From assembly GCA_977017575.1 (NCBI GenBank), contig CDRNVI010000143.1, positions 1 to 64,000 of the forward strand: 64,000 nt of DNA, written 5' to 3'. The position numbers were made by a program, and so were the translations under genes. This DNA comes from Paramoeba atlantica. Lineage: Eukaryota > Protista > Discosea. Position 1 is the first letter of the stretch; each line of letters starts with the position of its first letter. Positions 1 through 64,000 of the stretch are shown here, one piece after another. The notes below the pieces were generated by a model. That model had not been told where the DNA came from and did not search any database. It saw only the letters and a list, made by a program, of their open reading frames with translations.

Positions 1-983
1 CCTAAACCCTAAACCCTAAACCCTAAACCCTAAACCCTAAACCCTAAACCCTAAACCCTAAACCCTAAACCCTAAACCCTAAACCCTAAAACCTAAACCC
101 TAAACCCTAAACCCTAAACCCTAAACCCTAAACCCTAAACCCTAAACCCTAAACCCTAAACCCTAAACCCTAAACCCTAAACCCTAAACCCTAAACCCTA
201 AACCCTAAACCCTAAACCCTAAACCCTAAACCCTAAACCCTAAAACCCTAAACCCTAAACCCTAAACCCTAAACCCTAAACCCTAAACCCTAAACCCTAA
301 ACCCTAAACCCTAAACCCTAAACCCTAAACCCTAAACCCTAAACCCTAAACCCTAAACCCTAAACCCTAAACCCTAAACCCTAAACCCTAAACCCTAAAC
401 CCTAAACCCTAAACCCTAAACCCTAAACCCTAAACCCTAAACCCTAAACCCTAAACCCTAAACCCTAAACCCTAAACCCTAAACCCTAAACCCTAAACCC
501 TAAACCCTAAACCCTAAACCCTAAACCCTAAACCCTAAACCCTAAACCCTAAACCCTAAACCCTAAACCCTAAACCCTAAACCCTAAACCCTAAACCCTA
601 AACCCTAAACCCTAAACCCTAAACCCTAAACCCTAAACCCTAAACCCTAAACCCTAAACCCTAAACCCTAAACCCTAAACCCTAAACCCTAAACCCTAAA
701 CCCTAAACCCTAAACCCTAAACCCTAAACCCTAAACCCTAAACCCTAAACCCTAAACCCTAAACCCTAAACCCTAAACCCTAAACCCTAAACCCTAAACC
801 CTAAACCCTAAACCCTAAACCCTAAACCCTAAACCCTAAACCCTAAACCCTAAACCCTAAACCCTAAACCCTAAACCCTAAACCCTAAACCCTAAACCCT
901 AAACCCTAAACCCTAAACCCTAAACCCTAAACCCTAAACCCTAAACCCTAAACCCTAAACCCTAAACCCTAACCCCTAACCTC
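1..983 (+). repeat. Telomeric repeat array (CCCTAAA)n, i.e. TTTAGGG-type; left chromosome end
   Basis: Near-perfect 7-mer tandem array from base 1 (about 140 units). Two isolated variants occur near 90 and 243, and it degenerates to CCCTAA/CCCCTAA/CTCTAA at 968-986. Confidence 0.98.
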
Positions 984-986
984 TAA

Positions 987-1122
987 GAAAACCTAATGTT
1001 GCAAAAAGATTTTTAAAAAAAAATATTGATTTAAAAAAAGTAAAGAACTTAAACCTATAAAATAATAGGTTGAACTGGGCAAGAGCTATAAACTCTAGCT
1101 ATAAACCCTAACCACTAATTAG
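987..1122 (+). repeat. Telomere-junction segment duplicated internally at 56988-57117
   Basis: GAAAACCTAATGTTGCAAAAAGA...AAACCTATAAAATAATAGGTTGAACTGGGCAAGAGCTATAAAC...CTAATTAG occurs in both places in the same orientation with few differences. Confidence 0.93.
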
Positions 1123-4100
1123 CATAATCATCATCAAGATCAATTTTCAAAAAAGCATCACTTTCATCAATAGTGCTTTTAGATTCAGTTTCAGGTTCAA
1201 TATAATCTTTCAACCAATTTATATTGAAGTATTCAGGGAGAAAAGTCAATATATTAGACATATCATACATTTTAGATTTAAGTTGCACTCTTTAAGAACT
1301 ATAGTCATCCACATATTCATCATCAGATTTATCTTATTTATATTAGTTATCATGGGTGTAAGGGAGATCAATTTCTGCAAATTTGATCTCTTTTGAGTTT
1401 CTACATATTGGTTTGCTTTTCAGTTCATTAAATGGTTCAATATCTTCAGAATAATAATATTTAAGCATTTTCTTTTTCAATGTTCATTCTTTCAATTTAG
1501 AAATTCCAAAAGTATATTCATCAAACAACACACTTAAGCATTAGAAAGTATTTCTTATAATTAGATTATATAATAAAAAACTATTCAAGTTTTTAGCAAA
1601 TCCAAGATTAATTGTAGCTCTGGATTTGACATTAATTTTCAATTAAGAATTAACAAAAATATAAGCAAAAACATAGTATCCAAAAATATAAATTAAATCT
1701 ATACTTGACTTTACACCATAAAGTTTCTCATAAGGTAATATCTTTTGTTCTTACTTAACAACCATTAAAATTACTTTGTTAGTTATTTTTTCAGCAAATT
1801 TCCAAAAATTAAGAGGCAATTAAACAACAAAATAAATTGTTTGGGTATAATTTCAGTGAGTTTCATTTGCTTTTTCAACAACACCATTTTTCTTAAGACA
1901 ACTAGAACTAAATTTTCTAATTTCAATTCTTTTCTTTGCACAATATCTTTTAAAATTAGTATTTTTACTAATAAACTCAAAGGCACTATTACATTAAATA
2001 ATTTTTACTTTTACATCAACTTGTTTTTGTAATTTTTGAATCACATTAATGATTGTTCTTCTAGTACAAGATTTTCATTTAATAAATCAAGAAAAATTAA
2101 CATTAGAATAATTTTCAATGATGAATACAGAATAGTAGTTGTAATGATAGAATAGGATAGATTTTTTATATAAGTTAACATAAAGCATTTCACCACATTT
2201 TCTCACAATTCTGGTTTCAGTATAATGTGGTTTCTTCTTATTCTTCACAAAGACACAAGCATTATAGATATAATCAAAATCAACAATCAATTTTTTGTAA
2301 TTATTAGATAAACCATGGATAGCTTTTGCTTTGATGGTTTGACAAGTGTTAAAGAGATAGGTCAATCTATCATAATATAACTTCAGTTCTTTTTCATACT
2401 TAGGAGTGAGAGTATAGCAAATTCTTTTCAGGTTTGTATTCTTTGATCCTATATATTCATTTACATCAGGTTTTTCAACAATTTTCACATAATAGACTTC
2501 TTTTACAAAGTGATTAAAGAAAGATATTTGATATAATTTATCTTTGCAGGGTTCACTCAAGAGTTCTTCAGAGAGTTTTAAATCAATTTTTTTTCTTGTT
2601 ACAAAAACACCATTTTTATCAAAAATCATAGAAACATTCCAATTATCACACATTTAAAACACAAATAACAAATTCATAGTACATTTGGTTACAATAGAAA
2701 CATCTTCAAGAGGAGATAGATTTACATTTAATTCAAGGTCTTTTTTCAATTCTACTAGTATTAATTCACCATTTGCTTGAGAAATATATGTAATTTGATT
2801 AAATTCACATGTATTAAAGATATGATTTTCAGAATTCATAATTGAATTGGAGATATTAGAATCAACAATTACATTATCTTTTTGGTTTATTAATTTCATT
2901 TTCATAATCAGGATATCAATAAATTGGAGCAAAGTGTAAATTTGAAAATTTTTATTTAACATTTCAATTTTTTACTTTTTTTTTGCTTTTTCAAAGGTAT
3001 AGAATTCAGTTTCAGTTAATACACCATTGGGAGATCTTTGATAGGATTTATTAGGGCAAGAATTCTTACAATGTTCAGCAAATTCACAATACCAACATGC
3101 ATTAGGACTTTAGGAGGATCATACTAATCAAAGTTTGCTTGAAAGGCAGCATACTTATTGATTCAATAAATAGAGAAAGATTGAAAGTGAAATGAGGAAA
3201 AAATTAAAGTTTGATTTTGAAATTTTTTTTTCAAAGTAGTATATGTTTTTTGTAAGATAATAAGTTCATTATCTTCTTTTCTTTTCATGTTTCTCTCTAT
3301 AATAAATTTTTCAGCCTTAATTAATATTTTAAAAACTTATTTATAAATGAATTCTTGAGCTTTAGATTTTTTTACAATCTTCTTAATCATATTATCCCAC
3401 TTTGATGCTTTCATTGAGTTCTTTAAATAATCTATTTTTTCCTTTTTAGTTACATCTCCACCAAGTTTCTCATACTTCTCAATTAACAAGTTTAATTAGA
3501 AGTTCATTGTAACAATCATTTTAATTTTTAAAATTCAAAATGTTTTAAGTTCTTTCTTCACCTTCTACAATTCTCCAAGTTTCTAAGATGAATCATAAAT
3601 CCTGTTGAGTGTTTTCATTATTTTTGCAGATTTACTAAGAAATCCATTGTTATGATTTCCCTTTGTGCCTCTCTTATGAGATTGCTGATGATGAAACAGT
3701 ATATAGTGTAGTGATTTGTTATTTTTATGATATTGATCACTTGATGATTTCTTTTTCTAATATTGAAATCATTAGTATTGTCTACTATTAAGTGGTGAAT
3801 CAACTTGAATCAAATCAACTGTATTTTTAATCCAAAGCACCAAGAAGAATAATCACCAATACCATCAAACTTTGTTTCGATATGTTTTAGTATCTTTTTA
3901 ATGTTCTTGGAATTATATTCAAGTTCAGGATAAGCATTTGCTATCCTTTAAAAAATGCTACATGTGAATAATTCCACATAAGGGTTTGCGAAAGAAGAGG
4001 GGATCTTTTCATGCTCAAAAATTGGTTTTAGCCAAGGCTTAGTTTCAAGGCAAGTCTAAATTCTTAATCTATTAAAATCAACAGATTTCTGAAGAGCAAG
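1123..4100 (-). mobile_element. Degenerate Ty1/copia LTR retrotransposon (gag, protease, integrase; RT/RNase H missing)
   Basis: Minus-strand translation gives a copia gag N-terminus (KFDGIGDYSSW) and a CCHC knuckle CWYCEFAEHCKNSC (3056-3097). It also gives a protease IVDSNISN..ANGELILV..NLLFV (mutated DSG motif), a pre-integrase YYDRLTYL/YNACVFVKNKKKP (mutated WHxRLGH/CxxC), and an integrase core KVKII*CNSAFEF, KNGVVEKAN, LPLNFWKFA, PYEKLYG, VLFDE. The PR-INT order is copia-type. Many in-frame stops. Confidence 0.88.
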
Positions 4101-4571
4101 AAACAAAGAACAGAAACACATGTGCTAAAGACAAGTCAAAAATGTGAATTTTATTCTTAAAGCAAAAACAAGGGAAACATTTGAACTAGAGATAAAATGC
4201 AAAAGCAAAGAAAACATAGTTGAGATGGAGGTGTTGTACAGCTACTTTTGAACAAAACTAAACAAACGAACAAACAACCAAACTTCTGTAACAAAACAAG
4301 AAACACGAAAAAGAAAATAATGCACTAAACTAGAATACTAAAGAAGATATTCCTTAAATTGTCTTTGAACACTTTTATTGATCCAATAACTACTTCTCAA
4401 AACAGTTATACTTGAAAGAATTCTCCACAAATCTTTCTTTTCATCACACCTAACCTTTAATCTTCTTAGTAAACCACTTTTAACTTTTTTAATAAAAACT
4501 TGTACTTTCTCTTTTCTCTTGCAACCCCTGTAGAACTTAATCTGCATACTTAGCAACACTGTTTTGAACTT

Positions 4572-7500
4572 ATGAACTGTAACACAAACACTGATGAAAC
4601 TGTTTTGGGTCAAACCACCCTTGGTCAAACAGCTGTGAATGAGAATACAACTCAGCAACAGCCTCAACCAAACTTGAATTTTGGCAATTTTGACCTTTCA
4701 ACTATCATCAGCAAGCCTGAACCAAATAAAAAAGTTCTTCTCCCAAAGAACCTTACCCTGTATGAAGCAAAAACCCACAAGACAATTCAAAAATCTTTTG
4801 AATCATTCTTGGACTCAAATCTCACACCACCTCCTGTAACAGGTGAAAACAGTCAAACACACTTTACCCATTTTCTCTCTAACATCTACTATACATGGAC
4901 TTACAACTTCTGGTTGAACCACAAATTTCTCTTTCAAGTGTTGTCTAAACACTTGAAGTCAAAGAGCTACACCATGGTTGCTACTTTCTTCCAATTTTTT
5001 CAAGATTTTTTAACAGCCATTAACATGGAACTGGGATCCAACAGTTTACTGGTCTCCACAAAGTGGATCATATAGTTAATGTTTGACAATTCAATCAAAC
5101 TCTCCCAACACCTTTAAATCTTCTGCCAAGCAGCAGAGAGAGAGTATAAGAGAGGCATACAGTTGACTAACTCTTGAATCTTCCAAACTCTACAAAACAA
5201 AATCCTCTCCTCACCTTTCTTAGAAGCCTGGCAAGCAGTCAAGAGGTTATCACCTGATCAACCCCCTGAAGAAACAGCTATCTCATATGAGAGCCAACCA
5301 AAATATTCTTTTATCTGCTCCAATACCACTTCTTCACCCACACTTATACTCTGCCTGAACCTTCATGGTCAGAAATTCAAAGATGCAGCACAACATCTGC
5401 AGCAGTAGATAATATGTTTGGCTTGTGCCAGTACTGATCACTTCTCCCTGAACTGGCCTCAAGTTCTCAGATACTGTGAACAATTTACCTGTTTTAACAA
5501 AACTCCAAACTTAACAAACACTTCTTTTGTCTATTGCTGCTTCATTCATAGATTCAATATCATCCATGCTGACAAAAATTATTGAGTGATTACAACTCTG
5601 CAAGCTGATAATAAATCACCTCCATCAAAGAGAAGGTACAAACAATCACCACACAATCCATATAGAAACCCAAATGCTCATGGGAACAATTCTTACAAAC
5701 CTCCTCACAACATTGGAAAACCCTCCACAAAGAAACCACAAACTGAAGAACAAATGATCAACTCATTTATTCCAAAGTTACTGGCTGCTTTGACTCTACA
5801 TCTTCAAAAAGCAGCCATACAATCTGCTGCTTTACCTTTACAACAACAACAAACTGTTGCTCAAGCACAACTTGCTATTCAACAAGGTAATGCTAATAAA
5901 CCTTTCCAAAATTACCCTATTGTTTTTATTAATATTGAGATTGATAAGAAAATTTCTCCTTTTGATAAACAATATCAGACTGTGTTATACAAACTTAACA
6001 GTTGTGAATCAGAAAAGGAAATCCCTCACACTCAAATATCTTTCAAATTGTTTTTTTGTAAAGAACACAAAATGTACTGTAGAATGATTGAGAGAACAGC
6101 CTATCAGGCACCTGCATCTGCTCCCTGTGAAGTAGAATTCCAACTGTTGCAGCATCTTCCAACCCAAAACACCCATCCACAAAAAGCTGATAAGGTCACA
6201 GCAATAATTGGGTTGCCACTGGAATTTCAAGCAACTGTGAAAGGCCTCCAAACGGTCACTTGTCTTGATACTGGGGCAGGACTCAATGCTATTAGCTGAG
6301 AATTAATGTAAAAACATGGATTCAAAATTGAGGAAATCAGAGAACTTGAAACTCCATTCTGCATTGCAATAAGAAATTCAACTCAAACTCTCACTAAGCA
6401 AGCAATTGCAACCACATTTCAATTTAAGGAATGCACTGCTAAGTTATGGTTTCTCATTGTTGATCACTTGCCAGTTCAATGCTTAATCAATCAACCAATC
6501 TTGCATTACATATAAATTGCATATAATCCAAGTGACAACACTATAACTTACAGTGGTAAATTCCAAACACAAGCAAACTCCCCCTCAAATCTCTCTAATC
6601 AGATGGATCCACTTACACTTGAGCATTTAAAGATCTTTAATCATGCAAAATTACTTTATGCCCAAGCTGTGAGGGCAAAGTGTCCACCAAGAGCTTTAAA
6701 AACAATAACACTCAAATTAGTTAGACCTATCACATCACCACAAAGATTCTTTATACTGATAGTCACTGGAGGTGAAAAGCTGCTGGCTTTTCCTGAACTT
6801 GTGGACATCTGTAGTGATGAAGAAATCACACTGTTGATAGCAAATCCAACAGCACAAACTGTTACCATACCAAACAAAGCTGTGCTTGGAAAAGTTTACA
6901 TGGTCAATGAATAAAATGTGGCTGATATAGAGCTCATTGAACTCACAAAAAATCCTATTACAGAAACAAAATTTAATTTCAAGAAGGAAACCCCTTCTCT
7001 ACTGAAAAAACTAGAACAAAACACAAAACACCCAATTGTAATTGGCAGAAAACAAAACCAATCTATCCAAAACAACTCCAAAAGGACAACAAACCCTTTA
7101 TTAAAAACAAACAATTTGATGACATTGATGAAGAACCAGTTATTCAAATGCTTGCAGCAAAATTGGTAAATTCTCAAAAGCCTACTGATGAATTTGATTC
7201 TCTGCAAACTCAGAATCCAGAACTTCAACAAATTTATGATGAGTTCAAAATCAATTCAACAAATTTGACAACTGTTCAAAAAGAAAAATTAGCAACTCTG
7301 CTTTACTCTTTCAAAGATCTTTGGAGTAAAGAAAAAAGAGAAGGACTTCTTGAAAGAACAACCTCTACCTCTCACACAATAGAGGTTGAGGGTCCATCAA
7401 TTAAACATAATCCTCACAGAACAAGTTTAGTTGAAGATTATATCATTTAGCAACACATCAATAAGATGGCACTTCACAAAGTTATTAAACCATCAAAATT

Positions 7501-10411
7501 GCTTTAGGCTTCACCCATCTTATTAACTGATAAGAAAAATGAAAAAATCAGATTTTGCATTGATTTTAGAGCACTTAACAAAGTGATAAAGAAAGATTCA
7601 TATCCACTTCTGAAAATGGATGAAATACTTGCAATATTGGAGAATGCTTCTTATTTCTCAACAATTGATCTCACTGATGCATTCTGATCAATTCCAATCC
7701 ATTCAGATGATATTGAAAAAACAGCTTTTACAAGCAAATATAGCCTCTGGGAATTTCTTTCCATACCATTCAGGTTATGCAATGCACTTCCAATACAACA
7801 ATAATTCATAGAGGCTGTTCTAAATGGTTTCTTATGGATATGTTGTTTTGCTTATCTTGATGATATACTCACTTTCAGTGCATCATTTGAGGATCATATC
7901 AAGCACCTTGAACAAATCCTCACAAGATTGAGAGATCACAATTTCATCTTACAACTCTCAAAATGCTCCTTTTGCAGACCCACATTCAAAATACTTGGAT
8001 TTGTCACATCAAAAGATAGATTATCACCTAATCTCAAAAAAGTCAAAGCAATCAAAAACTATCCACTGCCAAGAACACCAAAAGAGGTGAGCAGATTCTT
8101 AGATATGATATTATGGCTCAGAAAATTTATACTAAGACTTTCAGCATTAATCACAAATCTTCAAAAAGCAACCCAACTGGATAACAAATCATTTAAATTG
8201 ACAAAAAAAGCAATTAATGAAATTGAATTGTTAAAAGAAATGCTTACTGATGAGACATGCATGGCTCACCTCAATCTCTCAAAACAATTCTACATCCATG
8301 TAAATATAAGCAAAACTGGTCTTGAAGCCATTCTTACACAACTAAATGAGAATGGTAATCACTGAGTTGTTGAGTATATATCTTATGTACTTACTGAGAT
8401 ACAAAGAAAATACACAAATCCAATCCATGAAGATTTTGGAATTCTTTGATCACTCAACACATTCAAATATTATATTTATGAATGTGATTCAATCATATAC
8501 TGCGATTGTAGCAGTCTCTCTGACATAATAAATGCAACTGAACACATGTCCAATCACAAAATGCTCTGTAACTGGATCACAAGAATCCTGCAGTATAATG
8601 TCTGTGTTATACACAAACCAGGCAAACTAATGGCAATTCCAGATGCCCTCAGCCATCATTACACTACATATGACACTGAAATGGAAACTGATGAGATAAC
8701 AAATATCTTTAAAGATATGGTTGAGACAGCAGTTAAAACTAGGAACAGTGAAACCAACAAATCTCTGGACAAACAATCTGACCTTTTACAAAGATTAAAC
8801 TTCCTTGAAGAACAAAATGCACATATTTCTGAATTAAAAACAATTGAAAATTTAGAACCTGACCTTTTTCTTTTTCAAAAAACCTCCACAAGTTTGTGGA
8901 GGAACACTTTTTCAAAAGAAATTGACCAACCAGTTAATCTTTCATGACTTGCTCAAATGCAACAGGAAGATAAACACTGTTTAAAATTAATCAATTATCT
9001 TCAATTTAAGACACTTCTTAGAAGAAAATCAGCTCTCAAATACCTACAAACACAATCTCACAAATATTGAATTGACAACCAAGGCATCTTTCAAAAAATC
9101 GATGAGATGTTCCTAATAGAAAAAGAACTGCCACCTACAGTTCTTTCCAAAGCTTTCTAGAATGAAGTAATTGACATCAATCATAACTCTCCCACAGGAG
9201 AACACTGAAAATTCGAAAAACTTTCCAAAGTTATTCGAAATTCATTCTATTTTGAACAAATGTATACTTACATTAAAGCATATTGTAACTGTTGCTTGGA
9301 ATGCCAAATAACAACCAAAACTGCCCAATTGTACATAGAATTAAATCCAACCTGCAACATACAATACTCTGGCCTGGTAATCCAGATTGACTGCACCCCA
9401 GGACCAAACAGAACAATTTGAGGAAATTCACACATCCTTACAGTTGTTAACATCTTTACAGAATATCTCTACTTATATGCTATCTCTCAACCTGATGGTA
9501 ATACATCTGCATCATTACTCTTCAAATATATTTGCTTACATTCAATGTCCTTAAAAATCATTACTAATAATAGAAGAGAATTTGCAAATGAATTAATTGC
9601 TAACCTGATTCATTTGCTTGGAATCAAACACACCTTGATTTGCCCTCTCCATTCATAAAGTAATGGAAAAGTCAAAAAAACACATCAAGTGATCAAAACA
9701 ATGATCTGTACTTTCATCAATGACTTCAAAGATGATTGGAACCTACTGATCTCACTTTTAAAATTTGCATATAACATATTTGAATTTTCAGTTACAAATT
9801 ATATGCCATTCTTTCTTTTCTATGGAAGACATTCAATCTTATCCATTGAGGCTTTATATGACATAGCATACCATCCTGTTACAACAGCACATGAGTATGT
9901 TAAAACACTACAAACTCAACAAGATATAGTATTTGCTTGGGTCAAAGACTAAAAACAAAAAGCAGCAAATCTTTACAAAAATCACTATGATGAAACTTAT
10001 TATACAATGATTAAAACACTGAATCTTGGAGATTCTGTCCTCCTCACAAAGGATAACAAAGACAGCTCTATAGGAAAGAAATACTGACCACTTTTCTATC
10101 AAAAAATCTACAAGGTCACTGGTATCCATTCCAATGGAACATATACAATCCAAGATTTCAAATAGGAAAAACTTCTACAAACTAAAAACATTATGAGATT
10201 AAAAAAACTAAAAATTCAATATGAATTAAATCATGAACCTGCAAACCAGGCACTCATAGAACAACCTGTCTATTTTTCTGAGGATGACAAACAAATTAAA
10301 TTTGATGACTTTGACCTAGGTAACAATTGTGACTATGAATTAAAGAAAATTCTTACTTATAAATTTGACTCACAAGGAAGACTTCATTACAAAGTTCAAT
10401 ACAAAAATTAA
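4572..10411 (+). mobile_element. Degenerate Ty3/gypsy (chromovirus-type) LTR retrotransposon gag-pol
   Basis: Motifs in order: protease CLDTGAG (6267-6275); RT RFCIDFRALNK, DSYPL and AYLDD (7853-7864); RNase H VNISKTGLEAIL..PDALS; integrase H..H/CxxC and SNGKVKKTHQ..YNIF..TNYMPFFLFYGR; chromodomain start YELKKILTYK..LHYKVQYKN. The order PR-RT-RH-INT-CHD is gypsy-type. Numerous stops; LTRs not identified. Confidence 0.93.
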
Positions 10412-10418
10412 GTTTCAA

Positions 10419-11300
10419 TCAAAAACCAAACTCTCTTTTTTGTGTCTTGTTAAGTTTATTAATTAATAAATTCAACCATTTCTTTAATGTCTCTAAAATC
10501 AAGAAATTACTTTTATTCAAAACACCACTTTCAAGCCTTTCAATCTTTTCCCTCACTTCAACCAGTTGTTGTTCAATCTCAGCACTCAATAACATTTTTG
10601 AAGTGATTGGAGTTGTTGAAGTTGGAGTTGAAGTACCAAGGATAGCAGTTTGTTGCAAAAAAGTGGTAAAAGCTTTGGTTAATACTTTGGTTCCATTATT
10701 ATCATTCTCACTTCTCTCATTTTCTTCTTCTTTCTTTTTCAATTTTCTTCTTCTTTTTGCTGGAAGAGAGCACACAAATGATGAGGAAGAAGTGTAAGAA
10801 AGAGAGTCACTCTCCAAATCAATTGCTCCACTGATTTGTTATACAAAAGTTTGGCCCATTTGACCATTTTCTTTAGATAGCAAATGTGTAAGTTCTACAA
10901 TTGTATTCCCACCTGAAAACTTGTAAAAACCAATTGTATTGTAATGACCTAATTTGTCTCAATTTGCATAACATTAAGCATATTCATGTTTAATTTGTTG
11001 ATATTTTATCAAAAAAGAATTACATGTTTAAGGCTTAAACTGATTGAGATTCCAAAAAGAGGCAACTTTCACAAAATATAAATACTTAGCAAGGTCATAA
11101 TCAGTTGGAACCTCATAAGCTGCATTTGAGTTATGAAATTTCTTCCAAAAGATTTCTGCTTTGATATCAAGAAGTTAGTGATGATCAAGTCTCTATTTTT
11201 TCACCACTTAAAAAATATTTGAACAAATTGTTACCTTCAACTGTAGCAGAGGTGAAACTCTTAGTTATTGGATCAACAAAGACACTCAGTTTTATTATTC
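10419..11300 (-). pseudogene. Antisense ORF remnant tail-to-tail with the gypsy chromodomain; function unknown
   Basis: The 132-aa track ORF extends upstream in frame through several stops (KAEIFWKKFHNSNAAYEVPTDYDLAKYLYFVKV...GAIDLESDSL). It contains an NLS-like PAKRRRK, and its stop lies 7 nt from the pol stop. Confidence 0.55.
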
Positions 11301-11981
11301 CTTTATTAAGATTTATTCAACTTATTACACCTTAGAGCATAGCATGAAGGATTTTATAGGTTGGATTATTGAAGATTAGCAACATTTGGACAGACTTATT
11401 TGCACTCCATTTTTCTCACATGATATGTTTTTGTTCTTCTTCTTCTTCTTCTTTACCTTTTCCCTCTCCCTCTTCTTTCTCTTTCTTTCCCTCTTTTTTT
11501 CATTTTCAACCTGTTTCCTCTTCTTTTGAAAATGTTTCATTAGACTTGGCAACTCCCCTTTCTAAGACAATCCTTTGTTCGAACAAAGTTCTTTCATTTC
11601 ATCAACTGTTTTTGTCTTCAAATCCTGGTCATCCAACCACTCCCTTTCAACTTTAGAAGCTTCCTCTTCATTTTGACTTCTTTGTGAACTCTAATCCATT
11701 TGAAGATCATCCATTAATTTGAGTTCATCACAGTCAACAAGAAGTTTGTCCATTTACCCCCAAAAGAAAAACAAAAAAAAACAAAAAAACAAAAAAAAAA
11801 CAAAAAAACAAAAAAAATAGCAACTCATCACTTTTGCAAAGATATGAATTTTTTATTTTTGTTCTTTTCACACCAAAAAAAAAAAAAAAATAGCTTGCAA
11901 CTTTTTGTCTTTTTGAAAAGATTTGGGGCTTTAAAGAAAGAGAAAAAGAAAAAAGAAAAAAGAAAAAAGAAAAAGAAAAAG

Positions 11982-12016
<35 letters not shown>

Positions 12017-12239
12017 CTCAAATAATATCAAGAAAAATTCCCTCTTCTTTTACATCACTCACACAAGTTCAATCCTTACTTACACTCCTTGAAATCTATT
12101 CACTCTGTTCATTCAAATCAGAAAGAAAAAAAGAAAAAGAAAGGAGAAAAGAAAAGAGAAAAGAGAAAAGAGATAAAAAAAAGAAAGAGAAAGAAAGAGA
12201 AAAAAGAAGAAAGAGAAAGAAAAAGACCAATATGGACAG

Positions 12240-15200
12240 AAAAAAGAGATTGATCTATCACTCCAATTGTTGTTGGTCTGTACATTTTATGAGAGAGAGA
12301 AGAGAAAGAGAGAAAGAAAAAGAAAAGTGAAGAGACAAGATTGGTACATAACTTCCTTCTGTTGACTTTAATTGATCTCTGTTTTCTTTCCTTTTATTTT
12401 GAGAGAGAGAGAGAAAGAAGAAAAAAAAGAAAAGAGAAAAACAAAGATAAAGGAAAGAAAAAAATACCAATAGGTTTGAGAAAGTTCTTTAACTTTCAAA
12501 TACTTTCTAAGCTTTTTCAATATATTTTTCACCTCTCTTAAATCAAAAAATTAGAAGAAAAGATGAAGAAAGAGAGAGAAAGACAAACAGAAAAGAAGAG
12601 AAAGGAAAGAAAAAAGAAAGAAAAGAAGAACCAACTAATCACACAATAACTGAGTTTAACACAAGTCATAATGGTAAAGTGATTAATCCCACAAAAAATC
12701 ACTTTTGCTTCAAAGAAATTTTTTCAATTGAAACAAACCTTTGAGAAAGAGAAAAGGGAAAGAGAGAGAAGAAAAATAAATTTAAATCAAATGATTCAAG
12801 GAAGAAAAAAATGAGTAGAAAAAAAAAAGAAAAAATGGAAAAAAATAAATGGAGCAACAAAACTTCAACAAGTTCAATTAACTGTTCCAACAAATTCTCT
12901 CTTTATTCAATAGAAGTTCAAAAAAATAAAAAGAGAGAAAAGAGAGAGAAAGAAAGAGAGAGAAAGAAAGAGAGAAGAGAGAAGAGAGAAAAGAGAGAAA
13001 AGAGAGAAAAGAGAAAAAAGAGAAACCAGAGTAACAGTTTGTTGATAGAAAATTTCAGAGGCAATAGGTATTGAAAGATCATTCAAATGAATTGTTATAT
13101 TCTTAATATCTTTATCCTATTTTATTTTTTATTAGAGAGAGAGAAGAAGAGAGAGAAGAAGAGAAAGAAGAAGAGAGAGAAACCTTCTCTTTTGTTAATT
13201 AACTCACAAGTTGGTAAAGAGAAATAAGAAACAATATCTCTAAATAAACAACATTTATTTGTTCAGAAAAAGAGGGAAAAACAAGAAGGAATAGTATTGA
13301 AAGAGGGAGAGAGAAGGAGAAAAAGAAGGAGAGGTTTCAGCAAATTCACTCTCTATTCAATAAAAGTTCAGAAAAATAAAAAGAGAGAAAAGAGAAAAGA
13401 GAGAAAAGAGAAACCAGAGTAATGGTCTGTCAACAGAGAATTTCAGAAGCAATAAACATTGAAAAATCATTAAAACAAATTGTTATATTCTTAATATCTT
13501 TATTCTATTTTATTTTTTTATTAGAGAAAGAGAAGAGAGAAGAGGAGAAGAGAGAGAAGAGAGAAGAGAAGAGAAAGAAGAAGAGAAAGAAGAAGAGAGA
13601 GAAACCTTCTCTTTTATTAACCAACTCACAAGTTGGCAAGAAGAAATAAGAGACAATATCTTTGAATAAACAACATTCATTTGTTCAACCAATCCTTAAA
13701 TATTTCATTCTTTTTTCTGATAAAAGAGAAGAGAGAAGATAAGAACAAAAAAGAAAGAAAAGAAAAGAAAAAAGAAAAAAGAAAAAAAGAAAATACAAAA
13801 TACAAAAAGAAATTATGTTCTATTTTGGGTTTAAGAAAAGTAAAATCAATAAAAATAATAATAAGAGGAACAAAAACAGAAAGGAAAGAGATGAGAAAAA
13901 AGAAAAAGAAGAAAAAGAGAAAGAGAAAGAAAAGAGAAAAAGAAAAAAGAAAAAAGAAAGAAAAAAGAGAAAGAGAAAAAGACCAATAGAGACTTTTCTG
14001 TTTGGATTTGAGGAAAGAAGATTGATCTATCACCTCAATTATTGTTGGTCTGGACATTTTATGAGAAAGAAAAAGAAAAAAAAGAAAGAAAGAAAAGAAA
14101 ATAGAGAAAGAAAAGAAAGAAAGAAAAGAGAGAAAGAAAAGAGAGAAAGAAAAGAAAGAAAGAAAAGAGAAGAAGAAAAACAAAAAAGAGAAAGAAGAAG
14201 AGAAACAAATAAGGGAAAGAATTAGAATGAATTTCAAGTAATTTTGCTCTCTTTTTCTTCCTTCCTTCTCTTTCTCTTTCTCTGTTTCTCTCTTTCTCTC
14301 TTTCTCTCTTTCTCTCTTTCTCTCTTTCTCTCTTTCTCTCTCTCTTTTTTCTCTTTTCTTTCTCTTTTCTTTTCTTTCTTTCTCTCTTTCTTTCTCTTTT
14401 GTTTTTTTTTTTTTTCTTTCTCTCTCTCCTTTTCTTTCTCTTTTTTTCCTTCTCTTTGAGAGAAAGAGAGAGAGAAGAAGAAAAAGAAAAGAGAAAAACA
14501 AAGATAAGGAAAGAAAAAATTACCAATAGGTTTGGGAAAGTTCTTCAACTTTCAAATACTTTCTAAGCTTTTTTAATATATTTTTTGCCTCTTTTAAATC
14601 AAAAAATTAGAAGAAAAGATGAAGAAAGAGAGAGAAAGACAAACAGAAAAGAAGAGAAAGGAAAGAAAAAAGAAAGAAAAGAAGAACCAACTAATCACAC
14701 AATAACTGAGTTTAATACAAGTCATAACAGCAGGGTGATGAATCCCATAAAAAATCGCTTTTGCTCCAAAGAAATTTTTTAAATTGAAACAACCTTTGAG
14801 AAAGAGAAGAGAGAAAGGGAGAGAAGAGAAATAAATTTAAATTAATTGATTAAAGAAAGACAAAAATGAGTAGAAAAAAGAAGAAAAAATGGAAAAAAAA
14901 AATAAATGAAGCAACAAAACTCAACAAGCCCAATTAACTGTTCCAACAAATTCGCTCTCTATTCAATAGAAGTTCAGAAAAATAAAAAGAGAGAAAAGAG
15001 AGAGAAAGAAAGAAAGAGAGAAGAGAGAAGAGAGAAGAGAGAAGAGAGAAGAGAGAAGAGAGAAGAGAAGAGAGAAAAGAGAGAGAAGAGAAACCAAAGT
15101 AATAGTCTGTCGACAGAAAATTTCAGAGGCAATAGACATTGAAAGATCATTCAAATGAATTGTTATATTTTCAATATCTTTCTACTATTTTATTTTTTAT

Positions 15201-16080
15201 TAGAGAGAGAGAGAGAGAAGAGAGAGAAGAGAGAGAAGAAGAGAAGAGAGAGAAGAGAGAGAAGAAGAGAGAGAAACCTTCTCTTTCATTAACCAACTCA
15301 CAAGTTAGCAAGGAAAAATAAGACAACATCTCTGAATAAACAACATTCATTTGTTCAACCAACCTTTGAACATTCCATTCTTTTTTCTAATAAAAGAGAA
15401 GAGAGGAGATAAGGACAAAAAAAAAAGAAAAGAAAAGGAAAAAGGAAAGAAAAAAAGAAAAAAAGAAAAAAAGAAAAAAAGAAAAAAAGAAAAAAAGAAA
15501 AAAAAAGAAAAAAAGAAAAAATACAAAATACAAAAGGGAATTATGTTCCATTTCGGGTCTGAGAAAAGTAAAATCAATAAAAATAATAATAAGAGGAACA
15601 AAAACAGAAAAGAGAGAGGGGAGAGAAAAAAAAAAGAGAAAGAGAAAGAGAAAGAGAAAGAGACTAATAGGGACTTTTCTGTTTGGATTTGAGGAAAAAA
15701 GATTGCCAATTATTGTTGGTCTGTACATTTTATGAGAGAGAGAAGAGAAAATAAAGAAAGAAAAGAAAGAAAGAAAAGAAAGAAAGAAAAGAAAGAAAGA
15801 AAAGAAAGAAAGAAAAGAAAGAAAGAAAAGAAAGAAAGAAAAGAGAAAACATCCAAAGAGTAAGAAGGATTACAAGAAGAATGAGGAGTCACAAATGTTG
15901 ATTTTTGAGAAGAGACCACAGAGAAGGGGAGAAGAAGAAGAAGAAGAACTTTCTGGTTTCTCTTTTTTTCTTGAGATGAAAAGAAGAGAGAAAGAGATAA
16001 AAGAAGAGAAAGGAAGAGAAAGAAGAACAGAAACGAAAAAGAGAAAGAATTAGAATGAATTTCAAGTAATTTTACTTTCT
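12240..16080 (-). pseudogene. Tandemly duplicated fragments of an intron-rich minus-strand gene of unknown function
   Basis: Non-repetitive 60-130 bp blocks bounded by GT/AG on the minus strand and separated by purine-rich spacers. 12430-14040 matches 14490-15735, and 13020-13265 matches 13410-13690. Exon-like translations include KDIENITIHLNDLSMSIASEIFCRQTITL and NVQRLVEQMNVVYSEMLSYFSLLTCELVNERE. Confidence 0.65.
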
Positions 16081-16935
16081 TTTTCTTCTTTCCTTCTCTT
16101 TTTCTTTCTCTCTTTCTCTCTTTCTCTTTCCCTCTTCTCTTTCTCTTCTCTTTTTCTTGAAAAAAATAAATAAATTACCTTGACCATTTACGAGAAGGAG
16201 GAGAAGCAAAAAGGAGGGAGAGAAGAGAGAGGGAAAGAAGAAGGAAAAGAAAGAGGAGCTTGTTTCTATTAAATAAATATTTAAATTAAAATTAAAATTA
16301 AAAAACAAAGGTAGAAGAGAAAGAAAAAGAAATGAGAGAGAAAAGAAAAGAAAAGAAAAGAAAAGAAAAGAAAAGAAAGAGAAAAAAACCAAAACGGAGA
16401 GAGAGAGAAACGAAAACAAAACAAAAAATTAATTCAAAAAATAGGTTTCTTTTTTTGAACCACACAAAAAGTGATGAGAATCGAGCAGTGTGTGGTTTTT
16501 TGTTTTTTGTTTTTGAAATTCAAAAAAATTAGATTTCCTTTTAGTTTGTTAATTCTTATTCTTCTTTTTTTTTCTACTTGGTTTCAACTCCTTTTTTTAC
16601 TTTTTTTCATCTGTCAATTTGAAAGAGAAAAACATCTTCTTTCTTTTTGGTTCTGTTGGGAACCAAACAGAACCACCTCTTCTCTTCTCTTGCTCCAACC
16701 CCTCTGATCTCTGTCTTTCTTTCTTCAAGCAAGATTTGGATTTTTCCTTGTTTATCTGTTTTGACTTTGCAGATGGTCCTTTGGAGATGATTCACTAAAA
16801 CACTTCAAAAGCAACCTGTCTTTGCTGCTCTGTGGAGTCACAAATAAAATTATTTCTTATTTTTCTCAACAAATCAATTTGATTTCAATAGATAAAAGAG
16901 TTCTTTTGCTCAGTCCACTTTCACGTTTATTTATA

Positions 16936-17600
16936 ATGTCGATCAAAACTGAGATTCTCAGGCTCGCCCAGACTAACTACTCTATATGGAAGAGTGCTGT
17001 CCACACACACACAAATCCATGCTGCAAATGGCTGACATTACATCAGCAAGAACATTGAACCTAACACTGTTGATGGTCCTGAAAACATCAAGTCATATTG
17101 GACAGCAGCCTTGCTCATAACATCCTCTGTTTCAAGCGAATTGGCATATCTGGTCACTACTGAAAGTGATGAAAGCTAATACAATCTGTCAGTTTCCTGG
17201 GTGCACATCCTGTGAAGAAAGTCAAAGCGATCTGTACCGATAGTTCTAAAGAGTACAACACTTGGAGGTTATGTTCTTATTTGGATAGAAGAGGTATTCA
17301 GAAGGAAACACCTGTGCCCTACTATCAATGTAAAGGAAGAAGTTTGAAAGCAAGGCGCAACAATATGCATTTTTCTTGGAATTGCACCAGAACACACACA
17401 GCGGATATCTTCTTCGTCCAATCAATAAGGAGGGAAAGACATCATCACCCAAGATGCTCATTTTCGAGAAACAATCTTTCCAAAACTTGAACCTCAATTT
17501 CTAATTTCACTCAAGCTCTCACTTTTCAACAGGTTTATATCTGAACTGTAAACCAAACGAAAGTATGGTCTCACCTTTGATTATTCTGAAGCAAAAAGAA
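16936..17600 (+). mobile_element. Internally deleted Ty1/copia relic
   Basis: MSIKTEILRLAQTNYSIWKSAV (gag N-terminus), VILDSSLAH (protease-like), KVKAICTDSSKEY...GIQKETPVPY (integrase core) and KYGLTFDY (RT/RNase H linker-like), all compressed into under 700 bp. Confidence 0.65.
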
Positions 17601-18299
17601 GAGGAAGAGGAAGAAGAAAAGACTATCAGAGGATGAAGAAACTGAGAATGACACACCTCCTGGTACACTGCTGTTACAATCTGATCTTGTGATTGCAGGG
17701 GAGAATATATTTGATGAGAGTGATGAAGAAACCAATCACAATCCTGAGCCTAAAACAACTTTCCACCAGTTCGGAGAAGTTCGAGAGTAGTTCCTGTGCC
17801 AAACCATCATTACCCCCTTGATCTCATCTCTGAGATCACAAAGCCCCTGAGCCAAAATCCTTCAAACAAGCAATTGCATGGTGTAATGAAATGATTGAAA
17901 CCAACAATTACCATACTTTTCGTTCGCTCTTTTCACTAAATCGAAGAGAAAACTCATTCTGATTTAATCCAAACAGCATCCTCATTTTGTTCTGAATTAT
18001 CAATCACCTCTTCAAAAAAACAAACTCACTCACCATTGGAAGACTTTTGTGAGAAAATCTTCTCTTTTCCACCCTGCTGAATGAAAAAGAAACCAACAAG
18101 TTTTTTCTATATTTGTGGTTTTTCCTTGTTTGTAATTGTTTGACTTTGGCAATTGCAGAACTGCCCCAATAATGTGAAGAGAATTTATTTTTGTAGTTTT
18201 TTCTTTGAGTCAAATTATTTGAAAGAGAAAGACATGTTGCCAAAAAAGATTTATCACATCCTTGAAAGTAGTTGAAGTTGAAAGAAGGAAAGGGTTATT

Positions 18300-18741
18300 T
18301 TATTCCAAAGTCTCGACTTTTCGACTTTCATCTTGATAATGTTCAACAAGATCTTCGACTGCTTTGATTGGATAAGTCACCACCTGGAAACCATGGATAC
18401 CTTCTTGAAAAACATCATTCTCTTGAAAAACTGTGCCGTGACACTTCTGAAATTGGTGGAATACAAGACAGAGAAAGTTAGGATGCATAGTTTAAATTCG
18501 TGCCCCCCTTCCACCATTCTGATGCTGGAAACAAACCAAATCATTTTGTGGTAATGGATGATCACGATCACAATCTTTAATATTTGGTTCAACAAAACAG
18601 GAATAATACATCAATAAACCTGAGTTGTAAATTGGATCTTCTGAAGATCATCCACATGAAGGCCAGAACCTCCATTCTTGGCCAATTTCTTGTATTCTTC
18701 TGATGGTCAGATCAGGTTCGAGATAGTCATTAAGACAGTCA
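18300..18741 (-). pseudogene. TET/JBP-like 2OG-Fe(II) dioxygenase pseudogene (catalytic exon)
   Basis: Reconstruction across stops and one frameshift gives ISNLI*PSEEYKKLAKNGGSGLHVDDLQKIQFTTQ / LMYYSCF...NDLVCFQHQNGGRGARI*TMHPNFLCLVFHQFQKCHGT...GFQVVTYP. HxD is at 18650-18658 and the distal H at 18438-18440. An AG acceptor lies at 18742-18743. Confidence 0.55.
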
Positions 18742-18779
18742 CTGAGAGAACAAAAAAGAAGAAGAAGAAGAAAAGAACA

Positions 18780-20330
18780 GGAGAAGAATTAATTCTGAAA
18801 GAAGAAAAGGAGCCAAGACAAGGAAAAGGGGAGTGTCAGGAGGAGACGGTGAATGAGATGAAGAAGAAGGGAGTGTTGAATTTTGTCTTTGTTTTCGAGC
18901 AAGCTTCTGGTGCACTGCATCCTTTTTTGACCTCTCTCTCTTTTCTGATTCTGACTCGTTTTCTTTTCTCTTGATACCTTCTTTGCTTTTCTCTTCGTTT
19001 TTTTTTCTTTCCTCATTATTTGTTGCCTGTTTGAAAAGAAAGTAATGAAACAAAGAAGCCAAGAGAGAGAACCTTTGACCAAGGAGTCACAGTTGCATCA
19101 GCAACTCCAGGGCGAAAATAAAAAACTGGATTAAGAAAGAAAGAGAGAAAAAAGAGAAGAAGGAAAGAAAAAGGAGGAGAGAAAAATTATTATTTGAAAA
19201 AGAAAGAGAGAGAAGAGAAAAAGAGAAAAAGAGAATAGAGAGGAGAGAGAAAAGAAAGAAAAGAGAGAAAAAAAGAAGAAAAGAGAGAGAAAAGAGAGAG
19301 AGAGAGAAAAAAGAGAGAGAGAAAAGAGAGAGAGAGAGAAAAGAGAGAGAAAAGAGAGAAAACCATCAATTTGAGTCCTAGAACCACAAAAAAGAGGAAA
19401 AATTTTTTGAATTCCACAGGAAATTCTTCTTCAAAAAGTTGATTTGATAAAAAGTGAGAAAGAGAAGAGAAAGCAAAAGAAGAGAAAAAGAAAGAGAGAA
19501 GTGAAAAGAAAAGAGAGAGAGAGAGAAGTGGAGAGAGAAAACCTTTTCTCTTGCTTCATTCGTATTTGTTGATTGTTTTGGGCATGACATCCTTGCTCCT
19601 AAGAAAGAGAGAGAGAGAGAAGAGAGAAGAGAAGAGAGAAGTGGAGAAGAGGAGAGAAAATTTTATTGAGAAGGAAAAAGAGAAAGAGAGAAAGAGAGAA
19701 AGAGAGAAGAGAGAGAGAGAAAAGAAAAGAGAAAGAGAGAAAGAGAGAAAGAGAGAAGAGAGAAGAGAAAGAGAAGAGAGAAAGAGAAGAAAGAAAGAGA
19801 AGAGAGAAAAGAAACCTCCTCTCATATCTAAAGGTGAATTTCTCTTTTTTGGTGATTTTCTATTTATTTGAATGAGAAAGAGAAAAGAGAGAAAAGAGAG
19901 AGAGAAAGAGAGAGAGAGAGAGGAAGAGAAAGAAAAGAGAAAGAAAAGAGAAAGAAAGAGAGAGAGAAGAGAGAAGAGAGAAAGAGAGAAAAAGAAAACG
20001 AACAAATTTGTTGTGACTTTCCTCATTATTTGTTGCCTGTTTGAAAGGAAAGTAATGAGACAAAGAAGCCAAGAGAGAGAACCTGGGATGATGAGGGTTG
20101 TTGTTGTAACCTTGAGGACTTCCGGGGAGGTAAAGAAGGGAGAGGTTGATTTCTTTTTTTGTTGTACCAATGCTTTTGGTACACGCATTGCTTTTCCTTC
20201 CTTTCTTGTTTTTCAGTTTCTGCCAGTCTTGCAAGTTTGTCTCTGTATCTTTCCATGGAAAAAGAGAGAACAGAATTCACATGATTTTCACATTTCTTTT
20301 TTGGAAAATCGCGTTGGAAGTTTGAAAAAA
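18780..20330 (-). pseudogene. Intron-rich exon fragments upstream of the TET/JBP-like exon, partly duplicated
   Basis: Exon-like blocks between GA-rich spacers; 19008-19075 is repeated at 20018-20085. Assignment to the same gene is inference from position and strand. Confidence 0.4.
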
Positions 20331-20336
20331 CTCTCA

Positions 20337-21344
20337 TTTTTTCTTTTTTTTTTTTTGTTTTGTTTTGAGATGAAAAAGATTTTTATTCGAAAAAGATGGT
20401 CATAAGAGTAGGGAATGGTTGCACATTTGGCAGAATATCTCACCCAGTGAGAGGAGGAACTGCAGAAAAAGGGGGTAGTACATGTGGAAAAGAAGAGGGG
20501 GGAATGGAAATGTCATTTAGATTGAGAAATGATGAGAAGCACAGAGAATGATGGGTCAAAAGGGGGTTGCTGGGTTTTAGATTTTCCTGTATGCTCATCA
20601 TGTGGTTTGCCATTGCTTTCATTAGTGCAGCTGAAATCTTCTTCTTTGCTGTTCTCAAGAAGAGGGAGAGGGGGTTGGCATCCAGAACCCGGTCGTTTTG
20701 GAGGGCAATTGAGGCAAGGGACCGTAGGAGTGCACTAATGTCAGGGGATATTCCACCACCTGAGGATGAAGATGCTGGAAGGAAGATGACTTCACCTTGG
20801 AGATCGGAAAGAGTTATTTGTTTAAAGGTCCATTTCTCCTCAGGGGTGTCTCTGCCCCTTCCTGCATTAAAGTCTGTTTCAGTCAGATGTCTGTCCACAT
20901 ATTTTCTGCGTTTTATGATCCTGGCATGGTGTGCAGGTGAGAGGGTGTTGAGTGTGGGGTCAGAGTAGGTTTTGGTGGGTGTTTGGATCACACAACAAAA
21001 GCGGGGGGTTATGTGGGTTGACACAACTCGAACATTAATACACAGATCCTGGTCCCCTTGCCACTCACGGATTGTAAGATCAGGTTGCTTGTGTGACTTC
21101 CCAATTGGCCAGTAGGCTCCATCTTGGATTGTTGTTTTTCCTGCCCAGTTGGCAATGTTCTTGAGTTCATCACGGAGAGCATGGTGTCTTCTTGTGGTTC
21201 CTCTTCCACGACTGGTGCAGTCTGAGAGGTGGAGGAAGGATGCAGCACAGAGTTCTTTTTCACAAAATCCACACTTGACAGTCCCAAGTTCACAGAGAGC
21301 CCCAAGGTGTGGGTCAACGATGTCAAGCCTACGTCGGTAGGCTT
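20337..21344 (-). mobile_element. 5'-truncated non-LTR retrotransposon with restriction-like endonuclease (CRE/NeSL/R2-like C-terminus)
   Basis: One open frame from about 21332 to 20440 contains a knuckle CGFC...FLHLSDC (starts 21273) and RRHHALRD. It also has KQPDLTIREWQGDQDLCINVRVV (PD-x-D motif, second D as N), KRRKY, FLPASSSSGGGISP and KISAALMKAMANHMM. AATAAA and an A-rich tail follow near 20337-20390. No RT domain is present. Confidence 0.82.
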
Positions 21345-22356
21345 TTTTATTCTTTTTTTATTCTTTTTTTTTCTTTTTTTTTTTTTTTTCTTTTTTTTTC
21401 TTTTTTTTTCTTTTCTTTTTTTCTTTTCTTTTCTTTTTCTTTTTCTCTTTTTTTCTCTTTCCTTTTTGTCATTTTTATTCATATCTGATTTTCTGAAACA
21501 GATTTACCTTTGCATTGTCCGGTGTTTTCCTTCCTGCAGAATCAAATTGCTGAATGTAATTTATCTTTCTCGAATGTCTTTATTAATTTAAATTAATAAA
21601 GAATTATTTTCTCTCTGTATCTCTTTCTTTCTCTTCAAAAAAGAAGAGGAATTTGAAGAAGAATGTTGTCGAGCTGGCTTCTGTGTTTCTTTTGAATCCT
21701 TTCCAAGTTGATTAAGATTGTTTCAAAAATTCTCAAAAAGGCCAGTTCAGTTTTTTCTGCAATTCAAAAAAGGATTATTTGCTTTTTTTTTGAGCCTATT
21801 CTACTCTCAAAATCAGTTTATTTGTCAAAGGACCCTATTTCTGTCGAAATAGGGAATTTGTTATTGAAAATTTGTTGAAAATTTGTTGAAAATTTGTTGT
21901 GTATTTTTCACAACAAAAGAATTTGATTTCAAGTATGGTACACTACTCTCATATGTGAGAGAATAACAAGAAAAGAAACAAGAAGAAACTTTGAAGAGAA
22001 TAAGTTTATTTGTATTAGCAAACAGATTTTGTGAGAAAGAAGGAGTGAGAAAAAACAGCAAAAAAGAAAAGAATGTTTCGAACAGAAATGAAAGAAATAT
22101 GAAATGAAAGAAGAAAGAAGAAGAAGATAGAGAAAATAGAGAAAATGCCAGTTGAGGAAAGGAAGCTGGATCATTTGGTGAAGGAAAGATGATAGAATCG
22201 TAAAACTGGGAAGAGGAAAGAAAAAAATTAAATTCTTCAAAGAAATAGAGAAAAGGAGAAAAAGAAAAGGAGAAAAAAGAAGAACAAACAAAATAGAGAA
22301 AAAAACCTCTCTCTCTCACTCCTCACTCTTTCAAAGTTTAAAAGATTCAAAAACAC

Positions 22357-25300
22357 TCATTCAAAATCTTCAAAATCTTCAAAATCATCAAAATCATCAA
22401 AATCATCATTCTCTGTTGTTGTATCATCATCATCATCATCATCATCATCACTCTTTGATGAGGAGATCTCATCGTCATCAACCAGAAGGAGGAGAGAAGA
22501 TGAAGAAAGAGGAGAGTGGTTAGGATTTCTTTGGGTGGTCTTGTTCTTTTGTAAACAATGATGAGGGAATAAGTTGGTGTTGGTTTGTTGTTGTTGTTGT
22601 TGTGATTTTTTAAAGTGAAAATTTTGTTGTGGTTCATGTGGTTCAACATAAATAAAAGAAGGAGGAGGAGAATCCTTCTCCTCCTCCTCCTTTTTTTTTA
22701 AAGGATTTTGTTTCTTCTTTCTCTTTGGTTGTGATGAAGATGAAGATGGTGGTTGCTGATTGGCAATCCTCATTGAGGAGAGGTGGTGAGTTGGTAGTGG
22801 TGGTAGTAGGAGTGAGGAGGATTGTTGCTCGGAAGAATAAGAAGAAGAAGAAGAAGAAGGAATGATGTTTTGTTGTGAAGTACAAAGAGGAGGTCGAGGA
22901 GGTCGAGGAGGTCGAGGAGGTTGAGGAGGTTGAGGAGGTCGAGGAGGATATTGGAGCTGGTGTTGTCGTTGTGGCAATAATTGTCTGACTCTTTTTGTTC
23001 TTAATTTTGTTGTTGTTTTCTTCTTCTTCTGTAGTTTCTCCCTTTCAAACTCTTTTCTCTTTGTCTGGGGCAAACAAAACCAAATTGCTTTTTCGAATAA
23101 TACGTTCCACCCCTCCCAATGTTCTTCTTCTTCTTTTGCACTATTATCTTTATCCCAGCAGCTGCTTCGCAAAAGGTATTGCACAAAGTTTTTCCATGTA
23201 GGAAATTCATTGTCATCTCTTCGAAAAAAACTTTCCCCACTAATGAGAGCCCACAATAAATCATAATAGAGTTCCTCTTTTGTGAAAAAAGCTTTTGTTT
23301 GTCCTCCATTTGGTCTTCTTGCGCAATATTTAGAGAAGTTTTTTGAATGATGAAAGATGTTCAAATGATCAATAAAGTATTTTACAATCTTTTGAACTTG
23401 TGTCATTTCAAAAATTCGAAGTTGGAGTGAGGGTGAAAGGTCAGCTGGCCCAATATCAACACTCAAGAGAAGTTCTTTTTGGAACAAAGAAGCAGAAGAA
23501 TCAGAAGAACCAGGAGGAAAACAAGAAGAAGAAGAAGAAGAAGACTGAGGAGAAGAAGAATGCTGAAAAGAAGAACACTGAGAAGAAGGACTGAAACAAT
23601 CAGAAGTCAGAGAACAAGAAGAATCAAAAGAAGAATCAGAAGAATCAGAAGAATTAGAAGAATAATCAGCAGAAGAACAAGAAGAAGAATGAGAAGAAAA
23701 AGAAGAATGAGAAGAAGAAGAAGAAGAACGAGAAGAAGAAGAAGAACAAGAAGAAGAAGAAGAACAAGAAGAAGAAAAAGAATGAGAAGAAGAAGAAGAA
23801 CAAGAAGAATCAGAAGAACAAGGATATCCTTGTGAAGAACCAAGTCGTTGAGAAGAACCAAGTCGTTGAGAAGAACAAGAAGAAGAACCAAGTTGAGAAG
23901 AACCAAGTTGTTGAGAATTACTTTTTGCAAAAGAACCTTCTTTTTCTTCTTCTAAATGCTCAACATCCAATTGTTGTTGTTGGAGATGTAACACAAAATG
24001 GGATATCAAATGTGCATCAGAAAAAAGAAGAAAAAATTCTTTCTTTTTTTGAAAAAAAGATAAGAAACGAGAAAATTGTTGAGGAAGACAAGAAGAAGTT
24101 GATGAAGAAGTCAAAAAAGACTTTTCAATCAAAGAGAGAAGAGCATCATGATGTTCTTGAGAAGGTGGTCTTTGACAAAGACCAAAAGAAGAGGTCTCTT
24201 CACAAAAAACACAAGAATATACTGTGTGATGAGAAGGAGGAGGATCCTTCTTGGAGAGGTCACCATTATCACTACACCCATCACCACACCCATCACCACA
24301 CCCATCATCACCACCATCACCTTTTTTTTTCATCTGTTGGAGCTGTTGTGATGAAAAAAAAGGTTCAAAAAACTCCTTCTTAAATCCAACAAATTCCTCC
24401 TCTCCACCAATCCAAAGTGGAAGAGAGCTACTTCCAAATCCTTTCCCACTTCTTTTCATACGAGTCAGTTGGCCTCCCAAAAATTTGTGACAGTATCCAA
24501 AACTGTTAATCAAATCTCGGTAAAGAGCTTGTTGATCCGTGGACAAAGGTTTTGTATCTCGCCCAAAAAAAAGTCCTCCAAAATTAAATTCTTGTGTTGG
24601 GGCCCAATGAGAAAGAAAGAGAAGATCTCGCAAATGCTGAATATAAATCTTTTGCGGGATACAAAAGATTTGATCATGATTACGAATAAAGTCAATCATC
24701 TGAAGAGAAGAAGAAGAAGAAGGAGAAGGTGGTCGAAGAGAAAGTGCCTCAAAAAGACTTTGTAGTTTTAATAATTGATTTCTTTTAATAAAAGACAAAC
24801 TTTCATTAAAACTCACACCAAAAATTCGAATTTCAATCCGTACCCCACCTAGACAACCATCACCATCACCACCTCCGCCCTCCCCTCCTCTCCTCCTACC
24901 ATTAACAATCTTTTCAAATTTAAAGAGTAATTTCTGAAAAGATTTTTCCCGTTGGCGCAGTGCTCCAACTGTCTTTGGCATTTCACTCCACCGAATTTTC
25001 GAGAAATTGGTCAAAAAATGGAGAATTGGTGAATAAATCTTCACCATTGCCCATTTCTCACCCAACAAAAGAAATGGTTTCATTCGAGACCCAAAGGTCA
25101 AAGTTCCAATTGGACACTCCTCTTTGAGAATTTCTTTGAAAAAAAGAAATCCTTTAGTTGTACCACTGCCAACATCACCTTTTTCTCCTCCTTCACCTTC
25201 TCTCCCTTCTCCTCCCCCAACAAGAGGAGGAGCTTCTTCTTCTTCTTCTTGTTCCTCTTCATCATACTTATTGTCATTATCCTTCTTCTCACTTCTTCTT

Positions 25301-28300
25301 CTCTTCCTCACTATCCTCTTCTTTGAGTCAGAGAAGAAAAAAGAAGTTTGGAATGAAGAAAAAATCCCAAAGGATCCAAAAAACCGAAATAATGGAAAAA
25401 AGTTTACAATTGGAATTGGGGGGGGAGGAGGAACAACCACTGTCGCACCAAGGTTTGGGTTTGCTGTTGAAAAAGAGGAGGAGGAAGAAGAAGAAGAAGA
25501 AAGAGAGAGAGAAGATGAGGAAGACAAGCCAGAGGAGGAGGAGGAAGTTTTTTGGGGGAAAAAAGAAGAAGAGATAAGTTTTGGAGAAAAGAGAATAATC
25601 TCTTTCATTGGAATTGTTGTTGAAAAGTCAAAACAACAACAATGTCTCAATTCTTGAGATGATGATGAAAAAGAGATATTTTCTCTATCTTGTAAGGAAC
25701 CAGGAGGTGGTGGGGGAGGGGAATTCGAGAAGGAGGAGGAGAAGGGAGAAGAATGAGAAGAATGAGAAGAAGAGTTTGAACAATGTGACTGCTGCTGCTG
25801 CTGTTGAGGCAAACGAGAAGAACAAGAATAAGAAGAACAAGAAAAAAAAGAACGACTTAAGGCAGAGGAGGAGGAGGAGGGAGACTGTTGCTGCTGCTGC
25901 TGCTGATGTTGCTGAGCATTTGGATCCAAAGTATTCGAACGAGAAGAAATTTGTTGTTGTTGTTGTGGTCCAACAAAAATCTTTGAAGGAGAGGATGATA
26001 CACTCTGATCAGAGAGAAGTGTGGTATCACAAAAAGAAAATTTTCTTAAAAAAGAAAATAAGTCAGCGAATTGTTGTGTTTTTTCACAGTGGTCTGACCA
26101 CTCCTGATCAACAATAGGAGGATCATCAGCATCATCATCACTCCAAAAAGTATGTTTTCCACCGTAACTTCCCACTCGAATATGAGAGACATCACATAAC
26201 TGTAAGGCTTTCACAATCAATGAAATCGAAAAATTTTGTGTTTTCCGGATCACACACTTTCGAGGAGAAGATTTTGGAGGAGGAGAAGATTTTTTCGAGG
26301 AAAAAGAAGAAGAGGAGACATCTTCACCATCTCCTTCTTCATCAAATCCAGGTTGAAGGTCGACTGAAAGGACTCCGTAAATATTCAAAAAGTGAACAAA
26401 AGCTGTCCGTTTTGGAAAAGATTGTTCAGTATCAGGAAACCAAAGAAAAACTGGTTGAATAGAGAGGATATTCACGAAGGGATAACGAAATAAAAGAGGA
26501 TCTTCAGGGAGAGAACACGAAAAAGAATCAGGTATCAAAAGAGTTGATGGCCCTCCAACAAATAAAGGAAGCTCAGAGACAGGCAGCCAAAAGGTGTAAA
26601 AATCTAAATCTACCAATCCATCCGCCCATATTGGCAGTTGAGGTAAATCCAGAATGGATTTACCATCACATTCACCATCACCATCACCATCACCATCACC
26701 ATCACCATCACCATCACCATCACCATCACCATCACCATTACCACCAAAAGACTGCTTTGAAGAAGGAAAGTATTCTTCTTCTTCTTTACTTTCTTCTTCT
26801 TCTTCCCCTTCCTCTTTTACTTCTTCAATTGTCCCTTCTTCTTCTTCTTTTTCTCCAAAAAAAGAAGTTACACAGTGGTAGTGGTGTGACTCTTCTTCCT
26901 CTTCTTCAGACAAAGACCGAATAGAATGATCATCACCATCACCATCACCATCACCATCGCCATCATCCATCTTTTTTGGTTCAAAAAAAATTACATCATC
27001 ATTGTCACTAAAAATTTAAAAAAAAACAATAAATTAGAAAAAAAACAAAATGAAAAAAAGAAAAGAAAAGAAAAAAACAATACTTAATAATAAAAAAAAT
27101 AAAGAAAAACAACACTTAATAAAAAAAATAGATATTTTAGTGTGAACCTGAAAGAAGAAAAAGAGAGTTGTGGAGACGAAACATTAAGTATATGATCTCT
27201 TTCTTCTGTTTTCTCCTCGTTATAACTACTCATCATGAAGAGTAGTGATTCTTCTGTAAAGAAAAAATAAGAAAAAATTTTCTTCATTGTGTTTTTGTTC
27301 ATTGAACCTTCCTCCCAACCCAAAACCCAAAGGAGAGAGAGAGAAGAGAGAGAGAGGGAGGGAGGTTGAAAGAAAGAAAATAAAATGAAACAGAGATGAG
27401 ATACCTTTTGTTTTGAGGGATGATGGCAGTGCTGATGAAAAGGGTGGGATAAGAGATAACCTCCTCTTTTCCTCTTCTTTTGTGTCCTCTCCTCTCATCC
27501 TGAAAGATGGAAGTGGTGATGGTGATAAAACATTCTTCTTTTTCTTAAATGATGATGATTTACAAGAAGAAAAAAACTTCTTTTTATCTCCTCTAGAAAA
27601 ATTAAGAAAAAAAAGGTATCATGTTGTTAGAACAAAAATATCTTAACATCATTTTTTTTTGTGACTTTAATTACTTTTTCTATATTTTTTTTTTAAAAAA
27701 AAAAAAAAAAAAAAAACAAAACTGTTGATCAGAAAAAGAAGAATGAGAAGAAGAAGAATGAGAAGAAAAAGAATAATAATCTTCATTATCATTCCTTTTC
27801 AAAGGGTTTTGGGTTCTGCTTTTTTTGTCAATCTTCTTCTTCTTCTTAGCCACCACCACCAGAGAGGGAGACTGAGAACCATGGGATTGAGAACCAAATT
27901 GTTGGGATAAAAATTGAGATGATGATTGAGACTTAGTTGGCTGAGATGTTGGCCACTTGAAAATTTCTTTCTCCTGAAACACTCCCCTAAACCCAAAATA
28001 ACATTAGATGAAAATAGTTGAATTTAATAAAAAGAAACAAAAAAATTTTAATTTAAAAAAGAACAACAAAGAAAAAATAAAAAAGACCACATCAACACAC
28101 AACACACAACACATAATACACAATCAATCAATCAATCTATCAATCAATCAATCAAAAAAAAATTGAAAACAAACATTCCAGCAGACAATGGAGAAGGCTG
28201 CCCCTTTTCTTGCAGAGAACATTGCAGCAAAGAGGATTGGTGAGAAGGGAAAGGAAAAGGGGAAGGAGGAGAAGGGGAAGGGGAAGGCTGCTGATGAGAT

Positions 28301-30070
28301 GGAGAAGGAGAAGGAGAAGGAGAAGGAGAAGGAGAAGGAGAAGGAGAAGGAGAAAGAGAAGGAGAAGGAGAAGGAGAAGGAGAAGGGGATGATGATAGAG
28401 AAGGGGGTGATGGAGAAGGAGAAGAAGAAGAAGGAGGAGGAGAATTAGAGATTTTTTTTCGGTGATTTATCTTCTTCTTTTTTGTTTTGAGAGATGGAGC
28501 AGGAGAAAGTTTCTTCTTCAGTTTTTCAACCCCTCCATCATCCACTAAATAAAATCAAAAAAAAAAAGGAATTGATAAAACTATTTTTCAATAATAAAGA
28601 AAAAGAGAAAAATCAAAAAGTGAACCAGTAGAACAATAATATTGTGGTAGACCATTATCAGTCACAAAGAAGGATCCAGCTTCATCTCTATTCTCACCAC
28701 AATTTTTCTGAATGTTCCTTTTTTTAGAATATCCATAAGGGGGAACCTTCCAAAATAGTATTCTTTGTTGATGATAAAAGAAGTTTTTTGAGTCTTCTGA
28801 AAGACTTTTTCTTCGACGATGACAATGATATCGAGATGGTTCAGATGATTGGCAGTGGATTTGTTGTCTTTCTTGGGGGGGGGGGGGGAGAGCATCCAAA
28901 TCAGCAACAACAGGATCACCAGCAAGAGCAACAGCAGCAGCAGCAGGAACAGCAACAGGAGCAATAGCAGCAGCAGCAATATTGCTGTTGCTGGAAAGAC
29001 TTCTCTTTCGATGAGTGGCACCAAGAGCAGCAACAGGATCACCAACAGCAGCAGCAGTAGCAGCAATAGCAGCAGGAGCAGCAACAGGATCACCAGCAGC
29101 AACAGCAGCAGGAGCCGGAGCAGAAGCAGCAACATTGCTGTTGCTGGAAAGACTTCTCTTTTGATGAGTGGTGCCAAGAGCAGCAACAGGAGCAGAAGCA
29201 GCAACATTGCTGTTGCCGGAAAGACTTCTCTTTCGATGAGTGGTGCCAGGAGCAGGAGCCGGAGCAGAAGCAGCAACATTGCTGTTGCTGGAAAGACTTC
29301 TCTTTCGATGAGTGGCACCAGGAGCAGGAGCCAGAGCAGAAGCAGCAACATTGCTGTTGCTGGAAAGACTTCTCTTTTGATGAGTGGCGCCAAGAGCAGC
29401 AACAGGAGCAGAAGCAGCAACATTGCTGTTGCCGGAAAGACCTCTCTTTCGATGAGTGGCACCAGGAGCAGCAGCAGGAGCAGAAGCAGCAACATTGCTG
29501 TTGCCAGAAAGACTTCTCTTTCGATGAGTGGTGCCAGGAGCAGCAACAGGAGCAGAAGCAGCAACATTGCTGTTGCCGGAAAGACTTCTCTTTTGATGAG
29601 TGGCGCCAGGAGCAGAAGCCGGAGCAGAAGCAGCAACATTGCTGTTGCTGGAAAGACCTTTCTTTCGATGAGTGGCACCAGGAGCAGCAGCAGGAGCAGA
29701 AGCAGCAACATTGCTGTTGCTGGAAAGACTTCTCTTTTGATGAGTGGCACCAGGAGCAGCAACAGGAGCAGAAGCAGCAACATTGCTGTTGCCAGAAAGA
29801 CCTCTCTTTCGATGAGTGGCACCAGGAGCAGCAACAGGAGCAGAAGCAGCAACATTGCTGTTGCTGGAAAGACTTCTCTTTTGATGAGTGGCACCAGAAG
29901 CAGCAACAGCAGCAGCAGCAGCAGCATTATTACAAGAAACACTTTTTTTTTTGCCTAAAGAAAGGGTTATCAGAAGAAAAAAAAAGGAAAAAGGGGGTAG
30001 TTAAGAGAGGAGAGAGAAAAGAAAGGGTTTAAAGTCAGATTTAAAAAAACCAACCTTGATAGTTCAACAT
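22357..30070 (-). CDS. Very large multi-exon protein (~2,300 aa) of unknown function; low-complexity tracts separate globular blocks
   Basis: Hand-built GT-AG model with all phases consistent: (30070-30055 tentative start), 29954-28626, 28544-28175, 27986-27723, 27592-27405, 27253-27148, 27007-22357. It joins track ORFs 28588, 28144, 27680, 27226, 27084 and the 1537-aa ORF. Globular motifs include VKIYSPILHF, GGVRIEIRI, LYRDLINSFGY and CVFC. Confidence 0.8.
28975..29915 (-). repeat. Coding minisatellite, about 12 units of 72 bp (24 aa: ASAPVAAPGATHRKRSLSSNSNVA)
   Basis: AACATTGCTGTTGC recurs at 72-bp spacing over most of the array. The Ala/Pro minus frame is continuous with ORF 28588-28899 and bounded by splice sites. 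Confidence 0.9.
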
Positions 30071-30703
30071 ATTCAGAACCAAAAAAAAACTGAAATAAGA
30101 GCGCAGGGGGAGAGTGGTACAAAAAATACTAAAACGAAAGGATAAAATCGTTTCTCTAAAGAAAGAGTAAAAAAAAAAAAAAAAAGAAAATGTTCTTTTC
30201 TTTTTCGCCCAACAAAAAATAAAAAAAAATGAGTTTTTTTGTTGTGCAAGTGAAAACTCAAGAATAAAAAAAATCACAATCCCAAGGGAATACAACAATT
30301 CAGACTATTTAAAAAAAAAACTATTTGAAAATTCATACCTCTTTTATTTTGTGACATAAAAAAGTTCTTTTTGAATTCAAAAAAGTTCACAGAAATTTCA
30401 TTTGTAGAGTGAGCGAGTGAGTGTGACACCACATAAATCAAAAACTCTCTGAAAAAATCACTAAAACCAAAAATTAAAAAAAGATCCTTTTCACTATCAA
30501 AATGAGTTAAAATAAATCAAACCAAAAAGGAATCATCCCTTCCAAAGCGTGTGGTGTGTGTTTTTGTGTTCTCTATTCTCTCTATTCTCTTTGCTTCCTT
30601 ATTTTTCCTTCCATCCTACATTCTTTTCATTTGGTTTCCTTTTCTTTTTTTTCATTATTTTTGATTCTTTGTAATAACATATTTTTGTTTCATTACGACA
30701 AGT

Positions 30704-30750
30704 ATGATGAAACAAGCGAAGATTGATTTTCAATCGAACCATCAACAACC

Positions 30751-30781
<31 letters not shown>

Positions 30782-33700
30782 CCACAACAATCGCAACTCC
30801 AACTACAACCACAACAACAACAACAATCGCAACTACAGAATCCACAACAGGGGGATTCTGTTTCCCTCTCTCAACAAGATGCAGCAACACCAACAATCCG
30901 AACAATGACAGAAATAATTCAAGAACAAAATATTGAAAAAAAAGTCGAATACCTCAAAACATTTTGGACAATTCCATCAAGAGGATCTGCAACACAAAAC
31001 AAAGAAACCCTTCCAACACATCTCCAAGAACTTGAAAATGAATCCATGATTGAGATATTAGCAAGTCAATATTATGATGATCCGGTAATTATGGTTGATT
31101 ATGGTTGTTGATTGTTATGGTTGTTGTGTGGTTGTATGTAATTGTGGTTGTTGTGGTTGTAGTTGTGGTTGTTGTTTGTTGTTTGGTTGTTGTTGTTTTT
31201 TGTTTGGGGAAGGGAAAAAAAGAGCACCAGAGGTTTGTTTGTTTGTTTTTTTGGCGAGGAAATCTTCTTTTCAGCAAAAAAAAATTCGCGAATTTTTTTG
31301 TTTTTTGTTTTGTTTTTTGTTTGTTTTTTGTTTTTTGTTTTTTGTTTTTTCTGTCAGCAGTTTGAGAAAAGAAAGAAGAAAATTTCTTCAGAAAGAATGA
31401 AATGAAGAGAATATTATTATAACTCTTTCAGTATTTTTTTTATTTATCTTTTTTTTCTTTTCAAAAACAAACACTTAGGAAGTGAATTCACGATGCATAA
31501 GCTCTGAAAAGGAACAAAATGCATTGAAACAATCACTTTCTCAAAGCGGATGGAATTTGGGTTTGCTTGGTCTTTTTTGTTTTGCTAAAAAAATGAATTG
31601 TGATGGAAACAAAGAAATTCGAGTGACAAATGAAAATCTTGTAATGTTTTCTGCAATTGATGGACGACACCGTTGTCTCGTTTTGAAGGTATTTTTCTTT
31701 TTTTTTTCAATGTTCTTTCAAGAGTGCAAGAAAGGGGAGTGTTTCTTGTTGGGGGGGGGGTGTTGTTGTGATTTGGTTTTTTTTGTGTTGTGGGTTTTGG
31801 GTTTTGGGTTTGTGTTTATGGATATATTTTTATAGGAGTGGAATTCCATACTTTCAACAACATGCTTTTTTTTTGTTTTGTTTTGTGTGTTGTGTTGTAG
31901 AAGGATAAAATAATACAACACCAATAATGCACAACAACAACCTTTAAAAACCCCATTAATTACCCTATCCCCACCTGGTTATTGACCCCCCTTTTTTTTC
32001 TCTAAATTCTCTGATTTATAGAATTTGAGTTTTACTCATAATGATGTTTTGGGTTCAGAAACAACACCCTTCTTTCCTCTTTCTGCTTCCTCCTCCTTAT
32101 CATTTCTTACTTCTTCTTCTCTTTCTTCTTTTTCTTTTTCTCCTTCTTCTTCTTCTTCTTCTTCTTCTTCTTCTTCTTCTTCTTCTTCTTCTTCTTCTTC
32201 TTCATTGTACAAGAAGTTTCGAACCATTTGCCGAGGGAGATGGTGGTCTTTTACGAACTTTAATTCTGAACCACAACAAAAACTATTTTTTCTTTTTGAA
32301 GGGATTGCTTCAACAAACCGAAATGTTTTTGTTCAATGGACATTATTGGATTTTGTTCGTGCAATTCGAAAAATTCGACAAAATTTTGAAAGGGCTGATT
32401 TTGAAGAAGAAGAAGAAGAAAAGGGAGGAGGAGATAGCAGAGGAGATGATAGCAATAAGGCTGGTGAGTTGAAAGACAGTGAGGAGAAGGCTGAGGAGAA
32501 GACTGAGGAGGAGAAGAAGACTGAGGAGGAGGAGGAGGAAGGAGGGAAGAGGAGAAAAACAAAGAAAAAAAAAAAGAAAAAAAAGAAAAAAAAGAAAATG
32601 ACAGAAAATTTTTTAAAAAAACTTTTGCAGTTAGAACACACCTCATCAAAACAAACACTTCTTCGGATGGCTAATACAATTTTAAATTCTGCCGGAATGG
32701 AGTCTCAAATGATTCGATATTTAGTTCAGAGTGATTTGATTGTTGAAGAGAAAGGAGAAGGAGAAGGAGAAAGAGGAGAAGGAAAAGGAAGACGAGATTC
32801 AAAGGTTTTTTATTTTTTATTAATTTTAAAATATTTAAAGAATATCCTTATTTTTTTAATTTAAACCCCTCCCATAAAAAAGCCAACAACCCTCTTTTTT
32901 TCTTTTTTCTTTTTCTTTTCTTTCTTTATTGCAAATATTAATTTGAAGAAAAAACTCTTCTCTTCTCTCTCTTCTCTCTCTTCTCTTTTCTTCTTTCTTC
33001 TCTTATTTCTCTCTTTTCTCTTCCCTCTTTCTCTCATTTCTCTTTTTTCTCTCTTCTCTTCTCTTTTCTTCTCCCGGCGGGGTTCTCTTCTCCCGGGTTC
33101 TCTTCTCCCTGGTTCTCCTATCTATCTCTTCTTTCCTTTTCTTTTTTTTTTTAGAAAGTAGATTTTGTTTTAAATGTACTTGAATTTTGGAGAGTTCTTC
33201 ATTTGAGCACATATAAAGATATTTTTTATCGTGGCTTTTTTATGTGTGGACCTGTACAACAACAACAACACACCACCACCACCACCACCACCACCACCAC
33301 CACCACAATGTCTCCTTTTGTGGGTGTTGGTTCTCCTATCTCGTCTTCAGAGCATCCATCGTCATCATTGCCATCGCTATCATCCTCCTGTTTCTTTGCT
33401 CAAAACGATCAAAAGAGAACTGAATTTCTTCAATTTTGTGCTTCCAATCTAAAGCATGTGAGTTCAAAATCAAGTATTGGTTTATTTCATCAGAAATTTA
33501 AAGAAATTTTTATCCCAGAAGATGCTCAAAATTTCATTTTAACTGGCCCTCTTCCGATGAACATCATTAATCGAAACTGTCGAAAAGGTTTATCTTTTAT
33601 TTTTTTTCTTCTTTTTTTTTCTCTCTAATTAGAAAAGAACCACACAAAACATACAACACACAACACAACACAACACAACACAACACAACACAACACAACA

Positions 33701-34202
33701 CAACACAACACAACACAACACAACACAACACAACACAACTACAAAAAAAAAACCTGTGGCTGCTCTGTTGTGCTTTATTCATTTTTTAAGAAATAATTTT
33801 ATTAATTATTTTAAATAATTTTAATAGATACGAAACAACAACAACAACCTGCCAAAACTACTAATAGTATCATTGAGGGAGATGGTGGTGACAATGAGAT
33901 TATTGTTATTTCTGATGATGAAGTTTTTTCATTGTCACCAGTAATAATAAGTTGTTTGAAGAGTGGTGATGATAAGGAAGAAGAAGAGAAGGAAAGGGAA
34001 AGAGAAAGTGTTTCGGATGATAGTAAAGAAGAAAAGAGAGATGATAAAGAAGAAAAAGAAACTGCTGAGGAAAAGAAAAAAGAAAGAGAGAAGAAAAAGG
34101 GAGAAAGAGAACAACATACTACTGCCACCACAACATCATTATTATCATTTCTATACCAAAAAATAATCCACTTTTACCTTTTCAATATTTTATCACTACA
34201 AG

Positions 34203-34261
<59 letters not shown>

Positions 34262-35108
34262 AACTCTTTTTCTTCTTCTTCTTTGAACTACCATTGTAAC
34301 ATCGTCACTTCTTTAAAAAAAAAGAAGCATTACAAAAAGTTCGATAAAATGATAAAAGAAATTTCTTTTCACGGTTTTAGTTATCTCTCAACCCAACCTG
34401 CCAGTCTCTCTTTGAAGCATTCTTCTTCTTCTTCTTCTTCTTCATTAGATGGAAATAAAAACCCCTCGATTACCATCGTATCATCGATCGAAGACTTGCT
34501 TGCTGAGGTAACTACTATTTATCTATCTCTCTTCTCTCTCTCTTGGTTAAAAAATCATTTTTTTTATTTAAAATGATTGAAATTTTTTTTTAAAAAAAGG
34601 AAAAAAAGAAAAAACATATCGATATTATCTTTTTTAGTTCTTTTACCAATGATGGTGATGATAAAAGAGTTGCAACTGCTGGTTTTGAACTGGTTTTTTA
34701 TTTTCTTATTTTCTCATTTTATTTATATTTATTTAAAAATTATTTATTTTTTATCTTTTCTTTTCTCTAAACCCAAATCATATTGGTCTTTCTAAAATCC
34801 CCTTTCTTCCACCCAACACCCTAACACCCTAAAACCCTAACCTCAGTTGTACGAACTTCAAAATTTTACCAACCTGCTTAACATTATCAAAGAAATGAAT
34901 AAGTTAATTGTTTTCTTTGTTCCATTGAGTCGCTTTGAATTCACTCTCGATCAATTAAACAAAAAACAAATTTTAATTGATTCTATTTGGTTATTTTTTT
35001 ATTTATTTTTCCCACCAAATCCAAACACACACACACATAATACAACAATACTCTCTTCTTCTGAACTCTCTTCTGAACACATGTGTCACCCTAAACCCTC
35101 TTTTCTTT

Positions 35109-35156
<48 letters not shown>

Positions 35157-36773
35157 TTTTATATGTAACTCTTCCTCTCCTTCTCCTCTCCCTCCTTCTC
35201 TCTTTTCTCTCTTTTCTCTCTTTCTCTCTCTTCTTTCTCTCTCTTTCTTTCTCTCTTTTCTTTCTCTCTTTCTTTTTCTCTTTCTTTCTCTCTTTCTCTC
35301 AGTTTCATTCATTTGAAGCAAAACAACACCCAAAAAAGCAAAGAAGAAAAATGTTGTAACAAAAATTACAATTCTTTACCAATTTGGGTTTTGATTTATT
35401 CCCGAGAACCAAACGTAAAAAAGACAACGAAAGATGTTCTGTTCCAATGTCGTTATCAGAATATTGTAAAAGATGGTAATTTTGCCCAGTGGCTGCAAGG
35501 AAGAGAAAAAGTAAGAATGTCGTTCGAGAATGTTGTTATTCAAATGAAAAGTTATTCGTTTCAACGTAGTGATGGTGGTCGTAAAATGATTTCTTACTTT
35601 ATTGAGTCTGCTGTTCTGTGCCATATTCATTATCTTTTGAATGAATGTTTTTGCCCTACATCTCGAAATTTACATGTATGGGACCTTTGTGGTCAAGTTT
35701 GCCCCCAAAAAGACTTATGGGGACATTTCCAGTGGAAGTCAATCTCAATATTGAGTTCTTCCCCTCAATCTCTTGCTGATTTTCTCGAAATTGATAAATT
35801 AGTGGACACTCCTCTTCACAAATGTGGTGGTGGTCAACAACAACAACAACAACAACAAACAAAAGAGTTCTTTTCCTCTCTTTTCGTGGAGAATGAAGCG
35901 AAAGTGAGTCATTTGGATGACGATAGTGATGAATATGATGGTGATGAAGAAGAAACTGACATGCATTCTTTTATTAATGATTCTGATGAGGAGGAGGGGG
36001 AAGAGGAAGAAGGAGAAGGAGAGAAAGGAGGAGGAGGAGAAAGAGAAGAAGATGAGAAGACAAGAGGAGAGAAGAAGACAGAAGAAGAGAGAGTTGAACA
36101 AGAAGAAGAAGAGAAGAGGATTGAGGGAAAAAAAGAGAAAAAGAAACAAAAGGAGGACCAACAGTTGGTTGAGAAAGAAAAAGAAAAAGAGAAAAGAGAA
36201 AAAGAGAAAAGAGAAGAAAAAGAGAAAAGAGAAAAGAGAAAAAGAAAAAGAGAAAAAGAAGAAAAAGAAAAAGAAAAAGAAGAAAAAGAACAAGAAAAAG
36301 AAAAAGAAAAAGAAGAAAAAGAAAAAGAAAAAGAAGAAGAAAAAGAAAAAAAAAAAGAAAAAGAAGAAGAAAAAGAAAAAGAAAAAGAAAAAGAAAAAGA
36401 AAAAGAAAAAGAAAAAGAAAAAGAAAAAGAAAAAGAAAAAGAAAAAAAAGAAACAGAAAAAGGAACCAGGGCCAAGAAGTCTTTTCGTCATGCAAAAAGG
36501 GGGAAGGGAATCCCTCACAAAACTTCTTCAATTTTTTCATCTTCTATTCAAACACTCTCTTCAGTTCCTTCTTCTTCGTCTTCTTCTTCTTCTTCTTTTT
36601 TGTCTCAACCACCTCTCTCTTCTCGAAAACGACTTGCTTCTACAAACCTCTCTCCTCAAAACCAAGAAAAGAGAAAAAAGAAGATAAGAGAAGAAGAAGA
36701 AAAAAGAAAGAAAATGAGTGTGAGAAAGAAAAGTGGGAAAAAAAGGGAGGAAGTTCCTCGGATTGATTCTTAG
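30704..36773 (+). CDS. Multi-exon ParB/Srx-like domain protein, possibly with a degenerate beta-class N6/N4 DNA methyltransferase-like C-terminal region; may carry lesions
   Basis: Exon 31479-31688 encodes EVNSRCISSEKEQNALKQSLSQSGWN...FSAIDGRHRCLVLK (ParB-type DGxHR at 31659-31673). Later exons correspond to track ORFs 32025, 33203, 33932, 34847 and 35313. The segments LIVFFVP..ICFIHLKQNN..WVLIYSR and HYLLNECFCP..LHVWDLCGQ loosely resemble N6_N4 MTase spacing, but no DPPY was found. Exon 2 has an in-frame TGA at 31398-31400 and two junctions are unresolved. Confidence 0.6.
33655..33738. repeat. (ACACA)n microsatellite (intronic)
   Basis: Direct reading of the sequence. Confidence 0.9.
34202..34260. 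repeat. (CAA)n microsatellite encoding poly-Gln
   Basis: Direct reading; in frame in ORF 33932-34576. Confidence 0.85.
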
Positions 36774-37367
36774 AAAAGTTTTTGTTGGGAAGGGGGGGAG
36801 GGGTAGAAAGTTTAGTGTCTGGTGGTTTTTTTTTTTTTAACTTTGTTGTTTTTATCTCTTTCTCTCTTTAATTTTTTTGGTTGAAAAAAAAAATAAAAAT
36901 TAAAAAAAATTAAAAAAAAAAAATAAAAATAAAAAAAAATTAAAAAATTAAAAAATCAAAGATTTTTTCTTGTTTCTTGTTTCATCTTTTATTAAAGCCT
37001 TCTCCTCCTCCCTCCTTCCCTCCTCTCTCTATATGTCTAATTAGGGTTGTGCAAAAAATATAAGGTTGTTTGATGTCAACAACACTCGTTCAAAAACTTG
37101 ATTGATTCCACACTAATTTAGATGGATCAAAAATCGAGTCATGGTATTGAGTTAAAAAACTGCCCGCCTCAACAACACACTAATATCACACTCCTTATGA
37201 CTGCGTATTTTTGTGTGAAACACCCTGAACAGTCTGTCAATAAAATTAGAGATATAATCACCCTAATCGGATAAGAATAATTATTATGCCTTGCTCATCC
37301 TCATGCTATCCCAAATTAAGAAAATCAAAAAAGAACCTTTTTTGAGCCCTTTTATCCAGAAGAAATG

Positions 37368-37369
<2 letters not shown>

Positions 37370-37428
<59 letters not shown>
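37370..37428. repeat. (TTGA)n microsatellite
   Basis: Direct reading of the sequence. Confidence 0.9.
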
Positions 37429-37432
<4 letters not shown>

Positions 37433-40416
37433 GTCAAATTGTTGTTGTTGTCGCTTCAGGTTTTCAACCAAAGAATCGCTTCTCTTTTGGTTAAACCATC
37501 AAAACCACCACCACCACCACCACCACCACCACCACCACTCGCCAGAACACCAACACAACCCCTTACTACACATCAATTCCCATCATCTCAAATAAAGGAA
37601 GAAGACACTGGAGCATATTGTTTTGTTGTCTTATCCGATTGCCCAACCTTCGAAAATACTGTTTCATCTGAAGATTGTCCCATTGAAAGATCCCAATTTC
37701 CTCCTTTTGTTCGAATTCAATAAATATCTCTTCAACATTGAAACTGAAAGTTCACCCAAAACCCCAAATATGCTTTTCCTTCAAAAAGAACTGAAATCAA
37801 AACCTCGCAGTAATGTACTTTTATAAGGTGATGAATTTAACCAAGGTTCAATAATTCCACCACCACCACCACCAAACAACAACCCGCCATGATCCTTATT
37901 CTTACTATCGCCATCACAACAACTCCTACTGCTGTTTCTGTTGCCCGCCATTGCTGCTGCCACCACCACCACCACCATCATTTCGATCATGGTGATGAGA
38001 AAAAAAAAGGCATCATCTCATTGAAGTTCAAAAAAGGTTTGAGGAATGAAGGAATACAAGAACCAACAGCTGAATTATCGAGAGCCCCGAAGCCGTTTCC
38101 GTCGAGATGATTGACTTTCCTTTAATGAATAATCTGTAATCCCACCACCACCACCCATTCTCAACAGAATTTGTTGTTCTCAACATATAAGGTAAAAACA
38201 TGTCTTTTTCGCTCGGATTCATATTCAACATCAAACGAAGAGAGGAGACAGAGATGTTTCCTTCTCTCCTTCCTCCAGCAGCAGCAGCAGCAGCAGAGGA
38301 GTACTAGCAGCAGCTTTCTCCTCCTCCGTTTCCGTCGTTGTTGTTGTGTGTTGTTGTTGTTGTTGTTGATGAGTTGTCAACGTTGTGTTGTTCTTTGTGG
38401 TTGTCTCAAGAAGAGAAGATGTTCAAAAAAATTCAAAAAAAACCTTTTCGAAAAAAGGTTATCATTGTCCTCTCTCTCGCACCACACCCTTAGTCTTTCC
38501 ATGTGTACCTCTAAAAAAAGAAAACAAGAAAACAAGAAAAAACAAAAATGTTTTTCTTCTTTTCAAAAAAAAATAAATTAATTTTTCACAATAAAAAGAA
38601 TTCTTTGAAACAAAAAAAGAAAAAACCTTTTTTTGAGCTTAAACCCTCTCTCCTCAATATGTTATTCAAACATCAGAAGAAGAGAGAGAAAGAAACACAA
38701 CTTTTGAACCCCCCTCTCTCTCTCCGCCCCCCTCCCTTCTTCTCTTGACTTTCATTTGTTTTGAGACTCAAAATGAGAGAAAAGAAAAAATAAATTGAGT
38801 ATTCAACTTAATCTTTTCTTTTTTTTTCTCTTTGTTATATTCAACTCTGCTGTTATATTATCGTTGTTGCCTCTTCCTTTAAAAAAAGAAAGAAAGAAAA
38901 AGTAATGTTGAATTAGTGTTTTGAAGGATAAAATGAAAAAAATATTATCTTGTTGTTTTAAATTAAAAAAAAAAAAAAAGAAAACAAAAAACCTTCTTGA
39001 AACCTCTTTCTCTTTCTTTCTCTTCTCTTGAGTCTCTTTCGCTCTTCCCCCCCCCCCGAAACCCTAAATCTCTTTGGATGCCGTCGATTGATTCTCTTCA
39101 ATAAATCACTAATTACATAAGTTATTAAAAAATATCTCTCTTCTTTCATAATATCAAATTAGAACAAACCAGCAAAAAGAAACGATTTATCACTGCTGGA
39201 AAAGCTTGATGTTCGCTCTCTCAACAAACAATAACAACAACAACAACACATGCATCAATTTTGTGTGAGATGATCTTTCCTCATCTTTCTTTTCCCCCCC
39301 CTTTCTTTCGTGGTTTGCCATCATAACACATCTTCTCCCTCTCTTTCCCTCTCTTTCCCTCTTCATATACTCACAAGACCAAACATTGACAACACAACAA
39401 AAGGATCACTGGAACAACCCAAAACCCAAACCCTCTTTTCATTCCAAAAACAAAAACAAAAACAAAAAAAATCGGTGTCCCGAATTAAAAGACACCTTTT
39501 CAAATTGTTCATTTTTTTTTTATCAAAGAATATTTTTATTTGTTTCAAAAATAAATATCTTGTTCAAAAGAAACCCAAAAGAAACCCAAACACCCAACAA
39601 GATAAAATATGTGTTCATCAAACAATAGAAATCAAGAAGAGAAAATCCTCAAAGTCAAGCGTACAGTATAATATGACCACGAAATTCATGCGATTTTTGA
39701 GCGGAGTCCACAATTAAGCAGCACCTCTCACAAGAATTCCTTTTTCACAACTCAACTTGAAGTTTTTGAATAACAATTGTTTTTGTTTGAATAAACAAAC
39801 AAATAAACAAAAAATCAAAAACTGTAAGCTTTCATTGAATATTCACTTTGGGTTAAAATTCATTACAGGGTAGTATTCTGTTGCCTGCCATTGACTTTTC
39901 CAGAAACAAAAAGTCTGAAAAGGTGAAGAAAGACTTTCTGCAACGCGGAGTTTTTTCGAGTTGATGAAAGAAATGAAAGACAAACAAATATTTTTTTTCA
40001 CAGCCCTGATTTAATTAGCCCCCATTCTTGCCAGTTCTGTGACATCATTTTCGGGGAATGAGAAAACAGGAATGGGGTGCATTTGTTTTCACTAGCTTGA
40101 AGAGATGGATCATATCCCTTTCAAAGCTCTTTAAAAAAAAAGCTTCTGTGCTAATCTTTTGGAGCTCTTTTTCAAACCCAAAATTCGAAACACTTTTTCG
40201 ACAACGGCGACAAAAAAATCGAACAAAAAATCTGGGGGGTTTCATTTGAGAAGAATTGGAGAGGAGTTTACGCGCGGAAAAGGAACGATTTTTGGCTCGG
40301 GGTTGTTCTTTTCTCTGGAAACCACAGGCCTGAACATTTCTAGGAGAGGTTGGAAGCGCTTTAGATCCACGGGGTGGACTGAAGTTGTGGAAAACTTATC
40401 CTAAAAAGTAAGGAGG

Positions 40417-41487
40417 ATGGAAAGAGAAAAAAAAAACCCTTCCCCCCCCCCAAACAAACGAAGAAAGCTTTTGGAAGAACTCCCTAATGAAAAGCTCCTC
40501 TGCCCAAAACCTGGCAACACAAGAGGCCAAGGACTGAGCGACGAACCGCAACGTGACCTTCCGGCAACCTCAAAGGAATCGATCTCACCAAATGTCTCTG
40601 ACAACACGAACCCCCCCCCCAAGAACGAAGAGAAAAAAAAGAACAAGAAATCGAGGTTTTGCATGGATAGAATTCCATTGACCTTAACCAAGAACCAGAT
40701 GCTTACCTGTGGGTCAGGAAAAAGGATAGATAAAAACACTTTTTTGGATGTAAACTGCGAGGGAAAGTCTTGCAGGGCACACTTTTTCAAGAAGTTCTTT
40801 TCGGAGGACGAAATGCTTCGTTTGAAAGATCGACTTCTTCAGTGCCCAAAACAATACTGGGAAAGAAAAACAGATAAGAGGGGGACAAGAAGATTTCTTT
40901 ATTCTGGCCACTGGAAGCATCGGTTTTACAACCTAGCCTTTGGGGCTGGAAAGGCTGGAAAATTGGAGCTCGAAAACCCGTTTTTGAAAAACATTTTGGT
41001 CGAGTTGGGGAAGAAGGTCTCTCGTGAAGCTTTGTCTCTGAAGAGGCCTGACGTTTATCTTCCCATTCAAGAAGCTGGCTTCGAAGAACAAGACTTTGGG
41101 ATGTTCCATTTGTTTATGTGTCCTGCCGGTCGATCTTTTATGCATACAGATGATAACAATTTTGTTTCTTGTATCTTCTCCATCAGTCTTGGGTCTGGAG
41201 ATGGGGACGGGCTTCATATGGGGGGATGCGGAGTGGACTTCAATTTGCGAGTGGGAGATCTTGTGATTGCAGACACCGATATTTTTTTTCACGGTTCTCC
41301 AAGCTACCAAGGAAATGAACACCCCAAAATTATTTCGGAAAATGACAGACTGGTGGGTCTCTTTATTCTCCATCGAAAGTTTATGATCATGAAGGGGGTT
41401 CCAGCTGATGATTTGGAGAGAGAACCCTATGAATTTCGAACCATTCCAAACCAAAACCAGAAAAAGAAGAAGGAAGTTGATATTTAA
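40417..41487 (+). CDS. TET/JBP-family 2-oxoglutarate/Fe(II) dioxygenase (intact, intronless, 356 aa)
   Basis: H243-T-D245 (FMHTDDNN), a jelly-roll segment GLHMGGCGVDFNLRVGDLVIAD, H292 (FFHGS) and R311 (DRLVGLFILH) match the HxD...H...R arrangement of TET/JBP enzymes such as Naegleria Tet. An upstream DKRGTRRFLYSGHW motif and an N-terminal NLS-like PPNKRRK are also present. Confidence 0.82.
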   Translation: MEREKKNPSPPPNKRRKLLEELPNEKLLCPKPGNTRGQGLSDEPQRDLPATSKESISPNVSDNTNPPPKNEEKKKNKKSRFCMDRIPLTLTKNQMLTCGSGKRIDKNTFLDVNCEGKSCRAHFFKKFFSEDEMLRLKDRLLQCPKQYWERKTDKRGTRRFLYSGHWKHRFYNLAFGAGKAGKLELENPFLKNILVELGKKVSREALSLKRPDVYLPIQEAGFEEQDFGMFHLFMCPAGRSFMHTDDNNFVSCIFSISLGSGDGDGLHMGGCGVDFNLRVGDLVIADTDIFFHGSPSYQGNEHPKIISENDRLVGLFILHRKFMIMKGVPADDLEREPYEFRTIPNQNQKKKKEVDI

Positions 41488-41720
41488 TAATTAAATTGTT
41501 TATTTTTTTTGTCATTAGCACTCAGTTGAGTCCTCTCTACGAAAATTTTTTCCCCCTTTCTCCACTCTTTTTTCTGAAAAACCAGTTTGATCTTTTGTAA
41601 ATATTATTCTTTTGCCAAAGGGTGTTCAGAATAAAAGGAGGAGGAGGGGAGAGGAGGGTGTAGACACAATAATAAAAATAGATTGCTCACAAAGGAAATT
41701 TGAGAAAACTTTTTGATTTA

Positions 41721-44700
41721 TCAACCTTTTGTTCCGCCCAACTTGGTTCTTTTTTTAGGAAGTGGTTTCTTGGTTTGTTTTTTTCTTTTGTTGCTCTGAG
41801 GGAAAGGCAAAAGTTCATTATCATAACAACAACAGGGTTCCATTTCATCTGAAGGATTCTCCCAAAAACTATGAGCATACAGGTAATAAAAAAGATGACG
41901 TCGAAAACCTTCACAATCGTCCAAGGTAAAATCCAATCCAAAGTTTTTGATCAGACAAAATCCGACAAAACAAACCATGACTCCACACTCTGTCATGTTC
42001 TTGGGGGGGGGGGGGTGAGGTGAGGTGGTGATCAAAGGGGGTTGTGTCAGAAAATATTAAAAACCAAAAAGATTAAACAACAAAAAAAAGGCAAGTTTTT
42101 TAACCTGACCCTGCTGTGGGGTTGTTGGTGAGCTATGAATAAATTCTGGGGGTTGTTCTTCTGGGGGTATTTCCTCTTAAAATCATTTAACAACAATACC
42201 TAAAAGATGAGAAGGGTAAAAAAAAAAAAAACTTAAGCTGAAAAGAAAGAAACAAAAAAATGAAAGAGAAAAGAACTGAAAGGTTCTTCGAATAAAAGGA
42301 ATTTTTGTGGTAGAGACTGTCATAACAATCAAGAACGACCCTTCTTTTCTGTTCACAAATATACCCTACAAGAAGGATCCAATGATTCTGGCTTACAAGA
42401 CAAGGCAGGTAAAACGTTTTATAATCCCAGATAACCACTTTCTATAAATTCAAAACAATTATTGGCAAGAAGATAGATATGGGGGAAAATTGAAAAACAA
42501 AAGAAAATAAAAAAAACTTACTTCCAAATAAGTTTGAGTTTGTTTTTGATACTGTTGTGTGTCATCTAACATAAAGGTGGGAAGTTCAACCAGTTCATCC
42601 TTCAGAGCATTTCCCTTTAGGAGAACTTGAAAGTAGAGACTGACTATCTGATAAAAAAAAGAAAAAGATAATCAGCAAAAGAGGGGGAGGGCTTGAGTGA
42701 AAAGGAAATTCAATAAAAGAAATATTTTCCTTTTGAACCTGTTCACTCAGTGGACTTGTTAAAATACTCTTAAAATCACTCGGGGAAATGGGGTATCCAC
42801 CGCTGAGGGTGGATACCCCAAAATAGAACTGTGTCTGCATTCCATAAGATTCCAAGTTTCTTTTTGGAATTTCAAGTTGTTTTTCAGTTGGAATAAATCT
42901 TTTCCAACGCTGTAGCTCGTGATCTTTAAAAATTAAAGTTTCAACTAATTGCTTGATATGCATTAACTCCTTCCTTCCTTTCTTTTCTAATGTAGTATTA
43001 TGTGGATCAGCCTTGAAACAAAGAAGAAAATAAAGTCAATTTTAAGAGAAAAACAAAAGTATGATGAACCAAACCAAACCCCCATTTCTTGAAAAACATC
43101 CTCTTTTGATGCCTTTAATTGAGATATCATCCCTTCATTATGAGTATGGCAAGAGGCACTCGGATATATTGAAATCTTGGAAGGGTATCCTTTTCCTTCC
43201 TTTTGATTCTCCCATTTTGCTGTCTCTGCATGTGTACTGGGTATAAAAGAGGGAGAGAATGAGGAGGAGGAGGAGGAGGAGGAGGATGAGAGAGAAGGAG
43301 AAAGAGAGAGAGAAGATGAATGAGAAGAAAAAGAAGAATGAGAAGAACGAAAATTTGAAGGAGAATGAGAAATAGAAGGAAAAGAAGGAAAAGAAGGAGA
43401 AGGGGACAATGAGGGAGCTGAAGGAAACAGAGAAGGAGGAGAAGAAAATGGAGAAGAAGAGAAAGAAGGAGAACAAAGAGAACTGAGAGGGGAAGAAAAA
43501 GAAAGAGAAGGGGAGAATGAGGGAGAAGGAGAAGGAGAAAATGGAGAAGGAGAAGAAGAAAATGGCGAAGAAGAAGAAGAAAATGGCAAAGAAGGAGAAG
43601 GAGAAAATGGAGAAGACAGAGAAGAAGGAGGAGAAGAAGAGAAAGAAGGAGACTGAAGAGAAAAAGAAAGAGAAGACAACTGATGAAAAGAAGGCAATAG
43701 GGGAGATGAGGAAAACAGAGAAGGAGAAGAAGAAGAAGGAAAACTTGCAAAAGGAGAAAGAACTGGCGAGTGTGAAAAACAGGGACTTGGAGAGAAAGAA
43801 GGAGGATGAGAATGAACTGGGAAAGGAATAAAAGAAGATGGAAAATTACTCATTTTTGGGGTTGATGATGGGGGAAAAAGAGTTGTGGAAGATTGGGAAA
43901 GAGAAAAGGGAGGGGAAGAAATGTGGATTGGAGGGGATGTGGTTTGGAAAGAAGGAGATGGAGAAGGAAAAGAAGAATGTGAACTTCCTGAGAGATGAGT
44001 GGAAGGAGAGAAATTACTTTGGGATGGGAGTGGAAAGGAAGAATGGGAAAAAGGAAATTGAGAGTTTTTTCCTGGTGATTGAGAAAGAGAAGAAGGGGAA
44101 GGGGAAGGGGAAGGGGAAGGGGAAGGGGAAGGGGAAGGGGAAGGGGAAGGGGAAGGGGAAGGGGAAGGGGAAGGGGAAGGGGAAGAGAGGTTAATTGGAG
44201 TGGTTTGGGAAGACATGTAGTGTGATGAAGGGTTGAGAGAGCGGGTGTTGTGACGATGAGAAGAGGATTGATAATTTGTTATTGGATCCAAAGTATCCTG
44301 AAGGGGCTGGCTACACAAAGAAGCATACTGATAAGCTGATTTGCAGGCAACAGAATTAGGTAGTTTTGTTCTTTTGAGGAGGGGGGGTTGCTTTGAAGAA
44401 CCAGAGGGAACAAGTTTTGAGGAGTGACCCTGATTTTGGTAGAAGGAAAGAATTATTAGAAATCTGCTTTTGAGTTTTCATATTTTATTTTTAAAAAAAA
44501 CAATTTGAAATTTTCAGAAAACAACAAATTTGGGGGAAAAAAGGGTCAACAAAAAATACCTCACGAATAAGTCGAGAAGGTTCATTTGCACTTATTTTGC
44601 TTGCTCTGTTTTCAAGTTTTTTCTCTGATCTCAATGCCTCACTTCGCTCCATCATCCCTTTGATCAAGGCATTCATTTGGATTGAAAAAGTTCCTTTCTC

Positions 44701-47700
44701 TTGACTGCTCACTCCTTGCCTACGTCTACCTCCAAATGGCTTTTGGGCCCAACAATGAGAACGAGCTGCAAGAATGGCTCCTTCAATTGCAAATCCTGCT
44801 CTTCGTGGAAGAGGGTATCTGTGTTGTGTATGTCAGAGGGGAGTGACTTTATTCTGTGTTGCAGAAAAACTGAAAATCAAAAAAGAAGAATGGATATTAT
44901 GAACCATCATTTTTAAAATTTTTCAACACCACAAAAATAATAAAGAAAAAACAAACCTCAATAACTCCCAATGAAGGTGATCATGGAGGGTATGTAAATA
45001 AGGAGCCCAATAAAGAGGGGAGAAATTACATTCGTTATATTTTCTTCCCCAAAGAAGGGAAGCCTTTCGGACAATATTGATCTCCTGGTGAGAGAGTTGA
45101 TATGGGGCTGAAGCCATTTGGAGAATGTCATAAGTCAACGTTAGAAACTCATATTCTGGTTCAAATGTGTTTCGTTCTGAATCTTCAATTAAAACATCGA
45201 TGATCGATAAATCAAAATCTGAATAACAAAAATCATGAAAAAACTTTTGAAATTTTTTTTTCTTAATAAAATTATTTGATCAAAAAAAGAGAGTTTTTGT
45301 TTGTTTGGAAAAAACAAGAAATAGTAAATCAACCTTTTGCATTCAACAAAGCTGCATTAAACGTCGAAAAAGGAAGGACTTCTGGTTCCTCTTGTTCATG
45401 TGAAATGCTTTTGACTTTTTCACTTTGGAGATTTGAATCCATCCATTCAGCTAATTTAATAAGATATTCATCATAAAGAAAATCAACAGCTCCTTTTCGG
45501 GCTAAAATAAATGATTTTTTTTGAAAACAAAAATATATTGTCAGTTGCAGAAAAATAAAGAGAGAGAATGTAATAATTAAGATATTCAAAAAAAAAAAAA
45601 AAGTATTTCAAAAAATATTATTCTTTTTTTATTATTCATAAAATTTTAAAAATAAAGAAGATATCAAAGAAAGAAGAGAAGAATAAACCAACCAGTTTTA
45701 TTGGGGAAACCCCTTAAAATCTTGATCCATTGAACGTAACTGGGTCTTACTTTTTTGATTCTCTCCCAAAGGTTGAATACCTTTTGTGATGGATCTGGAA
45801 TTTTCACTCCTCCAATGAAATAAAAAGCAATTCGAATCGTTAAATCATGAGGTGAATCTATTTTCTTTTTCAATGAGAATCTTATTCTTTTCAAAAGTAT
45901 TATTTTCAAAATATTCTTTTTTTAACTTACACGGAGAAACATCCATCACAAAAAGTTTAACAACATTTCTACAAGTCCCTTCAACAAAGTGGATCAAGTC
46001 CAAGTTGTGGTCCCATGGTTGCGATGGAGTGATTGGAGGATTTCTCATTCCCATTTGATTCATAAATTTTGCAAGACTGTTCTTGGATCCCTCCCAGCCC
46101 TGAACCAATTGAAAATCGCTTTTTTTTTGTTCTAAAGTCCACCATGTATGTTTTTGATCCAAGTTACCAACAAGATTAATTGCCAGTTCATCATCAGCCT
46201 CAGCAAAACTTTCAAAGATACTATAACCACCAAATTGATTATCCCAAAAGTGATGCTGACAAAAAAATATGGGCGGGGGGGTGGATGTTAGTAAAAACAA
46301 AATTATTTTTTTTAGTTGAAATTATTTTTTTTTTCTTAATTATTTTTGAAATTTTTCTTCTTTTATTTTCTTATTCATTTTTATGGAGTAAATTATTTTA
46401 ATAATTTTTTGGAAGAAGCTGCAAACCTTTGTATGATCATCCCAAAGCCCTCCATCATCCTTATCTCGAACAATGTTACAACGCCAACAAGGCCTTTTTG
46501 ATGTGTGATGAAACATTGATTTGCCACCATGACCAAAAAGAAGTGAAGAGCATAACATGTCATGTGTTTCAGTGAATGAAATTGTTCGTTCCTTGAAATC
46601 TGAACACTGAATCTTTTTCTAATAAAAATCACAAAAGAGCGCCAAGAGAAGAAAGAGAGAGGAGAGAGGGGAAAGAAAAAGTAGGTAAAAAAGAGAGGAA
46701 AATTAATGAAATTAATATCAAACGAAAAATTAAATTAATTTTTTTTAAAAAAAAAATTAAAAAAGTCAAAAATTAAATTAAATTAATATTAATATTAATA
46801 TTAATATTAAATTAAAAGCATTACAAAAAAATACTTACCTGGTAAATCATCTGATAAATCGGAGATATCTCTTCTTGAAAGGTTTTAAAGCTCTCTTTCA
46901 TTACAAAGACACCCAAACTTAAATTGAGGACTGCTCTCCAAGTTCGAGTTCCTTTTGCCCACCACTCTTCATCACCACGTATCAATTTCACAACAACTCC
47001 TTTGTTCCTTCGATCAAAAGAACCCCCATCAGCAGAAAAGATCATCTTCAGCTTTAAATTTTCCTCTGCATTAGCAACACCACCAATAGTCGCTTCTTCT
47101 TGGTGATTCATGTTGTTGTTCACCCGATCATATTCATCCCAAAGAGAATACTTGTTGCCCTCCCAATCATCATCAAACATTCTATTCACTTCACCCTCAA
47201 CATCATTCACTCTCCAACCATGGTCTGTTTTTTCCAAGGGAATCTGATCTTTTAGTTTTTGGAACCAATACTTGAACTGACAATCTGAAAATTCCCAACC
47301 CAGTTCAGAATTAAGACCTCGAATCTGATACCTAGTGAGACCCAATCTTAGAAACAATCTTCCAAAAAACTCTGCCTTTTCCTGTTTTTTCATACACCGA
47401 TATTTTTTTGATACTTCTTGCGCATCATTTGGGAGTCCAAAAAAGTTTCTAATCTGTTGTTTCTGAGAAAAACCACTCCTCCCCCTCCTTGCATTTCCAT
47501 CATCCAACTGAAAGAGTTTCTCTAAGACTTCAACAATCTGAGAAGTGTTGCAATCACTTAAAAGCTGAGCCAAGAAAGAGGTTGGATTTTCAAAACCAAG
47601 TGATCCCACAGCTTCATTCACCCAGTTGGTTCGGAGGAATTTCTCATCTGAGGAACTATGGTGATGGCAAGGAGCAGTCACAGGAGGAGTAAAAGTGGCG

Positions 47701-47999
47701 GTGGTGGTGGTGGTGGTAAAGGTACTGTTGGAAGCAGCAATGGGGAGTGTGGTGGTGGTGGTGGTGGTGGAAAAAGAAGAGGTGGTACCACCTCTTCTTC
47801 TAGTCTAAAAAACAGAAATTATTTTTCTTGCAGTGTCATCACTTAACTTGACTTGAAGAATAAAAAGACTCTTCTCTTTGCAAAAAAAAAAGACCTGTTC
47901 CTGTTGTCCTTGTTGTGGAAAAACTTGAGGAATCACTCCCATACCCATCATACTCTCAGCAGTTTGATCAACAGCAGCAGCAGCTCTTTCTAATTCCAA
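41721..47999 (-). CDS. RAG1/Transib/Chapaev-like DDE transposase fused via a Ser/Pro linker to a C-terminal Ulp1/SENP (C48) protease, ~1,550-1,600 aa
   Basis: Exons: 47999?-47895, 47804-46839, 46618-46427, 46255-45931, 45857-45693, 45501-45334, 45218-44957, 44818-44560, 44429-43080, 43011-42739, 42647-42522, 42441-42277, ~42199-42105, 41999-41721. All are GT-AG and phase-consistent except one ambiguous junction. Transposase motifs: FSADGG (D at 47028-30), SLGVFVMKESFKTFQEEISPI, ETHDML (D at 46559-61), PCWRC, DLIHFVEG, APYLHTLHDHL, FAIEGA. Protease motifs: SEQIVSLYF, LPCLVSQNHWILLV, YDSL, PQQGQNMTECGV. Confidence 0.78.
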
Positions 48000-48069
48000 A
48001 CACCAAATTCTTTCAGAATAGCAACACTTTCAAACCCACCAAAAAGAAAAAAGACAAACAGAAACTTTA

Positions 48070-51000
48070 AACCCACCCAACTACACACACACACACAGGT
48101 GAGAGAGAGAGAACTCTGGAGAAAGAGAAAAGAAAAAAGATTAGTGTTAAAAAAGGAAGGAAGGGGAGGAGGGAAAGGGGAGGGATAAAATGAATGTGGT
48201 AATCTTTATAATACATGCACACATCATTGATATTTGACAAACAACCTCTCAATAATCGATAAGGGTTTAGGGTGTCCATTCACCTTGCAATCCAACACAC
48301 ACACAAACACTTTCGTGCACAACACTCTCAACACTCTCCAAGAGTGTGCTTTGGGAGAGCAAAACGTAGCCAGGACCAAAAAATGGAGCCCACACCAGCA
48401 AGTTAGAGAAAGGCACTGGTTTGTCAAAGTAAAATCATGCACAGTTAATCCCAACTACTTCCAAGGAGGAAACTCACGGGGGTTCCAGAGTTCCATCGAA
48501 AAATCCCAACTTCAAACCCAAAGAGAGACAACCAAAAAAAAAAAAACAGCGAAAAGGGTGTCCCCCCCTTGGTGTGTCCCTTCTGAGAAAAACAGAAACT
48601 GACTGGAGAAAGAAAGGGGTTTCATTGAATGGAGGGGGAAATATGAGGGGAAAAACACAAAGAAAAAGAATCAAAGAAAACATATATGACCAAAAACAAA
48701 CACTAAAACCCCCGATGAGATTCACAACAACAACAACATGATGGTGGAAGTGGGGTGATAGAGCACAGAGCAAGGGGGGGCATCCTCCGACAAACTCAAC
48801 AATCAGACATTAACAAAAACAAACTCTCAGTTTAAGTTCTCCTTTTATATTAAGAATTCTATGAATTTCCAACAAACATCTTAACAACAAAGGAACAATA
48901 CAACAGCAATTTGTGATGAAACACAAATAAAGACCATCCAAAACGCTCCCTAAACCCTTTTGGGAAAACCCGAAGGAAACACACAAAACAACACATCAAA
49001 TCAGGAAGCATCTTTGTGAGTCGCAACACACACACACACTTTGATATTTTTAACAAACAATAACAATCTCTCGATATATTGATAAAGGGTTTTAGGCTGT
49101 CCATTCACCTTACGATTGGTGGGGGGAGGGGATATGGCAGGAAGGAACTAAAAGGGAAAGAGAAAAGGAAAAGATTAGTGTTCAAAGGAATGAAGGAGGG
49201 ATAGAAGAAAAAAAAGAGGAAGAGAATAAAAGAAAACAAACATAACAGTTATGCAACGATGGTGGTGGAGATCAATGGCAATCTTTGTGACATATTTGAT
49301 AAACAATCTCTCGATATATTGATAATATTGGTGTCCATTCACTTTGCAATCCAACACACAAACCCTTACCTCAATTAAAACACCTCACAAACCTGATGAG
49401 AACTGAAAGAGAAAAGAGAAAAGAGAAAAAAGAAAAGAGAAAGGAAGGATTTCGTTCAGTTCAATGTAAGGGGGAAAAGGGAAGAAATACAAAGCAAAAC
49501 AAAAACAAAACAAAAACAAAAATAAAACCAATGAATTTTACAACAATATATTATTATAGAAGTTGGTGTGGATCAATTAAAACAAAAAAAAACAGAGAAC
49601 TGCCAGTTCAAAAAACAAAAAAAGAGAGAGAGAAAACCAGATGATTGTTTGGGGCTTTTGAAAAATTATTGTCGAATATTTTAGGAACAACACACGTCGT
49701 GAAACAGCAGCACACTTCCGGAACACAAGAAGTCAAGAAATTATCCAACAATAACAATGACATCTCTCTTTTTTTTTAAAAAAAAAAACATAATCAGGAA
49801 AAAAGAGAGAAAAGAGAGGGAAAAGAGAGGGAAAAGAGAGGGAAAAGAGGAAAGAAAAAGAAAACCAGAAAAGGAGAGTGAACACACAACAAAGCCTTTG
49901 AAGAAGAGAAACATGATTCTTTTTTTTAACAAATATATTTACTTGCTGATTACAAAACTCATCTCCCTTCGAAAAAAAAAATCAGTTTGGAACAACAATT
50001 AAAAGAAAAGAAAAAGAAAGAGAAAGAGAAAAAAGAAGAAAAGAAAGAAAAGAAAAGAAAACCAAAAAAAACATTGTAAAAACTGTTCAAACTAAGGAAA
50101 CAAAATTTTAGAATCTTATTTGGTGAGAAGAAAGAGAACAAAAAGGACACACCAAGAGGAGGGGGTAGGAGAAAACAAAAAGAAAACAGAAACAAAAAAG
50201 AAATGATCTATCAATCGTCAAACGAATGGAGAGAAAAGACAGTCAAACCAAAAAAAATCAAAACAACCACCTTTTATCATGAAAAGGAGGGGGGAAACAC
50301 AAAGAAGGAGGAGAATAAAAGAAAACAAAAAAAAAAGAAAACAAACACTAAACACCATGATTCGCAATAATAATAATTGGTAACGGCAAGATATTATCGC
50401 TTCAAACCTTATCAATTAAAACCCCAACAAACACCCACAAGCAAGAGAGAGAGAGAACTCTGGAGAAAGAGAAAAGAGAAAAGATTAGTGTTAAAAGGAA
50501 TGAGGGGGAGAGAGGGAGGAAAAAGAGGAAGAGAATAAAAGAAAACAAACCCTTCATATAACAATGCAACAATGATGGTGGAGATCAATGGTTTCTTTGT
50601 GACACACACTACTGATATATTGACAAACAATCTCTCTTAATATTGAGGCAATTCAACACACAAACACTTTTGCACGCAACAACAACACTCCCCAAGAGCT
50701 CTTTGCAACGCAACAGCAAAGTGTATTGCTTGATCATCACCCAAAACCCTTTCAATCAAGACCCACATCTTGAATGTGGGAATAGCAGCAGCAGGAATAA
50801 GTGGTTTTAAAATCCTTATCAATTAAAACACCTCACAAACCCTGATGAGAACTGAAAGAGAAAAGAGAAAAGAGAAAAGAGAAAAGAGAAAAGAGAAAGG
50901 ATTTCGTTCAGTTCGACGGAAAGAAATACAAAACAAAACAAAAACAAAACAAAAACAAAAATAAAACCAATGAATTTTATAATAATATATTATCGAGGTG

Positions 51001-51720
51001 GTGGATCAATCAAAACAAAAAAAAAAAACAGAGAACTGCTAGTTCAAAAAACAGAAAAAGAGAGAAGAAAGAGAAAGAAAACCAGATGATTGTTTGGGGT
51101 TTTTGAAAAATTATTGTCAAATATTCGGAACAACACACGTCATGAAACAGCAGCACACTTGCGTAACACAAGAAGTCAAAAAATCATCCATCAACAATGA
51201 TGACATTCTCTCTCTTTTAAAAAAAACATAATCAGGAAAAAAGAGATAAAAGAGAGAAGGAGAGAGGAAAGATAAAAGAAAACCAGAAAAGGAGAGCGAA
51301 CACACACAACAAAGCCATTGAAGAAAAGAAATACGATTCTTTTTTTTTAACAAATATATTTATTTCCTGATTACAAAACTCATTCTCCCTTTGAAAAAAA
51401 ATCAGTTTGGAACGACCAATTAAAAGAAAAGAAAAAAAAAAAAAAAAAAAAAGAAATGAAAGAAAAGAAAAGAACGGAAAAAAACTTGGTAAAAACTGTT
51501 CGAACCAAGGAAACAAAATTTCAGAATCTTATTTGGTGAGGAAAAAGAGAACAAAAAGTGCACCAAGAGGAGGGGGGCAGGAGGAAACAAAAAGAAAACA
51601 GAAACAAAAAAGAAATGATCCATTGTCGATCAAACGAACGGAGAGAAAAGAGAGAGAAAAGACGGTCAAACCAAAAAAAACAAAACGACCACCTTTTCAC
51701 GCGAAAAAGCAATTCATCAT
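48070..51720 (-). repeat. Mosaic of duplicated, degenerate intron-rich gene segments
   Basis: 49375-50400 matches 50823-51720. A module containing ACAAACAA..CTCTC..ATTGATAA recurs near 48236, 49062, 49297 and 50622. Stops occur in the frames examined. Confidence 0.75.
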
Positions 51721-51928
51721 TTATTTTTAGCACTCTAAAATATACGTCAGCCTTTTTACTACCTTTCGGCTTTGGAGTAGATGAATTTTTATATTTTATT
51801 TTTTATGTCTTTTTCAATAAAACGAAAATAACAAAAATACTCACAAGAAAATCTGATTCGATATTTTGCCGCCCAAAAATCTTTTATTTTTTGTCTTTTT
51901 TTGTTTTTCGCCTTGAAAAACATGCTGT

Positions 51929-54757
51929 TGCTTGTTCGGGGGAGGGTGATGAAGGGAGTCGCGGTCAGGGGGGCAAAGGGAAAAGACTTTTTTTTGCTTC
52001 TTTCAAACAACTCTTTTTTTGTTTTCTTTGTGTGTGTAAAAAAAAGAGAAAAAGAGTTGATCTTGATGAGGTGAGAGATCGCTTCAAAGACTACACGCGG
52101 AGAGAGGAAGGAAGAATTGTGGTGTGGATTGCTCAGAACATTATCCCTCCCCTATGTGATCAGGTTTTTCTTTGTTTCCTTTCAGTGTTTTTTTTTTTTT
52201 TTTGGTCCTTTCTCTCCTCTTTTCCCCCCCTTTTTTTTTGGTTTTTGATCTCTTTTCCTTTTGTTTGTGTGTCTTTTGTTTGTGTGTGTCTTTTGTTTGT
52301 GTGTCTTTTGTTCGCCACCCTAAACCCTTGTTTGTCACACTTGTTTTCGTCATGTTTATTTTTCCTTTCTTGGGTATCATGATGGATGAGGTTTGAGATG
52401 TGGTTCTCTTCATCCTTTTGTTTGTCTTGTCTTTTTTATTTGTTCTTCTTTCTTTGTTCTTTTGTTCGTTCTTTTCTTTGTCTTTTTGTGTCCTCTTTGC
52501 TCTTCCTTTCCCCCCTTTTCCCCCTTCCCTTTCACTCTCCCTTCCCTAAACCCTTTTCTGTTGCGAACCCCTACCTTGTTCTGTTGTCTTCTATTCATTT
52601 TGAAGTCTTTCTCACTGCTCTTTCCTGTCGAATCTCCCCCGTCGATTCTCCCCTCTTCTGTTTTTCTCCTGTCTCCTTTCTTACCTTTTCCTCAAAAATT
52701 TGTTTTCTCACTTTGATTGTTCTTTCTTATTTGGAGTGTTTTCCTCTTTTGTGTTTTTCCCTCTCTTTTGTCTTTCGTTGGTGCTCTCTGTGCTCCTTCA
52801 ACAACAACAACCCTGCCTGCTGTGTTTTGATTCATCCTTTTGTTTTTTGCTACATTTGATTTTTTTCTGTGTTTTCTCTCTTTGAATATTTTCTCTTTTG
52901 TTCAAAACCCTATTCTTTCTTTTGTTGTTGTTGTTCCTTTTATTTGATATAAACCACACCTTCTGCTTTTTCGATTTGATCTTTGGATTGACTTTCGTTT
53001 ATTGTTTTGTTGTTTTTCTGTGGAGATCTCATCAATCCTGACATTTTCCCTTTCCCCTCCCCCCCAAATCTTCGCTTCCCCCTCTTTTCCTTTTCTCTTT
53101 TGTTGATATCTCCCCATCTTTACTCTAATAACCTTATTCTCTTTCTTCTCTCTTTCTAAACCTTTTTTTCTTTCAATAGAGTGTAGTTGTGGGGCAGAGG
53201 AAGTTTTTCTCCTAATTTGTCATCATTGCAATCTTTTTCTCTTTCTTTTTTTTCAATCTCTTTTTTGCAAGTACTTTTTTCTTTTTTTTTTCATTTTCTC
53301 TTTCTCTTTCTCTCTTTTAAAGAAATAAAATAGAATGATCAATTATTGCTTGTTCGGGGGAGGGTGATGGAGGGAGTCAAAGTTAGGGGGGCGGCAAGGG
53401 GAAGAGACTTTTTTTTGCTTCTTTCATCAAACAACTCTTTTTTTGTTTTCTTTGTGTGTGTAAAAAAAAGAGAAAAAGAGTTGATCTTGATGAGGTGAGA
53501 GATTGCTTCAAAAACCACACGCGGAGAGAGAGGAAGGAAGAATTGTGGTGTGGATTGCTCAGAACATTATCCCTCCCCTATGTGATCAGGTTTTTCTTCT
53601 TTGTTTCCTCTCAGTGTTTTTTTTTTTTGTTTTGGTCCTTTCTCTCCTCTTCTCCCCCCTTTCCTTTTTTTTTTGGGTTTTTGATTTCTTTTCCTTTTGT
53701 TTGTGTGTCTTTTGTTCGCTACCCTAAACCCTTGTTCGTCACACTTGTTTTCGTCATGTTTATTTTTCCTTTCTTGGGTATCATGATGGATGAGGCTTGA
53801 GATGCGGTTCTCTTCATCCTTTTGTTTGTCTTGTCTTTTTTATTTGTTCTTCTTTCTTTGTTCTTTTGTTCGTTCTTTTCTTTATTGTCTTTTTGTGTCC
53901 TCTTTGCTCTTCCTTTTTCCCCTTTTTCCCCTTTCCCTTTCCACCTTATTCTGTATTTCAAACCTCTACCTTGTTCTGTTGTCTTCTATTCATTTTGAAG
54001 TCTTTCTCACTGCTCTTTCCTGTCGAATCTCCCCCTGGTTGATTCTCCCCTCTTTTGTTTTTCTCCTGTCTCCTTTCTTACCTTTTCCTCAAAAATTTGT
54101 GTTTTCTTCTCACTTTGATTGTTCTTTCTTATTTGGAGTGTTTTCCTCTTTTGTGTTTTTCCCTCTCTTTTGTCTTTCGTTGGTGCTCCTTCAACAACAA
54201 CAACCCTGCCTGCTGTGTTTTGATTCATCCTTTTGTTTTTTGTCACAATTGATTTTTTTCTGTGTTTTCTCTCTTTGAATATTTTCTCTTTTGTTCAAAA
54301 CCCTATTCTTTCTTTCTTTCTTTTGTTGTTCCTTTTATTTGATATAAACCACACCTTCTGCTTTTTTTCAATTTGATCTTTGGATTGACTTTCATTTATT
54401 GTTTTGTTGTTTATTTTCTGTGGGGATCTCATCAATCCTCTGACATTTTCCCTTTCCCCCCCTCCCCTCCCCCCCCCCAAATCTTCACTTCTCCCCTCTT
54501 TTCCTTTTCTCTTTCGTTGATATCTCCCCATCTTTACTCTAATAACCTTATTCTCTCTCTTCTCTCTTTTTAAATCTTTTTTTCTTTCAATAGAGTGTAG
54601 TTGTGGGGCAGAAGAAGTTTTTCTCCCCAAATTTGTCGTCATTGCAATCTTTTTCTCTCTCTTTTTTTTCAATCTCTTTTGCAAGTACTTTTTTCTTTTT
54701 TTTTCATTTTCTTTTCTCTTTCTCTCTTTTAAAGAAATAAAATAGAATGACCAATTG
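51929..54757 (+). repeat. Direct tandem duplication, ~1.42 kb unit (51929-53347 and 53348-54757), with exon-like blocks
   Basis: TGCTTGTTCGGGG(G)AGGGTGATG starts both copies, and both end AAAGAAATAAAATAGAATGA. Exon-like RVDLDEVRDRFKDYTRREEGRIVVWIAQNIIPPLCDQ is followed by a GT donor; copy 2 is frameshifted there. Confidence 0.88.
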
Positions 54758-55144
54758 CTGCTGCTGCTGTGTTGTTGTTGTGGTCAGATGTCAACTATCA
54801 CCCCATCTGCCTCTCCCCGAACAAAAATATCATTGCTTTTTGGAGTCATTTTTGAGTGCTGCTAAATCAGGTTTACTTCTTTTATGGTAATTAGTTGTTG
54901 TTGATTAATTATTTATTGTTCTTTGTTTGTTCTTTGTGTGAAATTCTTATATATGAAAATTATTAATATTTTGGGGATGATTATTTATTGTTAATATTTA
55001 ACATGTTATTTTTCTGTATTATCAATCCATTTTTATTAAGGTTTTGCTTTCATATATTTGTTGCTCTTGAATAATATAACACCTCTCTTTGTTTTGGTTT
55101 GATTCCTGGTTGGTTCTTATTTTTTAATTTTTTATTTTTTTTTT

Positions 55145-56480
55145 GGGAGTCAAAATCCAGACTTTTGATCGATTTATTTTTGGGTTCAATTCTTGATTGG
55201 TTCATATTTTTTTTTTAATTTTTTTTGGGGAGTCAAAATCCTTCTGTGACGAGAATTTTGATCGATTTATTTTTGGGTTCAATTTTTCATTGGTTCATAT
55301 TTTTTTTTTTAATTTTTTTGGGGAGTCAAAATCCTTCTGTGACGAGAATTTTGATCAATTTATTTTTGGGTTCAATTCTTCATTGGTTCATATTTTTTTT
55401 TTAATTTTTTTGGGGAGTCAAAATCCTTCTGTGACGAGAATTTTGATCGATTTATTTTTGGGTTCAATTTTTCATTGGTTCATATTTTTTTTTAATTTTT
55501 TTTTGGGGAGTCAAAATCCTTCTGTGACGAGAATTTTGATCAATTTATTTTTGGGTTCAATTTTTCATTGGTTCATATTTTTTTTTTTTAATTTTTTTGG
55601 GGAGTCAAAATCCTTCTGTGACGAGAATTTTGATCGATTTATTTTTGGGTTCAATTCTTCATTGGTTCATATTTTTTTTTTTTTAATTTTTTTGGGGAGT
55701 CAAAATCCTTCTGTGACGAGAATTTTGATCAATTTATTTTTCATTCAATTCTTAATTGGTTCATATTTTTTTTAATTTTTTTTTGGGGAGTCAAAATCCT
55801 TCTGTGACGAGAATTTTAATCGATTTATTTTCACACCAGGCTGGCTAAACCCTATGCACTTTGAGTCATGAATTTATCAATCATCCAAATCAACCCTGTT
55901 TATTCCTTTCAAACCTGCAAAAAAAATCATGTCCATATCAGTTTTTTTGGTTTTTTTTTTTGATTCACCACTCTTTTTTGTTTTTTTCTTGTGTTTTGAG
56001 TTTCAGAAAAGTTGAAAGATGAGAGAGAAACAAGATTTGTTCTTCTTTTTTTCAAGTTTTTTTTGTAAGCTTTGTTGTTTTTTTGGTTTGGGAGTCTTCT
56101 TGTATCTTCTTGTGTTTTTTTCTTTCATTTTTTTATCTTTTCAAGAGAAAACAAGGTTTTTGTGTTTTTTGAAATTCTAAAAATGAATTTTTTTTTTGTG
56201 TTTGGCTGGATTCTGAGTATTTTGTTTTTTGGAATTCCGAAAAAGAAAGATTGTTTTTCAGAATTCTAATTTTCAAAGGTTTGTTCAAAATTGAGTTGGA
56301 ACTGTTTATTTGCTAAGGTGGAACTTTTTTTTTGAGGCCTTGAATGGAAGTGACAGGGTTAGTTTGGATGATTGATAAATTCACAACTCGAGGTGCATAG
56401 TTTAGCCAGCCTGGAGTGATGGGTTCAATTCTTGATTGGTTCATATTTTTTTTTTTTTTTTTGGAGAGATCAAAAATCCT
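55145..56480. repeat. ~93-bp tandem satellite (8 GGGAGTCAAAATCC anchors plus a partial unit after the insertion)
   Basis: Anchors lie near 55145, 55227, 55320, 55412, 55505, 55599, 55694 and 55785. The array resumes with TGGGTTCAATTCTTGATTGG at 56420. Confidence 0.92.
55832..56418. mobile_element. 587-bp MITE-like element with ~90-bp imperfect TIRs and CAC...GTG termini
   Basis: Left end CACACCAGGCTGGCTAAAC..GAATTTATCAATCATCCAAA..AACCCTGT matches the reverse complement of the right end, CACTCCAGGCTGGCTAAAC..GAATTTATCAATCATCCAAA..AACCCTGT. It interrupts a satellite unit; no TSD is visible. Confidence 0.85.
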
Positions 56481-56987
56481 TCATTTTTTTTCTTTTTTTT
56501 TTCTCATATTATTTTTTTTTTATTTAAAGGTGAATTATTGAGTGAACTTTATGGATTTCACTTTTCTTCTTGTTATGTTAAGCTGTTTTGCTTTTTCTTC
56601 TATTGTATTAATTGAACCTTGTGTTGGTTACTATTATCAAAAGAAAGAGAAGAATAGATTAAAATCTTTTCTATTGTATTATTTCCTTTTTTTTTTATGT
56701 TTTTTGTTGACCTTTTTTTTGTTTGAATTTTTTTCTTTTTTCTTTTTTCTTTCTTTAAATCCTTCTTATTTCTCTTTCAACTTGTTTTCTATTTTTTTTT
56801 TTTCTTTTTAATTTTTTTCAATTGTTTTTTTTAAAAAAATAATAAATAATTTTTCAAAATAAATTGAATGAATTTATTTTTTCAATTTTTTTAAGAAACC
56901 ATTTTCTTTCTCTTACAACCATTTATTTTAAATAAAAATCTTTTCTTTAAAGAAAAATAAAAAAAAAGAAGAAATTTTAAGTTGCAG

Positions 56988-57117
56988 GAAAACCTAATGT
57001 TGCAAAAAGACTTTTTAAAAAAAATATTGATTTAAAGGGAGTAAAGAGCCTAAACCTATAAAATAATAGGTTGAACTGGGCAAGAGCTATAAACCCTAAA
57101 CCCTAAACCCTAATTAG
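56988..57117 (+). repeat. Internal copy of the telomere-junction segment ending in three telomeric repeats
   Basis: Matches 987-1122 and ends AAACCCTAAACCCTAAACCCTAATTAG (57091-57117). Confidence 0.93.
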
Positions 57118-57169
57118 AGGAACAAGAAGAGGAACAAGAGGAAGAAGAAGAGGAAGAAGAGGAAGAGGG

Positions 57170-58150
57170 CAGAGAGTCATTCTTTTGATTTTTTCCACAA
57201 AACCTTCAAAAAAGATTCTTCAACCAAATCACATTTGTGGGCAAAACAACCCAGCTGCACACAAGGGGACTTTCAATCTCTTTCGATAATTCCTGCACCA
57301 CACTCCGATTCACATTGGTGTGGTCCCCCATGACACCACAGAATGAAGAAAGAGACAGAGATTGGACAAATTCCTGTGTCTCTGGAAATTCCTTTGCGAG
57401 ATTTTGCATCTCTTGGAGCATTGTTGTTATCTCCTCAGCAACTGACTTTCCATCATGGTTCACATGTTCGTTGAGGCCAAGGAAAATTCTGTCTTTCTGG
57501 GTTTGGGCAGCAAGACCCAAAAGGATTCCGCTGGAGCATCTTGCCATTTGATGGCACCACACGTAGGAAACCTTTTCGCAAAGGAGATCGAGGAATTGAC
57601 TCCAGATACGAACCTTCAATAAATGTTGGATTATCAAGCGGAAAATTAATCCTCTCATCCAGAACAATGTGGGCCAAACACACCTGAAGAGTTCGCCAGT
57701 CACACCTCTTCTGCCAGAGTTCCAGACCTCGACCACGAATCTTACGATTAATACTCGACTCAATCCGTGAGCGTGAGGTAGGTGCAAACTTCCCAGGGAT
57801 GTTGCCGAAGAAACCTTCATGCTTTTTGAGCAAGATTATCAGAAGTGCGACAAAACTCACAAAACTGAAAAACAAATTGATAATGCTTTTTGTTGCAGAG
57901 AAACATCGCTTCAACAGAGGCCATTTTTTTTCGAAAAAATTCCAAAAGAATGGAAACAGAAAAATGAACCAAGTGACAACCATTGCTCTGGCGACTTTAT
58001 TACGTCCCCACACCTGGACCCAATTGCGAGTGGACTTTCACTGATTTTGACCAATCCCAAACACAAATCCAAAAAGAAGAGGCAAATCAAGTGTCAAAAA
58101 AGACCTCTTCTTTTCGCACCCTCAAAAAGGCTGGTGCGCAATCTTGCTAC
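57170..58150 (-). pseudogene. hAT-like DDE transposase relic with CxxH motif
   Basis: IFLGLNEHVNHDGKSVAEEITTMLQEM...FCGVMGDHTNVNRSVVQEL is followed, after a frameshift, by QLGCFAHKCDLVEESF (CFAH at 57237-57248). The upstream part is frameshifted and the C-terminal half is absent. Confidence 0.68.
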
Positions 58151-58966
58151 GGGTCCAGGCTAAAAGAAGAGAAAAAACCTTTGAAAGGGCAAATTGACAA
58201 AGTCGCTCGCTCTAAAAAAAAAAGAAAAAGAAAAAGAAAAAGGAAAGGAAGAAAAAAGAAAAAAAGAAAAAGAAAAAGAAAAGAAAAGAAAAAGAGAAAA
58301 AAAGAAAGAAAAAAGGAAAGGAAAAAAAAGGAAAAAAAAAGGAAAAAAAGGGGAAAAAAGAGAAAAAAAGAGCGAGACCAAGCTCAAAAAAAAAGAAATA
58401 GAAAAGAAAAAGAAAAAGAAAAAAGAAAAAAGAAAAAGAAAAAAAAGAAAAAAAAAGAAAAAAAAAGAAAAAAAAAGAAAAAAAAAGAAAAAAAAAGAAA
58501 AAAAAAGAAAAAAAAGAAAAAAAAGAAAAAAAAGGAGAGAGAAAGAGAGAGAAAAACCTTTGGTCAACAAAGAATCAGTTCAACTCAAACCAGTTAAAAA
58601 AAAGAAATAAAAAAAGAAGAGAAAAAACGTTTGAAAGAGCAAATTGACGAAGTAGAAAAAAAGAAAAAGAAAAAGAAAAGAAAAAAAAAGAAAAAAAGAA
58701 AAAAAAAAAAAGAAAAAAAAGGAAAAAAAGAAAAGAGAAAGAAAGAGAGAAAACCTTTGAGCAACAAAGAAGCAGTTCAGTTCAGACCAAGTTCAAAAAA
58801 AAAAAAAAAAAAAAAGAGAAGAGAAAAAGAGAGAGAAAAAGAAGAGAAAAAACCACCTTTGAAAAGAAAAAAAGAAAAGAAAGAAGGAAAAAGAAAAAAA
58901 GAAAAAAAGAAAAAAAGAAAAAAAGAAAAAAAAAAAGAAAAAAAAGAAAAAAAAAGAAAAAAAAGG

Positions 58967-58976
58967 AAAAAAAAAA
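58967..58976 (-). terminator. Pol III T-run terminator downstream of tRNA-Lys
   Basis: T10 on the minus strand, 1 nt after the discriminator base. Confidence 0.75.
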
Positions 58977-58977
58977 C

Positions 58978-59050
58978 AGCCCCCGGCGGGGCTCGAACCC
59001 GCGGCCACTAGATTAAGAGTCTAGCGCTCTACCGACTGAGCTACGGAGGC
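58978..59050 (-). tRNA. trnK-CTT: tRNA-Lys(CTT)
   Basis: GCCTCCGTAGCTCAGTCGGTAGAGCGCTAGACTCTTAATCTAGTGGCCGCGGGTTCGAGCCCCGCCGGGGGCT: acceptor GCCTCCG/CGGGGGC, anticodon stem CTAGA/TCTAG with loop CTCTTAA, and T-loop GTTCGA. Confidence 0.97.
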
Positions 59051-59199
59051 AATTTGATAAAAATCGGAAAAAAAAATGGGTTTAAAAAGGATTGGGGGAG
59101 ATACGACACCACCACCACGAAAACCTCCCCCCCCCCTTTCCTTCAAGTCACCAACCAAATGAAAAATAATTGTGGAAATTATGTATTTTGGCAATATGT

Positions 59200-62100
59200 C
59201 CCCCACCCCCCCCAACAAAATTGGTGCTACTGTGGCTAATTTACCCATCACAAAGTATTTATGGAGGTGGTGTGCGAGTCAAAACCCAATCTTCATGTCC
59301 ATTCTGGAAAATTCCCAAAGAGGCTGCAACATTTGTTTATGTGAACAAATATTATAACCTTTTTAGTCTTTTTAAATCTCAACAAAACAGTGGGTTCTTC
59401 CTTTCTAATAACTTGAACAAACCCCCTCCCAATTAAAGACCCCCCCCCTCCAAAAAAAAAACAAGGTGCGCCACCACAGAAAAAAGGTACACAATTCCCA
59501 CAAAAACACCTACATTCACCATTTTATCGAAAAGGAAAACCCAAACCATCCCCACAAAGCAAACCTCATTTGTATTAACAAAAAACAGAAAGAGAAAAAC
59601 CATAGTGTGTCTGTGGAAACTTTTTGGATCTTAAAAAAAAACAAGAGAAACCAAAAAATCAAAGAAAAATCAAAAGAAAAATCAAAAGAAAAACCTGCAC
59701 ATCAATTAAAACCCTCTTCTAGAAAAACACCAACCCCACAAAAAACCACACCCCATACACAAGACCAACACCAACATCAAAAAAAATATAGAACAGAGTA
59801 AAAAAAAAAGAAAAAGAACAAAAAGGGAGAAAGAAAAAAAAAAAAAAAAGAAAAAAAGAACAAAAAAAAAGAATAAAAAGGACGAAACGAAAGAAAGATG
59901 AAAAAAAAAAAGAAAACCTTTTTGTTATTTTTGATTGTTTGGTTCAAACAAACAATAAACCTTGAAAAATGTGTGTACACAAGACAACACACAATCAACT
60001 TACACATACAACCAATGCACAACCAATACACAAAAACACTGATGTACCAACTACCAACAAAGTGACCAAAAACAATTAACAATAATAATATTTAACTCCA
60101 ACAAAACCAAACAAACAAAACAAAACAACACTAATTAAATACTCATCACCCCTCCAAACAAAAAACAGAAGACAAATTAACCAACTAAAAAAATATTATT
60201 ACAACAAAACGGAAATATAAATATTACAAAAGAACAAAAAGAACCAACCAACCATTATATGTGGCTCGCTCCCTCCAAAAATCCCCAACCCACATCTTTG
60301 TCTTGATGATTCCACACACTCTCTCTTTTTTTGTGTTTTTCTGTGAAAAATTGGTTAAAATTACAAACACAACATAACCACAACACAAAAAAACAAAATC
60401 AACAACAACAATAACAATTACAATAACAAATATCAACAACAAAGAACAAATAACAACAAGAATAACAATACGAATAACAAATAACAATAAAAACAATAAG
60501 AACAACAATAAGAACAACAATAAGAACAACAATAATAACAACAAGAACAAGAACAACAAGAACAACAAGAATACCAATAACAAATAACAAATAACAACAC
60601 AATCAAAATACCATCACCACCCACAACAGCAATACCATTAACAAAAACAAAAACAAACACAAAATAAAAGAAGGAAAAAAGAGAAAAACCTGGCGGTGGC
60701 ATAATAGTCGGGATTGTTGGGAACGGAGTAATATATAAAAAGGCCTGTGGAGGGAGTCTTATAACAAAGAAACAAAGATGTCCCCATTCTATTATTAACA
60801 ATTTAACAATTAACATTATAAAAAAAGCAATAACAATCAAATAACAACAACAATCATAACAATACAATAATAACAATAATGATTATAAAAAATAGTAACA
60901 ACAATCATAACAATTGCAATCACAATAACAAACCAACAATCATAATAACAACAATAACAACAAACAACAAACAACAACAAACAACAAACAATAAACAACA
61001 AACAACAAGAAAAACAAATAAACAATCATAAACAACAGCAACAATAACTATAACTTAACCACAATCACAACAATCACAATCACAACAAACAAAACAAAAG
61101 TAACACTGAATGACACAACAACAACAAACAAAACGACAAACAAACCAACAAACCAACAAACCAACAACAAACCAACAATAAACCCAACAACAAACCAACA
61201 CAACAGAATAATCACATCATACTAAAAAAGATAAACAAATCCACACAATCAAAATAACTAACAAACCAAACACTGAAACACTGAAACAACAAAACACAAA
61301 ATAAAGGGAAACCTGTGCCACTCATATTTTCAAAAAGGCTTGTGATTGGAAGGAAGTCTTTGTAACAAAGGAAACAAAAAAGATGTCCTCGCACTAGTTA
61401 AGAGAAGGGGGAGGAGGAAGAATCAGATTTTAGTATCAGAGAATTTTAATTAATTAAATACTAAAAACTAATACAAAAACAAAAACACTCTTCCAATAAT
61501 AACAGACAAACCAACCAAACCAAACCAAACCAATCACCACAAAAAAGAAAAGAACAAAAACAAATACCAAAAATACCAAAAGCAAAAAATAAAACAAATA
61601 ATAAAAAAACAAGTTCAACAAGAACAAATTAACAAGAACACAAAACCTTCTTTTAAAATGGACATCAATCATTTACAATGATTTCGTATTCCCCTCAATG
61701 GACGGGACACTTCTTTCAATTAATACACCAATCTTGGTGATCTAAATTCTTTTCATTCTTTTTGTCTGTTTTCTTCTTGATGAACATTTGGAGTGGAATC
61801 TGGGGATTCCTGTCTTTTTTTCGATTTGAGAATTTGGCTTTGAGAGACAACAAACTGTTTTTTGTACAAATTAATAAATTTTTCACACACCCTTCCTTCC
61901 TTCCTTCCCTTCCTTCCCTTCCTCTTCTCAAAAAACAAAACAAAACAAAAACACAAAAACAACATTAACACACACACACCCCATTTTTAAAACACAAAGA
62001 GACAAATACAAAAAAAGTAAACAACAAAACACACCAAACACAGACAGAAAAAATAATCCATGCAAAAAAGTAACCTTCTCAGTGTGTTGCAAAAAATCTT

Positions 62101-62200
62101 CTTGTGTGTTGTGCCGATACGTGGTATACCTTTTGTCAAGAAAGTCACATTTTTTTCGAGAAAGAAGACATTTGATTTCATTATGATAGGACATACCACT
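59200..62200 (-). pseudogene. Intron-rich minus-strand gene or pseudogene of unknown function
   Basis: Short GT/AG-bounded blocks separated by (CAA)-rich spacers, e.g. MSYHNEIKCLLSRKKCDFLDKRYTTYRHNTQEDFLQHTEK followed by GT. No continuous frame could be assembled. Confidence 0.35.
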
Positions 62201-63376
62201 TAAAGAAGAGGAGAGAGATCCGATCTAATATCACTGTCACCAATCCAAGAAACAAATATTTCAAGAGACAAAGAAGGTCAAGGAACCCTCCAAAAGAAGA
62301 AAGCTAAGAAGAAAGAGCTTTTACTCCTCGAAAAAATGATAAGAAACAGAGGAATAGGGCGCAGCAGCGAGAGTGGGGAGAGAGAGAGAGGAGGGAGGAG
62401 AGAGGGTCTAATCACACACCAACAATTTGGGAAAGGAGAGAGAGAGAGAGAGCAGAAACATATATCAGTGGTAAAGTTCTTCGTGAATAACCAACATTTT
62501 CAAAAGAGAAGTATCCACCAAACATTACACCATCATCACCAAAACACGCTCGAAGAAAGGCCTCTCCTCAGAACACACACACACAAGATCGTCGTCTCAA
62601 GAGGGCTAAAAAGAGAAGAGAGATCATCCACCACAAACATCACTCTCTCTATTGGGTGTCTCTCTGGTGATCTTCTCTCCCCCTTTTCACCCACTGCCCC
62701 TCTACTTTCGATTGTTGTGTTCCCGAATATTTGCTCTTTTATGTGGGTGAAACAAAACACCACCCTTTTTCCCCCACTTTTATGTTTTGTTCCTTTGAAA
62801 ACTGTGTGAAGGAAAGGGAAGAGAGAAAAGAAAGAGGGGAAAGAAAGAGAGAGAGAGAGAGAGAAAGGGGGAAAAAATGGTCAGGAGTGTGAGAGAAGAG
62901 AAGTGTGTTTGAGAAAAAAAAAAGGAGAGGAAGAGAGTACACAAACCACCTCTTTTCGCATTCTTTGCTTTTCATCTCCCTTCATCAAAGAGAGAGAGAG
63001 GTTCTTTTTCCCTTCTCCTCTCTCCTCTGTGTGTTAAAAGATGAGGTGAGAGAGAGAGAAGGGGGCGGAGGGGGTGTGAGGAGAAGACAAACTCTCACAC
63101 AACACAAAAAAACACAAAACACACACCACCACCACAAAACTGCGTGATGGTGGTTGGTGAGATTGGCAAAACAAACAAAACAAATAACACAAAACAAAAC
63201 AAAAACAAACAAAACAAAAACAAACAAACAAAACAAACAGAAAGAAGAGAGCGCTCTCTTCTCTTCTCTCGTTCACCCACAAAAAACAACAAAACGCAAA
63301 AAAAAAAAAGAACAAGATTTTTTTTGGAGATCTAAATTAAAGGGGGATAGATTCTATTTTTTTCCTTTATTTGTAA

Positions 63377-64000
<624 letters not shown>

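Follow-up and report, generated by a model that had tools for sequence, protein, structure and literature searches.

TET-carrying transposons of the CMCT and KDZ types are known from fungi, and in the survey reporting them and the work cited therein they are documented in fungi only (PMC12730594). The CMCT clade comprises CACTA, Mirage, Chapaev and Transib transposons (PMC12730594), and its fungal TET-carrying members (EnSpm, ESTA, Plavaka; Kojima 2025, PMC12730594) share several properties with the element described here: they are cut-and-paste transposons with a DDE transposase containing C(2)C and H(3-4)H motifs, their termini read CA(C)..(G)TG, and a TET/JBP gene is located inside the terminal inverted repeats (TIRs). 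However, the host in the present case is an amoeba, the transposase matches neither Pfam nor a known family profile, it carries an apparent Ulp1-like fusion, and two diverged Ulp1+TET cassettes reside on one backbone. A preliminary description of this DNA knew of no precedent for the combination, while allowing that one might exist; given the TET-carrying CMCT and KDZ transposons of fungi (PMC12730594), the combination is not entirely new.

The window analyzed here is a stretch of 64,000 nucleotides of Paramoeba atlantica DNA. CCCTAAA telomere repeats occupy positions 1-985 and a CpG-depleted retroelement block comes next (CpG o/e 0.10 over 1100-20000), in line with the decayed subtelomeric setting recognized before. 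Comparison by blastn with eight other loci of assembly ERZ24900291 delimited a truncated copy of a ~9.5-kb TET-carrying TIR transposon at 39841-48084, with the transposase on the minus strand. This 8.24-kb segment is very probably a 5'-truncated, non-autonomous copy of a multi-copy cut-and-paste transposon, which encodes a CMCT transposase apparently fused to an Ulp1-like protease and, convergent with it, a TET/JBP-fold protein. Copies with 94-99% identity are present on at least ten contigs of the assembly, the exon-2 ORF of the transposase belongs to a cluster of nine members on at least nine contigs, and the transposase half shows a 3-8x elevated k-mer depth in DNA data. A cargo-carrying transposon, as originally proposed, is thus retained, but at a size of ~9.5 kb (8.2 kb in the window) rather than >25 kb.

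Both ends of the element could be placed by aligning the copies, although the termini had earlier been described as not found. On the TET side, homology with the copies L001, L006 and L007 stops at 39841-39844, at the 9-bp TIR CACTTTGGG (39841-39849, plus strand), the sole terminus within the window. Four unrelated flanks follow this terminus in the window, L001, L006 and L007; in L001 a 7tm_3 receptor gene lies beyond it, while L006 and L007 have different sequence there. When a small ORF from the TET side was used to look for further ends, only the known contig was returned. The opposite end of full copies opens with the same 9-mer in L004, L005, L006, L008 and L009. Full copies are accordingly bounded by 5'-CACTTTGGG...CCCAAAGTG-3', i.e. 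by CMCT-type 5'-CA..TG-3' termini in 5 + 4 copies, and each terminus adjoins four to five unrelated flanks. These boundaries enclose the TET and transposase-Ulp1 genes only. Both genes are multi-copy and linked in the genome, whereas the two other genes of the locus do not recur in the flanks of the copies.

This bears on the idea that a single >25-kb element (22357-47999) moves a giant ORF, a ParB/methyltransferase-like gene, the TET gene and the transposase-Ulp1 gene together. The four genes are indeed adjacent in the window. However, homology with every other copy ends at 39841-39844 in a sharp TIR, the flanks beyond this point differ between copies, and blastn matched no part of 22357-39840 to any of the eight other loci, leaving such a large element extremely improbable. 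Neither the giant ORF nor the ParB/methyltransferase-like gene falls within the shared boundaries, and neither occurs in the TET-side flanks of L001, L006 and L007, so that the four genes do not constitute a DNA-modification toolkit. On the evidence of these sequence comparisons, both are unrelated subtelomeric neighbours of the ~9.5-kb transposon. The first is a ParB/Srx-like plus beta-class methyltransferase-like gene on the plus strand (30704-36773), assigned by motifs only (DGRHR at 31659, DPPF at 31984 and FVGVG at 33317); Pfam searches of its ORF pieces gave no ParB or methyltransferase match, so that the ParB assignment stands at the level of motifs and not of domain profiles. The second, the giant gene put at ~2,300 aa in the preliminary description, is confirmed in part, as a low-complexity orphan ORF of 1537 aa on the minus strand (22357-26970), for which Pfam, word-indexed homology and atlas searches returned no homologue or family. 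For annotation, this means that the 'giant element' is spurious and that two neighbouring genes unrelated to the transposon should be kept apart from it.

Spread of the copies by subtelomeric or segmental duplication, instead of transposition, would agree with the subtelomeric position of the window locus, the location of most copies at contig ends and the missing target site duplication (TSD) in L006. It hardly accounts for identical 9-bp inverted termini next to 5 + 4 unrelated flanks, one of which is an internal receptor gene, and for an insertion that breaks a repeat left intact at two other places: the sequence flanking the insertion in L005 is uninterrupted at two places in L009, which therefore provides a paralogous empty site. 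We regard duplication as a most improbable explanation and retain transposition. CMCT elements generate TSDs of 2-5 bp. L006 alone has both ends, and no TSD of 2-8 bp was found there (flanks ..GCAGTT / GAGAGA..); of the L005 insertion, for which the empty-site paralogue exists, the assembly does not include the right flank. The termini begin with CACTTTG, followed 2 bp later by an A-rich run. This run is present at one end only. Transib/RAG1 elements have TIRs of the heptamer/nonamer type with 12/23 spacing and a 5-bp TSD.

The window copy itself is defective. It is collinear with all copies as far as 48079-48084, but other copies extend 1.34 kb farther on the transposase side, which ruled out 48084 as an element terminus. 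At the truncation junction (48085-48130; window versus L004-L010) an (AC)n/(GA)n microsatellite takes the place of the 1.34-kb end. The second TIR lies in this absent end, as does the first coding exon (L005 9308-9488), whose product is zinc-finger-like. Having lost one TIR and the first coding exon, the window copy is not autonomous.

What remains of the transposase-Ulp1 gene is an open reading frame in a predicted splice model of 14 exons and 1552 aa on the minus strand (47951-41721), with GT-AG at each intron and no internal stop, splicing being predicted from DNA. The sequencing runs matching this region were DNA contigs and showed no splice joints. Exons 1-7 cover 47951-47895, 47804-46839, 46618-46427, 46255-45931, 45857-45711, 45501-45334 and 45218-44957, while exons 8-14 cover 44818-44560, 44429-43080 (encoding a Ser/Pro-rich linker), 43011-42739, 42647-42522, 42441-42277, 42199-42110 and 41999-41721. 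As described previously, the gene converges on the TET gene, the two stop codons being 233 bp apart (234 bp in the earlier account). According to this model, transposase and Ulp1-like protease apparently form one polypeptide.

The transposase carries the signature of the CMCT clade, i.e. D, D, C(2)C, DxxH, H(3-4)H and E. In the model, the motifs are D1 in SADGGS (276), D2 in THDMLC (359), PCWRC (384), LDLIHFVEG (490), LHTLHDHLH (693) and E in AIEGA (715). PCWRC is located 25 residues past D2 and LHTLHDHLH 22 residues ahead of E, and both are kept in P0035, P0036, P0038 and in the related transposases of L011 and L012. The alignment of homologues P0033-P0040 covers D1, D2, C(2)C and DxxH, whereas L011 and L012 show conservation of H(3-4)H and E; all three acidic residues fall in columns conserved among homologues. 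The possibility that the K of 'MKES' replaces RAG1 D708 was rejected, as alignment with homologues puts D2 in 'THDML'. Searches by sequence provided no family assignment: Pfam analysis of the exon-sized transposase ORFs and of homologues P0033-P0038 found no transposase family (no RAG1, KDZ or Transposase_21), phmmer of exon 4 against PDB and an atlas search of exon 4 returned nothing, and a word-indexed homology search with exon 2 recovered its own cluster only. Likewise, when all PDB sequences were searched with profile A2 (hmmsearch), RAG1/Transib was not among the matches at E <= 10.

Structural comparison relied on the predicted model of paralogue P0036, a low-confidence proxy (pLDDT 56) that is only 27-29% identical to the window transposase and in which the core is missing its C-terminal third. 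The top 29 Foldseek matches of this model were all RAG1/HzTransib, in agreement with an RNase H-like core. VIA-align returned Z 6.3-8.0 for 28 RAG1/Transib/BbRAGL entries compared to 4.2 for the next unrelated chain, the match spanning about 175 residues (RAG1 459-715). Transib, RAG1 and the RAG1-like protein of ProtoRAG are thus the only solved structures matching the paralogue model; they share the motif order D, D, C(2)C, H..H, E and termini opening with CAC, but they differ from the amoeba element in that sequence-profile similarity is undetectable and the latter has no RAG2-like partner. We know of no solved structure of CACTA-type relatives, and the fold match can therefore not discriminate within CMCT. 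The RAG1/Transib-like core proposed initially is borne out by the modelled fold and the motif set, but it has no sequence-profile link and is not separable from CACTA-type relatives; judged from motifs and model, the term 'RAG1/Transib-like' is valid at the level of clade and fold only. Taken together, motifs and modelling support a DDE transposase of the CMCT clade, which in full copies would begin with a predicted N-terminal zinc finger and continue through a RAG1/Transib-like core and a long Ser/Pro-rich linker to an Ulp1-like cysteine protease at the C-terminus.

An Ulp1 domain is a reported hallmark of KDZ/Zisupton elements. As linkage to TET is another, we also considered a placement of the transposase in KDZ (Kyakuja-Dileera-Zisupton) instead of CMCT. 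However, no exon and none of the homologues P0033-P0038 has a Pfam KDZ match, the structural matches of the paralogue model are solely RAG1/Transib/RAGL, the C(2)C and H(3-4)H motifs as well as the CAC..GTG termini suit CMCT, and L006 has no 8-bp TSD. A KDZ origin is consequently very unlikely, and the CMCT assignment is preferred. Zisupton/KDZ and plant CACTA/MULE transposons do resemble the element in having an Ulp1-type cysteine protease on a DNA transposon, and KDZ elements also co-occur with TET, but neither Pfam nor fold search identifies the amoeba core as KDZ, and unlike in Zisupton/KDZ and CACTA/MULE the protease appears to form the C-terminus of the transposase, behind the ~450-aa Ser/Pro-rich linker.

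The candidate Ulp1/CE-clan protease module corresponds to exons 10-14 (41721-43011, minus strand) and was assigned by motifs and a sub-threshold Pfam match. On a single exon, Peptidase_C48 (PF02902) scored E 0.0046-0.0064 and 16.8-17.2 bits versus a curated cut-off of 20.7, a score that is lowered because the domain is split over exons. Pfam found no match in the Ulp1 pieces of the second cassette version (cassette B). A profile of the His-Asp segment matched the CE-clan protease RickCE with E 0.56. The residues NHW (1393), YDSL (1413) and ECG (1462), corresponding to the His-Asp-Cys triad of Ulp1/SENP proteases, occur in the same order in both cassettes. A QQ precedes the Cys motif, in the manner of QQxNxx[DE]CG, and cassette A has three extra residues between QQP and N.

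The convergent gene is intronless and encodes a TET/JBP-fold 2OG-Fe(II) dioxygenase of 356 aa on the plus strand (40417-41487), as suggested by Foldseek, motifs and an MMETSP transcript fragment. Its ORF is intact, in agreement with the preliminary description. Using an AF2 model of middling confidence (pLDDT 64), Foldseek placed CcTet, CMD1 and NgTet1 at ranks 1-14 with E 4e-7 to 3e-5, the top match being CcTet 7vpn (E 3.9e-7), so that the modelled double-stranded beta-helix comes closest to TET/JBP members, and atlas features of the protein point to Tet_JBP clusters with a score of 0.94. The iron ligands H243-x-D245 and H292 are present, as is R311, the putative 2OG-binding Arg; H243, H292 and R311 are invariant in an alignment of nine relatives. 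Hence, CcTet of Coprinopsis cinerea, NgTet1 and CMD1 are the best structural matches and share the HxD...H iron-binding residues, but sequence identity to the 356-aa protein is only 9-12%, and Pfam found no family in it at E <= 0.1, PF12851 (Tet_JBP) included. Its sequence relatives are few (seven clusters) and all unannotated; two metagenome scans for relatives with context, based on TET alignment A1 and on P0005, were blank. The MMETSP transcript fragment is identical to the gene at 127 of 128 positions.

Copies of the element differ mostly by CpG transitions, which affect 32 of 42 C/G positions in CpG as compared to 97 of 895 other C/G positions (OR 26, p 3e-21). This decay points to CpG methylation of the copies and provides a rationale for a TET cargo. 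In the mechanism that we propose, the transposase would bind the TIRs and excise and reinsert the element, as expected from its family membership and the one paralogous empty site. The host would methylate CpGs in the copies, which the CpG-specific transition decay supports, and the TET enzyme may oxidise 5mC on or near the element and thereby counter silencing, by analogy with the fungal TET-carrying transposons. More speculatively, the Ulp1 module may act as a SUMO-removing enzyme, with chromatin or silencing factors, or else its own transposase, as substrate. The strong CpG-methylation footprint on the element renders the arms-race idea directly testable.

Alternatively, the window copy might no longer be mobile and might survive as a remnant because its TET gene, possibly together with the transposase-Ulp1 gene, serves the host at the subtelomere. 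Despite the loss of one TIR and of the first exon, all remaining reading frames are open, and the TET ORF is intact, has a transcript match and with CpG o/e 0.63 shows the highest value in the region. On the other hand, the window copy is 96-98% identical to mobile-looking copies, and its open frames may therefore simply reflect youth; the same transcript moreover matches the copy on ctg1555l equally well. A host function is thus unlikely, and we favour a truncated copy of the mobile family.

The TET gene and the Ulp1 part of the transposase gene are kept as a module in every copy reaching that far, and it occurs in two diverged cassette versions, A and B. Between A and B, protein identity is 35-48% over the Ulp1+TET half and 44-48% over the Ulp1 module, whereas transposase backbone and termini are 96-97% identical at the DNA level. 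Old, diverged cassettes on near-identical backbones and termini mean that the two halves have recombined. Beyond this, we offer tentatively, as a possible though rather doubtful extension, that the family represents an undescribed non-fungal RAG1/Transib-like (CMCT) lineage with transposase and SUMO-type protease as one polypeptide, that its exchangeable Ulp1+TET cassettes are anti-silencing devices by which CpG methylation placed on the element by the host is actively erased, which would be an independent invention of transposon-encoded epigenetic counter-defence, and that a piggyBac-type element has captured another TET paralogue of this genome. If the amoeba family holds, transposons would have repeatedly acquired a 5mC oxidase as a strategy in different eukaryotic supergroups, and a divergent RAG1/Transib-fold transposase with a possible protease fusion adds a data point on the diversification of this recombinase family. 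The related transposase families L011, from the same genome, and L012, from another sample, gave no tblastn match to TET or Ulp1, which makes the cargo a specific feature of the family of the window transposon.

Besides the window, the organism, a microbial eukaryote, is covered by ENA assembly ERZ24900291, whose contig ctg4003l (locus L003) is the window locus itself at 99.8% identity, and by an MMETSP transcriptome. The window opens with telomere repeats (CCCTAAA, about 140 units, positions 1-985); its G+C content is about 35% and its introns are short and of the GT-AG type. Transposition of a cargo-carrying element had been proposed for this locus, and indeed the exon-2 ORF of the transposase gene belongs to a 90% identity cluster of nine members on at least nine contigs of ERZ24900291, with five further relatives that are more diverged (54-80% identity) and partly decayed. 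The sequencing runs found were all DNA contigs, and k-mer depth in them was several-fold higher across the transposase half.

The boundaries were mapped by aligning eight other loci to the window. On the TET side, homology stops at 39841-39844 in L001, L006 and L007 (loci from ERZ24900291), on ...CCCAAAGTG, and four unrelated flanks lie beyond this terminus, that of L001 being a 7tm_3 receptor gene. On the transposase side, the match to the window ends at 48079-48084 in all seven copies, which keep matching one another for a further 1.34 kb and end sharply at CACTTTGGGAC..., preceded by five unrelated flanks. The element thus delimited measures about 9.4-9.6 kb (9412 bp in L006), not the more than 25 kb assumed in the preliminary description, and copy alignment supplies the termini missing there: perfect 9-bp inverted repeats, CACTTTGGG...CCCAAAGTG. 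An empty site was also found, as the flank of the L005 insertion is present twice in L009 without the element, reading straight through the insertion point. No target site duplication was seen in L006, the sole copy with both ends assembled. Window 39841-48084 is a real, truncated copy of a known kind of element in a new variation.

Four genes had been assigned to the element. The TET ORF, the transposase-Ulp1 frame and the giant ORF are present, and the TET and transposase-Ulp1 genes stay together in every copy that extends over both; the ParB-like gene is recognised by its motifs. The giant ORF (22357-26970, 1537 aa) is a genuine open frame of low complexity, for which Pfam, homology and feature-based searches returned no relatives. 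In the ParB-like gene, DGRHR (ParB/Srx) at 31659, DPPF (methyltransferase motif IV) at 31984 and FVGVG (motif I-like) at 33317, all on the plus strand, follow the order expected for a fusion of ParB with a beta-class N6A/N4C methyltransferase, which these motifs may represent; its ORF pieces gave no Pfam profile match. Phage ParB-Tls loci and some chlorophytes and chytrids are known to have fusions of this type (PMC4738411). Since nothing matching window 22357-39840 occurred near any other copy among the eight aligned loci, the giant ORF and the ParB-like gene, which lie outside the boundaries, are neighbours and not cargo. The initial observation is partly confirmed and its interpretation partly supported.

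The TET gene (40417-41487, plus strand) is an intact ORF. Pfam gave no match to it; its language-model features point to Tet_JBP clusters, and the 14 best PDB matches of an AF2 model built on nine relatives (pLDDT 64) are CcTet, CMD1 and NgTet1 (Foldseek, E 4e-7 to 3e-5). Alignment with relatives reveals H243-x-D245, H292 and R311. Over 128 aa, an MMETSP transcript fragment shows no difference from the TET copies on ctg4003l and ctg1555l, and it matches the window TET at 127/128 positions, so at least one copy of the gene is transcribed. Residue 248 is N in the window and D in P0027 (the protein from the other assembly of the locus), the ctg1555l copy and the transcript, so that strains or assemblies differ here by a single G>A.

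On the minus strand, 14 exons with GT-AG introns and consistent phases join into a stop-free transposase-Ulp1 frame of 1552 aa (47951 to 41721), comprising a transposase core, a Ser/Pro-rich linker of about 450 aa and a C-terminal Ulp1-like module; we infer the splicing and the fusion from the sequence. The proposed presence of Ulp1 on the transposase is supported by His (NHW), Asp (YDSL) and QQ...N..ECG in this order in both cassette versions described below, together with a Pfam Peptidase_C48 match just under threshold (E 0.005) and a weak profile match to the CE-clan protease RickCE exactly over the His-Asp segment. The window copy breaks off at 48084/48085, with an (AC)n/(GA)n tract in place of the missing 1.34 kb, which holds the second terminal inverted repeat and the first coding exon (L005 9308-9488). 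This exon splices in phase onto window exon 1 and encodes a Cys/His zinc-finger-like stretch, which has its homologue at the N-terminus of related transposases. The window copy is defective; its other reading frames are open. Close to the element's transposase side, two different loci (window 48571-48851 and L005:7245-7526) share a dispersed repeat of 280 bp that is unrelated to the element; its two occurrences are 85% identical and opposite in relative orientation.

A complete HMMER scan with exon 2 retrieved distant homologues (P0033-P0040, 27-36% identity), none with a Pfam transposase domain. They align with the window exons over D1 (SADGG), D2 (HDM), C(2)C (PCWRC) and DxxH; L011 and L012, the latter a locus from ERZ25071330, retain H(3-4)H and the catalytic E in the exons that follow. 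Such a motif set plus CA..TG termini defines the CACTA/Mirage/Chapaev/Transib (CMCT) clade (PMC12730594). The family profile found no RAG1/Transib among PDB sequences. As a structural proxy we used the paralogue P0036, whose AF2 model is of low confidence (pLDDT 56). Its first 29 Foldseek matches are all RAG1 or HzTransib, and VIA-align gave Z 6.3-8.0 for 28 RAG1, Transib and BbRAGL entries, the next, unrelated chain scoring 4.2; about 175 residues align to RAG1 459-715. No CACTA-type transposase is known to have a solved structure. Taken together, the results support a RAG1/Transib-like fold, as had been suggested for the core, and a place in the CMCT clade; they do not support membership in Transib itself. 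A KDZ assignment is not supported either.

P0036 belongs to a separate family of the same superfamily in the same genome (L011:10001-12844, ctg3980l; 25-29% identity), located between Peptidase_S10 gene fragments, with conserved intron positions and without TET or Ulp1 cargo. In the other sample, L012:1-14540 contains tandem repeats of a ~6.4-kb unit in which a SAP-domain ORF and ORFs of 673-697 and 262-344 aa without assigned family accompany a related transposase (29-31% identity); this unit likewise carries neither TET nor Ulp1.

Two old versions of the Ulp1+TET half, alike in architecture, occur among the copies: cassette A (window 40158-43949, L007, L001) and cassette B (L004:13694-17526, L006:6456-10056, L010). 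DNA of the two types is 96-97% identical in the transposase half and the last ~320 bp of the TET end, whereas the intervening ~3.7 kb (Ulp1 exons and TET) can be aligned only as protein (35% identity for TET, 44-48% for the Ulp1 exons). Judging from these alignments, the cargo half was evidently swapped or recombined between old lineages. Fungal TET-carrying transposons have been described for EnSpm, ESTA, Plavaka and KDZ (PMC12730594); our literature search found no description of a non-fungal one. A second TET paralogue, P0007 (44% identical), adjoins a 594-aa piggyBac-type (DDE_Tnp_1_7) ORF on ctg3775l of ERZ24900291, both enclosed by two 96-nt inverted repeats, which lie 4.0 kb from each other and have 92% complementarity. 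The stretch (L002:7141-11180) may be a TET-carrying piggyBac-like element; a TTAA duplication was not evident. The piggyBac superfamily is absent from the TET-carrying lineages listed in PMC12730594.

Finally, eight copies were compared across 2.9 kb (window 45233-48079), scoring differences against the majority base. C>T or G>A account for 159 of the 213 differences, and C/G positions within CpG were changed far more often (32/42) than other C/G positions (97/895; odds ratio 26, p 3e-21). Decay of this CpG-specific C>T/G>A kind is what 5mC deamination classically leaves behind, and not the mark of a generic, context-free RIP-like process. We read it as a footprint left by CpG methylation that targets repeats. 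The footprint makes it plausible that the TET cargo would help the element to escape silencing, a role already proposed for TET-carrying transposons of fungi (PMC12730594). CpG observed/expected ratios are 0.10 for the adjacent, subtelomeric retroelement block (1100-20000), 0.37 for the element and 0.63 for the TET ORF.

Follow-up and report, generated by a model that had tools for sequence, protein, structure and literature searches.

The window, the 64,000-nucleotide stretch of Paramoeba atlantica DNA analysed here, contains one copy of a multi-copy DNA transposon with terminal inverted repeats (TIRs). The element probably belongs to an unnamed lineage of the CMCT clade (CACTA/EnSpm-Mirage-Chapaev-Transib) and is not a Transib. 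Its complete main gene likely comprises 14-15 exons that encode a C2H2-like zinc finger, a transposase, a Ser/Pro linker and an Ulp1/C48 peptidase domain. From the sequence, we infer that transposase and Ulp1 form one polypeptide. A more complete reading is proposed tentatively and is possible rather than probable: an unnamed CMCT lineage with a fusion of transposase and SUMO-type peptidase, in which the Ser/Pro linker and Ulp1 together with a TET-like dioxygenase would constitute an exchangeable anti-silencing cassette. The main parts of the window copy are as follows.

39844..48084, minus strand: 5'-truncated copy of the 9.4-kb TIR DNA transposon, ~8.2 kb
40159..43948, no strand assigned: divergent cassette with the second half of the Ser/Pro exon, the Ulp1 exons and the dioxygenase gene
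40417..41487, plus strand: intronless 2OG-Fe(II) dioxygenase-like ORF (TET/JBP-like), convergent with the transposase gene
39844..40158, minus strand: conserved 3' terminal block, 96% identity to other copies
39844..39852, minus strand: 3' terminal inverted repeat, ...CCCAAAGTG on the element strand, reverse complement of CACTTTGGG

Homology to the copies L002, L003, L004, L007, L008 and L009 extends from window positions 48079-48084 down to 39844. At least six other copies have identical ends and flanks that differ from copy to copy. A domesticated host gene was rejected as an explanation, given the many TIR-bearing copies with different flanks. The complete element is represented by L004 (964-10372, 9409 bp). 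The element ends, CACTTTGGG...CCCAAAGTG, are present in five copies, with the 5' end CACTTTGGG found in L002, L003, L004, L007 and L008, and the termini are 5'-CA..TG-3' as in CMCT elements. The element's initial 1340 bp are missing from the whole window. The parts absent from the window copy (~1.34 kb) are the 5' inverted repeat and the zinc-finger exon. A target-site duplication of 2-5 bp was not found at L004 (gtt, gag) or L008 (att, aat), the only two copies having both ends. At these two loci, the flanks of the original insertion may have been parted by recombination between copies. The host genome is AT-rich with telomere repeats of the plant type (TTTAGGG-type), and an Rfam scan of the window returned tRNA only.

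The main gene is resolved into 14 minus-strand exons spanning 47951-41721, with all introns GT-AG and 68-220 nt in length. An earlier note on this DNA had proposed consecutive in-phase GT-AG exons. The 14-exon chain was confirmed, with the qualification that exon 13 stays in phase only via a donor GT at 42109. The exons, all on the minus strand, are listed below.

47895..47951, minus strand: exon 1 of the window copy (the second coding exon in full-length copies)
46839..47804, minus strand: exon 2, helical N-terminal region and predicted first catalytic Asp (SADGG), colinear with P0015-P0021
46427..46618, minus strand: exon 3, predicted second catalytic Asp (ETHD) and CWRC zinc motif
45931..46255, minus strand: exon 4, DLIHFVEG region
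45693..45857, minus strand: exon 5, 3' border at an intron position common to distant homologues
45334..45501, minus strand: exon 6
44957..45218, minus strand: exon 7, HTLHDH zinc motif, 38% identity to L005
44560..44818, minus strand: exon 8, predicted catalytic Glu (AIEG)
43080..44429, minus strand: exon 9, 450-codon Ser/Pro-rich linker, phase 0/0
42739..43011, minus strand: exon 10, predicted beginning of the Ulp1 region
42522..42647, minus strand: exon 11
42277..42441, minus strand: exon 12, predicted Ulp1 catalytic His (NHW) and Asp (YDSL)
42105 (or 42110)..42199, minus strand: exon 13, Gln motif, CCCCC/CCC polymorphism at 42163-42167
41721..41999, minus strand: exon 14, predicted Ulp1 catalytic Cys (TECG), basic tail and stop

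The ATG at 47951 is not where the family gene starts: in full-length copies a zinc-finger exon lies upstream of it. Distant homologues align colinearly with exons 2-8. For exons 2-5, the colinear homologues include the uninterrupted ORFs P0017, P0018, P0020 and P0021, which all stop at one ..GFF point equal to the exon 5 border. Against the paralogous locus L005, the spliced model gives two alignments, one over residues 135-564 (E 4.5e-41) and another over 627-713 (E 1.7e-13).

RNA-like contigs from one public run, X1, splice out 5 of the 13 introns. GT..AG joints are present in X1 contigs at 44957/44818 and 42105/41999, the former connecting exons 7 and 8 and skipping 138 nt with GT..AG ends. 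Other X1 contigs stop exactly at 46618, 45218 and 42739, and their leftover letters map to the adjacent exon. The contig ending at 46618 carries 50 nt that map to 46839-46888. An X1 contig over 45040-45218 has 30 extra nt, placed by the depth figure in bin 45301-45500, which is consistent with the predicted end of exon 6. The 2 nt at 42163 are missing in X1 and X3 and present in X2, as in the window. The RNA-supported donor of exon 13 at 42104 is in frame only with the CCC allele at 42163-42167, not with CCCCC, and the 2-nt difference of the window disrupts the Ulp1 frame at this donor.

The sequence of the C-terminal exons supports their assignment to an Ulp1/C48 peptidase domain. The putative Ulp1 residues of the spliced model lie at 1400 (His, in NHW), 1420 (Asp, in CYDSL) and 1470 (Cys, in TECG), and the C48 order of His, Asp, Gln and Cys is found as NHW, YDSL, PQQGQ (in the CCC allele) and TECG. 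Exon 12 matches Pfam Peptidase_C48 at E 0.002 over profile positions 79-119 and aligns to RickCE at the His/Asp motif. The match to PF02902 falls within a single 55-residue exon and reaches 18.4 bits, below the cut-off of 20.7, and every C48 match scores under the curated cut-offs. For exon 14, the top PDB profile matches are SENP1 and SENP5, aligned on the catalytic Cys at E 0.07, with the exon covering SENP1 residues 181-219. Exons 12 and 14, searched separately, match consecutive parts of C48. Among the feature matches in the Atlas, 26 of 40 are Peptidase_C48 clusters, and Pfam searches on all exon pieces returned a C48 match only. The His, Asp and Cys are also kept in the second version of the cassette, at 39-50% identity. 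The C-terminal Ulp1 domain with a His-Asp-Gln-Cys series, as named in the earlier note, is supported by the Pfam, SENP1/SENP5 and RickCE alignments together with the Atlas clusters.

Whether this domain is fused to the transposase depends on the Ser/Pro-rich exon 9 (37% Ser, 18% Pro). The junctions 44560/44429 and 43080/43011, proposed earlier as the splice connections between the domains, are exact phase-0/phase-0 borders of this 450-codon exon. A 411-nt X1 contig matches exon 9 at 43620-44030 with zero mismatches and exon-like depth. Support for the two predicted fusion junctions comes from the open in-phase Ser/Pro exon in a diverged second version of the element. There, a consensus built from four copies of the second cassette type keeps exon 9 as an uninterrupted 497-codon ORF, whose phase is that of the window exon and which continues in frame from exon 8 and into the first Ulp1 exon. 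In individual copies the exon can be interrupted: L002 has a stop-containing insertion of 223 bp, and L004 has several insertions of 1-2 nt.

An unlikely alternative is that two genes are present, with the transposase stopping soon after exon 8, the Ser/Pro region serving as a spacer or UTR, and Ulp1 encoded as a separate cargo gene. Read-through past exon 8 meets a stop after 22 codons, an in-frame ATG (MHIKQ..) is located at 42963 in exon 10, and the related paralogous family L005 ends without Ulp1 or dioxygenase. The fusion junctions are unseen in RNA, with X1 coverage absent over 44101-44500 and none of the RNA contigs shown bridging 44560/44429 or 43080/43011. Long open frames are also cheap in the Ser/Pro region because it is pyrimidine-rich on the coding strand, and such DNA has few stop codons in any frame; the other two frames of the region likewise contain open stretches of 140-390 codons. 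However, a single frame of the three stays open through the whole exon and its normal-complexity flanks. Canonical phase-0 GT and AG sites also flank exon 9 on either side in both cassette types. These features argue for a single predicted protein over two genes.

The cassette at 40159..43948 shows zero nucleotide similarity to other copies, whereas both flanks are 96% identical. The dioxygenase gene is situated between the end of Ulp1 and the 3' TIR of the same element, and between cassette versions the amino-acid identity is 39% in the dioxygenase and 35-40% in Ulp1. The whole layout is kept in two cassette versions at 35-40% protein identity. On the tentative reading given above, a diverged cassette between 96%-identical flanks would mean that recombination has exchanged the cassette and that both enzymes have long been under selection. 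The exact dioxygenase product occurs on the contig of the window locus only, and a search for more window-type cassettes by this exact product found none beyond the window locus. The window copy is probably not autonomous: its 5' end is missing, its cassette has been swapped and its exon 13 has a broken frame.

The predicted dioxygenase is putatively TET/JBP-like as judged from its motifs: MHTD (HxD) and HG (distal H), the candidate iron triad, and DRxVGLFxxHR, with the candidate 2OG-binding Arg, are kept in three versions. The Pfam family Tet_JBP (PF12851) matches the L004 version only (E 0.0098, 15.6 bits versus a gathering threshold of 34.9), with no match on the window version. An AlphaFold model based on three sequences has a pLDDT of 38.8 and gave weak Foldseek matches to 2OG oxygenases, a list not counted as proof because of this low pLDDT. 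Neither the dioxygenase ORF nor its profile had a sequence match in the PDB.

The transposase core carries the motif order that had been likened to RAG1, with every motif named earlier found in the given order: D278 (SADGG), D361 (ETHD), C385/C388 (CWRC), DLIHFVEG at 491, H700/H705 (HTLHDH) and E724 (AIEG) in the spliced model. The CMCT catalytic and zinc series of D, D, C-x2-C, H-x4-H and E is complete and is also kept in P0017, P0018, P0020 and L005. The D-D-CxxC-HxxxxH-E series defines the entire CMCT clade, not just RAG1/Transib (Kojima 2025, PMC12730594). The predicted fold of the core is supported as that of RAG1/Transib by an AlphaFold model of the paralogue P0017, which is 27% identical to the window protein and has a mean pLDDT of 57, rather than by a model of the window protein itself. 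This model (pLDDT 57) matches a RAG1-like RNase H fold with a pre-RNase H region and a zinc-binding insert. The top Foldseek matches are only RAG1, HzTransib and BbRAGL (E from 5e-3), and nearly all of the first ~35 matches are RAG1 or HzTransib. With VIA, 30 RAG1/Transib/BbRAGL entries align at Z 6.2-7.8 over ~185 residues, with the next unrelated chain at Z 3.8 and Hermes at Z 3.2.

A true member or sister of Transib/RAG1, instead of a separate CMCT lineage, is nevertheless improbable. These structures are the sole strong matches, RAG1 Pfam families turn up in the feature search, RAG1 families are recovered at 0.86-0.92 in a protein-language-model search, and the terminal heptamer CACTTTG is akin to the CACNNTG of Transib/RSS. 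To our knowledge, RAG1/Transib are the sole CMCT members with solved structures, and the PDB is therefore unable to discriminate within CMCT. In the Atlas fold search, Transposase_21 (EnSpm) models are as near as RAG1_RNase_H models, with Transposase_21 at TM 0.24-0.42. Family tests were made on single exons or uninterrupted paralogues. Pfam RAG1, RAG1_RNase_H and RAG1_pre-RNase_H have no match in exons (E<=1) or in P0015-P0020 (E<=0.1), and Transposase_21 (Tnp2) has none on exons or paralogues. PDB sequence searches with exon 2 and the family profile recovered C2H2 fingers only and no RAG1/Transib chain; word-index protein searches with exon 2, P0017 and the family profile recovered only the ORF of the locus itself and two metagenome fragments. 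A 5-bp target duplication was not seen at L004 and L008, and the many introns, N-terminal C2H2-like finger and TIR of just 9 bp also speak against a Transib. The earlier note had called the core RAG1/Transib-like. A DDE transposase of RAG1 fold stands on the P0017 model, but Transib-like is too narrow given the CACTA-like termini and the equally near EnSpm models in the Atlas.

A KDZ (Kyakuja-Dileera-Zisupton) element is highly improbable and was rejected: KDZ elements are the ones chiefly associated with TET/JBP cargo and a fused Ulp1, and the cargo and fusion are like those of Zisupton and fungal KDZ elements (literature summarised in PMC12730594), but no KDZ transposase/CxC Pfam model matches exons or paralogues, in line with the earlier note, the fold is that of RAG1/Transib, KDZ families are absent among the Atlas neighbours, and CMCT elements are the ones characterised by C(2)C and H(4)H motifs together with CAC..GTG ends (PMC12730594).

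For the separate CMCT lineage favored here, the transposase would act on the CAC ends as its relatives do, cleaving them through DDE chemistry with hairpin formation. The predicted peptidase would counteract SUMO-dependent silencing of the element, and the putative dioxygenase would counteract silencing dependent on 5-methylcytosine. Ulp1 and dioxygenase would together probably form an anti-silencing kit. The earlier note's idea that the transposase could strip SUMO marks at its own sites is a hypothesis of this kind. If the fusion and both activities are true, the element would be a compact and testable case of a mobile element able to erase SUMO from chromatin proteins as well as 5-methylcytosine from DNA, two types of silencing mark. 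It might also represent a new deep branch in the group that gave rise to RAG1. Only 11 matches were found among 1.84 billion proteins, and the transposase lineage is nearly without database relatives. We know of transposons carrying their own TET/JBP enzyme from published work on fungi only, and of Ulp1-fused CACTA transposases from plants only. The combination of an Ulp1 fusion and a TET/JBP-like gene in one protist element is associated here with an enzyme of predicted RAG1 fold.

Known systems share some of these features. Transib and RAG1 (HzTransib 6PQN; RAG1 6OEM) are the best structural matches (Z 6.2-7.8) and have the same order of catalytic and zinc ligands. The spacings in the spliced model are 83 for D1-D2, 24 for D2-C and 19 for H-E, with a C-to-H insert of 312 residues; in mouse RAG1, the corresponding values are 108, 19 and 20, with an insert of 207. 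The element differs from Transib/RAG1 in lacking a sequence-profile match and in its extra domains and intron-rich gene. It does have a CAC heptamer, but with a TIR of 9 bp in place of a long RSS-like TIR of heptamer, 12/23 spacer and nonamer, and the 5-bp target duplication of Transib/RAG1 was not seen. Zisupton (KDZ) likewise has a C-terminal Ulp1/SUMO protease on a DDE transposase, and its fungal relatives carry TET/JBP; the element differs in its RAG1-like fold and in having no match to KDZ motifs or profiles.

Ulp1 fusions had earlier been considered typical of Zisupton only, which is incomplete, as Tnp2-ULP1 proteins of plant CACTA elements are already published (Benjak 2008, PMC2528002). 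These plant elements also combine a CMCT transposase and Ulp1/C48 in one predicted protein and have CACT... ends (PMC2528002). Here, however, Pfam Transposase_21 has no match, a 450-residue Ser/Pro linker and a dioxygenase gene are added, and the lineage is very distant. The fungal TET+ CMCT transposons (EnSpm, Plavaka, ESTA; PMC12730594) differ in their host, here a protist, and in their TA or 3-bp target duplication, not seen here. They also differ from the predicted Ulp1-fused transposase described here, an arrangement of which PMC12730594 makes no mention. They nonetheless resemble the element in cut-and-paste transposition, CA..TG ends, the transposase series of D, D, C(2)C, H(3-4)H and E, and possession of a TET/JBP-type dioxygenase gene. 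The relatedness of ESTA to RAG1 is likewise visible only via structure-based comparison (PMC12730594).

The gene encodes a predicted fusion of a transposase core with a Ulp1 domain. Read in three frames over 48100-41600, with the pieces joined at GT-AG sites, it resolves into 14 exons and 13 introns of 68-220 nt. The parts referred to here are:

47951-41721, minus strand: complete exon chain
47804-46839, minus strand: exon 2
44429-43080, minus strand: exon 9 (Ser/Pro exon)
42441-42277, minus strand: exon 12
42199-42105, minus strand: exon 13
41999-41721, minus strand: exon 14
40159-43948: cassette with the second half of the Ser/Pro exon, the Ulp1 exons and a putative dioxygenase gene

Judged by comparison with homologues, the exon chain is beyond chance for three reasons. 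Exons 2-5 align colinearly with distant homologues whose ORFs are uninterrupted (P0017, P0018, P0020 and P0021; 28-36% identity), and every junction among these exons maps onto unbroken homologue sequence. Alignment of the spliced model with the paralogous locus L005 covers residues 135-564 (E 4.5e-41) as well as 627-713 (E 1.7e-13). The four homologue ORFs also all terminate at ..GFF, the end of exon 5, which marks this point as a conserved intron position. The junctions proposed in the earlier note, 44560/44429 and 43080/43011, proved to be the exact borders of exon 9 (1350 nt, phase 0/0, 37% Ser, 18% Pro), and all the motifs listed in that note were found in the claimed order in the spliced minus-strand reading. 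The paralogous family at L005 9980-12844 (contig ctg3980l, same assembly) has 27% identity, C2H2 fingers, the same D, D, CxxC, HxxHxH, E series and one intron position in common with the window gene.

The locus, or its counterpart in the strain of sequencing run X1 (listed only as "RNA?"), is transcribed. Contigs from X1 lack 44819-44956 and 42000-42104; these gaps have minus-strand GT..AG ends and coincide exactly with introns 7 and 13. Further contigs stop at the exon borders 46618, 45218 and 42739. By depth figures, 50 extra nt of an X1 contig belong at 46839-46888, and 30 extra nt fall in bin 45301-45500, compatible with the end of exon 6. The skipped introns, together with the contigs ending at exon borders with extra letters, therefore show 5 of the 13 introns removed. 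Inside the Ser/Pro exon, a 411-nt contig at 43620-44030 has no mismatches and exon-like depth; X1 coverage is absent over 44101-44500, and none of the X1 contigs shown spans either border of this exon.

Neither the transposase exons nor their paralogues matched Pfam, the core had no PDB sequence match, and homologues were limited to 11 proteins among 1.84 billion. An AlphaFold model of the paralogue P0017, built on an 11-sequence alignment, reached pLDDT 57 (77-87 in the RNase H part). With this model, almost every one of the top 35 Foldseek matches was RAG1 or HzTransib (E 5e-3 to 0.1), and VIA-align returned 30 RAG1, HzTransib and BbRAGL entries at Z 6.2-7.8 over about 185 residues, the next below this group being 3.8 and Hermes 3.2. 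A feature search with window exon 2 gave RAG1 Pfam families at 0.86-0.92. To our knowledge, RAG1 and Transib are the sole solved members of a larger group, so the fold match is not Transib-specific. The Atlas fold search returned EnSpm (Transposase_21) clusters alongside one RAG1_RNase_H cluster and unannotated Mucoromycota proteins. The RAG1/Transib-like core of the earlier note thus stands as a fold but not as a Transib-specific class, since EnSpm was equally returned. The element shows the features of the CACTA/EnSpm-Mirage-Chapaev-Transib (CMCT) clade and came out negative in the tests specific to Transib, EnSpm or KDZ. We assign it to an unnamed lineage of this clade.

The assignment of the C-terminal exons to an Ulp1/C48 domain, as previously claimed, is secure because two exons match consecutive segments of the same family in the expected order. 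Exon 12 alone matches Pfam Peptidase_C48 positions 79-119 (E 0.002, 18.4 bits, cut-off 20.7), and its two-sequence profile aligns NHW...YDSL with the His/Asp of the CE-clan enzyme RickCE. The only top matches of the exon 14 profile are SENP1 and SENP5, aligned at the catalytic Cys (E 0.07-0.14), and C48 clusters make up 26 of the 40 Atlas feature neighbours of this exon. No C48 score exceeds a curated threshold.

An open frame alone is weak evidence for a fusion, because a pyrimidine-rich strand makes open frames cheap. The Ser/Pro frame is the sole frame open through exon 9 plus both flanks of normal complexity. In the other cassette type, the majority consensus of four copies stays open for 497 codons. 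This intact ORF starts at the same acceptor (..NQ|GHSSKLV) and reaches a GT donor past ..TEILPK, and the next exon begins in phase directly after AG (IDEEIE..). Two copies are broken in the Ser/Pro exon by private changes, with stops from a 223-bp insertion in L002 and frame breaks from 1-2-nt insertions in L004. Given the intact consensus and the private origin of the breaks, both versions, diverged to 35-40% identity, retain the in-phase layout. Skipping of exon 9 would still yield an in-frame transposase-Ulp1 protein, since the exon is symmetric. We regard the transposase-Ulp1 fusion as probable. Neither Ulp1 nor dioxygenase was found within 10 kb of L005, so the fusion is specific to the family of the window element.

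A CCCCC/CCC length polymorphism in exon 13, on which public runs differ, decides whether the Ulp1 frame is retained at the RNA-supported donor. Positions 42163-42167 read CCCCC in the window and in run X2, and CCC in X1 and X3. With the CCC allele, the RNA-supported donor (GT at 42104) yields an ORF of 1559 residues that includes ...TTPQQGQ|NMTECG..., the canonical Gln-Cys region of C48; with the window allele, the same donor leads to a stop immediately past the joint. The in-phase chain described earlier holds for the CCC allele, but the window allele requires another donor, GT at 42109, 5 nt upstream, for which no supporting evidence was found.

The window is AT-rich, has a CCCTAAA telomere repeat as its first ~980 bp and is 99.6% identical to contig ctg4003l (ENA assembly ERZ24900291; L001). 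The exon-2 ORF falls in a cluster of nine near-identical products across several contigs. Six further copies (L002, L003, L004, L007, L008 and L009) have unrelated flanks and share the 5' end CACTTTG(G/A)GACAAAAAAA and the 3' end ...TTTTAACCCAAAGTG, with a 9-bp TIR and a complete length of 9409 bp (L004 964-10372). By these alignments the element is a transposon, and the window copy is truncated: the match begins only at element position 1341 (window 48079-48084), and the 5' TIR is absent. The first coding exon (L004 ~2072-2250) is also missing. It encodes a Cys/His finger with homology to those at the N-terminus of the P0017 family, and the profile of this family matches GLI/WT1 C2H2 fingers. 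No target duplication was seen in the two copies retaining both ends. Several details of the copies were also recorded. One copy carries a nested insertion of ~2 kb in the transposase region (L008 8416-10420). The letters directly preceding the 5' end in L002 (8150-8210) resemble, by eye, part of a tRNA arm; ~700 bp farther out, L002 7409-7504 is 81% identical to window 58967-59063, which contains a tRNA-Lys(CTT) gene (58978-59050). An unrelated repeat of ~280 bp (85% identity) is present both upstream of the truncated end, at window 48571-48851, and beside the L003 copy, at L003 7245-7526; its orientation with respect to the element is opposite in the two places. Copy differences at 44900-45900 in X2 and X3 are mostly G>A and C>T transitions, which would fit methylated-cytosine deamination or a RIP-like process.

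The window and the other copies are 96% identical at 48079-43949 and 40158-39844, with no nucleotide similarity between these blocks. Comparison of window 40159-43948 with L002 13694-17526 and L004 6456-10056 revealed an identical order of Ser/Pro remainder, Ulp1 exons and convergent dioxygenase ORF, with amino-acid identities of 35-40% for the Ulp1 exons and 39% for the dioxygenase. Within the assembly, the exact dioxygenase product is confined to this locus. In X2, contigs cover the cassette at roughly one quarter to one third of the depth reached in the transposase part. This deeply diverged part looks like a cassette exchange via recombination between element subfamilies. The convergent ORF is likely a 2OG-Fe(II) dioxygenase, with the motifs MH(T/Y)D, HG and DRxVGLFxxHR kept across three versions. 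A TET/JBP reading is tentative, as Pfam Tet_JBP matched the L004 version only (E 0.0098), and the structure model was of too low quality for use.

Binding of subterminal DNA might fall to the zinc finger and the helical N-terminal region, and the DDE core could nick the CAC ends and form hairpins there, as RAG1 and Transib do. At the element, the tethered putative Ulp1 would strip chromatin or repressor proteins of SUMO, and the putative dioxygenase may oxidise 5mC. What the analysis adds is evidence for splicing, a test of the RAG1 fold by structure comparison, the length polymorphism in exon 13, the absence of the zinc-finger exon from this copy and a comparison of the cassettes. An Ulp1 fusion inside the CMCT clade is not new, because Tnp2-ULP1 proteins were described from plant CACTA elements (Benjak 2008, PMC2528002). 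TET-carrying CMCT transposons were described from fungi only, with neither Ulp1 nor protists mentioned (Kojima 2025, PMC12730594). New in the element studied here are the combination of these two predicted features, the host and lineage in which it occurs, the domain layout with a Ser/Pro linker and the apparent exchange of the cassette.
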